Shown here piece after piece: positions 1 through 64,000 of a stretch of DNA of 64,000 nucleotides; positions within the stretch are counted from its first letter, which is position 1, and every line of letters begins with the position of its first letter. The stretch spans positions 21,576,001 to 21,640,000 of the forward strand of contig NC_135770.1 in the NCBI RefSeq assembly GCF_052425735.1, in the 5' to 3' direction. This DNA is from Oculina patagonica (taxonomy: Eukaryota). Position numbers and translations under genes: made by a program. The notes under the pieces were generated by a model. The model searched no databases. It worked only from the letters and a program-made list of their open reading frames with translations, and was not told the DNA's origin.

Positions 1-26
1 GGGTTCCCGCTTCTGTAAATTGTCAC

Positions 27-3000
27 CTGTGGTGATTTTGAAGCACTTCAACCATTCCTTTAGCGAGACACTCCTGCTCTGATCCTCATCACACTCTTGA
101 AGGAAAGCCAACTGACACACTCTTGGACCTCGCAGTCTCCATCTTCCTTTTGCAGCTTCGTTGAAGTCAACCAAACCATTTTTGTTCTTGTCCATTCGTT
201 TAAATCCCCACTACAAGAAATAACAGCTATTTGGCACTTGTTAATACTCATGGGGCTTTATACAGGACCCCCTTACGGCACTTCATTTGGCAAAGGTATT
301 AATAGCAAAAACGTTTATTGTAGCCACGTCGCATTGCTTGTAACAGTGGTGTGTATCTACAGTGATAAAGGGCCCAACATGAGGCATCAGCCTGTATTAA
401 ATTTAATCAGGACTTAATTGATTAAAATGGATGACATCCAAAAGAGGTAGTAAAGGTGATGTCCGCTCCTGTAAATTGACTCCGATTGGATACCTGTCAG
501 CCCTAACCCCTTTAGATCGCCGTAAATTCAAACCGCTGTAAAGTACATTTCTCTGTTCAAGGGAATTCTTTGTAACAGTAGGTAAACATTCTTGAATTGT
601 TTGTCTAAAGCACTAAGTCTTTTTTTCTTATCTTTTGGTAGAATTGGTGTTCTGAAAACCTTGACCCAGCTTCCCCTCGAGAACACTTTTATTGCTTGTG
701 AAAAGGGATGAGTACGACCACTTACTTACAACTTGAGATACAATAAATCAGCATGCCCTCATTGAGAAAAAAAAACGAACAACTTTCACTCTGGCCCCGC
801 TACGCTGTCCGAGGAGAGAGATGGGAGCACAAGGTATCATTGACAAATCATATAAATTGATCTGCCAAGTTTTTGCAAATGTAGATTGAAGCGAGGGAGC
901 CTTTTCATGTAAAGAGGGGGACTTTGGGGTTTTCGGTTTTGGCCATTTTTTAGATCGGTTTTTTTGGTTTTTGCAACAAAGAACCGCGGTTTTTCGGTTT
1001 TGGTGTCTTCTTCGGTTTTCTGGTTTTCTTCTATTAGAATATGGTTTTCGGTTTCTGGCCAAAATACTAGCGGTTTTTTCGGATTTGGGTTTTGCTGTGG
1101 TTTCGGTTTTTCCAATTTGGTTTACGGTTTCTCTGAAATCATTCCTTGTAAAAAGAAAACCTGCTTTTAAGTTTAAAATGCAAGTTAGATCAGGGTAATT
1201 TAGCCTGCGTTGCACGGACTAACTAAACCCTGGTATAGTCGCGTTTCGCAGACTGACTACACCAGGGTTTAGTTAGTCTGCAACGCAGGCTAGGGTAATT
1301 TAGCATGTTATGAACAAAAATGTCAAGACTCTTTAAAAAAACTTATTTCTTTCTTCTTTCAAAATCTTGAGGTGCCAATTAAGGTTAGAGCTTCGGAATT
1401 TGGAATTTTATGTTCGGTATTGATTGAAATTCACTTCAGTTTTTCGGTTTTGCATCATTTTTTGTGCGGTTTTTCGGTTTCTTACAGGCCCCAACGCCCC
1501 GCTCTGTAATAGCCTGCATGGCCAGAGTCGCCAGATCTTACTTATCATAACAAGTCTTCTTTTAAAGTTCCGTTGTTTGATTAACCAAAATTTGTCTTCT
1601 TCGGGTCTTGCGAAGATAATCATGTTTAAAACTCGCCTTTGAAGATCCTTAGCATATTTGGTGGGGAAATTGGACAGCTCATCACTTGGGCATCCATATG
1701 CTGTTTCAATACAAAAGAAAGCAAGAGCTATACAAAAAAAGCATCCAGTCACTCGGAAAAATCGCAAGCAGTCATTGTTATCAAAGGGAATTTAGGAACT
1801 GTAAAACATGGAAAAATTTTTATGAAGCACAGTGGCGGATCCACTTTGAAGTGCCGCCCCCCCCCCCCCCCCCCCCCCCTTATTTTTTCGGAAATAGCCC
1901 ATTTTCTTTGAAGTGCCGGAATTTTCTTCGCAGAATTCAATATTCATAGTCAAGCGGGCCCCCCTTTATCTGAAGGTCTGGAACCGCCACTGAAGCGTAC
2001 CGTATGTGGATATTAAGACTTAGTTGGAACATTGAGCATTTTGCCGCGAGTAATAATCGAGCTGATAATTATTGTGCTATTTGGTTGCATAACAGTGCAA
2101 TGTTGTAAAACAGTGCTGTTTTTCCCGGCGTATCATGTCGAACGCTCGGTTTTCGAACTCGATCGAACCCAATCGAACGTAAATCGAACGATTAAATTCG
2201 ATGTTGTTCGGTCATCGAACGAAATCGAACTCACAAAAAAAACTGAAAATCGAACAAAATCGAACGTTCGATAAGTCCGATGAGGTTCGATTTAGTTCAG
2301 TCGCAGAACGATACCTAAGCGCCTTACGTCGCATCACAATATAATCTGAATTGAGCAAAATCGAATGTTCGGTTTTCCAGCTCTTGATGATCACAGGGAT
2401 TATATCTATGTCTGGATTTATCAAAACCAGGTCAAGGAAATTTTCACCTTTTTAAGCGCCAAACTCGACGATAAAAAAAAACTAAAGGGAATGTCAGTCT
2501 TTTTTTCTGTTCTCCTCTCTCTTCTCTACCTTTCAGCGCTGTCTTTATTTTTCCCCCTTTCTTGTTACGTTTTAAGGAGGCTCGATGTAGTTTTTTTAGC
2601 CGAAGGGTGGTTGTTTTGAAAATTAAAATTATCTAGGAAGCCAATGTTCGATTTTTGCCAAAATATACCATAATGATCAAATATGACCAAATTTTAATTT
2701 TTTACCCGTCACTTAGTCACAAAGGTTACCATAGCAACTATTGACGTTTTCTTTTGTTCTCAAACAAGCTTGATTTTCTCGAAATCTAGATTGACTCTTG
2801 GTGTTTATTTTTTGATATGTTAAAGTTCAGTAGATTGACTAACTGTTGACCAAATTTTAGAAAAATCTATAAGAGCGTTTTCAAGTAAATCAAGAATGAA
2901 ATTTTCAGAAAAACACCGTTTTAATATAAAATAGGCGCTTTAAAATTGTTTTGTATTATTTGAGCACAGTTACTCTCACTGAAATATAAATACTTACATC

Positions 3001-4925
3001 ATCAAATACCATTAACTGAAAGCGAAAGACTTTTTGCTTTAATTTGTTAAAATATATCGACTGCCGATTGTAGGAAATTATAAGAAAATACCAAAAACTT
3101 CATTCTTGATTTACTCTAAAACGCTCTTACAGATTTTCCTAAAATTTTGTGTACAGGTAGTCAATCTACTATACTTGAACATATCAAAAAATGAATACCA
3201 AGAGTCAATCTAGATTTCGAGAAAATCAAACTTGTTTGAGAACAAAAGAAAACGTCAATGGTTGCTATGGTAACCTTTGTGACAAAGTGGAGAGTAAAAA
3301 ATTAAAATTTGGTCATATTTGATCATTATGGTGTATTTTGGCAAAAATCGAGCATTGGCTTCCTAGATAATTTTAATTTTCAAAACAACCACCCTTAGGC
3401 TAAAAATACTACATCGAGCCTCCTTAAGCCAATTCGCGCAGTAACGTGCGCGTTCAAGAATACTGACGTCACTTTTCTTTGACCCGGTTTTCATAAATCC
3501 AGACATATATATATATGCGTTAATGGATCCAGCCATCTAAAATTATGTTTCCTTTACTTCGATATTTATTTTTAGACCCGAGTATTTAAAATTAGATCCC
3601 GCATACGATTTTAAAAATGGTTTACTTACTTCGTATTAGATTGCTCGAATATTATGTTTTGTTTCTTTAAGATCAAATAAAAGACAAAGATTATACGGTA
3701 CCGTGTCCAGTCACTTATTCCAAAACCATAAATTTTTTACTCGCTCATTAGGTTCCAATTTCTATAATTTGAATTTTAGCTACAAGTTCGATTTCCGGAC
3801 TTAGTCGAACTAAATCGAACGCTTAATTTCGATTTCGTTCGATTTTGTTCGGAAATCAAACTCACCAAAAAATAATTGTCCGATTTCATTCGATGACCGA
3901 ACAACATCGAATTTAATCGTTCGATGTCTTCCGAATTCGTTCGATTGAGTTCGATGACAAATTTGTTCGGTTTTGTTCGATTTGATACGCCGGGTGTTTT
4001 TATATTCAAGGTGACCTTTCTCATTTCTCAATTTGCACATTCATGTATTTGCGGGCACTATGTCTATCTTTAAACTGGAGCATGTGTTTCCAGAGTTTTG
4101 AGTGGCTTACCGGTCATTGGATATCACTCATTATACCATGCCCGAGAACCACGGTGGACAAAAAGCCGTCTTCCGGTCTTTATACGCAAAATAAAACTAC
4201 CAAGATTTACCGATAGTTCGTAGTTGTCTTTTACAAAGCATTTATTCCGCTCGTGCTTGTTTGAAATGAGATAATTATAGCCAATTTGGCGTTCGCAGCC
4301 CAAACAGTTTTTTAGAGGTTATATGCAATTGTAAGACCATTTTGTATTTCGTTACAGCTTGACGGCGGTTTAATAACACTGTCATATGTTATTTTTTATA
4401 GTTTTTTTACCTTTATCTCGTTTTTTCTCCGCGGGAGATGAAGCAACCTAGTAGGAAAGAAGTTCGGTTGTTACGTTTACTCGATACACAATAAGTCCAA
4501 TAAGTGTAGCAGAAAAAAGCAACAATCCACTTTTACAGACACTTTTCTATGAAAGCAGAAAACTCAAAAGGAAATCAAAGTAAGTATTGTTCTGTCTGAG
4601 TGCAAAGGGCACCAGGATCATATGCGCTGTTTTCTGACATAAAGGCGTCTTTTTAGCTACGTTTGGGAAATAATAGACAGCTTTAGCAGTAAACAATGAA
4701 AAGGACATGGAAAATACTTCAGTAATTATCCAAGACAGTTATACTGAATTCTACCGAGTGTCGAATTCTTTATGAAGTGCTTATACTTTAGATTGCTTTT
4801 CTTATTAGTAACGACAAAACATGTACATGATACTGGATAACAAAACAGAAAACCAATTATCGACTTACAGTTACTGCTAGCAACCAGGCGAGGCACAGAA
4901 TTTGAATTATTACAAAGTTTTCCAT
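27..4925 (-). CDS. SPARC-EC/CILP-like secreted protein, paralog 1 (5' part only; continues beyond the left edge; possibly defective)
   Basis: Exons 4925-4869 (MENFVIIQILCLAWLLAVT, signal peptide), 4447-4411 (37-nt microexon VASSPAEKKRDK), 1700-1546 (AYGCPSDELSNFPTKY...) and 210-27 (WGFKRMDKNKNGLVDFNEA...CQLAFLQECDEDQSRSVSLKEWLKCF). Each is the reverse-complement homolog of an exon of the 11630-20612 gene, with the same phases. The exon-3 donor reads AT instead of GT. Confidence 0.8.
915..1502. repeat. Intronic repeat rich in TTTTCGGT/AAAACCG units (hosts the 92-bp MITE)
   Basis: Many GGTTTTCGGTTTT units at 925-1130 and 1440-1480. These generate the spurious K/P/T-rich ORFs. Confidence 0.5.
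1201..1292. mobile_element. 92-bp palindromic MITE, hAT-like
   Basis: Termini TAGCCTGCGTTGCA...TGCAACGCAGGCTA, near-perfect hairpin, flanked by an 8-bp direct duplication GGGTAATT (1193-1200 and 1293-1300). Confidence 0.85.
2124..3994. mobile_element. About 1.9-kb non-autonomous DNA element with TIRs and subterminal ATCGAAC/GTTCGAT arrays
   Basis: Starts CCCGGCGTATCA and ends TGATACGCCGGG; TGTTTTT lies on both flanks; inverted TCGAAC-rich arms at 2136-2300 and 3780-3985. Confidence 0.75.
2576..3423. mobile_element. About 850-bp palindromic MITE with TTAA target site (Kolobok-like termini), nested in the previous element
   Basis: TTAA-GGAGGCTCGATGTAG...CTACATCGAGCCTCC-TTAA; inverted arms of over 300 bp. 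Purine-purine termini with a TTAA TSD fit Kolobok rather than piggyBac (CC...GG). Confidence 0.85.
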
Positions 4926-6434
4926 TGATTTCAAAGAGCTCTTCTGCCGAAGGAGCGTCAGCTTAAGCTAAGATAATACGCAAGCTTCTCGGTGAGAGGA
5001 GAGAACAATGCAATACAATACCAGGCTATGTCCTTTATGGCAAAGAAGTTTGAAATTGAGCCAAATTGATAAGCAAGCGAGCAAAACTTCTCATTAAACA
5101 AGTGTGGATTACTGACAGCATAATCTTTTATCAAAATTTTGAAAGATAATCACAATGATGACCCCACTGACCGGCTGGTCGTTGAATTAACTGAAATCAG
5201 GTCACAATAACAGCTTAAAGCTTTAGAAGAACTCTAATGAGAAACACAGAAAAGCCAAGTAGTGTTCTCATTTTGTAAGAAAAAGTCATTTGTAAAATGC
5301 TCGGAAATTTTCCTCGGATTTTATGTTGCCGTGATTTTGCCAATTAGACTGCTATAATTAAATACTCTACCCATTCCATCTTTAGAGCTTAAAATAGTTA
5401 ATGACAATAAACAGAATTACTTAAAATACAGGCAAACCCCGCGTAATTTAATTATCCCAAATTACACTCGAAATCATGTGATTACCTATACAAAATAGTG
5501 CAATGTTTCAACACGGTCCTGTTTTTCTATTCATAGTTACTTTTCTCGTTTCTCAATTTCCAAGCACTTTGTCTATCTGACCATAAATACTAAAAACGTA
5601 TGGACGACTCGCGCCTGCGGAAAAAGTTGAGTCACATTCAACTTTTTCGCCAGACGCAAGCCGTCCGTACGTTTTCTCTCTTTTATTTTACATACGCAAA
5701 CCCACTTCAGTTAAAATTAACGCCTGTTGACGTACGTGAAATTACGTAATAGCGGAAATCCACCTAAAAGCAAAATGCGTTCTGTCGTATTTCTCGAGCT
5801 ACGTCTACTACTTATTAATCCGTTTGACGATGTACCGCAACATGCCCCTATTATTTTTCAAAATAACAGTAAACAACAGACAGAGACTTATGTCCACGCG
5901 CGTCAACGTAAAAAAAAAAAAATAATAATAAACGGAGGAGCAATTGCAGTGGAAATAGAGCAATATTGAGAAAACGGGAAACGTTTACGGACGTTAAAGC
6001 TCATTTTAACGTACGTGTATCATTTTTACCTACGTATAAAATTAATACTTCAACAAAAACGCAACAGATCTAAAGGAAATCCACTTTTATCCTATCGTAG
6101 TCCGGCAAACAACCAAGCGGCGCTGTATTTATTACAAATATCCCTCCCAAACAATATAAGTTTACAATATTGTTTGGGAGGGAATCTATACGCTCGAGTA
6201 TTTTCTTCTGAATTATAATTAAATTTTATTGTCAACATTCCCCATCGTAAATGCCCATTTCTGATTTAAAAGTCATCTATTAAACGAGAAATCGCCCTTA
6301 CTTGTCGATTAACAGATGACCTGTGTAACTATTTTATTTATTTTAACTTCAAGTTTGAAAAGTTATACAAGTGAAGATGGCAAAATTTTAATCTATCGCA
6401 TCCTTGACGTTTACTAAACACGAACCAGCACCCG

Positions 6435-6510
6435 GCCATGCTCGGCAGCCATGCTCGGCCATGCTCAGCCATGCTCGACCATGCTCGGCCAAGCTCGGCC
6501 AAGCTCGACA
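6435..6510. repeat. Short tandem repeat of a ~10-bp unit GCCATGCTCG
   Basis: About 7 imperfect copies are visible. Confidence 0.85.
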
Positions 6511-7205
6511 GCCAGCTTGACGCTTGACAATGCGTTTGTCAGTTAGCGGTTGGAATGTAGGTCAACTATCTTTAAACTCTTAATAACATTGAGTAAGACC
6601 TTCATAGGTGAGGTATCAGACTGACTAGAATCTTAAAAGAAAAGACCTCAGAGGAAAAATGCGAAGTAAGTAATAAAAAAAATCAAAACAATACTCTTAA
6701 AATGTCAACCTCATACCTAAACTATAGCCTATTACTTAATGAGCTGACTAAGTGAAAAAATAACTGACAAATGCTTGCAACCCTTTTATAATTTTAATTT
6801 AAAAAACCTTAAGTTTAATTTGCTGGCAACTTGGACTATCTCATGGAAAAGGAGTGTTTCAATGACAACTTCTTATTTTATACCAATTTAATTTGCTAAA
6901 CGACTTCAAATGCAAAAAAAGAGATTTTAAAAATTAAAGTGAATTGAAAAGATAAAAAGTAAAAGCTTTGTTAATAGGTCCAAAATAATTGTTCTACTCT
7001 CTCGAGAGAGTTCTGGGGACTAAAAAGTAATTCAAGAATTCCATTCCATGATGCTGTTCAGTGTTCTTCACGCGGGTTAATTAGGCAAGGGCGCTTTTTG
7101 TGATTTTCCAACAGAACTGATCCAATATTGTGTGAGCGCTATTTGACTCTAAGAAAAATGTGACTAGTACTAGCTATAGTACAAGAAGTTATTTATCCTC
7201 TTCTT

Positions 7206-8966
7206 TTAGTCAACGTTTGAAGATGCTAACTGACTTTCTTCAACAAAAATAGGCGTCAGGTATTTCTCGTCGAAACGCGACCAAACTCTGACCAACCAGG
7301 ACTTCTCATATTGTCTCTTTTCGATTCTTTCTTGCGGAGTGCTAGCCGAAGGATCGTTAACATCAATTAAACTCAACCTGCGAGCTTTCTTTTCTTCCTC
7401 GTGCTCATCGATACCTGTTTTGATTTTCAAACACGAAAGCACAGGCATGGCCACTCCTCCAAAGACAATCACAGATACAATGACAATAATTAGGGTTGTC
7501 GTTAACATCATCTGTCGCGGGATGGATACGGTGTTCCTAACAGCTAAAGCAAAAGCGATCGCTCCACGCAATCCAGAGAAAAACATCATATGTTGAACTT
7601 TAAGTGGAATTTTTCGCGTTCTTCCCATGTTCAAAATCAGCGACAACGGGTAGATGTTCAGTGCCCGTCCAATTTGTATAGCCATGAATGACCAGCCGAT
7701 GAAACCAGCATTCCACTGATGATTTGTAAAGGCAAACACTGACAAGCCAATGTATGAAAAGATGAAGGTCTCTGCTAAGAAATTCAAAAGTTCAAACGTC
7801 TGCATGGTGCGCGTTCGTGATTCCTCGGTGAGATTTCTGTACGTGTAATGCTGTTGTGTTATTCCGCAGAAAAGCACAGCGACAATTCCAGACCAATTCG
7901 AGAGCTCAGCAGCTAGGAAGGTGCAGTAGGACATAAGAAAAAATAGCGCGGTCTCCAAAATAGGAAAGCTTCCTATTTTGGTCAACTTCGTCACCAGTGC
8001 ATTGACACACGACATACCGCATCCTATGGTGAAAGACCCGACAAAAATGGCTACAAAATCCGCAATGGCTTTCAGAAAAGAGAACAGATCAAAATCCCGC
8101 AAGTCGCTCTGATTGTACGCCAAGTAGGTTTCAATAGCTCTATACAGAACAATCGCAACGGCGTCGTTTAAAACGCTTTCTCCGAACACGAGAGCGTACA
8201 TGTCGAGATCCGCGTGAAGATCGTGAAAGATTGCCAGTACTGTCACGGGATCGGTGGCGGAGATCAACGATCCAAAGAGCAAACACTCGGCGTAGTCGAA
8301 ATTCTCCGTAACTCCAGTCCAGATGTTAAAGCCGAAGACTAGGGAACCAGTAACGAGACAGGAGATAGTCGTGCCAAAGAACGCGTATGTCAAAATAGCG
8401 CCTAAATTCCGAAAAAAGTAACGCTTCTGAAAACTGTACCCCGCGTAGAAGATGATCGGCGGAAGAAGAACATAAAAGAATATCTCCGGATTAAAAGACG
8501 ATTTTGATTCAATTTCGTTGCCTTCGTCGGTCGGAGAGGTGTGGGGCGGGAAGCGAATTCCTGTTAGGGTGTATGAGTACTCCGTTCCGTTGATATTGAC
8601 AAAAACGTTCTTCGGCGCTATGGTGATGTTTCCGCAATTTTTCAATTTCACAGCCAGCGGTTTCCTCTGTCCATGGCTGTCGGAGTACTTGATGATGGCG
8701 CCCACAACGACTCCCAGAATCATAGCAACTCCTGTCTCGTGAAAAAACTCGAATCTGCGGATCTTGAAAAGCCAGATCATCAGCACGTTAATGATTAACA
8801 AAGTAATGAGGATTAACATGCTTAAACTGTCGGTTTTGTGAGTGTTCTCCATCTCATCTTCCTTCTTGCCTTCGAGAGTGGTCGGCGTTTCGATCGCGTC
8901 AGACAAAATCACCCACAGTAAAACAACCATAGAAATGGCATGAAGGAAACTTGTTTTGATAATCAT
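7206..8966 (-). CDS. Na+/H+ exchanger, CPA1/SLC9A family, endosomal NHE6/7/9-like; single coding exon
   Basis: 586-aa uninterrupted ORF with an N-terminal signal/TM segment and many TM helices. Motifs: FFYVLLPPIIFYAGY, ISATDPVTVLAIF, VFGESVLNDAVAIVL (ND motif), FSGLRGAIAFALA, and C-terminal WSRFDEKYLTPIF (compare WYNFDHNYLKPLL in NHE6/7/9). Confidence 0.95.
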   Translation of the reverse strand: MIIKTSFLHAISMVVLLWVILSDAIETPTTLEGKKEDEMENTHKTDSLSMLILITLLIINVLMIWLFKIRRFEFFHETGVAMILGVVVGAIIKYSDSHGQRKPLAVKLKNCGNITIAPKNVFVNINGTEYSYTLTGIRFPPHTSPTDEGNEIESKSSFNPEIFFYVLLPPIIFYAGYSFQKRYFFRNLGAILTYAFFGTTISCLVTGSLVFGFNIWTGVTENFDYAECLLFGSLISATDPVTVLAIFHDLHADLDMYALVFGESVLNDAVAIVLYRAIETYLAYNQSDLRDFDLFSFLKAIADFVAIFVGSFTIGCGMSCVNALVTKLTKIGSFPILETALFFLMSYCTFLAAELSNWSGIVAVLFCGITQQHYTYRNLTEESRTRTMQTFELLNFLAETFIFSYIGLSVFAFTNHQWNAGFIGWSFMAIQIGRALNIYPLSLILNMGRTRKIPLKVQHMMFFSGLRGAIAFALAVRNTVSIPRQMMLTTTLIIVIVSVIVFGGVAMPVLSCLKIKTGIDEHEEEKKARRLSLIDVNDPSASTPQERIEKRQYEKSWLVRVWSRFDEKYLTPIFVEESQLASSNVD

Positions 8967-10237
8967 TTTGTAGGTTCTCGTCGTCTTACGGCTCCCAGCT
9001 TTGAAGACTTAAAAGTAAGTGTAAAACGGTTTCACTCACTCGTGTAAGTGACAGTAAAAAATCAATAAACAAGCGGCCCTTCCATATATCAAAGTAATGC
9101 TACGCTCTTCAAAAAGTTTTCACCGTAGAGGAACATTTCCATGTGTCGTAATCCAGTGCTATAGAGGATGTAGAAAAATTTGAGGTACGAAATGTGATGA
9201 TCTAATGGCTTTTCGCCTCAGATGTCAATAGAATTTCGAAGAAATAAACTCCCGGTCCAGCAACCTGATAAATGTTTAATGAGCTACCTGTTTTTTCGGT
9301 TGAAGTCGATTTGTCAAAAGATCAAGAAAACGGCAGGTGGATGCGTTAGGCGACGAAATGTGAAAATTAAACAATTCTGTACTAGTAAAATAATTAAAAT
9401 TGTTTTAGCTACTTTTATAACTTAAGTTTTCGCATTTTACTCGGTTTAGTAAAAAAGAAGTTTTCTTCTTCTTTCTGTGAACGAAAACGTCGTGATTACA
9501 ATTTAATTTCTCCCAAGAAATCAAAGCGACAATTGGAGTCATCAAGAGAAAATGAAATACTCTTTAGGTCATAAAATTATGACGTAAATTTCCGTGTATT
9601 TCTTTGATATATGCCGATATTTTTACTGAGGATGGAAAAAGGACATTTGCCAGAGAGAATTTTGTTTGGCTGTGTATTTGAATGATTGAAAAATTCACGT
9701 CAATCGGGTTCCAGTGTGACACATGGTGCACCTTACATAGGACCCTCATGTCATGATCACCAGGGTCCGGCGTTATGCATTTGTCGAGTTGTCTATTGTG
9801 TTTATAATACTTGTATAGAAATATATAATATTAGCACTGCTCACACATTTGCCAGAGTTTGAAATTATTCTGGTGAAAATTTATCGCTGAACTTGCAGTC
9901 ACTTGTAGACGCCGCCATCTTTAATATTAGCGGAGACCTGGGTACAAGGCTAGGGCCAATCCCTTTATCGAGATTCCAGATTTTCTTACCAAGAAAAAAA
10001 GTCATGTTACCCCATAGAATTTAAACAATTACATCGCAGGTCAATTTTATGCTTCCAAAGATGAAGCTATAGAAAAAAAGCAGTCTCAATTGCTAGTTTT
10101 GGTGTAAAATAAACTACAAAAGAGGCGCCTGAAAGTGGCAGCCAAGTGCGAAATAGTTTTAGTTTAACTAAAAATAACACGCAAACTGCCGTGATAAACA
10201 TTACGGACAAACCCATTGTTAGAAAATACTAGACCTT

Positions 10238-10281
10238 TTACTTGACGTTTCGTATGCTTCTACATACATCTTCAGAAGTAA
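10238..10281 (-). ncRNA. Minimal type I hammerhead ribozyme motif in a Penelope-like terminal repeat fragment
   Basis: Minus strand reads TTACTT-CTGAAGA-T-GTATG-TAGAAG-CATAC-GAAA-CG-TC-AAGTAA: helix I TTACTT/AAGTAA, helix II GTATG/CATAC, GUC cleavage triplet, rudimentary helix III. The surrounding 10177-10310 recurs at 59971-60100. Confidence 0.7.
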
Positions 10282-11629
10282 CCGTTAAAATGGAAGAACA
10301 ACTAAATTTAAATTAGAATAACAATAGGATTGACAGGTAATGAAAACAATAATAATAATAATAAAAACAATGAAATAACAATTTGCACATAACAAAATGT
10401 GTAAACTAGTAAAGATAATTTTTTTAAGTTTTAGTGTTGTGCAACGATCAAGTGTGCCATTATGAAGATTAAAATGGGCAGCAATAATGGAAAAATAAAA
10501 TTATACGGTGCTCGGTCCCAGTTTTCTCCAGAAAACTACCTGTAGCTTGTTCCGATAGGCTAAAAGTGGATTTCCACTGTCACGCAATTTGACATACGTT
10601 AGCAGGCGCGAATTTAGTTGACTTAACATGCGTAAAATTAAATAGAGAAAATGTATGGACAGCTTTCGTCTGCAGAAAAAGTTGAACCCATTCAACTTTT
10701 AAACATACCTTTTAAAATCCAGTTAAATTCACGCCCTTTGGCGTACGTGCAATTACGCGACAGGATTTCCACTGTCGTGTTTTTGTCCACCTACGTAAAT
10801 CGAAAATAAAAATTGTAAAAAAAATAAACGCACGAAAAATGAACGTTTACGTGCGTAAACGCTTTCGTTTACTCAACTTTTCCCCATTTCCACTGCAACT
10901 GCACTTCAATTTAAAATCTTTTTATGTTACCGTGCGTGGACAGAAACGTGACAGTGGAAATCCACCTCAAGACTAAATTGATGGCGAAAAGTTCTTTTAT
11001 CTGTTTTGTTATTTATTGTTATTTTGAATTTAATAGGGTCATGTTGCAGGTATTCTGTTTATTTTCATAATTATTATGAGCTTGGCAACTTTTATTGGCA
11101 AAATCACCGCCGCACAACAACCAGGCTGGATAATTTCCGAGCATTACAAATGACAGTTTCATCCAAAATAGATAAACTTGGAAAATATCGTTCCTAGATA
11201 TTTTTAAGTTTACCCAAATTTAATCTGTTGTAATCTTCTCCAGCTTTGTCCATCCATGCCCCTTCCTGGCTTTCCTGTGTTGTTTTGTTTGAGTTCTGTT
11301 GCAGAGTCTGTTGCAGCTTCAGAAGCTTTAAGCTGTTATTGTGACCTGATTTCAGATAATTCAATGACCAGCCGGTCAGTGGGGTCGATCACAGAAGATT
11401 TAAATTATCTTTCAGAGCTTTGATAAAAGATTATGCTGTCAGTAATCCACACCTTTTTCAACGAGAAATTCTGCCCGCTTTCTTGCCAATTTGGCCAAAT
11501 TTCAACCATCTTTTGCCATAAAAACATAGCCTGGTATTGTATTGCATTGTTTGCTTCTCTAACCGAGAAGCTTGCATGTTGTCTTAGCTAACGCTGACGC
11601 TCTTTTGGCAGAAGAGCTCCTTGATGTCA

Positions 11630-14600
11630 ATGGACAACTTTGCAAGAATTCAGATTCTGTGCCTCGCCTGGTTGCTAGCAGTGACTGTAAGTTGATAATT
11701 GTTATTTCCAATCTCGCCCAGTATCGTCTTTGAAATTTTTTTCAAGGCATTTAACTCACTCTCGCTACTAAAGCATATCTTTGTTATGAAGATGTGGAAT
11801 GTTCGAAATCCAACCAATGTTCAATTATAAAAAAACAGCGTTGAGCACGAGTGTTGAGATCCCGAAAGGCCGGTTATTAGTAAGAATTGAAAGGCAACCT
11901 ACAGTATGAGCATTTCACAAATAATTCGAGACTTTCGCTGGAGTTTAGGATGAATGTTTTGGATGGGAGATGAAGTCTTTTTTTTTTCACTTTTTACTAT
12001 TTACTTCTAAAGCTGTTTATGCCTTATTGCATCTCGTTGCACTAAAAAACAATGCATACTTTGATATCCTTTTGAGTTTTCAGCTTTCACAGAAAAATGT
12101 TTCTGTAAAAATGAATTATTGCTGTTTTTTTCCCTGTAAACTGATTTTGTTTTCAAGTAAACTTAATAACTGAAATCCTTTTCTGCTAGGTTGCTTCATC
12201 AACCACAGGGACAAGAGGAGCCAAAGGTAGATTAAACATTATCTGTAAATGATATATGGGAATTTCTAATCGCTTTCAAGTTATGTCACGAAAGACAAAA
12301 TGGTCTTATGTATTAAATTCTCGTGTGACCTCTAAATAAATATTTAAAACTATAAAAAACTGACACTGAAAAGGATCGCGACTGAAGGCAATATCGAAAT
12401 CTTTCATAGCCAATTTGTACGAAAGCTCCACAAGTTGAGTATCATAACCTTGGCGCCACTCCAAAATGGCTTATTAACAACATTATCTCTACTGCAGCGT
12501 TTACCTGGGGGACGCCCATATAAAAGACGGGATAGTTGTCGTCTCGCTGGTTTTGGTTTCACTTAGGGTTGCATGTGAAGAAATAAAAATCGCCATCATA
12601 CTGTCTTGGCGGATCGATCAGGCATGACAAAAATGGTATCTTTTAAGGGTCGATAAAAGCTTGAGCAACGCCCAGATCGGTCCCTCTTAGGGGTTTAATT
12701 CATATTTTCCGACAAATATCCCCGTCCCTTTGTTATGGGAGTTCTCGCCCACTTCCAGGCTTACACCGGGGAAGATGACTACCTACATCGAAGAGCCAAC
12801 AGCATCCCACTTCGGAAGAACAAAAGATAGTCAACGATCCCCGCACCAAGTTAGCTACAATGCAACTTATCATTGTCAAAATTGAAGCGCGAGTAGAATA
12901 ACTGTTTTGTTAAAAGCAACCTCAAACTATCGATAAATCTTGCAGTTTTATTTTATAAAGAGGATTTTTTTCGGATGTTGGATGTTTTTATACCTTTTGT
13001 CTTTTGTATTTTAACAGCATATGGATGCTCGAGTGGTGAGCTGTCCAAATTCCCCACCAAATATGCTAAAGATATTCAAAAGCGAGTTCTAAACATGATC
13101 CACTTCGCAAGACCCGACAACAAAGATTGGTTAATCAAACAAAGGAACTTCAAAAGAAGTCTTCTTATGGTAAGAAAGAGCTAACGCCAATAAGACCAGG
13201 CTCTTTAGATTAAAAAAAATGGACCAGGCTAGTGTGACGAATTATGCATAACTTTCCTTTAAAGGGGAAGATGTGACGAGTTATGCATAATTCGTCACAG
13301 CTAGCTTCCTTTCTCACGCGGCATTCATATTTACCTTCGAAGCTACTCTTCCAAAAAAATTGAGACACTCTTGCTAAAGGGTCGTTTTTGAAAATTTTTT
13401 TTAGTGAAACCTTACATTGAGGTTTACTGGTATTCTGTCAACCACGGAATGTTTTAGTTAAAACATTTCTTTGTTGGTTGACAGTAAGATATGCCATTTT
13501 TATTCCATTTGATGTCGTTAGGACGGGAGCAATTGCAGACCATTGCATGCCTATTGATTTGTACGGTGAACTTTGTGTCTTGAAGTATACAATGCATTGT
13601 GCTTTGGGGAAAGGCTGTGAATCTGTAAATTGATAAGGCTGACAGTCATCCAATCCAAATTGAGGTCACAAGAACAGACTTCATCTCTCGTTTGACGGTT
13701 AACCATATACATCCCTTAGTTCTCATTAAATAGAAGCAGGTATTAAGTGTAGATACACTCGTCTGTGGTAGGTTATGTGACGTGGTTACGATTAACCACT
13801 TTGCTACTTAAAACCATTGCCAAAGAAAGTGCTGTAAAGCGCCATAACCATGAACTCAGGCTAAATAGTTGTTTTTTTCTTGCAGTGGGGATTTCAACGA
13901 ATGGACAAAAACAAAAATGGTTTGGTTGACTTCAACGAAGCTGCCACAGGAAGATGGAGACTGCGAGGTTCAAGAGTGTGTCTGTTAGCTTTCCTTCACG
14001 AGTGTGATGAGGACCAGAACAGGAGTGTCTCGCTGAAGGAATGGTTGAATTGCTACAACATCACTACAGGTGACAATGTACAAAGAGGAAATTAACATAG
14101 AATTTTGTCTGGCAATATCCATTAATTGTCAGGCAGTTATTGGTATAATTTGGATATTAGAACGTGGAATGATGGAATATTAATTTTTACCGCTATAGGG
14201 CTGTTAGAGTCTCCCCGAAATATCTCACTAAATCAGGCCAAGGTATAGAAAAATTACAGATACTAAAACATGCAGTTACAACCCCTCTCCCTCTCGTCGC
14301 AAAAGAAATTACGTTTTAAGTTTAGTTTGAAAACAACATCGATCCAGAAACAATCTATGAGTAGTACAATTTCTGAACTGTTTTGATAACAATTCGCTTT
14401 TTTCATGCCGATCCCATAAAATACACCTTGGTTACCCCCCAAAATTTTTGCATAGGCATTGTTTTGCTTATGCTAAAATTTTGGGGGGTAAACAAGGTAT
14501 ATTATGGGAACGGTGAAAACAGTGAATAGCACGTTTATCTGTTCTGTTTAGAGTGTAATAAAACCTGTGTCCGTGGTCAACTTGACACAGAGCGTTGTCA

Positions 14601-17600
14601 GTGCCAGTGCCCTAAAAGTGTTATCGAAGGACGGGTAGTGACGTCATCTGGAGCCCCACTTCGAGACGTCAGTATTTTGTTAGGATTCTCCCCGCACACA
14701 GAAATGGCAAGGACCAATAAGAGTGGACACTTTTCAATGATTGACAGCTGTGAACATTCGTCTTATACGTTGAGAAAGAACGACTACATTCCTCTTCGAC
14801 TTGAGGGCGGCATTCAAAGAGATGACCTTCCGCTTTTGATCCACCTTGAAGATGCAGGTATACTGAGCAAACTCTTGCAAACTTAGCAATAGCAATTTCT
14901 CCCAGCTTCGTTTTACATTTTAAGAGCAATTATGCACATTATTGTAGTACATTTTTTTAAATTTATCTCTAAGAGCATGGCTCAGTCTCAGGAGATGAAA
15001 CCCTTGCAAATACCAAGCATATGATTACTATATCACGTAGCATCATAAGATCACTTTCTTTCATTATTTACCAGTTGCCACTTTGAAATAACATCGAAAT
15101 GTGTGTGGACGGTCCCTTTATCTTTGAATCCTACCAGCTGGATCTTGTGCAAACCAACTTATTTTTATGTCCTTAATTTTCAGAACCAGCTTACATCACC
15201 GTTAACCCTAAGAGCAAGACGCGTATTGAGGGACAAAGCGCAAGCTTCACATGTGAAGCAGAAGGGACGCCACCAATTAAAATAAGTTGGTAGGGTATCT
15301 TATCCTTGTTGCTTCGAGATGGACATTAAGCATGAGGTATACTTGCTCCCATGAGGTAGACTTGCTCCCGGTCGCGGGGTGAACTACTTTTGCTCTTTAA
15401 CAGTACGATGAGGATAGTCTTTTAACCAAGACATTGTTTCCACATGGACATTTGGCATTTGATCTCATATACATGTACAGTTATTTAGATGTCCTTTCAC
15501 ACGAGGTAACAATTGCAAGGACCCTTTTGCAAGCACCTTTCTGTGGGAGGTGTACCAAGATAGCGAGCGGTTCTATTTATTTTTGTTATTCTTGACATTA
15601 ATGTTCTTTGATGCCAATAGTTAAGTGTCGCTCATTCAATTTTATTTTATTTTGTTCTTGTTCAAGGTATCAGAATGGAAGGCTTTTGCAGGAAGTAACC
15701 TTGGGAATGAGATCGAACTTGTTCATCCCGAACGTAAATGAAGCTCAAGGCTTCTATACTTGCAAGGCTACAAACGATTACGGATCTGAGATTTCGACTT
15801 CTGCGGAGTTAAAGATCCAAGGTACGTTATGTTTCGTAACAATTGCTTCCTGGTTTGTGGTAGGAATTGTTGATGCTCTCGTACTTTTACGTTTTGCTGA
15901 AAATGTTGGTTTGTGGATTAAAAACAAGCAAACTGCTTTTTCAGTCTTTCGTAGTACTATTCTTTTAAAACAGAAAGCAAAACAAAACAACAAGAACTAC
16001 CTAACGTTTCGTTATGGAAAGGTAACAAATGTGGAATAACCGATGAGTCCAGTACACTTCCCATTATTAAAATATATAGCAGGTCTTTATCTCGACTTCG
16101 ACTTCGGGGTCGGACATTGGAAATTCTGAGATTGAAGTCATAAGAGTTATTTGTCGTATCATTTTAAAGGCATTTAAAAGTGAGAAAATTGTTTCCTCAG
16201 TTAATCTGTCGTACAAATATTAAAAGAAAAGGAACATGACAGAATTTCAAAGCCGAACATGGAATCATTTTCTTCCGCATAAGATTGATTCTCATATGCA
16301 TGGTGCACAGTAAATTACACATGTGAGATCGATGACCCTGTTTCCTACGCAGTAAACCTTTTGTGCTCTACCTCGTTCTACTATTAGTTACGACATTGCA
16401 AGTTAGAAGTAAAATGTACACAGGTCGACGAAAATGGCCCTTAAACCTTCATGGTCTTTCCAGACATTTTTTTAATTTCAAACAATTTTGAGTCAAAAGA
16501 AGAATTCGGTTGTGAGCTCAATTTAGCAAACGTATACGTTTTGGTCTTAGCCTTGAGATATGCACTTTTCTTCAAAGCTACACTGTAAAAAAAATAAACT
16601 CTCTGCGTTCTCTTTACACAGAGGAAATATTAGACACCTGCAACCGAACACCAAGGAGTCACATCATTAAACTACCACCAGGATGCAAGGTAAAAGGCAC
16701 AGGTAAAGACACAGTGGACATTGGACAATGTTCTAACGAACCTTGCTCGCAGAGTTCATCATTTTCAGACACTTGTGGAGCTAGAGAAGATTGTTGCTGC
16801 AGCCCGATGGGCGACGAACACCAAGAGAAAATCGTGGTTAGCTGTGGTGGTGGCTACCAAGACGTGGTTTTTAATCGTGTCAGTGAGTGCGGATGTAGTA
16901 CATGCGACAAAAGGGAAACTGTAATAAAAGGTGAGCCGTTTCCCGTTTTCACTAATGTTACTGTTCTAGGCTGTTTAGTTTATTATGGCATTAAAGGGAA
17001 ACTGTCAAGGGGATTTTAATGCTTTTCGGTAAAAAGTACTAAAATTGGCAAATAGGTCTTCTTGCACCTGAAAGGCACCTAGTACATCAAGATGTAGATA
17101 TAAAGTAAGTTGTTGTTGAAGGAAGAAAGGAGCCATAATAATTTTAGGTGTTTTACCAGTCCACAAGCCTGATTTTTTCAAGTTGAGATCTAAAGTTCCT
17201 GATGACATCACAATAATATCACTTTTTTATCGCTTCATTACACTTGCATGGTGATTTTTAACAAAATTGGACCACTATTCGTAGTTTCCGTATGTCTTTA
17301 GGCTCTTGAATTTTTGAAGTCAAACTGGTGACAGTGTCCGTTTAACATTAATGACTGTCCAAAGAAGCTTCATACTTCTTCATTAACCATTTTGACAGGC
17401 CAGTTATTTTAAATCATATATACTCTAGGTTAAAATGTATTGGATGGTTAACCTCTAAATCAATTTCCTTTTTTGAAAATTGTCTTAGTATTTCCACCTT
17501 CGAAAAGGAAGCACTAAAAAGTTGAAGTTGAAAAAGAAAAGGGATATTAACAAGAAGAATAAGGTTGATGGAGTTTCGTCATCACGGCATCTTTTGCTTT

Positions 17601-20600
17601 GTACAAAGGACTGATTACTAAAAGAATTATGTCATTGCGTTATAGGAGAAGTCGTCAGTGGCCCTAATCGAGACCCAGTGAAGAACGTAAGAGTTATCTT
17701 CAGAAAGGATATAGTTGATACAACTAACAAAGAGGGTAAATTCTCGTTCACTATTCCTGATGACGTGGACCGTGTGACAGTCACATTCCAAGACCCTTCA
17801 GATCAGTTCTTTGACACTACTCAAACCATGCCATTTCAGAGGGGCCAGACTGTATTCCATAGGACAGTACTACAGAAGGACGACCCACCAGTGACGTTCG
17901 ACAGCAGCCAAGACCTGAGAGTGCCACTGGGGCATGCTGGAGACAGTATGGCGGAATTACAATTGCCAGCAGATAATCTGCTGCATAAAGATGGGAAGCC
18001 GTTCAAAGGTGTGTTTCAAGACGTCAGTTTCAATTAAAAGGCTTTTGTTGTATCATTGCGAAAGCTTCGAAAGTCCATGACTTTTTTAAGCGAGATCACT
18101 GGGCACAACTGTTGAAAGTGGATCATGCAATGTAACTCGTCATAGATTATAAGAAAAAATTGTATGCGTGTGGTTGGGACCATGACTAAGTGTCCATTTG
18201 TGAGAGCTCGAAGTGTCAGCCTGCATAGGATGGCCAGAAAATACTTGTCATTTCTGTACCTCTCTACATTTGTCTTACTCGGTTTAATGTGCTTCAGCAA
18301 CCGGCTTTTTCTCCTTCGGTAGTACTTTAACGGACATATCTTTCTTCTTGTTATCTTTATTTCAAATATTTGTTTCGTTGTTTGTTTACATTGGCCCTGA
18401 GGAGCCCCACTCGGGAACTGGTCAATTAGGTATATTTAATTAAGTTTATTTTCTTGTCCCTATCTCAAATAAACTTGAAGTTGAAATGTTCTGCAGCAAC
18501 GTCAAATTCTTGTTGTTGCAGAGTGCGTGCCAGTCAGAGTACTTAATGTTTTTTTTATCTTCAAAGGTAAAGCAAAGCTTAGAGTGAGTTTAACAGATCC
18601 AAGAAACTCTAGTGACTTATTGTCTGCACCAGGAGACTTCACCACAGTTGACCAATCTGGAGGTGTTCAACCATTGAAAACATACGGGATACTTAGAATC
18701 AAAGTTCAGGACCAAGACAATGAGCAACTTGACCTTACAGAAAATATGAAGATTTATCTGGACGCTGATAAGGTAATAGCTTGTACTGTACAGGAATAAG
18801 CAGTTATGATAATCAAAGAAAATAACATGCGTGGCACTTGCAAGGGCGGATTTAGAGCGGGGCCGAGGGGGCGCCTGCCTCCCCCCTTTTTTTCTGAAGC
18901 CCTAACCGTTGGTCACAAATGCTTACACACGAACTTGAATGTTTCATTTTGGGGCGAGGGGGAGAGGGCGCTTGCTTTCGCCCCAATTTCCTCCGTCCAC
19001 TCTTCTGAAATTTGGATCGGCCCCTGACTTGGGACGTTTAGTTACACAACGGAAACGTTTCAGCAATATCGGCCATTACTGAAATCCGATTGGTGTTTTA
19101 TGGATCATTTAAGCACATTCTATATTTTTTTAATAAGCTGGCGCTCGTATAAGGAAGATACTGAAGAATATATAAAATGAAAACTCACGCCTCTTTTAAA
19201 GCTAGTGAGATTGCAGTACTATATTGCAGCCTAGCTACTATTTCAACATATCTGCAAAAGCTGTAGCAATGCGCCACTGTCATTTTAAAAGCAGAACATT
19301 TTAAACTAAATTGCATGTGCTTTCTTTTCTTCTGAAGATTACGTTGCCACGTAATTCGACTGGAGAAATGGCGCCATTGCTGTGGTGGCTGGATGCAAAG
19401 ACCGGAAGATGGCGTCAGATGGGAGAAATGAAACCAGTCAATAACTCAAGAACCAAACGCTCATTGGGTGGCAGGAGGTTTTACATCGGTGACATTAAAA
19501 CTGATAAAATATCATGCATCATCAACATCGACATCCTATGGAAGCGCTGTTATGTCCGTGCTCAGGCTTTCACCATGACCAAAAAAGGCTTGCAACCTGT
19601 CGAGGGTGCCACGGTGACGCTCATTGGCAAAGAGAATGCCGAACAGGAACAATATTATGGATATACCGAGGGAATCACCAATAAAAACGGAATAGCTTGT
19701 GTTCCAGCATGGTGCGACTCTAACGTTGTTTTACAGTCGAGCAAGTTGTCATTTAATGCAGATGGCAGTAATCGTGTCAGTCAGCTAAATCCCGACAATA
19801 CTATCCTAGAAAAGCTGCCACCTCGATTAGAAGCATCTGTTGTAGAAGGGAATGAATCGCGTTCTTTTCAGTTCACAACGAAAGTAACTTCGTTAACAGG
19901 GCCCATATTCGGCGGTGATGAGATGAACAAGTGTCTTGAACTCAGTGACACTTTGATGGTGTTTAGGTTTCACTTGAACGAGACTAAAATAGAACTGAGT
20001 CAGGTTGACGACTTCGGTTCCAGGCCACCTGGTCACCCACTGTCATGGTATACGACAGATGCCAGTAAACCAAACCTGGAACTTAAGAAGTGTTTCGTTA
20101 AAATTACAACCGAGTATGAAACATCAAATGGACCAGCTCCTATGGTATCAGTGCAGAGTTTCACACCCGACGGTCAAACCAGATACGGATTTTCCGTAAA
20201 AGAACAAACACCCACAGGCGGCAAACCCACTACTCCTGAATGGGTTTCTTGGGATCGTTTAGTCGCGGTGGCTTCTGCTTGTGTTGAATACAGATGCAGC
20301 GAAATAGACAAAGAGACATTCCTTATCGCAACTATTCTCACTAACGAATGTATGTACACAAATACAGTTCCCGAGCCTGATTGGCCAAGGTATGGAAACG
20401 TTAACATTAGTCATATAATTTCCTCTTTCAGAAGTACAACCTTCTATGCACCGGTTGACATATCTGACGGCAAATTAGGACTTTATTCGGGTCCTGGAAA
20501 GGTCGCAGAAGAGTGTTGCAAGGCCGGAACAGTGGATTGTGCAGATAATGGCATCGGAAGGATAAACAGCGATGGATATGCAGTGCAATTCGTTTATTGC

Positions 20601-20612
20601 TATCCCGACTAG
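11630..20612 (+). CDS. Secreted CILP-like (cartilage intermediate layer protein-like) protein with an N-terminal SPARC-type EC/EF-hand domain, paralog 2; 11 exons, about 1049 aa
   Basis: Exons 11630-11686, 12190-12226, 13018-13169, 13886-14069, 14552-14857, 15184-15289, 15667-15821, 16622-16930, 17646-18008, 18567-18772, 19338-20612. All are GT-AG and phase-compatible, 3150 nt in total. Signal peptide MDNFARIQILCLAWLLAVT; CILP-like CNKTCVRGQLDTERCQCQC; carboxypeptidase-regulatory-like segment; Ig domain (FTCEAEG...W...GFYTCKATNDYG); Cys-rich DIGQC...CCCS...ECGCSTC; LWWLDAKTGRW; furin site RTKR; CILP C-terminal INID...RCYVR. Confidence 0.88.
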
Positions 20613-23081
20613 GAATTCTCTCCAGACATCGAATAACTGTATTTGAAAGACCTTTAACTTTGATCAGAAGCATATCACAAGTGATTTGCTTCTGCTTTGA
20701 TTTAAACACTTGTCTTTTTTGAAGCCACCATAGGGTATTTTTATTCTATTTTGGAAACAAATTTAAAATTTTACCGTTTGTTTAAAATGTATTTCAGGCG
20801 TAGTTGAAACGTCTTTCCTGGCACTGGAAGGATTTTTCATAACGTATTTTTTGCTTAAAACATGGTTTAAATAAGGGATGTAAACATTAAATATTTGCAT
20901 TATTTTGAGATGTACACCGTGGACGTTTCTTGAATTGCATAATATTTATCCCTTAGACTTACAAGGGGGGGGGGGGGGGGGTAGATACCACGCCTACGAG
21001 GGCTTTTGCAATTTTGAGAAGAGGATTTACTCTATTGTGCTGAAACTTTCAGTAGCTGTTCATTCGTCTCTCGCGGAAACTTCGATATGTCATCTGTGTG
21101 TCCATGCTTTTGACTTTGCCATGGTACACTCAAAATTACATGCAGGTTAGCCAAATATCGTTGTTGTTGTTTTTGCTTAATTCTTTATTTTTTCCAGTTT
21201 TCTTAAACAAAATTTCATGACGAACTGAACGAATCAGGCTCTCCAAAACATCTTAGTCGTCGTTTGCTTCTAACCAAATTGAATTGAGGATTTATAAACA
21301 TCATGCTCGAGGTTTGGTCATGTGAGATTAAAATTACGAATTGTTTTGTGAGCCAGAAGTATATTAGCTTGAATCGTTCAATTTCTTTGAAGATACACTG
21401 CATTGCTGGGTGAATTGCTTCTGGCAATATTAATTACCTGATTGCATGATTTCGCTATTATCCGGCTCCAGACGTACTGCATGTGCAGTCTGTAATTCAT
21501 TTCAGTAAGGACCGCTTGAAAGTAGAAGGCAAGTGAACAGTGGGATAGGGAAAAGTATTCCCAAACTTGAGCCTGTTCTCGCATCTCGCCGGCTCGTTTC
21601 GCTCCCCGTTTTCGCGGCTTCGCCAAACAAGAAATTGCCTGCAAGCAAAGGTACCCGAAAAAAAAAACGTCATGGATTCTGCAATGAAACAATTTTTATA
21701 TGTATTTGTGAATTTTACACTAAAGATACAATGCAAAGGATTTGTTGCTGATTGAATTTATGGGTTGTTTACAGCTTTCTATAACTACTTGGCATGCATA
21801 CTTAGTAAGAAAGAATACATCCGGCAAGTTAAATTTAAATAAAATGATACACAGGGCCGAGTCAGTTGGTATAATATAAGACATATAAATCAGGCAATTT
21901 TCCGTCTGGTAGAGGGCTGTTAAATCAAAATTCGGGCATTTAGGATGCAGTATAAGGGACATGTAGACAATGAAGTTTACTAGAGAAATTAGTACTAGAG
22001 GCCGATCAAAACATCGAAAGAACGACTACGCCTATAGTTTTCCTCCCAAACAGTAATATAATCTTTTTTTTTTTTTTCATTATTCTGACTTTATTAAAAT
22101 TTCCATCTCGTACTGTACAATTAGGTTAAACCTTACTTCTTTATAAAACGATAGAAATAGCTATAACTTTACAAGTAATATCAGCCATTTTGAATGACAT
22201 TATTCAATCCATGACAGATGTGATATGAATCTGTAGGTCCATAGACCCATTCTAATAACGGCCGCCATTTTCTTTTGTTGTTTAGTCAATTTTCTTAAAA
22301 CATTGATTGCGACACTTGATAACGATACAGGAATAAAATGAAATACTGGCTGCAAAGTTGTGACTTGTTGAATTAAATAGGCCATGTTTGAGACTCGCTC
22401 TTCTCATGTTTTTGATAACATGTATGTCTATAATCTCCCATTAGAAAGAAATACTGTCTTAAAATTTCATACAGTGGTTTATTTGAACATGATCTTTAGA
22501 GCAAAGTAACTTAGTTCTGTTGACAAATCTTCCTTTAGCCGGACAAAAACAAAAAAGAAAAGAATGGCGGCCACACTTTGGTTATGGGTCTATGCAGTAA
22601 TCATAATCACACCTTGTAGTGTGCACAGGAGCCTACCAACTGAAGACTTGTCTTTATAAAGAAATTCCACCACTTCCCTCAACTCCACCCCCCCCCCTTC
22701 CAACCTGCCCTTCTCCTTATACGGTGGTGGGGTCTTTGTTTGGGTGTTTGTCCGAAGGTTAGACTTCGCTCGTTAAGGGTCCTTTATTCAAACGTTGGGC
22801 CAAGAATTAATATAAGAAACACAACTGCTATCAATGAGAATTATAACATGTGCTTTGCAGAGTATCGGGTAGCTCGTACACAAAGACAGTGGGGGAAAGC
22901 CTCTATAGGGCCTGAGTGCTTAGAATGCTTTTAAGTATAGAATGCCTAATTGGGTGATCGAATTGGATGAACGATGAATGATAATCTACAACGGCGAGCA
23001 TGAATTTTTGCTAAGGAAAATAATTAAATAGCGGTTGTGTTTTGATGGATTTCGCTCTCTTTCTTGGAATTAATTATGAGT

Positions 23082-25091
23082 TCAGATCCAATTTCCTTTC
23101 CCTGTGTCAGCCCTTTGACTTCGCCGTAACCGGATCCAGACACGTAAAAAGAGCAATACGAATAGCATAGCGATCAAGAAAAATATAACACACATCACTA
23201 TTAAAACAGTATCAACGGTGTCGTTGGATGAGCTGACATCCGTTATCGAAGATTTTGCGTGGCAAGCCTGCTTGTGTTTTTTCAAATCTTTCTGAAGGGA
23301 CCGCAACTTTTGCTGCATATTTTCGCAACTTCCGGTTGGCGTTTCGTTGTGCGGCACGCACTGAAAGTCTTTCACGCCTGCGCAGAAATCCCTGGAGAAA
23401 AATACGTTGTCTGGCGCGCTTTTGAATCCAGTGTTCAGGCGGACGATCTTGCCGAGCGTGAGGGAATGGACCTGGTCGATTTCCTGTGAATGTGAAACAA
23501 AGGGTTTAAGTGGAAATTTGATAGACTTTCTACATACATGTTTTTTGGATCACTTAAAAAATGGTTTATTCTGTCTTGTTCCACAATTGTTTCTTAGGCT
23601 GTGTTCACACTTGGTGCCTGGTCACGGTGCGCGAGTACGATTCTCGCTGGGAATTAATGTGAACATACTATTTTTTCAAGTGCCCACGCCATAATTCGGG
23701 CACGGTGCTCGTGCCCGAGTATTCGGGCAGTTAATGGTACTTTGGTTTTCTGCGTGTAAACACGACGCTATTTTTTGCTGGTGCTCAGGTACCATGTGTT
23801 CGGGCACTAAGTGTGAACACGGCCTTAGAGGTTTTCTCGCCAAGTTCCCGTTAATAGTAGAAATATTCCTGGTTTCCTCGAAAGAATCTAAAAATAACCC
23901 TTATTCCTTAAAATAAGAAAGACCTTCCTTTTCCCTCCGTTATATGATCCCTAATATTCAGAAGAGTATCAACATTCAACGTTACCTTGCGATATCAATT
24001 CATTGCCAAGATGAAAAGAAAAGGACAATAGTTAAGGAGGACATTTGCTTGATGTGTAGCTATGTGCTAACAAAATCAATACTTAGTTAGGAGAAATCAG
24101 TTTTTTAAGTAAGGTGAACAGGTAATAAAAACTGAAACCACGTGGCAACATCCACCCACGTAAAGAACAGCAAAGCATATTTTTTTCCTAAACCATAAAA
24201 CTCATTCGTTTTTCGGAATGGTTAACACATAACGCAGATTTCATAACGCAAAATCTGATGCTGTTGTCAGTTTCTTTTTTGTCCTTTCTTCTTCTAAGGC
24301 AAGTAAAAATAAACGATAATAACGAACGACGTTTCGGAGTCGTCATGACACCATTTTCAAATTCAAAAAAGGAAAGAATAATAAGCCACGGTTTTCTTAT
24401 ATTCATGCGCGTAAATCTCTTTCATGAATTAACTCTCATTTAAACACCGATAAACCAATTTTTTTATAGGATTCACACACACCACCTTTAAAAAAAAATA
24501 GCCTTCAGTAGTTACCTCTTCAGACAAAAAACGTTCATACCAGAACCTGTCGCCGTCTCTCATTCTCAAGAAGTTACGCATCACGATTCTGCAGGAAAAA
24601 AAATTGTAATAAAAAAATCTCTAATAGAAAGATTAAGCATGACGTTTGTTTTTCCCGCGAACGGCAAAAATTCAACTTCTGCCGTCTGCCGTTTGGCGTT
24701 TGAACACGGAAATCAGTAGTTTTGTGTTTGTCGTGAATGTGGGATTTTTTCCTAATTTTATGGACGTGCAGAAAATAACACCTCTACGTCAGAATGCCAT
24801 AAAGTTGATGTCATTTTATAGAATTTAAAACTATACTTTGGCCATGAAATCGTACTGTTTTTCTTAAAAAAAAGACTTTGTTACTCACGTTGTAAAGGTC
24901 GGTCCCAGTTCACTGCGGTGCTCATGATCCTCAGCCAAGCCTCCTACCCATAAGTCTACATTGTTTATGTTTTGGTAAAGTTCCGCCATCTTTAGGGCAG
25001 TCTTGGGGTCGCTAGTAATTTCGGCAAAACTAGTTATCTCTACAAAGAATTTAAAACAAACACCATTTAACAAAACGACTCCTGTAAGTAA

Positions 25092-25126
<35 letters not shown>

Positions 25127-28100
25127 TCGACTGACTGTTTGAATAAATATCCAAAGGAAAACATGTCTGGCTGGCTGCCTGACTAGCTGGCCTAAATGTT
25201 ACAACCTTCATATATCAGTCACCAACCTTTCAAACCAAGAGCCTTTCGCACAGAGTTGTAATCTGGTAAGCCATGGTCTCTTCCCCGCTGTATGTTCATG
25301 GCCGCCAAGTCCAAACCAGCATGGTGACCGGACGGAAACAAAACGTTTCTCATATCATCTACCATCTATAACCAAAAGTGAAAACAACTTAAAACCATGC
25401 AGGATTTTACTTTCGTATGGTACTTCCTGGTTGCCAATCGTTTTTTTTATTTGGCTCTATTTATCACCACAAGAGAAGGCCTGAGAGAAATTGCCTGTCT
25501 ATAGGCTAATAAAAGAAGAAAGCAGAGAGCAGAAAAATGCCATGAGTTTCTGTTTCAAAGTTGCTCTCGTACAGCCGAGGACGTCATGCACCGTCAAACG
25601 AAAGGAACGCTATGCTCGAAATTAATCAGATTTTCACACACCAGATACTGTAGAAAGGAGGGAAAACTGCCGAGAAAAGGCAAAGTCGCACGTGCGCATT
25701 TCACAAATTTTCCCCTTTAAACTGAAATCGCCAAGAAGGTCTCTGTTACAACAAACAGTGAACGCAGTAAAGGTGTACTTCAAGCAAATAAAAGTTTCCA
25801 AACGAGTGAGCAATTGTAATGGGAGCATACGGCAAAGGGTAGCTTTAAGCACAAAAAAGCGTTAAGCTCGGCTTCTAATAAAGAAACTGTTGTGGTGAGT
25901 TGGCGGCCAAGTGAAACACTCATTCAATTGATAAGGAAGAAAGGAAAAAAAGACGATTTTTTAAATGGAGGAAAACTTAGAACTTTTATCAACTTCAAGT
26001 TGATAGTTGGCAAAGAGCTCTATATGCATGCTATCTCGTTAAGGGGGCCAAACCTTTAAATCGATCTCTTGTGCAGCTTGTCTGACCGCTCCTCTAAAGA
26101 GAGGCTCTATCCCTCCCTCTCTTGACACTCTTTCAGGAGAAAAGTAAGCGTCTCTAAGAGCGAGGTGACCGTAATGAGACATCGTACCATCCTCTTCAAA
26201 GCGCCACAAGTGAGTGTTGACTTGACTGTGACCGAATCTAACATTAAAAGAAGTGTGCTAATCAAATCTCAATGTCGATAACACAATATCTCAATGCACT
26301 TGTCAGTCAAACATCAAAGTTTAAGCAGCTGATAAACAATCTTCGTATTTTCTAAGGCAGTAACTGGTAAAATAATCATGCTTCATTTCAACATTTTTGT
26401 TAAAATACTCTGTTACACCGTGCTGATAAGACCCAACCAGGTCATAGCAGCTGTACACGGTCGCATTTTGGCTTTTAGTTCGTACTCTTTCATGCCGTTG
26501 TCGCTCTAAGTGTTCTACATATAGTGTCAGCCTTGCTTAAAAAAAATATCTAAAAATAAAATAAATATGTTTATAGTGGTCATGCACTTAGCTTCATATC
26601 TCAACGAGATAGCTAGTTTACAGGCATGCCACTGAAACAGAGGAAACAAATAATTTTAAATGAACATAACAAGGTTAAAAATCCCAACTGGCAGGAGGCA
26701 GACCAGTTGGCTATATACAAAGCGTGGTCGAGGATTTGAACTCGGGACAACCGAGAAACAAATCCAGCTAGTGGCAAGGGCAGGTCTTGAACCGGAGACC
26801 TTCGGATTACAATACCAGCGCCCTAAACCACTCGGCCATGCTTGCCTCCCCAAACTTTCTTTACGTTTCTCTTATTGGCTGATTAGATCTTTCACATATC
26901 CAACTTATACCAGCGACATTTTCGTTCACGGTCCCTTGCTATATCAGTTAAACATTATCAAATCATATCATAGTTTTGTCAATGATATATTTTGGATTCA
27001 TGTGATTTTGAAGCATGTTCAGTTTTCTGGACGCTGGACTCCACAACGTGCTATGACTACAAAAGTACAAATTTGAGTTTCGCACTCGAAAGTTGTGAAA
27101 TGTGGGAAGTGCCATCTCTTTTACAGCAGAACTTGATTAAATCAAGATTTAGATGCTATTAGTCCTTTGACCTGGTTATAATTATTATGACTCAACCTGA
27201 AAGCTGCTGTAGCCATGATGTTGCTCATGCCAACGTTCACGCTGTCATTGTACCCCTCATAGGGAGGTATATGCTCAGTTCCTCCCAACAGTGCTGGCAA
27301 ATATTCACGAAACGTGATGGCCTGGAGCTCAGCCGCCACCAGGCGGCGCGCGGCCTGGAATAACTGCTCGTCTGTAGCCTGGGAAACAGAATAAGCAACT
27401 TATTTGAGACATCCATTTAGTACGATAGATTTGTGATTTATGTCTGTCGTTGAAGGGGAAAAGGATCCAGTCACCTACTTTCCAAAGATTTATGTAACGA
27501 AAGCATATGTTTGTAATATACGATGTAGTTGTAACCAATTTGCAATGTGCAAAGTTTTTTCAACAGTGTCTATTGACTTTGTAGAAAACGCAGCAAAATA
27601 TTCAATGCAAAATATCGAATTCCCAGCCTTTTGAAAATAACCACATCAACTGTAAGCTTAAATATTACGTATATTTGGGTGAAGTCTAAACGAAATGGAA
27701 ATTTGAACAACGTGTTATTGATGGAAATTTCACATTTCCAGCCTTTTAAGAAAAACAGCATAGGAACAGCAACCATATTATAAAAATAACACATGGTCGA
27801 GCCTGAATATGATAAAACGTGTGTATAAAGGGTTCCCTATAAACGAACTTAAAAATATAAACGTGCTATTAAGTTAACTTTCAACACCTGACCCGTGAGT
27901 TGCTAATACAAGTGACTTATCTCCTGGAAATACTAATTACCTGTGGATATTTATTTTTGTATTCGTCGCAAAGCCGGTTGTGTTCTCGCACAAAGAGAGT
28001 GTGAAATGCAATCAACATTGGTTGAACATTAGCTCGTGAATCTCCGGCGGCCAAAAGACTGTCTGCATCACGGCCCAGCGGATTGTCATTTGCCACAGCC

Positions 28101-31100
28101 ATCGTGTTTCTCTGCTCGAGAAAGGGAAACGTTATAATAAAAAATCAATAACTTAAATATTTTGTTATGAATAGGGCTAACCACTCGACCAAGATAAGGC
28201 TGACCACTCAGTAGGGCTAAACACTCGTCCACCCCGTTTGCAAAGGTCACTGCCCCCGAATTTAGTCAGGCTACGCCCCGAGGTCCAAGCACTTACCCTT
28301 TTAATTTTTAACAGAAAAGGTAACCCTTTTGTATACCTCCCATAGAAGATAGTACTCCTTTCCCATACCTACAGAACAGTTACTTCATTTTCTTTCTTTA
28401 TATTTAACTTGAATAACCCCCTTAAAATATTTATAAAATAAACCGATCACTCGTTGGGTCTGTTCAAGACATTTTGAAAGGCTCTTCTAAATATCTAAAT
28501 AACAGTTTTCCCTTTGCCCTTTTGTACACTTCAATCGTGAAATCTCTTCTCTTTCATATACCTACAACTTTCATAAGGTAGGCCCCTTTCGGGCGGAGCG
28601 CCAATCGCAGTGTAGTCCACTATAGGGAGTACCCCCTGGGCACTCATTCCTTGTTGGTACCCATTTATACATTGAAGTGAATAGGGACATAGGGAGCATA
28701 AAGATTTTTTGGCCAACATGAGCCTGAATAGTCGCCACGTCATGCTTGCGTCGTTTTGGTTGCTAATGATTCTTGTTATTTCCTTTACCTGTTCAGTCAA
28801 CGAAGTATTGATATCGTAAGAAGAAATTATAATTTGACAAAATCGCGGCTGAAACGTACCGGTATAAGACCATCAGGTCCAAGTTTCAGCTTGCCATCTT
28901 TGAATTCTCGTAACGCATTACTCCTTGTTTCAGACTCGCCATACACCACTGAACCGTCAATATATGACGTCAGCCTGTTAACCTGTTGTCTTGGAGTGTC
29001 GGTAAAGCGCCCGGTGCACCTAGAACAAAACAACTTATTGAGACAAGGCTCTTTTCTGCAGTTCGTGCGAATTTTGGAAGGTATGAAGAGAGTGTTCCGC
29101 CCCTTATTGCTTCCGAAAGCACTCAACCTATGTTATGTAATGTTCCAGAATCCACCATAAGTCGGATTTCAAAAAAATTCAATAACGCCTCCCCCTCCAC
29201 CTTTTTGGAGGCTTCTATCTACACATACTCCAATTAATACAATTAATGTATTTCCTCCATCCCGCCTAGTATGTGTAATTTTAAAGGAACTAGTTTCAAA
29301 GCTCGCCATGGGATGACTCACTACAAGGTTCTATTTCAGGTTGCTTGAGAAGAATTGTCGAGACAAAATATTTCAAGTCACCAACACAATATATTTTTCT
29401 TCGACAATAAAATCCACCGACCGGCCTCTCTTCACTTTTTAACAAAATAACATTGACCGATACAATAAATCGAACCTGTTATAAGTGGAACGCACAAAAG
29501 GAAGATAGATATCGCCTTTGTTCAGAGGATCGAAGTGGACATCTCCCTGATTAAAGTAAAAAATCAAAGAACGGTTATGAAACCGAAACGAAAATACAGC
29601 TTAAATGACAAAGCATTTTTGTTAGTTTTTTTAAACTGACCTTCGGTACTTTAATAGGAAGCCATACGTCACTCACGACGCCTTGAAATTCATAGCGAGG
29701 CAGCGGGCTGGAGAAATCTGTGTCGTGCGCTAAAAACTGCAGAAATACTTCATTGTGAGTTCCTCTACAATAATTATTGTAATTAATCAAAGCTCAGACA
29801 AGTTGATTTTTCTTATCGTCCAATAACTGACTGACTGACTGACTGCCTGACTGACTGCCTGACTGCCTGACTGACTGACTGACTGACTGACTGACTGACT
29901 GACTGACTGACTGACTGACTGACTGACTGACTGACTGACTGACTGACTGACTGACTGACTGATGGACGGACTAATGAATAGATGGCCCATGGCCCATGGA
30001 ATATGTTACCTGACCGAAGTGCGAATGTAAATCGCTAAGTCTGCGAGCGCTAATCTTGGATTCAATCTAGAAATAAACACAACGAATGTCTATCAGAGTC
30101 AAATTCCAAACTGTATTCCCCTTAGATCCGAACTAGCAAACAACCGTGTGACGTTGGCCAGATAATAAAAATAGCATTTAAGGAAGCCATAAAGCCGAGT
30201 TAAATTGCTCGAGTACAACTAATTAATTTATTTTGCTATACGTATATGGATTATGTCATTAGCAAAAAGAGAAAAGAAATTAAGCTCTCGAGAACTCTAG
30301 CCCAGCTAGCTAGCCCAGCATCCCTTGCTCACCGAGCCCCCAACGCCGTTTACTCTTATTTTGCGCTTACAACTTTTCACACCTGTTGAAAGAGCTTGTT
30401 GCTGACTGCTCTCGGCGGGGGCCTGTGAGAACCAAATCCGTTCACTTCATCCGTATATCTACATTTCCCTGTTTGCTTCTCTTCTGGGGTACATGTGCCG
30501 GAGGGCAGTGCGATGCCATCAGGGTACACGGCCGGTACATCACGTGTTACGTCCTCCAAAGCAGCACCCCACCACACGTGATCTTTATTGTATGAGGTAC
30601 CGTCCAGTCGTCTGAAAGATAAGCGACGCCCTTTAAGGGCGTCACGCAATCTTCCTAGCTCAGAAAATTGCGTGATGAGCCCAAAAAACGTCCACATAAG
30701 AAAAAAAACCCCTTTGTTTGCACACAACAACCAAACTAATGTAACTGCGAGTTTTTCAAAAACTATGTTATTGACCATATATTTCTGCTACACCAACGCT
30801 CCGCCTTCCAAATCGACGAACAAAGAATTCCTTTTTTTTACCTCAACTCGCGGTAGCACCATAACCATTTACCTTTAGAACGGTTTTACTTGGGCGTCAA
30901 AAATTATTAATTTGCATTTCTACGCTTAATGATTGGCTTAAAAATCTCGCGCCACTTTTTTGACCAATCGCATGCGTTTGCACGCATTTTAAACAAACTA
31001 CATGTATTTTCTTCAAGTTTTGATTTATTCACTGAATTATCTGTGCCAATTGTGATTGGCAGAGTGATTGATTCGGCTTTGGTTTTACGACACTCGATCC

Positions 31101-33573
31101 AAAATCACTCTATCTTGTCCTAAATGTATTAACAACAACATTAAATTTCCCTACCTTCCTTCTGTCACTGTTGGCACTGGTCCGATTTTTCTACCACCCT
31201 GGCATTCGCTATTAGTGTAGTTGCGTTGGTACGAAAATATCACGAAACCAGTGCTATTGGCGGTCAGCGATTGTTGACCCGAACTAGGTACCAGACCCAC
31301 CGTGTAGCCGAAGATCTCAGTACTTAGTTCTGCCGGGTTTATTCCAGGATTTAGTTGGAAATTCACTGTTTTTCCATCTGGATTGACAGTTACCGTTGCA
31401 TGAGACGGCTGAAATGAAATATGAGTTGAAAAGTTATTTTCTTGTAATAAAAATTAAACAATGGTTATTTACCGTCGTATTGGTAAGCTGGAAAGCGTAG
31501 TTTATTTCATGTTTTACTATCGCAACGTCGCGTGTTCAAGGACTGTGTAATAATAATCAGGAATAGGGGTTGTAAAATTAGAGGGGGCAGAGTGTAAAAT
31601 AATACACAGAGAGAGGGAGAGGCAATGTCTTAATTATTTTATGAAAAGATGGGGTGATACTTGTTAACGAAATCACACGTTCATTTTTCTCGTTGTGTAT
31701 AATGTATGAAAAATGAAACAGAGGGCATTGCCAGTAATTGTGTCATGTTTTAAATTATTTTGACTTTTAACTTTTTAATATTAGATCTTTCCATTTTCTG
31801 CCTTCTTGTCAAGTTGGTTTGTGTAAAAGCTCCTAAACCGCTATCTCGATCAACTTTTCTCATATGACAGGAGCCTATCTGCATATGAATGCTCGATAAA
31901 AGATGGCTTGGGGAGAGGGTAACCCCCCCCCCCCCCCCCCCCAGGGACACCTCTTCTCCATATAAACGGGCCCTAACATAAGGTAGAAAAACATCTCACC
32001 GGTAAAAGAAAAAGCACTTTACCTGTTTATTAATCTCAGTAACTTTTAAAGTAAAACATTTGTCAAGGGAAGAATATGGCCACGTCTTGCCTGAGTCAGC
32101 AAACCTCAAAAAAAAAAAACATTCCAAAGAACTAAATCATTGATCAGAGCTTACATGCAACAGAAAACAAACCAAACAATTCCGCACCGAGTGGGTGTCG
32201 TATATCAAAATACGACACTCAAGAAACATCGAGGGGACTGAGCGCCCGTTTATAGTGCATAAAGGTATCTGTGGCGTCTTTAATATTCCCTTTCCCCCCC
32301 TATTTTCGAAAGAAACCGTAAACGTTCACGTACCGTGAAAATAAAAAACGTCAAGAAAATGCCGCATGGCGCTGAGATCTATTTTAACTTCCTTCTTTCG
32401 TTAATCTATATAGAATGCAAGTTTTGGCAGTTCGTGACTTTCGCCACTTTCTTTGCGTTCGTTGCCTTTACGAAGAAGAAGAAGAAGAAGAAGAAGAAGA
32501 AGAAGAAGAAGAAGAAGAAGAACTTTCTTTGCTATTGATCTGCAACGCGCATGCGTGTCCGGAATTCTGGAGTGTTACATGAAACTGAAACAACTTTTAA
32601 AACACAATACCTTTCAGGCCTTATGATTCGTATTCTTGTATTAGGAATCACATCCCTGTACGTCACGTGCATGGCACTTGCTGGCCACGTGACTTTTACG
32701 GTGACGTTTCCTCCATCTCGCCCCAGTCCAAAGTGAGCGGCAAGAGAGCTCTGGCCCAAGTAGTGTGTACTGGAACCGATTTCTTGTGTCTTGAAAAAGA
32801 AAACAGAACAGATAGAACAGAACAAATCGAACAGAAGTACCTTTTGATATATACTTTTATAGATTTGAATACAGGAAACTTCCTCGCAGTTATGCCAGAA
32901 GGATGCCTGAATTAATTCAGGTTTAAAAAGGATACGACCCAGTGACCTTTCCGATACCGGTGCAGTGCTTTAACAACTGAACTTTAGTTTCTTATATTCC
33001 CTTAGATGATGCGAAAATGAAACTGCATATATAATATTTCATATAGTCACTTTCCTATGATTTTATTGGTTTTTGAAAGGACATAACCAAAGATCTGGTA
33101 AAGACATATCCTTTTTATCCGGCACTGAAAATTGTTTGTTTGCTAGTCTTTAGCCTTCATGATTATTTGACATCATATTCACTTTCACGTCCACCCGATG
33201 CGCCTGCCAATTAACATTCCCAGATTGTGAAATCGAGGATTTATGACTATTAATTACTGTACTCCGATAATGCGAGAAGTAAAAAAATGATTTGACCTTA
33301 TTTCGATTTTCTTAGAGTTTAAAGATACGCATAAAGAAAGATAATACTTAAGACACTGTTGGTTTACCTGGGTGTGGTTGTTTTGCATAATAACCTTCAC
33401 ACGGGCGGCGAGACTGTCACATAACTTGTCGAGATTCAATAGGCAGCTAAACACAACATGAAATGCATGTTAGACAAAAAGACTCACATCTGACACTTTC
33501 TAGCTAGTCGACCGGTTAGCTCAGTTGGTAGAGCGACAGACTACAGTGCGGGAGGTCTCGGGTTCGAGTCCCA

Positions 33574-33614
<41 letters not shown>

Positions 33615-35298
33615 TATCCTGTCTTTGCAATAACATCTGCAAATGGTTAGATATTCTAGTATTCTCGGATAAGGACGATAAACCGTAGGCCCCGTCTCCT
33701 GCATCTTCAGTGTTATGGTCAGAAGGGGACGTAAAAGAACCCACACGCTTATCGTAAAGAGTAGGGCATGGAGTTCCCGGTGTTGTGGTCTGGTCTTTGC
33801 TCATTGTGCTGTGTACTGTGAAATGCTCGGAGATATTAGCTGTATAAGCTACTCTTCAAATCCGAGGGTAAACAAAGTGATGATAATGGTGATGATGATG
33901 ACATGTTATCGCGCTATGTTCGGTAGTGCAGCAGCCCTAGCAGTTCTCTTGTAGGCCATCCCTTTTTGGGCTAGTGGCATTGTTTCTGTTATTTGTTCTA
34001 TTGGTCTCTCGAATTGTAACAAGCCAGTCATGTGAGACCTTGGCAAAGCTGCTACCCGACCGGACATGTTAACGCGACAATGAGTCCAATTTGTGTCCCT
34101 TTTCGCATCTGAGGTGGTTTTACTGTATTCTTGTATTATACAGGCTGGGAAACAAGTGCCTTTTTTTTTTAGCAAATATTCGTTTAAGCGAATTAATTTA
34201 AATAAGTGTATTTTCAATATATAGTTGACTTACCGATGAACAACACGTACTCTTATCCAGTTGTTTGGTTCTTTTTGTTGATTTTGGTAAAAGAATGGAG
34301 CTCCAATATTATTACATACTACGATGTCTTCGTCACCATCATCTAAACAGGTAAATGAAATATAGAACCTATTTGAGAACTAGATAAGTGATTTTTCTCA
34401 TCCGTACACCGTTGCAGGCTTCTGCTTTCAAAATATGAGCTCTGAAACCGTTACTTTCTATGGGTTATCTCGCCCTCTGTTTTGCCTGAATAGAAATACT
34501 CCTTACCCAATTATTTTGCAAAAAAAAGGTAAAAACCTGACCCCGTTTCACAAAAAGACAGCTCAAAACCTTAGCCTTTGGGTTCACATACACGTTTCTA
34601 ACTTTTAAAGTAGTGACTGTTATATATGCCGAAATTATTTATCTGTCTCACCATCATAGTCCCACTTTAGCAGACCTCGCCCTTGTCCCGTGCCATTCAA
34701 ACCATACAAAGCAGACACCTAAAAAGGCAAGGAGAAAAAAAATGAATAAAATAAAATCCTGCGATTTTTCCTAGAATTAAAGTTTTAAACATTCACTGCA
34801 GACTCGTACCCAGTCGTCACTTATTGTTAAAACAAGCTGATGAGTCTGAGAACGACAATTGACGCGCGCAAAGGCACTTAGGAAGGAGGAAGGAAAAGTG
34901 ACGGCGCTTTTTTTTTTTCTTCCTTTCTTCCCCTTATGAAGCGCGAAACTAAGTCGCGAATAAGAGAAGCGACAGGGTATGAGTCTGCATTTACTGATAT
35001 AGGCCGGGATTTAACACTTATGAAAACACCAGTTACCTCTCGTGTTGTTCCATTGTGAGCAGCTCCGAGGTTCTGCCACAAGTGCATCGTGTTCGCTCGA
35101 AAATAATCATCCGTAGTTGTCGTCGGAAAATCAATACCTAATAAGGAAATATTGATATTAAAGCAGAGATTACAACTCTTTGTCAAATTTTCAAGTAATT
35201 TAAACACTTCTAAAGAAATTTCATTTTTCTATAGGTATTTTTATTTCGTGGCGCACCTGCAAACTAGCTTTTTAGGTAAGCGTGTTGACCACGCTAAA

Positions 35299-35348
<50 letters not shown>

Positions 35349-38300
35349 GAAACAGCCCCGTTTACGTACTGTGCAATCGCACATGATAGCTTACCGCTAG
35401 TCATAATGAAATCCAGGAATCCATCGTTATTAAAGTCCACGAACGCCGCACCCCAGCCCCACCCACCATTTGTTACACCGGCCTACAAACAAAGAAACAA
35501 ACAAAAACAAACAGACAAGCATGTTGGAAGACTATTGAAAGTATTATTGTTTATGGCAGACACAATTAAAGATTGTTCTATAAAAAAACGGATCACAGTT
35601 CAGTTCACAATTAGCAGAGTAGTACTGAGAAAATACTTTTTTACATTTTAAAATTGTTTACTCATAAGATATTGTAATCAAGCTATTTTTAAATTTTTAA
35701 TTATTTTTATTTTTTTTTACTTATACTAGTTTCTATTTTTTTTATAATGTATTTTAATTATTGTCATGCGCTTTTAACATGATGTTTGGTTTACTAAACA
35801 AACTTGGAGACTTTTTAATTTTCGGTTTATTTTTCTTTATTTGACACTTCGTGATTGTTACACAAGGTAGTGAACATTTGATCATGTGACCTAAGTGAGT
35901 GTTCGTTTCGCACGTGTTCGATAGAATCATCGAAATCATCGCCGTTTTATAGATCAAGTCGCCGTTTTATCCGCACAGAATTTTTCATCGGTAATGTGTA
36001 ATGTGTTGTAATCGCTCAAATGATGCTGCAATGCCGTGTTATGGTGAATGCAGAAAGAATTATAGAGTGTAAAACAGCCTCACCGCGTTGGATTTTCTGT
36101 GTGTACTCAACACATGAGCCTCTGGCTCGGATGTAGAGGGCAACCTCATCCCGCGCCATGACATTAATNNNNNNNNNNNNNNNNNNNNNNNNNNNNNNNN
36201 NNNNNNNNNNNNNNNNNNNNNNNNNNNNNNNNNNNNNNNNNNNNNNNNNNNNNNNNNNNNNNNNNNNNNNNNNNNNNNNNNNNNNNNNNNNNNNNNNNNN
36301 NNNNNNNNNNNNNNNNNNNNNNNNNNNNNNNNNNNNNNNNNTTAAATCGCTACATTTTTATTAATGTTAAGAGAGGATCAGTGAAGAATTTGGATCCAGT
36401 TTACAAACTGGACTCACAAAATATAACGACCATCAGAAACAAATCTAATATTTCGTTTTGCTGATCTGAAGTAATGAACAACAAACAGTTACACAAGAAG
36501 GTATTGTTTAAAGTAGATTTCATTTGAATTAAAACGGCGTAATTAATTTGGTACAAACTCTGGGAAAAATGGTTGAATTTCTCAACAAATTTCAAACTCA
36601 TCCTTTTTCGTAGATATTTATATTTCGTACTGTCCTAATTGTACTATTTTCACCTCACATTCTCCCTATAAATGATAGCTGTTGTAGCTAGCTACGTTCT
36701 GTGTTATGGGAGTTCTTGACGTCTTTATGTAATTTGTCCAATACGTAATATCACCTTTCTTAACGATTGCAGATCAAACTAAGTAACTCTACATTACCTC
36801 CTTTGTGACATCTTCAAACTGCCGTCCTCCCAGATTACGGAATAGCACGTTTCCACTGTTATCGAATTTACAACCTGACACGGAGCAATCTGTTCTGTTG
36901 TGCCATATGGCGCTAGAAAACCAGTCAAGGTACCCATCATTATCCCAGTCCCCTATTGCATGACCCATAGCGTCCTGAAAACGAGATGTACATATTGATT
37001 TGTTGAAAGACGACCAAGAGTAAATAAAAAATCGTTAAAGGTGATGGGCCGGGGTGCATGTTGAAAAAATTGATGGAAACGTACCAAACTCCTATAAATG
37101 AAGAAAAAGGAAAGAGGGCACTTAAAGTGAGAAATGTCATGATATATTAAGTCATTTTTTTTTTTTTCTTCTTACTTCGAAGTCAAAAGAAACCTCAAAA
37201 GGGTATAATTTTTATAACGCATAAAAGCTTCAAATTGGATCTTGTTTGGTGCCACTAGATAGATTTGAGGACAAATTCTTAAACAATTAAATTTACAGTT
37301 TTTATTTACTACTAAGAGTTCTTTAATATTATATGTATGGGCTATGACAAAGGTAACGGGTTTTTTTCCTTATAAATTCGTGTAAAATTGTCAAAGCGGG
37401 CAAGCGCTTTGCAAAAGCGTTCCATTGTTAACAATTATTTCCAAAACTCACTCTGAGCACAAAAATGATTTATACCTGCTTTGCTTTAATGCCGCAAAAT
37501 TGTGTACATTCCGTAAAGTTGTATTGTTGCGTGTTCCAAAACATTCTACTATCTCCATAATCTGCAGTTACTAACAGTTCTTGCCAACCGTCATTGTCAA
37601 AGTCCTGCAAATAAGGATTCATTTATTAGACCAATCACGCGAACTTTAATATGACATGAGGTTGCAAGACAAAAAGAAAATGTCTTAAGGCACCTTTTCC
37701 TAACACTCACTTAACTGGGTCCGGACGTAAAAGCGACAAATTTCTCTGTGCTGACAGACCTGGTTTAACCCGAGCTGTTGAAATTTAGACTTCTGTGGCC
37801 TTGGAAGATCGTTCTATCGAAACCATGGTCAGTTTCATTCCTCCCTGAGTATGCAATGCCGCACGCAGAAACAAACTGACGAACTCGTGGAAATGAAATT
37901 GTATACGTTTTATATTCGTGTCCTGGCAAAAAAGGGCAATGTTAATTAAGAAACACACTGGTTGTTTTAGTACTGCTCTGGAAGGTGTTTACAGAATCCC
38001 TGGCCAAATAAACGTTTCAATAGGACAATTCTACTCCGTTGCAAAGTTAATGTCTTAGAGCATGGCCGGGATTCCACTGCATTTTAATCTTGCTCAAGCA
38101 CCAACTGTTACTCAAAAGCTTCTTCTTCTACTGAGGTTAAGAGCTTATCAGAGCCTGTACTGTATCCAAAGCAACTTACTGTAAATGAAGAACCAAACGT
38201 GTAAGTTCCTCGATTGAGCAAAGATTTTTGGTAAGAATTATCCATATCCACGCCTGCTTCCATGGTTACATCTTCAAAATACCTGGAAAATAAAAGAACT

Positions 38301-41300
38301 ATTTTAAAACATGCAACACTGCGTCCACAAGGTGGTTCGTTCACCGCGTGCTCTAAGCATGACAATTTATGCAATTGGCTGTCGGACGGGACTTTACTGA
38401 AAGGAAACTTAAATTTAGGAGCAAGGCAGCAACTGACGAGAAAAAAGTACTATAACATGAGCATGGTTGGTATCATGGTCAGAAAGGGGCGGAAGGACAG
38501 AGTAAAGTACAATAATGAACGTCACCTAAGAAAACGACACGCATTTTGCATTGCAGATTGCTTGCCATCTTCGCGGAAAGCAAAGTTCTCACTCCAGAGG
38601 CTTTTCAAGCTGAGAAGGAAGGAAGCCTATTACAGCTGTAGCCTTCGCTGACTAACTACATCAACACTGATAACTTACCCACGTGCTTCGTAACCTCTGT
38701 TCCTAAGAAGCCTTGACGTTGACGGCTGAAAAGCAAGTTTCATCTCAATTAAAAACCGCACTTTTAATAGATACTGAGTCATTTCAAGAAGGCCCAGTAT
38801 ATAAGATCTAACTGGCAATTAGAACTTTTTGGCATTCGAAGAAATACATGTATATCTAGAACCCAGTCTACAAGCTTAGTGCCATCCAAAAATCGCACAC
38901 TGACGGCTCTTTCAAAATATTAGTAAATTAATAAATTAAAAAAACATTGGACTTTAAACATTGCATTAACCTAACCTCTTGACGTTAAAGCTTAGCAACG
39001 ACCCGAACTGGATCATCTACAAAAATGTAAAACCTTTATGTCCGAAGTACAGGTAATAAGTCAGTTAACATTGCCCTTCAAGCTGGTATCATTACTTGCC
39101 ATTACTTTTCAATGATGGTTTTTTAAAATGGCTTTTAAAAAAGAATATATAAACTATTGCTGAGTTGACTTCTTTGATCATCTTTTTGACAACTTTTCAC
39201 TGGGTTTCTCATTGAATTTATCAGTAAAAATCTAGGGAGAGTAAGGACTAAATTGTACGGCAAAAAATGTTCTATTTGCTTTGACCGGTTTAAGTCTAAC
39301 GGACGGAATATTACATTTCTGTGGGCGGGGAAGGGGGAGGGGGAAGTAATAAGCAAAAGAAATGCTGCTCAGAACGTTGTCAAAACAACTACAAAAAAAA
39401 AATCAAAGCTTTAATTTCTCGGGTGGCGCATTTTCCAGTGGTTGATTAATGATAAAAACGTATACCTTTCCCAAAGTGTGCGGAAGCCACTCAGTAACGT
39501 AAATATCGACAAATCCGTCTTGATCAAAATCACCAACGTTTGGCGTCATTCCAGAAAGCTTTCGTTTGTCACTTGTTTGCATGGAGCAGTTTCTCTGCAT
39601 AGCTTCTTCTTTAAAGTGTCCTTCGTAATTTATGTACAGGTAATGTCTTGTATCTCCCACTGTTGTTACATACAGGTCCAGGTCTCCGTCTTGGTCAAAG
39701 TCAGCCCAGACAGCACCGTTGGCGCGAGAGCTGGGTCCTATATCTGTGTCTTTGGTGACGTCAGTGAAGGTTCCATCACCTTTAAGCCAATAACAAGCAA
39801 GGAATAGCATCTATTTCATTACTGAGCTATAACACGGGACAAATTAGAGGAATTGCAAATTTTTCACCCCTACTTAAAAGAGCAATCGTGAAGATTTGAA
39901 GGCCAACTGCTCAATACAGGAGTGATAATTAGTGCTCCGTTCATATTGGACACCCCATTTTTCTTTAGTCAAAAAAAAATTCCCAACAAAATACCTCACG
40001 TTCGAGTGATTTCGCATCAACCATGAAATAGTTATTACTCAAATAACTAAAACAGATACTATTAGATACTAATTCCATAATGTTTTCTTTTGTTTAGATT
40101 TGACTATTTAACAACAATTATTAGATGTTGTTTCACGGGTTAAATAAAATCACACTCACATTTGGCGACTGTTTGCTTCTAATATACATCCTAAAGAGCT
40201 GCTGTTTTTTGATTGATAACGTAAAACTGTAGCAAGTGATTTTAACCTGTGATGTGCCACGTGACTGATCAAAGATCAAAATTGTCCAATGGCATGACAG
40301 AAACATTCTTGGAGCCGGAGGTGATAAAAATTTTAAAATATCAGAGCCAGTATAAGTCCCTGCCCTCACCGTTATTTCTGTACAAGGCACTTCTTCCATG
40401 AAACACAGTGAAATATATGTCCTCCATTCCATCCCCATCGTAATCGCCAACGGCTGCTCCACCGGTCACGTGTTCAGGAGTACAAAATTCGCCAGGTATC
40501 CGCGCCTGATGGGAAGAGTTTTGAAATGGTACCACCACATCAAATACACAGTGAGGTCGTACAGCCATACTGGTGCGGTGAACATGGTGGAATCCAGCTT
40601 GCTGTGAAAAACGAAAGTAAACAACAGAAATATCCAGTTATGATCTACTTATATCAACACCACTTCATCATAAATAGGGTCGTCAAATTACTTTCGGTCC
40701 TCTGCTGTCATTCCAAAATAAACCATCTGAATGAAAATGTCACACAACACATCTCCACGGTTTGGCCAGGACCTTCGTTTTCGGGATATCAATATTTTCG
40801 GGGTTTTGCTAAAAGCAGGCCCGCGTCCCGCGTTCCACTTCACGGCTCGCGGCCAGCACCCGCGCTTATCAGACTTTTGGTCAGTGGTATATTAAAGCGC
40901 ATACTCAGATGTGCATCGTCGAGTGTTGTTGTTGTTTCTGATATAATGAATTTGGCGCGACTGTATTAAGTTCGCCGTTTGAAACCATTGCCGTGCTATC
41001 GTCGTGCCACTACCAGGCCAAATTCATTTGCGCTCGACACGGCAGTAGCATGACTTGGAACACGCATGCATGAGACAAGTAGCACGCTTTTTGCTCAATA
41101 CCAGGTTGAGAAGATTATCAGATTATGTTGTCATATTACATTTTCTATGGATTTTCAAAACAATAAAATAGGCAATTTCAATGTTTGCTTTATGCTGTGT
41201 GACGATAAGTTTTCCTTGCTTGGAGAGTTAAAACCGACGAACTGAGAGAGAAGTGCGCTGTAACACGCGAATCTGGGAGAATGACCAAACACTGAATATG

Positions 41301-42403
41301 GGGAACGCCGGAGAGCACCATGCTGCGGAAACGAAGCCTCGTCAACAGCTCAATGTACACGGCGATCACAGGACGCACAGACGTAGGCAGAGACAGAATT
41401 GGGTCCAACAGGCTCCACCGCAAGAGACAATCGCTGCATGATTCGACAAGACTTCAGTAATGTCACACACAGAAGCAACACTGCAGAGACTGATGCAGGA
41501 TGAACCAGAAGAGAATGCAAAAAGAATCAGTCCGAAAGAAGGAGCGGACGTTGACTGGAGACGCGACTGGCTACCGTAGTGACGAGGACGGGAAGACCCG
41601 GTGCATGCGAATCAGAACCCACCACAGGCTAGTTCATATCGGTCTAGTCGAGCGAAGAATCATACTTTTTTACTGATAGATATGCCACTTGAATAATGTT
41701 TTAATTTTTTACTCCTCACAGCTGCCTAGTAAAGTGCGAAGCGCTTCCAATTCCATCGTCGCTTTCGAAACAAGAAACCAACAAAAACTCTGCGTGTTAT
41801 AAAATCCCCCCATACTGTCTAGGGAAGGGGTTGGTGGGTGGTAACTCTTCTGAACTCATTGTTCCTTTAAACACAAGGTGAAACCCTTGAACAGTGATTT
41901 TGAGAAATATTAAGGCAGAGGAATTCACGATAGGGGGTTTTAAAACCCTGAAACCTCTCTACAATATCAACACAACAACTATTCTCCCGCTCCCCCTACC
42001 CCTCTCCCCCACCTTAACCCCACTTCCGGGCACCAGCCATGGATGTCATTCAACTCACGAAAGTTACAAAACTAAGCATAATAATTACCTGGTGTATTTC
42101 AACAAACTTCGAGTTTTGTTCATCATGATCTGCAAACTTATTTTGTCCTGTTAATTTGTCCTCGAGGCAGCTTTTGTAAGGTAGGCTTAGAACCACGTCA
42201 TTCGTCAGAACTTCAAGCTTTTTCAGGTTCACTTGCCTCTTCCATTGAACTCCGTCTTCACCAACGCGATGTTCGACAGCATTGCCGTCGTCGCCAACTT
42301 CGTACAAATCTGTGATCGCGTAGAGCATTGGCGTCGCTCTTGACCAAGCGCAGTTGAAGAAAACAATTGCCAAGATACGAAAGCTGACAAATTTTGCTTT
42401 CAT
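23082..42403 (-). CDS. CRTAC1/ASPIC-UnbV + haem peroxidase type I membrane fusion protein, paralog A; 27 exons, about 1396 aa
   Basis: Exons (high-low): 42403-42089, 40601-40370, 39779-39466, 38725-38679, 38282-38180, 37604-37476, 36974-36798, 35482-35395, 35137-35037, 34718-34652, 34342-34234, 33446-33368, 32789-32611, 32104-32023, 31408-31155, 30611-30383, 30066-30010, 29736-29641, 29546-29476, 29019-28860, 28111-27941, 27378-27197, 26237-26054, 25365-25227, 25039-24889, 24588-24516, 23483-23082. All are GT-AG and phase-compatible, 4191 nt in total. FG-GAP repeats ([34 protein letters not shown]); ASPIC HFGLG...VTWP; peroxidase [54 protein letters not shown]; C-terminal TM helix. Confidence 0.88.
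23597..23824. mobile_element. PIF/Harbinger-like MITE
   Basis: TIR GGCTGTGTTCACACTT...AAGTGTGAACACGGCC with TTA on both flanks; internal GGCAC/GTGCC units. Confidence 0.65.
26418..26460 (+). ncRNA. Degenerate type I hammerhead ribozyme motif (intronic, antisense to peroxidase gene A)
   Basis: CCGTG-CTGATAA-GACC-CAACCA-GGTC-ATAG-CAGCTG-TA-CACGG. Helices I and II are intact and helix III is palindromic, but the core is mutated (CUGAUAA; AUAG replaces GAAA). Confidence 0.5.
26656..26850 (-). mobile_element. tRNA-derived SINE
   Basis: Minus-strand head TGGCCGAGTGG (A box)...GGTTCAAGACC (B box), followed by a non-tRNA body; no acceptor-stem closure. Confidence 0.7.
29826..29960. repeat. (GACT)n microsatellite
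   Basis: Visible directly; source of the spurious SQSV ORF. Confidence 0.97.
32472..32522. repeat. (GAA)n microsatellite
   Basis: Visible directly. Confidence 0.97.
33506..33902 (+). mobile_element. Full-length tRNA-derived SINE with (GAT)n tail
   Basis: TAGCTCAGTTGGTAGAGC (A box), GGTTCGAGTCCC (B box), a body of about 300 bp and a GATGATAATGGTGATGATGATGA tail. A 5'-truncated second copy lies at about 61420-61690. Confidence 0.85.
35301..35347. repeat. (GATT)n microsatellite
   Basis: Visible directly. Confidence 0.95.
36169..36341. other. Assembly gap (N run) within intron 7 of peroxidase gene A
   Basis: Run of N. The flanking exons join in phase and match paralog B's exon order, so no exon seems to be missing. 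Confidence 0.98.
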
Positions 42404-44226
42404 TTCGCTGATTCTTCACGATGGCTTCATTCAGAGCGTCTGTATCGAAGTATAGCCGATGAAGCAACACGAAACGTGACCATGAAATGATATACAAGTT
42501 GATACACAACTTTCACATGAACGCGTACGGTCACGAACGCATCCCTTACCTTAATCCGTTTGATCGCACGAAAGGTTAAGTTCTGGTGTTATTTTTTGTT
42601 GCGCAGCAAAAGATATATATGTGGATGAACCGACGACTTAAGTGTGATTTCCATGTCAATCCGACATTTTATCTCTACTGTGTTGCCGACTATTTGACTT
42701 CTGACCGATCACGGGTAAACTGCAATTGTAGAAGTACTCCTGTCAGTACCAATGACGTTAGAGGCCTTTCTGTAAACAAATAGCAGTAGTCTAATTATTC
42801 GCAGAATGCGTCTCTGGCAGAGTGTTGATTGCTTCACTTGAAGTCGATAACTTCAGTCGCTGCGAAGGCTTTTCGGTTTCCTACAGCTGAAAAAAAAAAC
42901 TATAAATTATTTATAGACGAAAAAATCGAGACAAACATCTAAAGTGCTTCCTTCATACCTAAGGTTCGAAATACTTGAACATGGCCTTATCAGACACTCG
43001 CATCTCACAACAATATAATCGCGTTGTAATGAGATGCTCAGAACCCTATTTATTTTTTAAACTCTCTCAACCGTAAAGGTATCAGAGGTATTTATAAAGA
43101 CCTTATTTTGCAATGCTCTAACAGTGACATTGTGCCATCTCGAGCCATCACCACGGGACTCGCATAGACGGATCGATACTCAATATCTAACACACCTGTT
43201 TTTTTTTTTTTTTTTTTGATTTGTTTTTTAATGTTATTTTTAACTCGATTTATTCTTGTATTTTCTAACTTTGAGTAGATCAGTTAAACGCTTCTTATGC
43301 GTGCTCTGTTGTCATTGGTTATATTTTGCAATTACCTTCGTTCTAAAGTAAAAATTTGAATTCTTTTTTGATAAAACTACAAAAAATTCCATACTTTCGT
43401 CGTTTGAATCTCAAGATGGCAAAATGCTTTCGACTGTTTATATAATATTCATCGTGAAGATTTTATGGCGATTGATTTATTGTTGCGTGATGGCTCATGC
43501 GTAAACTCAAATGCCCAGATTATGAGTATTATGAGGGCCTATATACTTTCTATTCTATCTTTCAACAGACTGTGTGCTACTGTGTCGAAATTGTGGGCAG
43601 TCCCTCATTTTTTAGAGGGATTTTTTAAGACCACGCTATTTTAAGCTCCTGCTGAATCATCAGTATAAAACCATTCCTCTGAGAGTCGGTCTCTCGATCA
43701 AGAGGGCAAAACTGAAGCAGGGACCTACCGGACAACTTACAGGATAATGTCAGTACATTTTAATTATGTTTAGACACCCCTGGTCTCCGGTGTGATTTTT
43801 AACTATTCATCATACCATAAGGCTCCCCCAGGGGTTTCAGGGAACAAGGGAACATGGATTCCCCCCCCCCCCCCAATCCGGGGAGGCCCTCACCATGATA
43901 AGCATTTAACTTTGATCGACGGAATGACAAACATTTTTCAAACGAAATGTGCTCAGTGGTCTCAATATTAATTGAAATTCCACAGAATAGAGTCAATATA
44001 AAAATGCAGAATATTCTTAACAGGAAACCAGACAATGCATAAAAAAGAGAAAAATTCGCAAAATCAATTTAATTTGTGGCGCAATATTAAAATTTCATTC
44101 TCTTCCGCCATTTTTGGCATAACGTACAATATTCGAGAGTATTTTATTACCGCTAAATTCCACTAATCATGAGTATCAGATCTAGAAAAACAAAACAAAT
44201 ATCGATTTTTGTGATTTGTTTTTAAA

Positions 44227-47200
44227 GAGGGTCCTGCTCTTAGGATCGCCGTACATATGCAAGATAAATAAAATCGATTTTCTCAAATTTGACAGGATAA
44301 AGGCTTTACTAACTTGTTTCAAAAATGTATCTCTGAGATTGTTTCGATTTTTATTTTTTCGTCGAGACGACTCTTCGGATTTGGCCGCCGAAGCGCCATC
44401 GGCAACCACTCGGAAAAAAAAAATATGATCCGTAGCAGCAAAGGCGGCATTCATCCAATTTTACGCTCAGATCCGAATTTAGTTTTTTCAATTTTAAATT
44501 ATACGCTCGCCAGTTGCCCGCTTTCGTGAGCCAAAAAGCCACTGTAAGGCCATCTTCCACCGCTAGCCTGGGTAAAAGGTCGAGAGCGGCGACCTTGACA
44601 TTTTGACCTTTCATGTTGCGATTTTATCGCACAGAATTAAGTTCGACCAGTCTATCCCCGTCAAATAGTTTTTTAGTCTCCCAAATACCGAGCGATCATT
44701 TTTTTTTTACAGTAAAAATAAGCCCAATGAACTTCTTAGCACGTATGATTACAATTCTAAAAATTGGGGTTGCGAGGTCCGACAAGCCGCAAGAATCTCA
44801 GTTTATAAATCACCACCGAGATAAATCTTCCTTAAAAATCGAAGAATAGATAGTAACTAATTATTACACATTTTCCTACCTTTATCGAGCCTATTTTGAC
44901 GAGAAGTGGTAACGTAAATGCGTCCATTCTACAAATTCATAAACTGTCGGCGAATGTTCTCAAGTTACATATTAACCACAGACAGGGTACCCAAGCACCC
45001 TGAAGACTGGGGAGGTGGGGGACGGGTTGTAGTGTAAAGAAAAACGACTCAAAAAAAAAAAAAGAAAAAAAAACGCTAAATTTAAAGGCTATAAAGCAAG
45101 TTATAGTGGAAATTTTGCTTTAACAATAAAAAACCCTTTGCTTTCGGTCCCTTTTCTTGTCCCCAGTTCTTTACTCTGAAAAGGTGCGACACAGGATAAT
45201 ATTTATAATGATAATCATCCTTAGTTTAGTTTTCCTTTTTTCTTTCCACCGACACGATTTGTTATCTTTGCCTTCAATAAATTAATTCGCATCTTGGGCA
45301 AAAGATACCTAACAAACTGTAGGAAAAATACCTCCGTAAATCATTTTTTCTCTTTAACATGATAGATATCCTAAATCAAGGAAACATGTTTGTCCTCTTG
45401 TAATTTCAAACACGCATTTATTTTCTTGTCTTTTGAAGGCAGTAACTGATTATTCTTACTTTCATTAACATCAGAAGCACAACCTTTTAGTACTGAAATT
45501 TTTCATGCTTCGTTCAATAAAATATTTTTTTCGCCTTACACACAGAGGCCTGGGGACAAGTCAGTTTCACATCCACTTACAACAGTCACAAGCGAGGGCA
45601 AGCTCACTTAAAACAGCAATGTACTCTGCTTTACGCTTGGAATTAAATCCCTCTGTAGAAATGTCAAAATAAATGCACACTGTATTGAGCATTGCAATAT
45701 TGAGTTGCTTCAGCCGCTTTTCCCTGTACATGGCACAAATATCAAGGTTGTCATACACGATTGGTTAGCAACTGCACTTGTTCAAGTATAGCTTGCCGTG
45801 TGTCGTCCATCATCTGCTCTTCTTCTGCTGCTCTGATGTCTTCCTCCAGAAGATCCAGCTGACCATGACGCAATTTCGCCGCCATTCTTGAGAAAAACCC
45901 CTGTATTTGCTGCGCGCTTGAGGTAGTCATCACTCTTAAAACGCTTCGTGCCATCCATATTTCTTGCAAATCGCATGTCGCGTGCTACGACGTTGGGATC
46001 TGTTTTTGCTTGTTGCTGCCCAAGGTTAAATTTTTCTTCTAGGTAACTCTTCTGGGCGTCGTTGAAACGGGAAGCTTTTAGTTGTCTTTAAGGCCCAGCC
46101 TTCGGGTAACGGGCTTGCACTTCAAAGGTGTGGCCTTGATCAGGGGTGCCGACACTGCCTCACTCGTGCCGTCAGCTAAAAGGGCACCATTGCATTCATA
46201 GTTTCTTTTTCAGCTACCATTTACACTGTCAACAGGTTTTTCTAGAGAGTGTCGGACATCTTACGCAACCAGGGCACCAAGGAGGCCGAGGACTCGCTTC
46301 TCGACTGCTGTCTGCTCATATCCCGCACTTACAGAAACACAAAGCATCAACAAAAGAAAGCATATTTGGAACTCAAGAAAGACATATCGTCGTAAAGGAT
46401 TCCTCGTTTCCGTGCCCCTTTCCTCCCTGGGAAAGGTTGATGGTTTTTTTTGCGTGACGAAGAGAGTGTGACACAGTACCGGATTTGTAATCAGATTGTG
46501 CATAGCGACCTTAACTAGACAAGGCCCGAAAATTTCTTCTAAAACTAAGCTGTTCAAATGGAAACGCAAAAAAGTCAGCGATCACACAAACAATTGACCA
46601 ATTATTTTAAAATACAAAACATATACTAAGCGCTTACCTGCTCGAGAGAGTACGAGTCGCCCACAATCTAATAGAGAGTCTCCAATAACACGGTAGGTAC
46701 CCAGGTGGCCTTGGATACTTTTCTGCAACTTCCCACAACGACACATTTAACATTAGCCGGATTAGTGGCACTGGATCCACGGGGGGGGGGGGGGGGGGCT
46801 ACTCAAAAAGTTTTGTACGGGAAGGCTCCGCCCCGAGGTCCAACCCCTTACCCTATAGACATTTTGACAGAAAAGACACCCCGTTACGAAAAAAGGTACC
46901 CTTTTACCTAAAAGAAGGCATAGGCTGAAAAGGAAGTGGATTAGAGCGATATAAATGATTCAGCCTTAACGTGCGTCTGTTCGAAAAGGCTAAAAACTAA
47001 ATGATATCCCTACCCCAATACCTACATTTGAAATCCCACCCTATACTAAGATGAAAAGGTCCCGGGGGAGCCCCCCGTATGGATATAGGGAGTGACCCCC
47101 CCCCCCCTCCGGGCGGATGCAGCCCTCCAACAAGTGTGGCAAAACACAGAAGAGACGGAAAGACAATAGTTTTCCAGTAGATGCAACCAAGGTGAAAGGA

Positions 47201-47641
47201 AGAAAAAAGAAAAGAGTCAAGGGCAACGTTTGTTCCCACAAAAGTGTACCGAACGGGGAGGCACACAGGAAAGAAAGTGACGAAGCAGGCCACGCATGCT
47301 AAGGTAAAAAATGCGAATTATGTGTGATGACGGGAGTAAAATGAGGAGAGAAAAAAGTTCGGGGAGAAATGAGGGAAACGAGAATGCGACGAACGAATGA
47401 GTAGCCAAGTGCTCAGTGTATAAGCCGCCGACAACAAAAACAGAAAATAGGAAGAAGAGGAGACCTAAGCGGAGCAAAGGGAGGAGAACAAAATCAGGGA
47501 CGGAAAAAGGGAGGGGCGAGGGCCAGAAGAGGCGACGAAAAAAATAAATGACCTCAGATTTTTGACAAGTTTGTTTATCCTGAATTTAAATCGATTTTTT
47601 TATCTTGCATATGTACAGGCGATTCTAAGAGCAGGACCCTC
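44227..47641. mobile_element. About 3.4-kb DNA transposon relic with TIRs and a TTAA-type target (Kolobok-like termini)
   Basis: Left end GAGGGTCCTGCTCTTAGGATCGCC-GTACATATGCAAGATAAA; right end TTTATCTTGCATATGTACAGGCGATTCTAAGAGCAGGACCCTC-TTAA; about 70-bp imperfect TIR; internal frameshifted coding remnant. Confidence 0.75.
45567..46110 (-). pseudogene. Frameshifted coding remnant inside the 3.4-kb element (C-terminus of an uncharacterised transposon-associated protein)
   Basis: Joining several frames gives protein-like text: LPEGWALKTTK..RFNDAQKSYLEE..KFNLGQQ..DPNVVARDMRFARNMDGTKRFKSDDYL..AQQIQGFFSRMAAKLR...YDNLDICAMYREKRLKQL...CDC. Confidence 0.55.
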
Positions 47642-48104
47642 TTAAGATCTTGAGAAATCTCGACTAAGCTGCTCTACAGTCAAACGGAAGCGAATTTTCT
47701 GCAGTCAGCGAATCACGTATTTACAGTTTTACTTGCATTCCATCCAGGGAAGAGGGGAGGAGAGGGGGTACTAGAAATACTCCCAGTTGCTTCGTGCCAC
47801 TGAAACCGGGGTAAGCTTCGGCCGGATGGGAAACTGGGCTCGTATGCAGACTTTTCCTCTGCACGTTTCATTTTAACTATTTTCTTGTAAAATAATGTTA
47901 CATAACACGCCCTCCAATTAGATAGCACGACAAGACATCGTGTTAATTGATCTATTGGATCAAACTCAAGCCTAAGGTAGAAGTAGGGGACTGCTTCGCG
48001 TGCTGAATACTAATGAGCTATAACGATATGACACAGCAATTTCGCACGTTTTTTTTTTTCTTTATTTTTTCATCATCACACACTTACAAAGGCCATCTTT
48101 GGGT

Positions 48105-48378
48105 AAGTAAAAGTCTGTGTTCGAGCCTGGTAGCCCATCAGACCTGAGCTTATCTCGGTTTTCGTAGCATGAAGCGACTTGGAGTAGTTCTACTCCCATC
48201 GGATGGGCAGCTTGTCAATCGCAGGGATACCCCCAGCAGTAAATTCGCCGGTACCCATTTACATACCTGGGTGGAGAGAGGCACTATGAGAGTAAAGTGT
48301 CTTGCCCAAGGACACAACGTAGTGACCCCGGCCAGGGCTTGAACCTGGAGCGCTCGATCCAGAGTCCAACGCACTAAG
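48105..48378 (-). mobile_element. tRNA-derived SINE with CORE-like central domain
   Basis: Minus strand: GGTTCAAGCCC (B box), then CCTTGGGCAAGACACTTTACTCTC...GCCTC...GTAAATGGG, resembling the CORE-SINE/MIR core. Confidence 0.7.
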
Positions 48379-48639
48379 CATTACTGCAGTTCACAGCTTA
48401 GAAATAAACCAATGTACAGTTACCTTTAAATCCAAAAAACTAACGTACATGGCTGCCACTTCCTTGTCGTTTGAATCACAAGCCGGGGATACTCTGCAAA
48501 TCATTTATAGTAATATTTCCCCAGCTCAGTTAGGAATTCCTTACAATGGTGTCTAACGTGTTGAAATTCCCACAAAAGCTTTCATTGCGAACTATTGGCA
48601 GTTGACTATAGCTTTTGCCAATGGCAAAATGCCTAAATG

Positions 48640-48972
48640 AAATAAAAATCGTATTGGCGCAAAAGCAGAGAGGGGGAAAGCATTGGGGAAAGCAGAGAGT
48701 GTGTTATCACTCTCTGAAAGACTGGAATAACCTAGACAGAGACACTAGAAATGCACTTGATTTTGTAAATTTTAAGCGTAGCGTTCTAAGTAGGTTTTTT
48801 AGTTAATTCTTTCTTTTGTATTCAAGTTAGTTTTTAATAATAGTTTTTAATTCTTAGGTATTTTTCATTTTTCATAGTCTTATTAAGTATTTTTAATCTT
48901 AGTTAGGACCTTTCTGAAAACCACTGTATAGTGAATGAAGGCTTCCTAATAAAAGATTATTATTATTATTAT
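48640..48972 (+). mobile_element. 5'-truncated LINE (CR1/L2-like) 3' end
   Basis: ORF2-like C-terminus GKQRVCYHSLKDWNNLDRDTRNALDFVNFKRSV*, a T-rich 3' UTR, AATAAA and an (ATT)n tail. Confidence 0.55.
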
Positions 48973-49824
48973 CAAAGACAACATTATCAACACGTGTCAC
49001 GCGTCACTCCTTTTATTGTGTTCATCATGTTTTTGTACATAAATCACCAGACAGCAACAATCTTTAGATAGTTACATATGTCAACTCGTCCTGGACACTC
49101 ACTTGATTCCAAGTCATCACCTTGAGCTATATACATTGGATGTGCAATAAATATTTTAACGTTTCTTTGACGATGGTATTGTCACGATTATATTTTTGTC
49201 ATTCATGCTATAAATATCGAAAGTAGAACAAAGCCTAAGCAGTATATACTGTCACCATTTCTGAATCTGTATATACCGCCATTTTGCCATTATACTGTGT
49301 ACTTTTACTGTGCTCCTGTATTGGTTAAATACCACTTTTTACCTCTTTATTGTGTATCTCTAATGGGTCCTCAACTGTGAAACTCTATTGGCAAGGAACG
49401 TCTTTGGCCCTCATATTGTGTACCACTATATTGGGCCACTATAATTGTGTCCCTTTTTGGCCTTTAAATTGTATACCTCTTTCAGGCCCTACCTTGTGCA
49501 AATCTTTTGCTCTTTCAACCGTGTACTGCTATTAGGCCCTAATTTGAGAACCTTTTAGGCCTCTTAATTATGTACCACTATAAGGCCCTTTCTTGTGAAC
49601 ATCTTTTGGTCTTTTAATTCTATTGGCTTTTCACCGTGTATTTTTCTTTGCGCTTAGTGTAACTTAGTTGCCGGGCCTTAATTGAAATAGTAAATGAAAA
49701 TAACGCAATTGAATCAAAAATATTAAGCTTGCAATAAAGTTTGGTCGTTTAGGACGAAAACTACAAACTACAAAGACACAGAGACTGCAACACAATCCTG
49801 ACTGAAAGACCTGTCAACTTTGTC

Positions 49825-52021
49825 CTATTGATTATTAGGGTATGCTTCCTTGACTGGGATAACTTTCGTTTTTGTCGGCCGGGAACGGAACCAAAAATAA
49901 GCCAAAACTGCTCCAAGTATGACTATGGCCACGAACATTATTACACTTATTGCTATTAAAGCATTTCTCGTGGTGTTGCTTGTGCTAGCTTTGGTTACAG
50001 AAGAGTCTGTCTTTGGCACGCACTGAAAATCTTTTACGCTTGTGCAGTAGTCCGTGGAGAAGAACACGTTATCTGGCGCGCTCTTGAATCCAGTGTTTAG
50101 GCGGATGATCTTGCCAAGCGTGAGGGAATGGACCTTGTCGATTTCCTGTCAATATAAACAAAATTTTAAACGTTAAAATTACATGTATACATGTATATGA
50201 AGATAACAACTTTTGAGACATGTGCAAATGTTGATGAAGGACAAGGGGGGTCTCTGGGTTACTCTCTCAGAATATTTTTCAACGCCATAAATTATAAACA
50301 CATGGACCCTTTCATAAAGCAATTAAATTAAATTCGTTAATTTAGATCGACATCCATCTCAATCTTCACCGCGGTCAAACGTGTCAGCCAGCTTTCTCTC
50401 TATTTCGGCAAATTTCGTTCATATTGAAGTGTTAATAAGAGCAAGGATAGATAAATAGTTGCTGAGTGTAAAATATATTCTCGTTCCCTCAGGTAAACGA
50501 GTGTTTTTACCTTTTAAATGTTCCGCATCCGAGCCAAAGTGCTTTGGCAAATGGCGCCGACAAGTCCACATATCGCTATTTTCAAACACGTCGATTTTTT
50601 AGTAAATCTCCAAAAAACTTAGTAAATCGTCAGGATACCGGTTATATATCGAACTTTGAACTGTGAAAATTAAAACCTTATCTTTGAAGTACTTTTCGTA
50701 TTTTTTGCATATTTCTGTCGTTTAACCGCGGTTGAATCTCAATCATTTGTAGTATCAATACATGCAAAAAAATTAATAAACTAGGGCCTGTTTACATGAT
50801 TCCGGAATGACTTTCATTCCGGAACGAGTTCATTCCATCCCCATACATTTGTCTGTATCTGTTTACATAATCGTTTACATGATACCGAGACGAAAGTCAA
50901 GTCATTCCGGAATGAGTTCATTCCGGTTTTCATTCCGGAATGAAAGTTTCGTTCCGGAATGACATTTCATTCTGGTATCATGTAAACACAGAACGAATTT
51001 CGTTCCGAGATGAAATCGCAACTCATGAAACTGCATACGGACTCCACAGTTTGAATTGAGAGCGAAAAAACGTAATAGCATTTACTGTTTAGCCCAAAGA
51101 AGTAGCTCTATGGACAAATTACTCGTTAAAATTGCAGATACGGCAATAAATGGGCACAAAAACATGTTTGCGCGAAACATGCGCCGTCTTGTTTTGATCT
51201 CGCGCGAAACATGCGCCACCTTGTTTTGATCTCGCGCGAAAACCGCGCACGTGAAAATGCCTTTGGTTGAACCGGTCGACTCTGTCATGTAAATGCAGAA
51301 CGAACTTCATTCTGGAACGAGTTTCGTTCCGGAATGAAAGTCATTCCGGAATCATGTAAACAGGCCCTAACTAACGCTCCACAGCTACCTCCTTGGTAAG
51401 ATAACGTTCATACCAGAACCGGTCGCCGTCTCTAATTCTCAAGAAGTTACGCATCAGGATTCTGAAAAAAAAAATTCTGTGCATTACTTTTTCTCTACGT
51501 TTTTTTCTGCTACACATAAAGCAAGCTTTGCTACTTTGAGCTAAGGCGCGGATACCAAGCCTGGATACCAAGTAATTTAGCTCATGTATGGCTATGAAGG
51601 GTGAAGCGGTACATATTCATTGATATTCACTTACACTTTTCAAACTAACTTATAACACCAACCATATATAAACCTATAGTTCTGTCCAAAACTCTTTCTG
51701 CAAGTTCAGAATTACTTACGTTCTAAAAGTTGGTCCCAGTTCACTGCCACTGTCGTGGTCCTCAGCCAAGCCTCCAACCCATAAGTCAACATTGTTTATG
51801 TCTTGGTAAAGATCCTCCATTTTTGTAACAGTCTTGGAATCTTTGGTGATCTCCGAAAAAGTGCTGAGCCCTTCAATGAAAAAAGGCTAAATTTAATTAA
51901 CTTTTTTGACAGTTCAAACGGCTAAAAGATGAGTGAAGAAAACAGTCGTGATTTCCAGATCAAAAGAAATACGTCACGCACTAACAAAGAACGAAACGAA
52001 GAACGAACGAAGGAACGGACG

Positions 52022-52056
<35 letters not shown>

Positions 52057-55000
52057 GAACAAACAACATAAACAAACAACTAAAAGAAGCAAGGAAAACA
52101 TGGATGTATTCAGACGTCTGCGCTACTTGATGTAACATGAATGCGAATGATGCACGCATTGTGTATTTTAAAAACACTACCTTTCAAACCAAGCGCCTTT
52201 CTCGCTGTGTTGTAATCTGGTAAGCCGTGATCTCTTCCGCGCTGTATATTTTTAGCCGCTAAATCTGAACCAAGTTTAAGACCAGATGGAAACAATGCGT
52301 TCCTCATGTCATCCACCATCTAGATGGAAAAGGGAGAAATGGAATGGTAAGGAAAGGCAGGGAAAGGAAAGAAAAGGAAAGGGAAGGAAAGGAAAGGCAA
52401 TATCATTTAAAGATCTTCTACTACAAGCAGGAAGTTCCTAATAGTATGCTACATAAGTGATGACTTATGACGATTCTGACAAGAGTCATGTTAATCCTAT
52501 CTCAATTGATCATAAACTAGGTAACTAGCAGGCGAAAAAATGTTATTTCAATTGCAGGTTAATTGTATTAAAAATCCTCAAAGCCGCGAGGTGAACATTA
52601 ATTACAAACCTTTAAGTCGACTTCTTGAGCAGCCTGTCTGACCGCACCCCTAAAGAGAGGCTCTATTCCTCCCTCCCTCGACACTCTTTCAGGAGAAAAG
52701 TAAACATCTCTTAGAGCGAGGTGACCGTAATGAGACATCGTACCATCCTCTTCAAACCGCCACAAGTGAGTGTTGACTTGACTATGACCGAACCTTAGGA
52801 GGAAAAAAATTCTTTACGTTAATCGCATGAATGTGATGGCAGTTAAAGATTTATTACGAGTGCTATTTGGAAATTTTTTTTAAATTTGCACGAGCCTTTT
52901 AGGCAGGTGTAATTTGAAGCAATATCCAAATATCACGAGTAGTGTAAATCTTTAATTGGTCAAGCTTTCCTCCGATTGCACATTTTATTTTATATATAAC
53001 TGAGAAAAGCGTGCGCATTTAATTGGACAGCAGTTCAAATTAAAAATTGACGTTAAATTTGACTGCTCTCAGCCAATCACCATAAAGTAATTTTCTAAAC
53101 CATATAATAATTCGTGTAATGAGATTCGTGTTATGGTAAAGCTACATCAATTTGGCATAAATTTTGCATTTTATCAGGGCTTTTATTACCTGAAAGCTGC
53201 TGTTGACATCATGTTGCTCATACCAACGTTTATGCTCTTATTGTACCCCTGATAAGGAGGTATGAACTGAGTGCTCCCCAAAGCCGCTGGCAAGTATTCA
53301 CGGAACGTGATGGCCTGGATCTCAGCTGCTACTAGGCGACGGGCGGCCTGGAATATTTGCTCATCTGTCGCCTGGGGAATAGAACAGATAAACACAAGAT
53401 ATTATACGTTTCTACAAATGGTAACAGTAGTTTTCAAGTGTCTTGGGTTTTGATAGGTAACTAGAAATTTTTTTGAAAATTGCTCTTTACATTCTGACAA
53501 AAACAGTTATCATTATCATTAACAGTACTCGTATAATGTCAGAGCGCACGCGCTCTTTTTCTCTCTATTCGAACACGCTCGTTATCCCCATTTTTCGCCC
53601 GCCGGCCTTTCTTTAGCTTTATGCCACTGGCCGTCATTAAAATGGGATTGGGTTCAGCATTTTGTCGTAGCAAAATCAACAATGACTACTTATTTACCTG
53701 TGGATTTTTGCTTTTGTATTCGTCACAGAGTCGGTTGTGTTCCCGCACAAAGAGAGTGTGAAGTGCAATCAGTCCTGGCTGTTCATTGGCTCTTGAGTCC
53801 CCTGCAGCCACCAGACGGCTTGCATCGCGACCAACAGGGTTGTCATTTGATACAGCCTCTGTGTTCTCCTGTTTACCATACACAGAAATATTTATTTACT
53901 ATGTAGGCAACAAAACACCTGTTTACTTTACGTTTCATTGTTTATTTAAAAAACTTTTTCTGAACATGCTTGTGAAACAAAAATAGTTAAAATAAGCGAC
54001 AATAATACAGAACAGTGTTATTAATTTGTGTCTTTTATTTTAACGATAATTCACGACAACTTACCGGCAATAGATCTCCTAGCCCAACTTTCATCTTTCC
54101 ATCTTTAAATTCTCGCAAAGCCTTGTTCCTTTCTTCTGTTTCACCGTATACAACAGAGCCATCGATAAACGACGTTAGTTTATTAACTTGTTGCCTTGGA
54201 GTGTTGGTACGTCGGCCTGTGCACCTGATTAGACATAACAACAATATATCTAAGATGACTGGCCACATCCTGACTACGACCAAAGCATCAAAAGTAGGAT
54301 AATAATAAATCTAGCTGTTCCCATTTATTCTTTTTTAAAAATAACGTTATTAGAGTCAGAACGAAAGAATGTTGTACAATGAATAGCCAAACGCAATAAG
54401 ACTACTCTTCTGCATCATTAGTTGGAAGATTCGGGAGATTGCCTGCGCCCGGTACAGTCTCTCGTCCGGGTAATTTAAGGCCATGTTACACGCAATTTTT
54501 CCTGCAACTTGCAACGCAACGATGACGACTAAAAAACATTGCATGTTGCAGAGGAGGTGTCACACCCACGCAACTTGCAACTTTCAACTTTCGCAACTTG
54601 CAACGCGCCGGCTGAATAATTAAAATCTCAGCGGTAACGATTGGCTCTGAGCACTCCGATTGGCTAATTCCAGTACAATTGCGTTGCAGGTTGCGCTTAA
54701 TATGTTACACGCAGCAACTTGTCTCGCAACGTTGCGAAAAGTAGAGGATAGTTCAACTTTTTCTGCAACTTGCAACACAACATTTTGTTGCGTTGCAGGT
54801 TGCGAAAATGGGGGTGTTACACGTGCAATTTTTTCGCAACTTGCAATGCAACGTTTGCTGCGTTGCACGTTGCAGGAAAAATTGCGTCGTGTGACATGGC
54901 CTTAAGGGTTGGCGGACGAGAGATGTACTACCTGGCATATTCGGCGTCACCAGCTAAGTAATGTGGCAGCTTTGATAAGGTTGAAATTCTACTGGTCCTC

Positions 55001-58000
55001 TGGTGCTATTGTTCTCTGGAAAAGTGGCGAGCCATTCACGTGAGACTTTGCGAAAGCCTACCAACCCAAACCCCACTGAAACTTAACTTCCACAAGTAAA
55101 TATTCACAGCTTGTTTATGAGCGAAGAAATAAAAAAAGGACAAAGTACGAGTTGCAAGTTACTAAGGATTAAAAAAAACAGTTCTCAAACCTGTTGAAGT
55201 TCGTACGCACGAAAGGAAGGTAAACGTTGCCTTCGTTCTGTCTGTCAAAATGAATATCTCCCTGCATCAAGACAAGGTAAAAAAGAAAGCATTTGTTAAA
55301 CAGAAGAACCAGTCATTTATTCCATGGATGGTAACAGAAGCTTCAATATAACAGTAAGGGACAGTGCGTCCCGAGCTCTTAAAACGCCAAACCGGAGAGG
55401 AAAATATGCGTTTTCCCAAATTTATAGAGATTAGTGTGGACGGCGCCTCATATTTTGTTGTTGTTGTGTGTGTTGTTGTTGTTGTTGTTGTTGCTATTTT
55501 TGTAGTTGTCATTGTTTTTGTAAAAGTGGAGATAATCTATAAATGAAGTGAACTATCAAAGGAGAACGGGGGCTACCAGATATCCAAAGAGTTATAAATC
55601 CTCGGCAAGCTGTCGAGGCAGCCACCAGCACTGTAATTGTCTAGTCAGCTCTTCCTACGACGTCATAACATGTCTTACATGAACTGCGTTCGCAGTAGGT
55701 ATGCACACAAGCAATTCACACGTTCAAAAGCCATTTAGAAGATTCTCAAAACTGACCTTTGGAACTGGAATAGGTAGCAAGACGTCACTCATTATATCAA
55801 AATCGCGACTTGACAGCGTAGGTGATGAATCTGTGTCATGCGCCAGAAACTGTAAAGAATAAAGAAAACAACGAGGGTCAAAAAGTGGCCGTGTGGTTAT
55901 CATTTTGTCACATGTTACTGCCATAATGTAACATTCGTCTTACTACACGCTTTCGTCGTATTGTCACCTCACGAATGAGTGATAAATTTTCGCCAAACTG
56001 AAGGACATACCGCTGATTGTTTACACTCTAACAAACCCTTTCAGACAGATGAGAACCCCTCTTTAGACACCATGTGGGATTTCTTACCTGCCCAAAATTC
56101 GGATGAAAATCACTGAGTCGGCGAGCGCTAATCTTGGATTCAATCTGCAATAATATACAAATCATTTTTATTAGCGCCGCTGTAAAAACCTTACATTTTT
56201 TCTTGTTCTTGTACCAAACATAAGTACGATAGCCAGTTGCTGACCTGGAGTAAGTTGCGTTCCTTTTTTACTGAAAACAAACTTTCTCGAAGAGAAGACA
56301 GAACTACAGTAAGCGGCATTGAATTAAGCGACCACCCTGACAAATTCTTGGGAATTGCAACATATATTTATTGTTCACGCTACCTGTTTTAACTGTCACC
56401 CTTTTCTGTGGGCGCGGTCGCTTTTAACAAGTTTCAGCTGGGGTATTTTAATGTCCTAGGCCTGCGTTCAACGGTCACTTTAAATAAGCGTATTTTCAAG
56501 AAATGGTTAACGCTTGTGCAAATGGACTGTAATATGATATGATTTCACTGAAAACCGAACGACTGCAACAGACGTTCCACGGATGACCATGATGTCGACG
56601 TCCTTGCGAATGAACATTTCTTTGAAACAGCTTGGTGGGAAACCTTTATTAACAGTCCGAACTAAGCGGTCACCAAACCCATACCCAAGGGAGACCATTT
56701 CAAACAAGAAAACCACAGAGGCTGACCGTGTATGTTGAGAACCTTTTCTCATGAGTCTTACCTGCTGGAAAAGCTCATTGCTTATTTCTCTCGGAGAGGG
56801 CCTGTTAGCGCCCGCGGGCTGAGCGATGCCGTCAGCGTACATGGCAGGTGCATCACGTGCCACGTCCTCCAGCGCTGCACCCCAAAACACGTGATCTTTG
56901 TTGTTCGAGGTGCCATCCAGACGTCTAAAATACAAAAGAACATAGGTCCGCAGTTCGTACGTATTTGAGCTGTTATTATGCATAAAAATTGCTTACTAAG
57001 GTTTACACGTACATCTTTATAGCCATATCAAAACACACAAAACACAAGTAAGAGGGTTGGAATATTATGGCCTGTATTTTTCTTGTAAACGTACTTGGAA
57101 ACGTTGCCTTTTTTGATTTAGAAGGAAAGCAGATAACATGAAACACTCGACAACACGGAGTAAACGATTCCAGAAATTAATATTCACTCTTGATTGATAA
57201 AGTCATTTTAGACATTTTTACCCTGTGCCCCCCCCCCCCCCCCGTTTCACCGGCTGGTCAATGTTGTCTGAATTACTGATAACGTTCAACTTTAAGCAAA
57301 ATATTAAAAGGGGAAGGGAGTTTAGATTAAAAATTATTTGGTTATCTTCCCAAAGAGGGCATTGTTTCGAAGAAAAAATATGCCATTTCTAAGAGAGTAT
57401 CCTCAAAATTTTAAAACTGCATGTACGAACACAGGCTTCAATTTCGTTATTTTTCTTTTATTTCAATCCCTTTAGAATAACGAAAGACATTTTAATGTCT
57501 TAAAAGTATTAAAATATTAAAATACTCTTCTGCACCAATTAACATGATTAAAGCAAGGTAAAGAATCATCAATTTAACAACATCCATTTCTTACCTATCA
57601 TCTGTTACACTCGGCGTGGAACCTATTTTCCTTCCCGCTTGACATTCGCTCGCAGTGCTTTGTGTAAACACAACATAAGACGTGGTACTGGTGGTCAGCG
57701 GTTGTCCGCCTGGACTAGGTAATACTCCCACCGTGTACTTGAAGGTCTCGTTGCCAAGGTCCGTGTGTTCTACGCCAAGATTTATTTTCAAATCCAACGT
57801 TTTCCCATCTGAATTTATGGTGACTTTTGATTTTGAAGGCTAAAGAGAAAAATATTATTGAACTGTTATCCTTTGTTCGCATTTAACACTATTTTTTACA
57901 TTAAACCATAGTTAATAGAGGGAAATGGTTACGAGGCCCGGCAAACACCAAAGGAGCAAAAAAAAGAGGCCATGATTTATTTTGGAAAGAACATCTTTTG

Positions 58001-61000
58001 TTTTGCGCTTATACACTAGACCATATGCATGAATTACGTAATAGCAATGTTTCTATTGGTTAGTTGCATGAACACACGTAACCACCTATTGTATATTGTC
58101 AGGTTTTGTGCAGGATCAGCCCCCAAAATAGCGAACAAAAACATAGAATTAAGAACTTTTCCGGGCTTCCTAACCATTTTTCGCTATTAACTATGATTAA
58201 ACTGGGTTGCGATCAACACTTCTTCAAGTGCCAGAAATAATTTAAACTTTATGAGCATTTATCATTTTGAACATCTCTTTGAAACACTTTGTATGATTTC
58301 CATCAAGTAAACTCTAATCTAGGGACTTCTAGAACTAAATCAGCTTTAGCGTGATGCAAAACATGTCAAGAAAACTTCTAGAAATAACAAAATTAATTGT
58401 TTCGCATAATTCAATTTGTTTAAGTATTTGACCTACCTGTTGATTAATCTGTGTAACGTACAAAGAGAAACATTTGTCAAGCGACGAGTATGGAAACGTT
58501 TTCCCAGAATCAGAGCTGAAAGAAAAATTCAAAATAGATTCCAAACATTGTTATCATCTGATTACTTCCTATAATATAAATGTACTGTCAAAGGACATCG
58601 TAATCTGAAAGAGGCTAAAGACAAGAGGAGGGACGAATAAGCAATCACGACACCTTTTTTTCCTAACGTAAATTCGTTCACTCGTCTAGTTTTAAGATCG
58701 GTTATTTTCCTAGTGTATTATCCGCAGCTGCAATTTAACATGTTTAGTAACTTTTACTTGGACAAATGCGTGTTAAGAGTAGAAGCTAGTTCTTTTCTTT
58801 TGAACTGGAGACATTAACCCAAAAGCAAACTAGAAGGAGGCAAGTAAGGTCAATTGACACGCGCGTTTGAGCGCGTCACAGGTGCGTCCTTAATTACGGC
58901 GGCAACGGCAACGAGAACGCAACCAAACAAAAGGTTTAATGAGCAGAACAATAGCTCTGCACGCGCGTTAAGAACAACGTGAAATTACCAAATCTTGCGT
59001 GAATTATAGAACATGAACTTCAATGGCTAAGGGCCTGATTACATGGCGAATTTCATCCCGGGTTGAAATTTCAGCCCGGCATCCAAAACAAATCTTCTTA
59101 AAAACACGTCTGCGATTATCTGAAGAAAGTTTCATCCCGGGCCGAATTACAGCCCGGGCTGAAATTTCCAGCCCGGTTTCTGAAACCGGGCTGGAAATTT
59201 CAGCCCGGGAAAACGGGCTGAAAAACCTCATGTAATCGCGTCTTCAATTTCAGCCCGGGCTGAAAGTTAGCTTGCGGATGCGCAGTGGTGGTTTTCAACG
59301 AAAGAAAATGGCGGCCACGATAATTATTCAATTTTAAAAGTGCTCAGCCCGGGCGAAAATTCTCCCTGTAATAGCAACAAAATTCCAGCCCAGCAAACCG
59401 GGCTGAAATTTCAGCCCGGGCTGAAGTTCCCCATATAATCGGGCCCTGATTTTTCATATTTCTATTTGAAATTTATTCTTTGCTTGGCGTTTTAATTTCT
59501 TCGGCGTCCCATCGACATTGTTTAGGCTCCCTGTTCTACGTACCGTAACTCAGTCGTTAGTTATTTCGTAAGTCAGGTCAGTCACAGCTGATTCCAATGA
59601 AATATTTACCTGTTGGGATGTACTACTCGCAGTCTTGTATCAGGAGGCACGTCAGAGTACGTTATCGTGACACCGGACGGCCACGTGACGTTAACAGTCA
59701 CCTGACCGCTGTTTCGCCCCAGTCCAAAGTGAGCGGCACGAGAACTCTGACCCAGGAAGTGTGTACTTGAACCGATTTCTTGTACCTAATAAGAAGGAAA
59801 GCTTTGTCGGAAGGGAGCTTATAATGCAAAAATGTCTTTTTCAAGACCAGGTCAAGAGCTTTCAATCGTTAATTTTAACTGATTACTTGAAGATTTGCCC
59901 TCCAACGACGCTTAATAAGCTCGTGGCATGTTATCGTAAATACTCTTTTTCTTTGGCCATCGTAAAAAAGACACGCAAACTGCGGTGATGAACATTACGG
60001 ACAAACGCATTGTTGGAAAAAAATAGACCTTTTACTTGACGTTTCGTATGCTTCTACATACATCTTCAAAAGTAACCGTTAAATGGAAGTACAACTAAAT
60101 TGTAATTGGCATGTTGTTGTCGTTGATGATGTTGTTGTTGTTGCCTGCTGTATTTGTTGTTGTTTTCGTTCTGTTCTTGTTGTTGTAGTTTTCAAAATTC
60201 CTTCTACAAGAGGCAATTTCTTTAGCTTTATATTGTTAATTTGAGTTTATAGTTTTGTCGATGACGTCAGTGCTGTTTTAACACTTTCACTTCCAACAAT
60301 GGCCAACTTCTAAATTTTAAGGTAACTGACGAGCGTTATGATGCTCACAGTCAAAGGATATAACATGAATGAAGTGCGTCTCAGCTTTAGCGATTCAGCT
60401 CTAGTAGAAACTGCATGAGACAGCAGCTCACAGACATTGTGGACGACAAGATAAGCAAGTACCTGTTTGTGGTTATTTCCCATCGTAACTTGCACACGGG
60501 CACCAAGGCTGTCACATAATTTATGTTCATTCTTGAGGCACCTGGAAGAATGGATGGTGGATAATTTCATAACAGTTTTATGTAAAATTCAGTTGGCAGT
60601 TTGGAATATACGTCAAAGCAAACAGATCTATTAAAAGGAACGAGTGAAAGCGATGAATAACGTACCGCTGTACAACACGTACTCTTATCCAGTTGTTTGG
60701 CTCTTTTTGTTGATATTGGTAGAAAAATGGAGCTCCAACGTTATTGCAAACTATGATGTCTTCATCGCCATCATCTGCACACAAGATAAAAGGGTTAAAA
60801 AATGTAGGTAATATTCATCCGGTGTTCAGCGTAATGTTAATACAAAGAACTGGTACCATCACCTGAACGCCTGTAACGCCTTTTCAGGTCCAGGTTGGAA
60901 CTATTGTAAAGTTCTCCTTTTTAACTTTCCCTCAGTTATGCCAATTACCACCTTACCATGTAATATTGACAAGAATTCGATGATGTATCAAGATATTATG

Positions 61001-64000
61001 AGCTAGTTGATGATTTTTTTGACGTTCTGTTTTGACTGTTGGCTGTCATGCTAAGTAGCGTCACAATAGCAGCGAAACATTGCAACTAACGAGACAAAGG
61101 TTCTACCAGTTGGGCCAATTTAAATCTAATGTGAAAACCGGAAACAAACGAATACCGATGATGTCTCTCAAGTAGCTCGAGTACAGTCATCAGCTTTCTT
61201 TCTCGCTGTCATTTCGCGACTTTCAAACAAAAGTTTAAAGCAATGTGGCTTTATTACTGATGTAGTGAAATAATTCGTTTTGTTACTATACTGTCTTACC
61301 ATCATAGTCCCATTTGAGCAGACCTCGTCCTTTCCCTGTGCCACTTAGTCCATACAAAGCAGACACCTGAAAATTAATATAGGATCTTTAAATAATATAG
61401 GATAAATTAAATTAATATAGGATCGTTTGCCTTTGCAAAGACATCTGCAAATGGTTTGATATTCTAGTCTTCTCGGATAAGAACGATAAACTGTAGGCCC
61501 CGTCTCCTGCATCTTCAGTGTCACGGTCAGCAGGGGACGTTAAAGAACCCACGCACTGATCGTAAAAAGAAGGGCATGGAGTTCCCGGTGTTGTGGTCTG
61601 GTCTTTGCCCATTGTGCTGTGTACTGTGGAATGCTCGGAGATATTAGCTGTATAAGCTACTCTACAAATCCGAGGGTAAACAAAAGTGATGTATGTCTCT
61701 TATCCCGCGATTTGAATAAAATCAGGCTTTACCCCTGCTAGGGAGTATTTAGCAGTCGGAAGAAGATTTCTTCCTAATGGATAGTTTTCTAAAAATTTTG
61801 TTTTGTTAGAGTCATTACTTTTTTCAGTTAAATTGCACATACCTCTTGGGTTTTTCCGTTTTGACCAGAGCCAAGGTTTTGCCACAAGTGCATCTTATTA
61901 AAGTCACTTCCTAACAAAATTTTGGCATAATAATAGGGGTTCAGTAATAAGTGAAAATGTCTGTTCTAAATATTGGATATTTCCATTAAAAGAAAGCAGG
62001 TCTACGTTCTACCCTCTACGTACCGACAGCAGGCCGTACAAATGAGCTTACAACTCCTGAAAGCGCAACATACGCGCTATGTTGTAAGTTTCCGATTAAA
62101 TTCAGTCGAAAGCAATGATGTGCTGGCTTTGCTCTTATCTTTGCCCGATGCTATGCTCTTTATTTGGCTCAGTTTCTCAATCAATCAATATTAGCAACGA
62201 GTTTTAGCTTATCACGAGACTTTCTTAAGGCGGGACCTTATTAGTTCATTAAGTTGGTTGTTTGAATTTTTATGATTCTCCAGAATGAATAAGTCAAGTT
62301 TCTCGTTATAATCTTCCTCAGCTCATCCGACTATACTGCACTGTATTTTAAATAAACTATCAACACTTGAAATAGAAACATTGCACCATTTTGCTCATAG
62401 AAACAGACGTACCACTGCTTGAGATGAAATCCACAAATTCATTGTTGTCAAAGTCCATTAATGCTGCTCCCCATGCCAAACCTCCATTTTCCACACCAGC
62501 CTAGCACACAAGACCAACCAACAGCAAGATAAATGGTGGTGGTAGTGGTGTAAAGTATTATAGTAAGGACATCATCTTCATTGAAATGGAAATGGAAAAT
62601 GAAGGGAATTCTGGAGACAAAACTTGTCGAAATCATTGTTCAGTGCACTGTATGAAAGGCCCAGCTCCTTATAGACTTTCAAACAACACGGGGTTTAACC
62701 CTGTCGAACTCAGCAGATAATCCATACGTTCTCGAGTAAAAAAAAAATCAGTATTAATCAAACACAAAACTCTCCCACCAAGATTTACAGATAACGCAAG
62801 GAATATTTTGATACAGTTTTGATGGTGATCTTCGTTTAAAATGACGGTGATCTTGAGTGGCGATCTTGGGTTAAAATTAATACCAAATCTTAGGTGCCCA
62901 TCCTAGTACCTAGAAATCAAAAATTAGTTTTATTTTATCTTAGAATATCAAAAGAAAAACTCAGCTTAAAGAAGAAACATAAAGTACAGTTATATCACCT
63001 GGTCTGTGGCTTCTTCAAACTGTTTTCCTCCTCGATTACGGAATAACACGTTTCCACTATCAACATACATGCAGCCAGACATTGAACATTCACTACGGTT
63101 CTGCCACATGGCGGTAGAAAACCAGTCGAGGTAGCCATCATTGTCCCAGTCTCCTATTGCATGGCCCTTGGCGTTCTGAAACGAATAGGTAACCCTTGTT
63201 GAATGGTGTAAGCACTTGTATACAATTAAGAGTCGATAAAATTTTTGAAACAGTAAAGGCCATTTTGGTACTTTCTTTCTTCTGCAGACGTGTGCCAAAT
63301 GTCATATCCCTTATGCAGAATAGCGTCCTACACAGTTTCTGTGATGTAACTTATTAACAGCAAAGTTTCTACTTATGGCAGTTAAACGCTATAACTAAAA
63401 CCAAAACAATTTTAATGGCCAGTCATAACGAAACCAATGACAATACAAACCAAATACACAGCCGAAACCAAGTAAAAGAAAACGCGTGAGACCAAACCCC
63501 GATTGGTTTGGTGTTGCATCCAATTGGCTGAATTGGCTGTGTAGATGGCTCGACATTTTTTAACTACAGCCAGAGCGAGGCAATGCAAAACCAAAGTAAT
63601 AGCAAATGGGCCAATTTCGATAATAAAAGTTCTAACTACACTCCGAGGCTCTTGGAAATAATTGAAAAGTTATCACATCGACGTTGAGGGATGAATAAAT
63701 GATTTCTTTTGTTTTATTACCCAATCCGTCGAAGCCAATTAGATAGGCCAATTTTGGGCCAATTTTCTCCCAAATTCAATTAAAAACGAATAAATCATTT
63801 CTTTTGTTTTATTCCCCAAAGCCTCAAAGCCAAGTTACAATCATGTCACTCTATTTTTTTGCAAGATCTACAACTTTTCACAAATTAAATCTCGCAGATG
63901 CTTTTAGGCTGGATTACACATTTTGTCGAGAATTTTTATTCGAGAAAAACAAGTCGTACCTGCTTTGCGCCCAGGCCACAGGACTGTGTACACTCCGTGA
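49825..64000 (-). CDS. CRTAC1/ASPIC-UnbV + haem peroxidase type I membrane fusion protein, paralog B (5' end beyond the right edge)
   Basis: Exons (high-low): >64000-63960, 63175-62999, 62500-62413, 61910-61843, 61366-61300, 60774-60666, 60541-60463, 59785-59610, 58515-58437, 57839-57595, 56924-56762, 56144-56088, 55849-55757, 55261-55191, 54224-54065, 53868-53698, 53371-53190, 52793-52610, 52319-52181, 51870-51720, 51461-51389, 50145-49825. One-to-one match with exons 6-27 of paralog A and the same phases. Motifs: [42 protein letters not shown]; [27 protein letters not shown]. Confidence 0.88.
50784..51367. mobile_element. PIF/Harbinger-like MITE with TTCCGGAA subrepeats
   Basis: TIR GGGCCTGTTTACATGATTCCGGAATGACTTTCATTCCGGAACG with its inverse at the right end; TA-containing 3-bp flanks. 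Confidence 0.8.
54479..54901. mobile_element. PIF/Harbinger-like MITE with TTGCAA subrepeats
   Basis: GGCCATGTTACACG...CGTGTGACATGGCC, flanked by TAA/TTA. Confidence 0.8.
59031..59446. mobile_element. PIF/Harbinger-like MITE with CAGCCCGGGCTG subrepeats
   Basis: GGGCCTGATTACATGG...CCATATAATCGGGCCC, flanked by TAA/TGA. Confidence 0.75.
60032..60075 (-). ncRNA. Second copy of the minimal hammerhead motif (C3-to-U core variant)
   Basis: Identical to 10238-10281 except TTGAAGA in place of CTGAAGA; intronic and sense to peroxidase gene B. Confidence 0.55.
61420..61690 (+). mobile_element. 5'-truncated copy of the 33.5-kb SINE
   Basis: Close match to about 33620-33880 (ACATCTGCAAATGGTT...AATCCGAGGGTAAACAAA). 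Confidence 0.85.

Follow-up and report, generated by a model that had tools for sequence, protein, structure and literature searches.

Tandem paralogous coral genes predicted to encode membrane-anchored proteins that combine a CRTAC1-type propeller with a haem peroxidase

The locus studied here raises the question of whether propeller and peroxidase exons that lie side by side in the genome of the coral Oculina patagonica belong to single genes, and what kind of protein they would encode. Within the window, by which we mean the whole stretch of 64,000 nucleotides analysed, an initial annotation had described two tandem copies of such a fusion. We find that copies A and B are two old tandem paralogs in the coral genome, and we regard it as quite likely, taking the reading as a whole, that their products are single type I membrane glycoproteins in which a CRTAC1-type module and a haem peroxidase serve an oxidative role at the surface.

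Copy A lies on the minus strand from 42403 to 23082. Its 27 exons are phase-compatible, as had been proposed, all have GT-AG introns, and join into an open coding sequence of 4191 nt (1396 aa) whose sole stop is the terminal one at 23082-23084. The boundary of exon 1 (42403-42089) was set by homology with copy B exon 1 and the orthologs. RNA joints cover nine of the 26 introns, from three studies; the other introns, like exon 1 and the signal peptide, are predicted. The features of copy A are as follows.

42089..42403, minus strand: exon 1, ATG at 42403, predicted signal peptide, conserved N-terminal stretch, donor CAG/GTAATT (homology, predicted)
40370..40601, minus strand: exon 2, propeller start with first DxDxDG loop, homologous to P0155 (predicted GT-AG)
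39466..39779, minus strand: exon 3, FG-GAP repeats 2-3 (Pfam FG-GAP_3 E 4e-16, splice sites)
38679..38725, minus strand: exon 4, 47 nt, conserved in B at 64950-64904 (extended coordinates, just past the window end)
38180..38282, minus strand: exon 5 (predicted splice sites)
37476..37604, minus strand: exon 6, FG-GAP repeat 4
36798..36974, minus strand: exon 7, FG-GAP repeat 5 (Pfam FG-GAP_3)
36169..36341, unstranded: assembly gap (N), non-coding, within intron 7
35395..35482, minus strand: exon 8, FG-GAP repeat 6 (Pfam FG-GAP)
35037..35137, minus strand: exon 9
34652..34718, minus strand: exon 10
34234..34342, minus strand: exon 11, FG-GAP repeat 7 (3' end RNA-confirmed)
33368..33446, minus strand: exon 12 (RNA joints both sides)
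32611..32789, minus strand: exon 13, UnbV_ASPIC domain (Pfam E 2e-9; RNA joints both sides)
32023..32104, minus strand: exon 14, start of linker beta module (RNA joints both sides)
31155..31408, minus strand: exon 15, cadherin/Big_9-like beta module (RNA joints)
30612..31154, minus strand: intron 15, spliced in X2, X5 and X6, also contig-covered (RNA contigs)
30383..30611, minus strand: exon 16, first peroxidase exon (Pfam An_peroxidase positions 1-58; RNA joints)
30010..30066, minus strand: exon 17, GQ of the distal site (RNA joints)
29641..29736, minus strand: exon 18, distal site FLAHD, the GQ coming from exon 17 (RNA joints, motif)
29476..29546, minus strand: exon 19 (RNA joints)
28860..29019, minus strand: exon 20, Ca-site motif TSYIDGS (5' end RNA-confirmed; Pfam)
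27941..28111, minus strand: exon 21, catalytic Arg; Val at the Glu ester-link position (SRANVQ)
27197..27378, minus strand: exon 22
26054..26237, minus strand: exon 23, proximal His (FRFGHS)
25227..25365, minus strand: exon 24, Asn of NIQRGRDHG
24889..25039, minus strand: exon 25
24516..24588, minus strand: exon 26
23082..23483, minus strand: exon 27, peroxidase end, stalk, TM helix (aa 1351-1382), 14-aa tail, stop

The assembly gap sits inside the predicted intron 7 (36797-35483). Exons 7 and 8 meet on whole codons (FEDVTKE/AGVTNGG) to give one unbroken FG-GAP repeat, no extra exon was found in the corresponding 498-nt intron of copy B, and the orthologs are contiguous at the same point. Thus, with flanking exons in phase 0 and a continuous repeat, the gap hides no exon of copy A.

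Copy B also has 27 exons, with intron phases identical to those of copy A, which bears out the earlier claim of a second copy with the same structure, and encodes 1327 aa. It extends approximately 12 kb beyond the window end, with its first five exons, which reach up to 75993 (extended coordinates), and part of the sixth past base 64000. Residues 230-1279 are 99.7% identical to GenBank protein P0416 (Oculina patagonica ACROYT_G041095), a model that already displays the fusion. The part of copy B in the window comprises the following exons.

63960..64000, minus strand: exon 6, in-window part (full exon 64088-63960)
62999..63175, minus strand: exon 7
62413..62500, minus strand: exon 8
61843..61910, minus strand: exon 9
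61300..61366, minus strand: exon 10
60666..60774, minus strand: exon 11
60463..60541, minus strand: exon 12
59610..59785, minus strand: exon 13, UnbV_ASPIC
58437..58515, minus strand: exon 14
57595..57839, minus strand: exon 15, linker beta module
56762..56924, minus strand: exon 16, first peroxidase exon
56088..56144, minus strand: exon 17
55757..55849, minus strand: exon 18, FLAHD
55191..55261, minus strand: exon 19
54065..54224, minus strand: exon 20
53698..53868, minus strand: exon 21, SRANEQ, Glu retained
53190..53371, minus strand: exon 22
52610..52793, minus strand: exon 23, proximal His
52181..52319, minus strand: exon 24
51720..51870, minus strand: exon 25, weak acceptor, least certain boundary
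51389..51461, minus strand: exon 26
49825..50145, minus strand: exon 27, stalk, TM helix, tail, stop

Both copies have the proposed domain order, which Pfam, the gene models and a single spliced transcript bear out: signal peptide, seven FG-GAP repeats forming a beta-propeller, an UnbV_ASPIC beta-sandwich, a cadherin/Big_9-like beta module, An_peroxidase, a stalk, a single TM helix and a short cytoplasmic tail. On the exons, Pfam returned FG-GAP_3, UnbV_ASPIC and An_peroxidase in that order; the same three families, with An_peroxidase at approximately 500 bits, exceeded their cut-offs on the exons, the deposited B product and the orthologs. A motif scan of the propeller found seven Dx[DN]xDG loops, a motif that binds Ca2+ (PMC3123361). 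The linker, modelled on the B segment, is all-beta (pLDDT 77.5), and its top PDB rows are cadherin EC domains (Z 4.9). The signal peptide and the TM helix were called by hydropathy alone. The C-terminal anchor is present as had been claimed, a hydrophobic helix with basic residues after it being seen in both copies and in the majority of cnidarian orthologs; at the hydropathy threshold used, no TM helix was detected in the sponge orthologs.

Are the two halves truly one gene? The RNA runs bear directly on this point. Their run type, 'RNA?', is a guessed label, and we took them as RNA because their contigs are GT-AG-spliced. Spliced contigs confirm nine consecutive introns of copy A, from 34233 down to 29020 (CT..AC ends on the plus strand). 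The junction coordinates given earlier (A: 32611 and 30611; B: 59610 and 56924) proved exact, and the proposed check across 32611-30611 came out positive: in contigs from three studies the ASPIC exon reaches the first peroxidase exon via two linker exons, in the chain 32611 > 32104-32023 > 31408-31155 > 30611, and a single 902-nt contig spans exon 11 to exon 15. An accidental join, in each copy, of a CRTAC1-like gene and a separate neighbouring peroxidase gene could account for the contigs, found in every one of the four runs, that extend from either flanking exon (15 or 16) into intron 15, and for X1, where the spliced 31155>30611 joint was not seen. However, that canonical joint, from linker exon to first peroxidase exon, is present in X2, X5 and X6 (three studies) and the adjoining joints in all runs, the phases agree between the paralogs, exon 16 itself offers neither a start codon nor a signal peptide context, and uninterrupted reading frames with the full architecture are found in cnidarian and sponge gene models and on mRNA-like contigs. 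One such contig of another species (4630 nt) encodes an uninterrupted 1343-aa ortholog with all domains, 73% identical to full-length copy A. We consider an accidental join very improbable; each copy is one gene for one membrane protein, with propeller exons spliced to peroxidase exons.

The contigs that cover intron 15 continuously with exons 15 and 16, seen in all four runs, nevertheless call for an explanation. If the intron is retained the frame stops at once, at an in-frame TAG directly after '...TVTEGR', and thus some transcripts would end just before the peroxidase. The main product might then be a secreted, peroxidase-less CRTAC1-like protein, with the full-length fusion as a minor isoform. 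X1 fits this idea, with a depth of 28.4 in the intron-15 bin (30640-30833) vs 28.9 in the exon-16 bin and other introns near zero, but the intron and exon bins are 12 vs 152 in X5 and 2.5 vs 30 in X6, and depth, being one figure per contig, is a poor measure. Moreover, these runs show full splicing of the peroxidase exons further downstream, chance alone predicts an instant stop behind a phase-2 GTAG or GTAA donor, and conservation of the full reading frame across phyla shows selection on the fused protein. We therefore find such a main product quite unlikely.

The implied uniqueness of this architecture did not hold up, as it is already in public cnidarian, sponge and marine microbial protein sets, all of the records being automatic annotations. 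It was found in predicted proteins of Porites lutea, Orbicella (named 'thyroid peroxidase-like' by NCBI), Actinia and Clytia, in Hydra UniProt V9GVG1 (named 'Peroxinectin') and in the sponges Corticium and Sycon, with distant versions in marine metagenomes and metatranscriptomes. Both the peroxidase tree and the propeller tree group the fused animal proteins in a single clade (100* in each), which in the propeller tree is separate from approximately 50 unfused relatives. Judged from these predicted proteins, the architecture is conserved across Cnidaria and Porifera, being common to corals, anemones, hydroids and sponges. An NCBIfam search matched no model, and the literature searched held no published description of a fused propeller-peroxidase family; the enzyme itself is of a known kind, and this variant of it is undescribed.

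Both copies have a complete peroxidase domain of the peroxidase-cyclooxygenase superfamily, as the annotation had it from the sequence and as the catalytic motifs and Pfam An_peroxidase confirm. A, B and the orthologs all carry the distal Gln and His in GQFLAHD, the Arg in GDSR, the proximal His in FRFGHS, the Asn in NIQRGRDHG and the Ca site TS[YF]IDGS, and conservation of these residues is strict between sponges and corals. The haem-linking Asp is missing from the whole fused family, and the haem-linking Glu is absent in copy A and most members and kept in copy B. These losses would suit a non-catalytic peroxidase scaffold, comparable to the DUOX peroxidase-homology domain or to peroxinectin adhesion, in a pure recognition or adhesion receptor, as would a KGD tripeptide in copy A exon 19, reminiscent of the motif by which peroxinectin binds integrin. 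Yet copy B is without KGD, the conserved catalytic and Ca-site residues make the pattern expected of an active enzyme, and covalent haem links are not needed for peroxidase activity within the peroxidase-cyclooxygenase superfamily. A non-catalytic scaffold thus appears unlikely to us. What the lack of both ester-link residues in copy A does argue against is strong halogenating activity of that copy.

The earlier reading of adhesion or recognition coupled to oxidative chemistry is a reasonable hypothesis. The fused protein would sit on the cell surface, where the propeller may target the anchored peroxidase. Copy A would bind haem non-covalently and copy B through at most one Glu ester bond. 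Extracellular H2O2 could then be used to oxidise substrates beside the propeller's ligand, be it matrix, mucus or a microbial surface, and one-electron chemistry (tyrosine/phenol cross-linking) or iodide/thiocyanate oxidation would be likelier than chloride or bromide oxidation, at least in copy A.

Among known systems, the N-terminal module resembles CRTAC1 (cartilage acidic protein 1/LOTUS; 9etn) and the bacterial 'CRTAC1 family'/ASPIC-UnbV proteins, which likewise have an FG-GAP/VCBS propeller with Dx[DN]xDG loops followed by UnbV_ASPIC. The fold comparison was made on the Porites ortholog, 74.6% identical to copy A over propeller and ASPIC, rather than on the window's own protein. The earlier assignment stood: the model (pLDDT 87, pTM 0.92) superposes on murine CRTAC1 9etn_A over 534 columns (TM 0.72, E 2e-26), far better than on integrins, the second-best match (TM 0.39, E 2e-9), and human CRTAC1 (AFDB) gives TM 0.74. 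CRTAC1 is extracellular, as is predicted for the coral protein, but sequence identity to vertebrate CRTAC1 is just ~19-20%, and the coral proteins are without its EGF-like domain and continue into the cadherin/Big_9-like module, the peroxidase (530 aa) and the TM anchor.

Thyroid peroxidase (TPO) is a type I membrane protein with an animal haem peroxidase ectodomain ahead of a single C-terminal TM helix, an arrangement shared by the coral proteins. Its sushi and EGF partners, C-terminal to the enzyme, are absent here, the coral partner being N-terminal and CRTAC1-like, and the Asp ester-link residue is lost throughout the fused family. Peroxidasin is similarly a multidomain extracellular animal haem peroxidase, and serves matrix cross-linking, but its LRR, Ig-C2 and vWC partners were not found in the coral proteins, and the peroxidase tree places the peroxidasin-type P0435 and P0437 in a different clade. 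By sequence, the closest solved peroxidase domains to the B product are 8s6c (528-aa peroxidase, E 4e-130) and 6erc (E 2e-94), the latter being Dictyostelium DdPoxA, 'Peroxinectin A'; the automatic name of the Hydra ortholog is 'Peroxinectin'. Peroxinectin/DdPoxA and 8s6c are single-domain and soluble, without propeller, ASPIC domain or TM helix, and 8s6c has the canonical GQFLDHD where the fused family has GQF[LIV]xHD, x never being Asp.

The same domain order, FG-GAP + UnbV_ASPIC (+ Big_9) + An_peroxidase, occurs in marine microbial proteins of metagenomic origin or from a Tara metatranscriptome (P0036, P0276, P0151, P0308, P0155, P0160, P0328, P0420, P0421). These match copy A in a single BLAST alignment, colinear across propeller, linker and peroxidase and 32-36% identical, share the loss of the haem-link Asp and Glu, and have propellers that cluster with the animal fused clade (95*; a grouping from the propeller tree only). 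No C-terminal TM helix was detected in P0420 and P0421, the two checked. The microbial versions are intron-less reading frames on gene-dense contigs, where they adjoin glycoside hydrolase or heparinase genes.

The window DNA is eukaryotic, with a GC content of ~39%, and its minus strand carries stop-free FG-GAP, ASPIC and peroxidase segments in two rounds of identical order, the tandem genes referred to as copies A and B. Exon models were built from frame-keeping pairs of GT donors and AG acceptors, guided by conservation between A and B and corrected against orthologs. Copy A comprises 27 exons on the minus strand, from 42403 to 23082, all of its introns are GT-AG, and its CDS of 4191 nt encodes 1396 amino acids with the sole stop at the end. 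Copy B matches copy A in its 27 exons and in their intron phases, and encodes 1327 amino acids; its exons 1–5 and part of exon 6 lie past base 64000, in the next 20 kb of the contig, which we also examined. The exon junctions 32611/30611 (copy A) and 59610/56924 (copy B) of the initial annotation recur exactly in these models. Placing copy A exon 1 at 42403-42233 was rejected, as orthologs and copy B extend the exon to 42089. The linker exon specific to this family is present in only two copies in the O. patagonica genome. An assembly gap (N, 36169-36341) falls inside copy A intron 7 (36797-35483). The coding sequence passes from exon 7 to exon 8 at a codon boundary, forming one unbroken FG-GAP repeat (...FEDVTKE followed by [11 protein letters not shown]...), copy B intron 7 is exon-free at 498 nt, and neither the Actinia nor the Porites ortholog is interrupted at this point, so that the gap is predicted to have no effect on the reading frame. 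Contamination or recent transfer as the source of the genes was rejected, because each gene has 26 spliceosomal introns, the contig is of chromosome scale (38 Mb) and orthologs occur across Anthozoa.

Several features lie in the introns or between the copies. A repeat at 30834-31027 in a copy A intron reaches an RNA-contig depth of 7,000–49,000, and another at 33356-34131, also in a copy A intron ('[11 protein letters not shown]...'), reaches up to 8,600; the latter element is found in a copy B intron as well (61418-61663). Distinct from these repeats, an element of ~140 nt near 63605-63745 recurs dozens of times across many chromosomes, at ~80% identity. Intronic microsatellites are located at 29826-29962 ((ACTG)34, giving long 'SVSQ' pseudo-ORFs in all three frames), 32472-32522 ((GAA)17) and 35300-35347 ((ATTG)12). 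The stretch between the copies, 43000-49800, is the GC-richest of the window (GC 0.46 at 46001-48000) and has no obvious peroxidase-family exons; open segments on its minus strand at 45570-46087 gave no Pfam match.

A GenBank model of Oculina patagonica, ACROYT_G041095 (product P0416), is 99.7% identical to copy B residues 230-1279 in the numbering of our first model, and for this copy it already shows the fusion of propeller, ASPIC, peroxidase and TM helix. Its N-terminus is wrong. Compared with the window and the extension 64000-75993, the deposited model lacks the true exons 1–4 and carries an unrelated Pro-rich N-terminus instead, and consequently it has no signal peptide and is short of propeller repeats 1–3.

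Expression was checked with contigs over 28700-34500 from four public runs of three studies (X1, X2, X5 and X6), which are labelled only 'RNA?'. The contigs skip nine consecutive intervals, all of them CT..AC on the plus strand and hence GT..AG on the gene strand, which indicates that the runs contain spliced RNA. The exons joined in this way are as follows.

Exon chain of copy A joined by RNA contigs (minus strand)
Part 1: ..34234, 33446-33368, 32789-32611 (ASPIC), 32104-32023, 31408-31155 (linker module)
Part 2: 30611-30383 (first peroxidase exon), 30066-30010, 29736-29641, 29546-29476, 29019...

The joint 31155>30611, which connects the linker exon to the first peroxidase exon, was seen in X2, X5 and X6, and a 902-nt contig of X1 runs from exon 11 via the ASPIC exon to exon 15. 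From another species, SRR22097836 yielded an mRNA-like contig of 4630 nt with an uninterrupted ORF of 1343 amino acids that holds all domains; its identity to A is 74% with the first model and 73% when the revised model is taken in full. The spliced joint and this single ORF bear out the earlier proposal that each copy is one fused gene, and by the same evidence an accidental join of two adjacent genes is effectively excluded.

Intron 15 of copy A (30612-31154) behaves differently from its neighbours. In all four runs, contigs run without a break from exon 16 into it and from it into exon 15, while the neighbouring introns have almost no RNA-contig depth, so that it appears as a selectively retained intron. 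Reading through into it meets an immediate TAG that ends the frame at once, and retention is thus predicted to give a secreted product of propeller, ASPIC and linker without peroxidase or TM helix. Contigs are a poor gauge of the share of this truncated product, and we consider it very improbable that it predominates.

Each gene encodes one polypeptide with a signal peptide, a CRTAC1-type module, a beta module, a complete peroxidase and a C-terminal anchor, and this fused protein is expressed and conserved. Pfam searches with single exons of A matched FG-GAP_3/FG-GAP, UnbV_ASPIC and An_peroxidase in this order, and in full-length relatives all three are far over their gathering scores. Individual A exons score 34–52 bits for An_peroxidase; P0416, the copy B product, reaches 511 bits over profile positions 2-530 of PF03098 (cut-off 25). 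None of the NCBIfam models matched at E 0.001 or better. The N-terminus of A is a hydrophobic, signal-like segment. Both copies have seven loops of the type Dx[DN]xDG, a Ca-binding motif (PMC3123361), which in A are found at residues 158-527. ASPIC follows around residue 589, the peroxidase begins at residue 759, and a single hydrophobic helix (1351-1382) comes last, with RLRR and a 14-residue tail behind it.

For the fold of the N-terminal part we used an AlphaFold model of propeller and ASPIC from the Porites ortholog (17-sequence alignment; pLDDT 87, pTM 0.92), a protein with 74.6% identity to A over this region and, as a whole, 77% identity to B. Among solved structures the model comes closest to murine CRTAC1, 9etn_A (E 2e-26, TM 0.72, 534 columns), well ahead of the next match, an integrin (E 2e-9, TM 0.39), and the three leading matches in AFDB/Swiss-Prot are the human, frog and mouse CRTAC1, all with TM 0.74. 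With CRTAC1 as top match of the modelled ortholog, the label 'CRTAC1/ASPIC-UnbV propeller' of the initial annotation is structurally sound. The identity of the linker module (exons 14–15), which had been described as a small Ig-like module, is less certain, be it Ig-like or cadherin-like. Exon 15 of A has no Pfam match, and colinear microbial relatives have matches to Big_9 (E 1e-10) and Cadherin_5 at this position. The module is modelled as all-beta (pLDDT 77.5) and gave no significant match with Foldseek; with VIA-align 2 the top rows were nearly all cadherin EC domains, at weak scores (Z <=4.9).

We then consider the active site, for which the B product was aligned residue by residue to 8s6c, a solved peroxidase of 528 amino acids. 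The catalytic residues are retained in A as well as in B, with distal Gln and His in GQFLAHD, Arg in GDSR, and the proximal His in FRFGHS with its Asn in NIQRGRDHG, and so is the Ca site TS[YF]IDGS. With these residues in place, it is quite unlikely that the peroxidase domain serves as a catalytically silent adhesion domain. In mammalian-type peroxidases, an Asp and a Glu each form one ester bond to the haem. Where the Asp would be expected, both copies have Ala, and no fused relative, animal or microbial, has an Asp there. At the second position, B, Porites and Orbicella carry Glu, and A (Val), anemones, Hydra, Clytia, sponges and microbial relatives carry Val, Ile or Met, a distribution that suggests a regain of Glu in the coral B lineage. 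The paralogs thus differ at this site (A, 27941-28111, Val vs B, 53698-53868, Glu). From general knowledge of the superfamily we infer that the haem would be non-covalent in A and have at most one link in B, in which case A is unlikely to be a strong halogenating enzyme; the two paralogs probably differ in redox power. Exon 19 of A contains a KGD tripeptide that has no counterpart at this position in B.

The same architecture is predicted in the corals Porites lutea and Orbicella faveolata ('thyroid peroxidase-like'), in Actinia tenebrosa and Actinostola, in Hydra vulgaris (UniProt V9GVG1 'Peroxinectin'; LOC100209490) and Clytia hemisphaerica, in the sponges Corticium candelabrum and Sycon ciliatum, and in several transcript-like contigs. 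These animal fused relatives are 45% to 74% identical to A over essentially the full length. Proteins from marine metagenomes and the Tara eukaryotic metatranscriptome share 27–36% identity in alignments that are colinear through both domains, and a few microbial proteins, such as P0185 and P0429, are built in the opposite order, starting with the peroxidase. Some microbial fused genes are located on contigs that are gene-dense and free of introns, with glycoside hydrolase and heparinase genes as neighbours; judged by gene density and neighbouring genes only, these contigs are bacteria-like. On one metagenome contig of 1.68 Mb (L013, 4424-12743), the fused gene stands head-to-head with a second gene, Big_9 + An_peroxidase, in a neighbourhood of GH43, CBM6, heparinase II/III and GT20 genes. 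A profile of the microbial fused proteins run against bacterial and archaeal species genomes found no fused protein; the relatives that it gave, in Myxococcota, Opitutaceae and cyanobacterial MAGs, had the propeller alone. A single-exon search against 1.8 billion representatives gave for the most part fragments the size of an exon and was of use only through P0036 and P0042, and a profile of microbial proteins and A exon pieces (A1) was noisy, with 308 bits for its own first row, and surfaced the Actinia ortholog. Going by one word-indexed search, which gave no bilaterian members, the family may be absent from Bilateria.

The uniqueness implied by the initial annotation is thus not upheld, since the architecture is already in public databases for cnidarians, sponges and O. 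patagonica itself. As to whether the family had been described, it was found in databases as automatic annotations and in no paper: full-text searches gave none on FG-GAP/ASPIC with an animal haem peroxidase and none citing the ortholog identifiers, in a literature where subscription journals were thinly covered and absence is no proof. The architecture is known to sequence databases yet undescribed, every instance found being an automatic annotation, and the names 'thyroid peroxidase-like', 'peroxinectin' and 'uncharacterized' are misleading for it.

In a quick ML tree of the peroxidase domain (103 rows), the animal fused proteins form one clade (support 100), in which A groups with two transcript-derived sequences and B with Orbicella and Porites, an anemone sequence being outside both. 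Since A and B group with different sequences, their duplication is an old one among stony corals rather than a recent tandem event. In this tree a support of 42 is too low to tell whether the animal and microbial fused groups are sisters; only the propeller tree unites them. In that propeller+ASPIC tree of 100 rows, which contained no vertebrate CRTAC1 row, the animal fused proteins share a clade with two microbial fused groups (95, SH-aLRT), apart from about 50 unfused CRTAC1-family proteins. The topology would fit a single fusion event, with the caveat of a quick search and biased sampling. The following history is possible as a whole rather than probable. The fusion would have arisen once, common to marine microbes and early animals through pre-metazoan inheritance or horizontal transfer, with an ancestral peroxidase that had no covalent haem links; sponges and cnidarians would have retained it as an enzyme anchored at the surface, bilaterians would have lost it, and a scleractinian B-type paralog would later have regained the Glu link along with a different oxidative chemistry. 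On this view the proteins would make up an eighth, so far unnamed, family of the peroxidase-cyclooxygenase superfamily and would act where the animal meets seawater or microbes.

A plausible working of the fused protein is that of an ecto-enzyme, in which the stalk would hold the haem domain near the membrane and the calcium-loaded propeller would bind a ligand such as matrix, mucus glycan or a microbial surface. Extracellular H2O2 could then be used locally for one-electron oxidation, as in tyrosine or phenol cross-linking, or for oxidation of iodide or thiocyanate. Animal haem peroxidases act via partner domains, peroxidasin cross-linking basement membrane and TPO making thyroid hormone, and DUOX supplies H2O2. 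The fused family would be a further partner-domain solution, a CRTAC1-type calcium propeller tethered to a membrane ecto-peroxidase and kept throughout sponge and cnidarian history. To our knowledge, the function of CRTAC1-type propellers is poorly understood even in vertebrates, and the family may offer a tractable handle on their ligands. It further touches on the use that non-bilaterian epithelia make of extracellular H2O2, a matter of relevance to coral mucus and matrix, symbiont-derived peroxide and microbial control, and the natural pair of A (no link) and B (Glu only) could serve as a probe of how covalent haem links tune peroxidase chemistry.

In comparison with known systems, A and B are members of the peroxidase-cyclooxygenase superfamily, with a full-length profile match and the distal, proximal and Ca-site residues kept, that carry a CRTAC1-family module, and they are outside the architectures of Family 1, peroxidasin, peroxinectin and vertebrate CRTAC1. 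They are unlike the mammalian-type (Family 1) peroxidases and the peroxidasins in that the Asp is missing in both, and the Glu is missing in A but kept in B. Peroxidasin has LRR, Ig-C2 and vWC domains around its peroxidase, none of which Pfam found here, and it forms a separate tree clade. Peroxinectin is soluble with a conserved integrin-binding KGD/RGD, whereas A and B are TM-anchored with a large N-terminal module and B has no KGD; the Hydra name is an automatic annotation. The likeness to the CRTAC1 family lies in the FG-GAP/VCBS repeats with Dx[DN]xDG loops followed by UnbV_ASPIC, and in the core fold (TM 0.72 to 9etn_A, as modelled on the Porites ortholog and not on a window protein). 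Vertebrate CRTAC1, however, has an EGF-like domain and no enzyme, while A and B have no EGF match and instead a peroxidase and a TM helix. They may be likened to a membrane-anchored peroxidase in the style of TPO, to which a targeting module in the style of CRTAC1 has been added.
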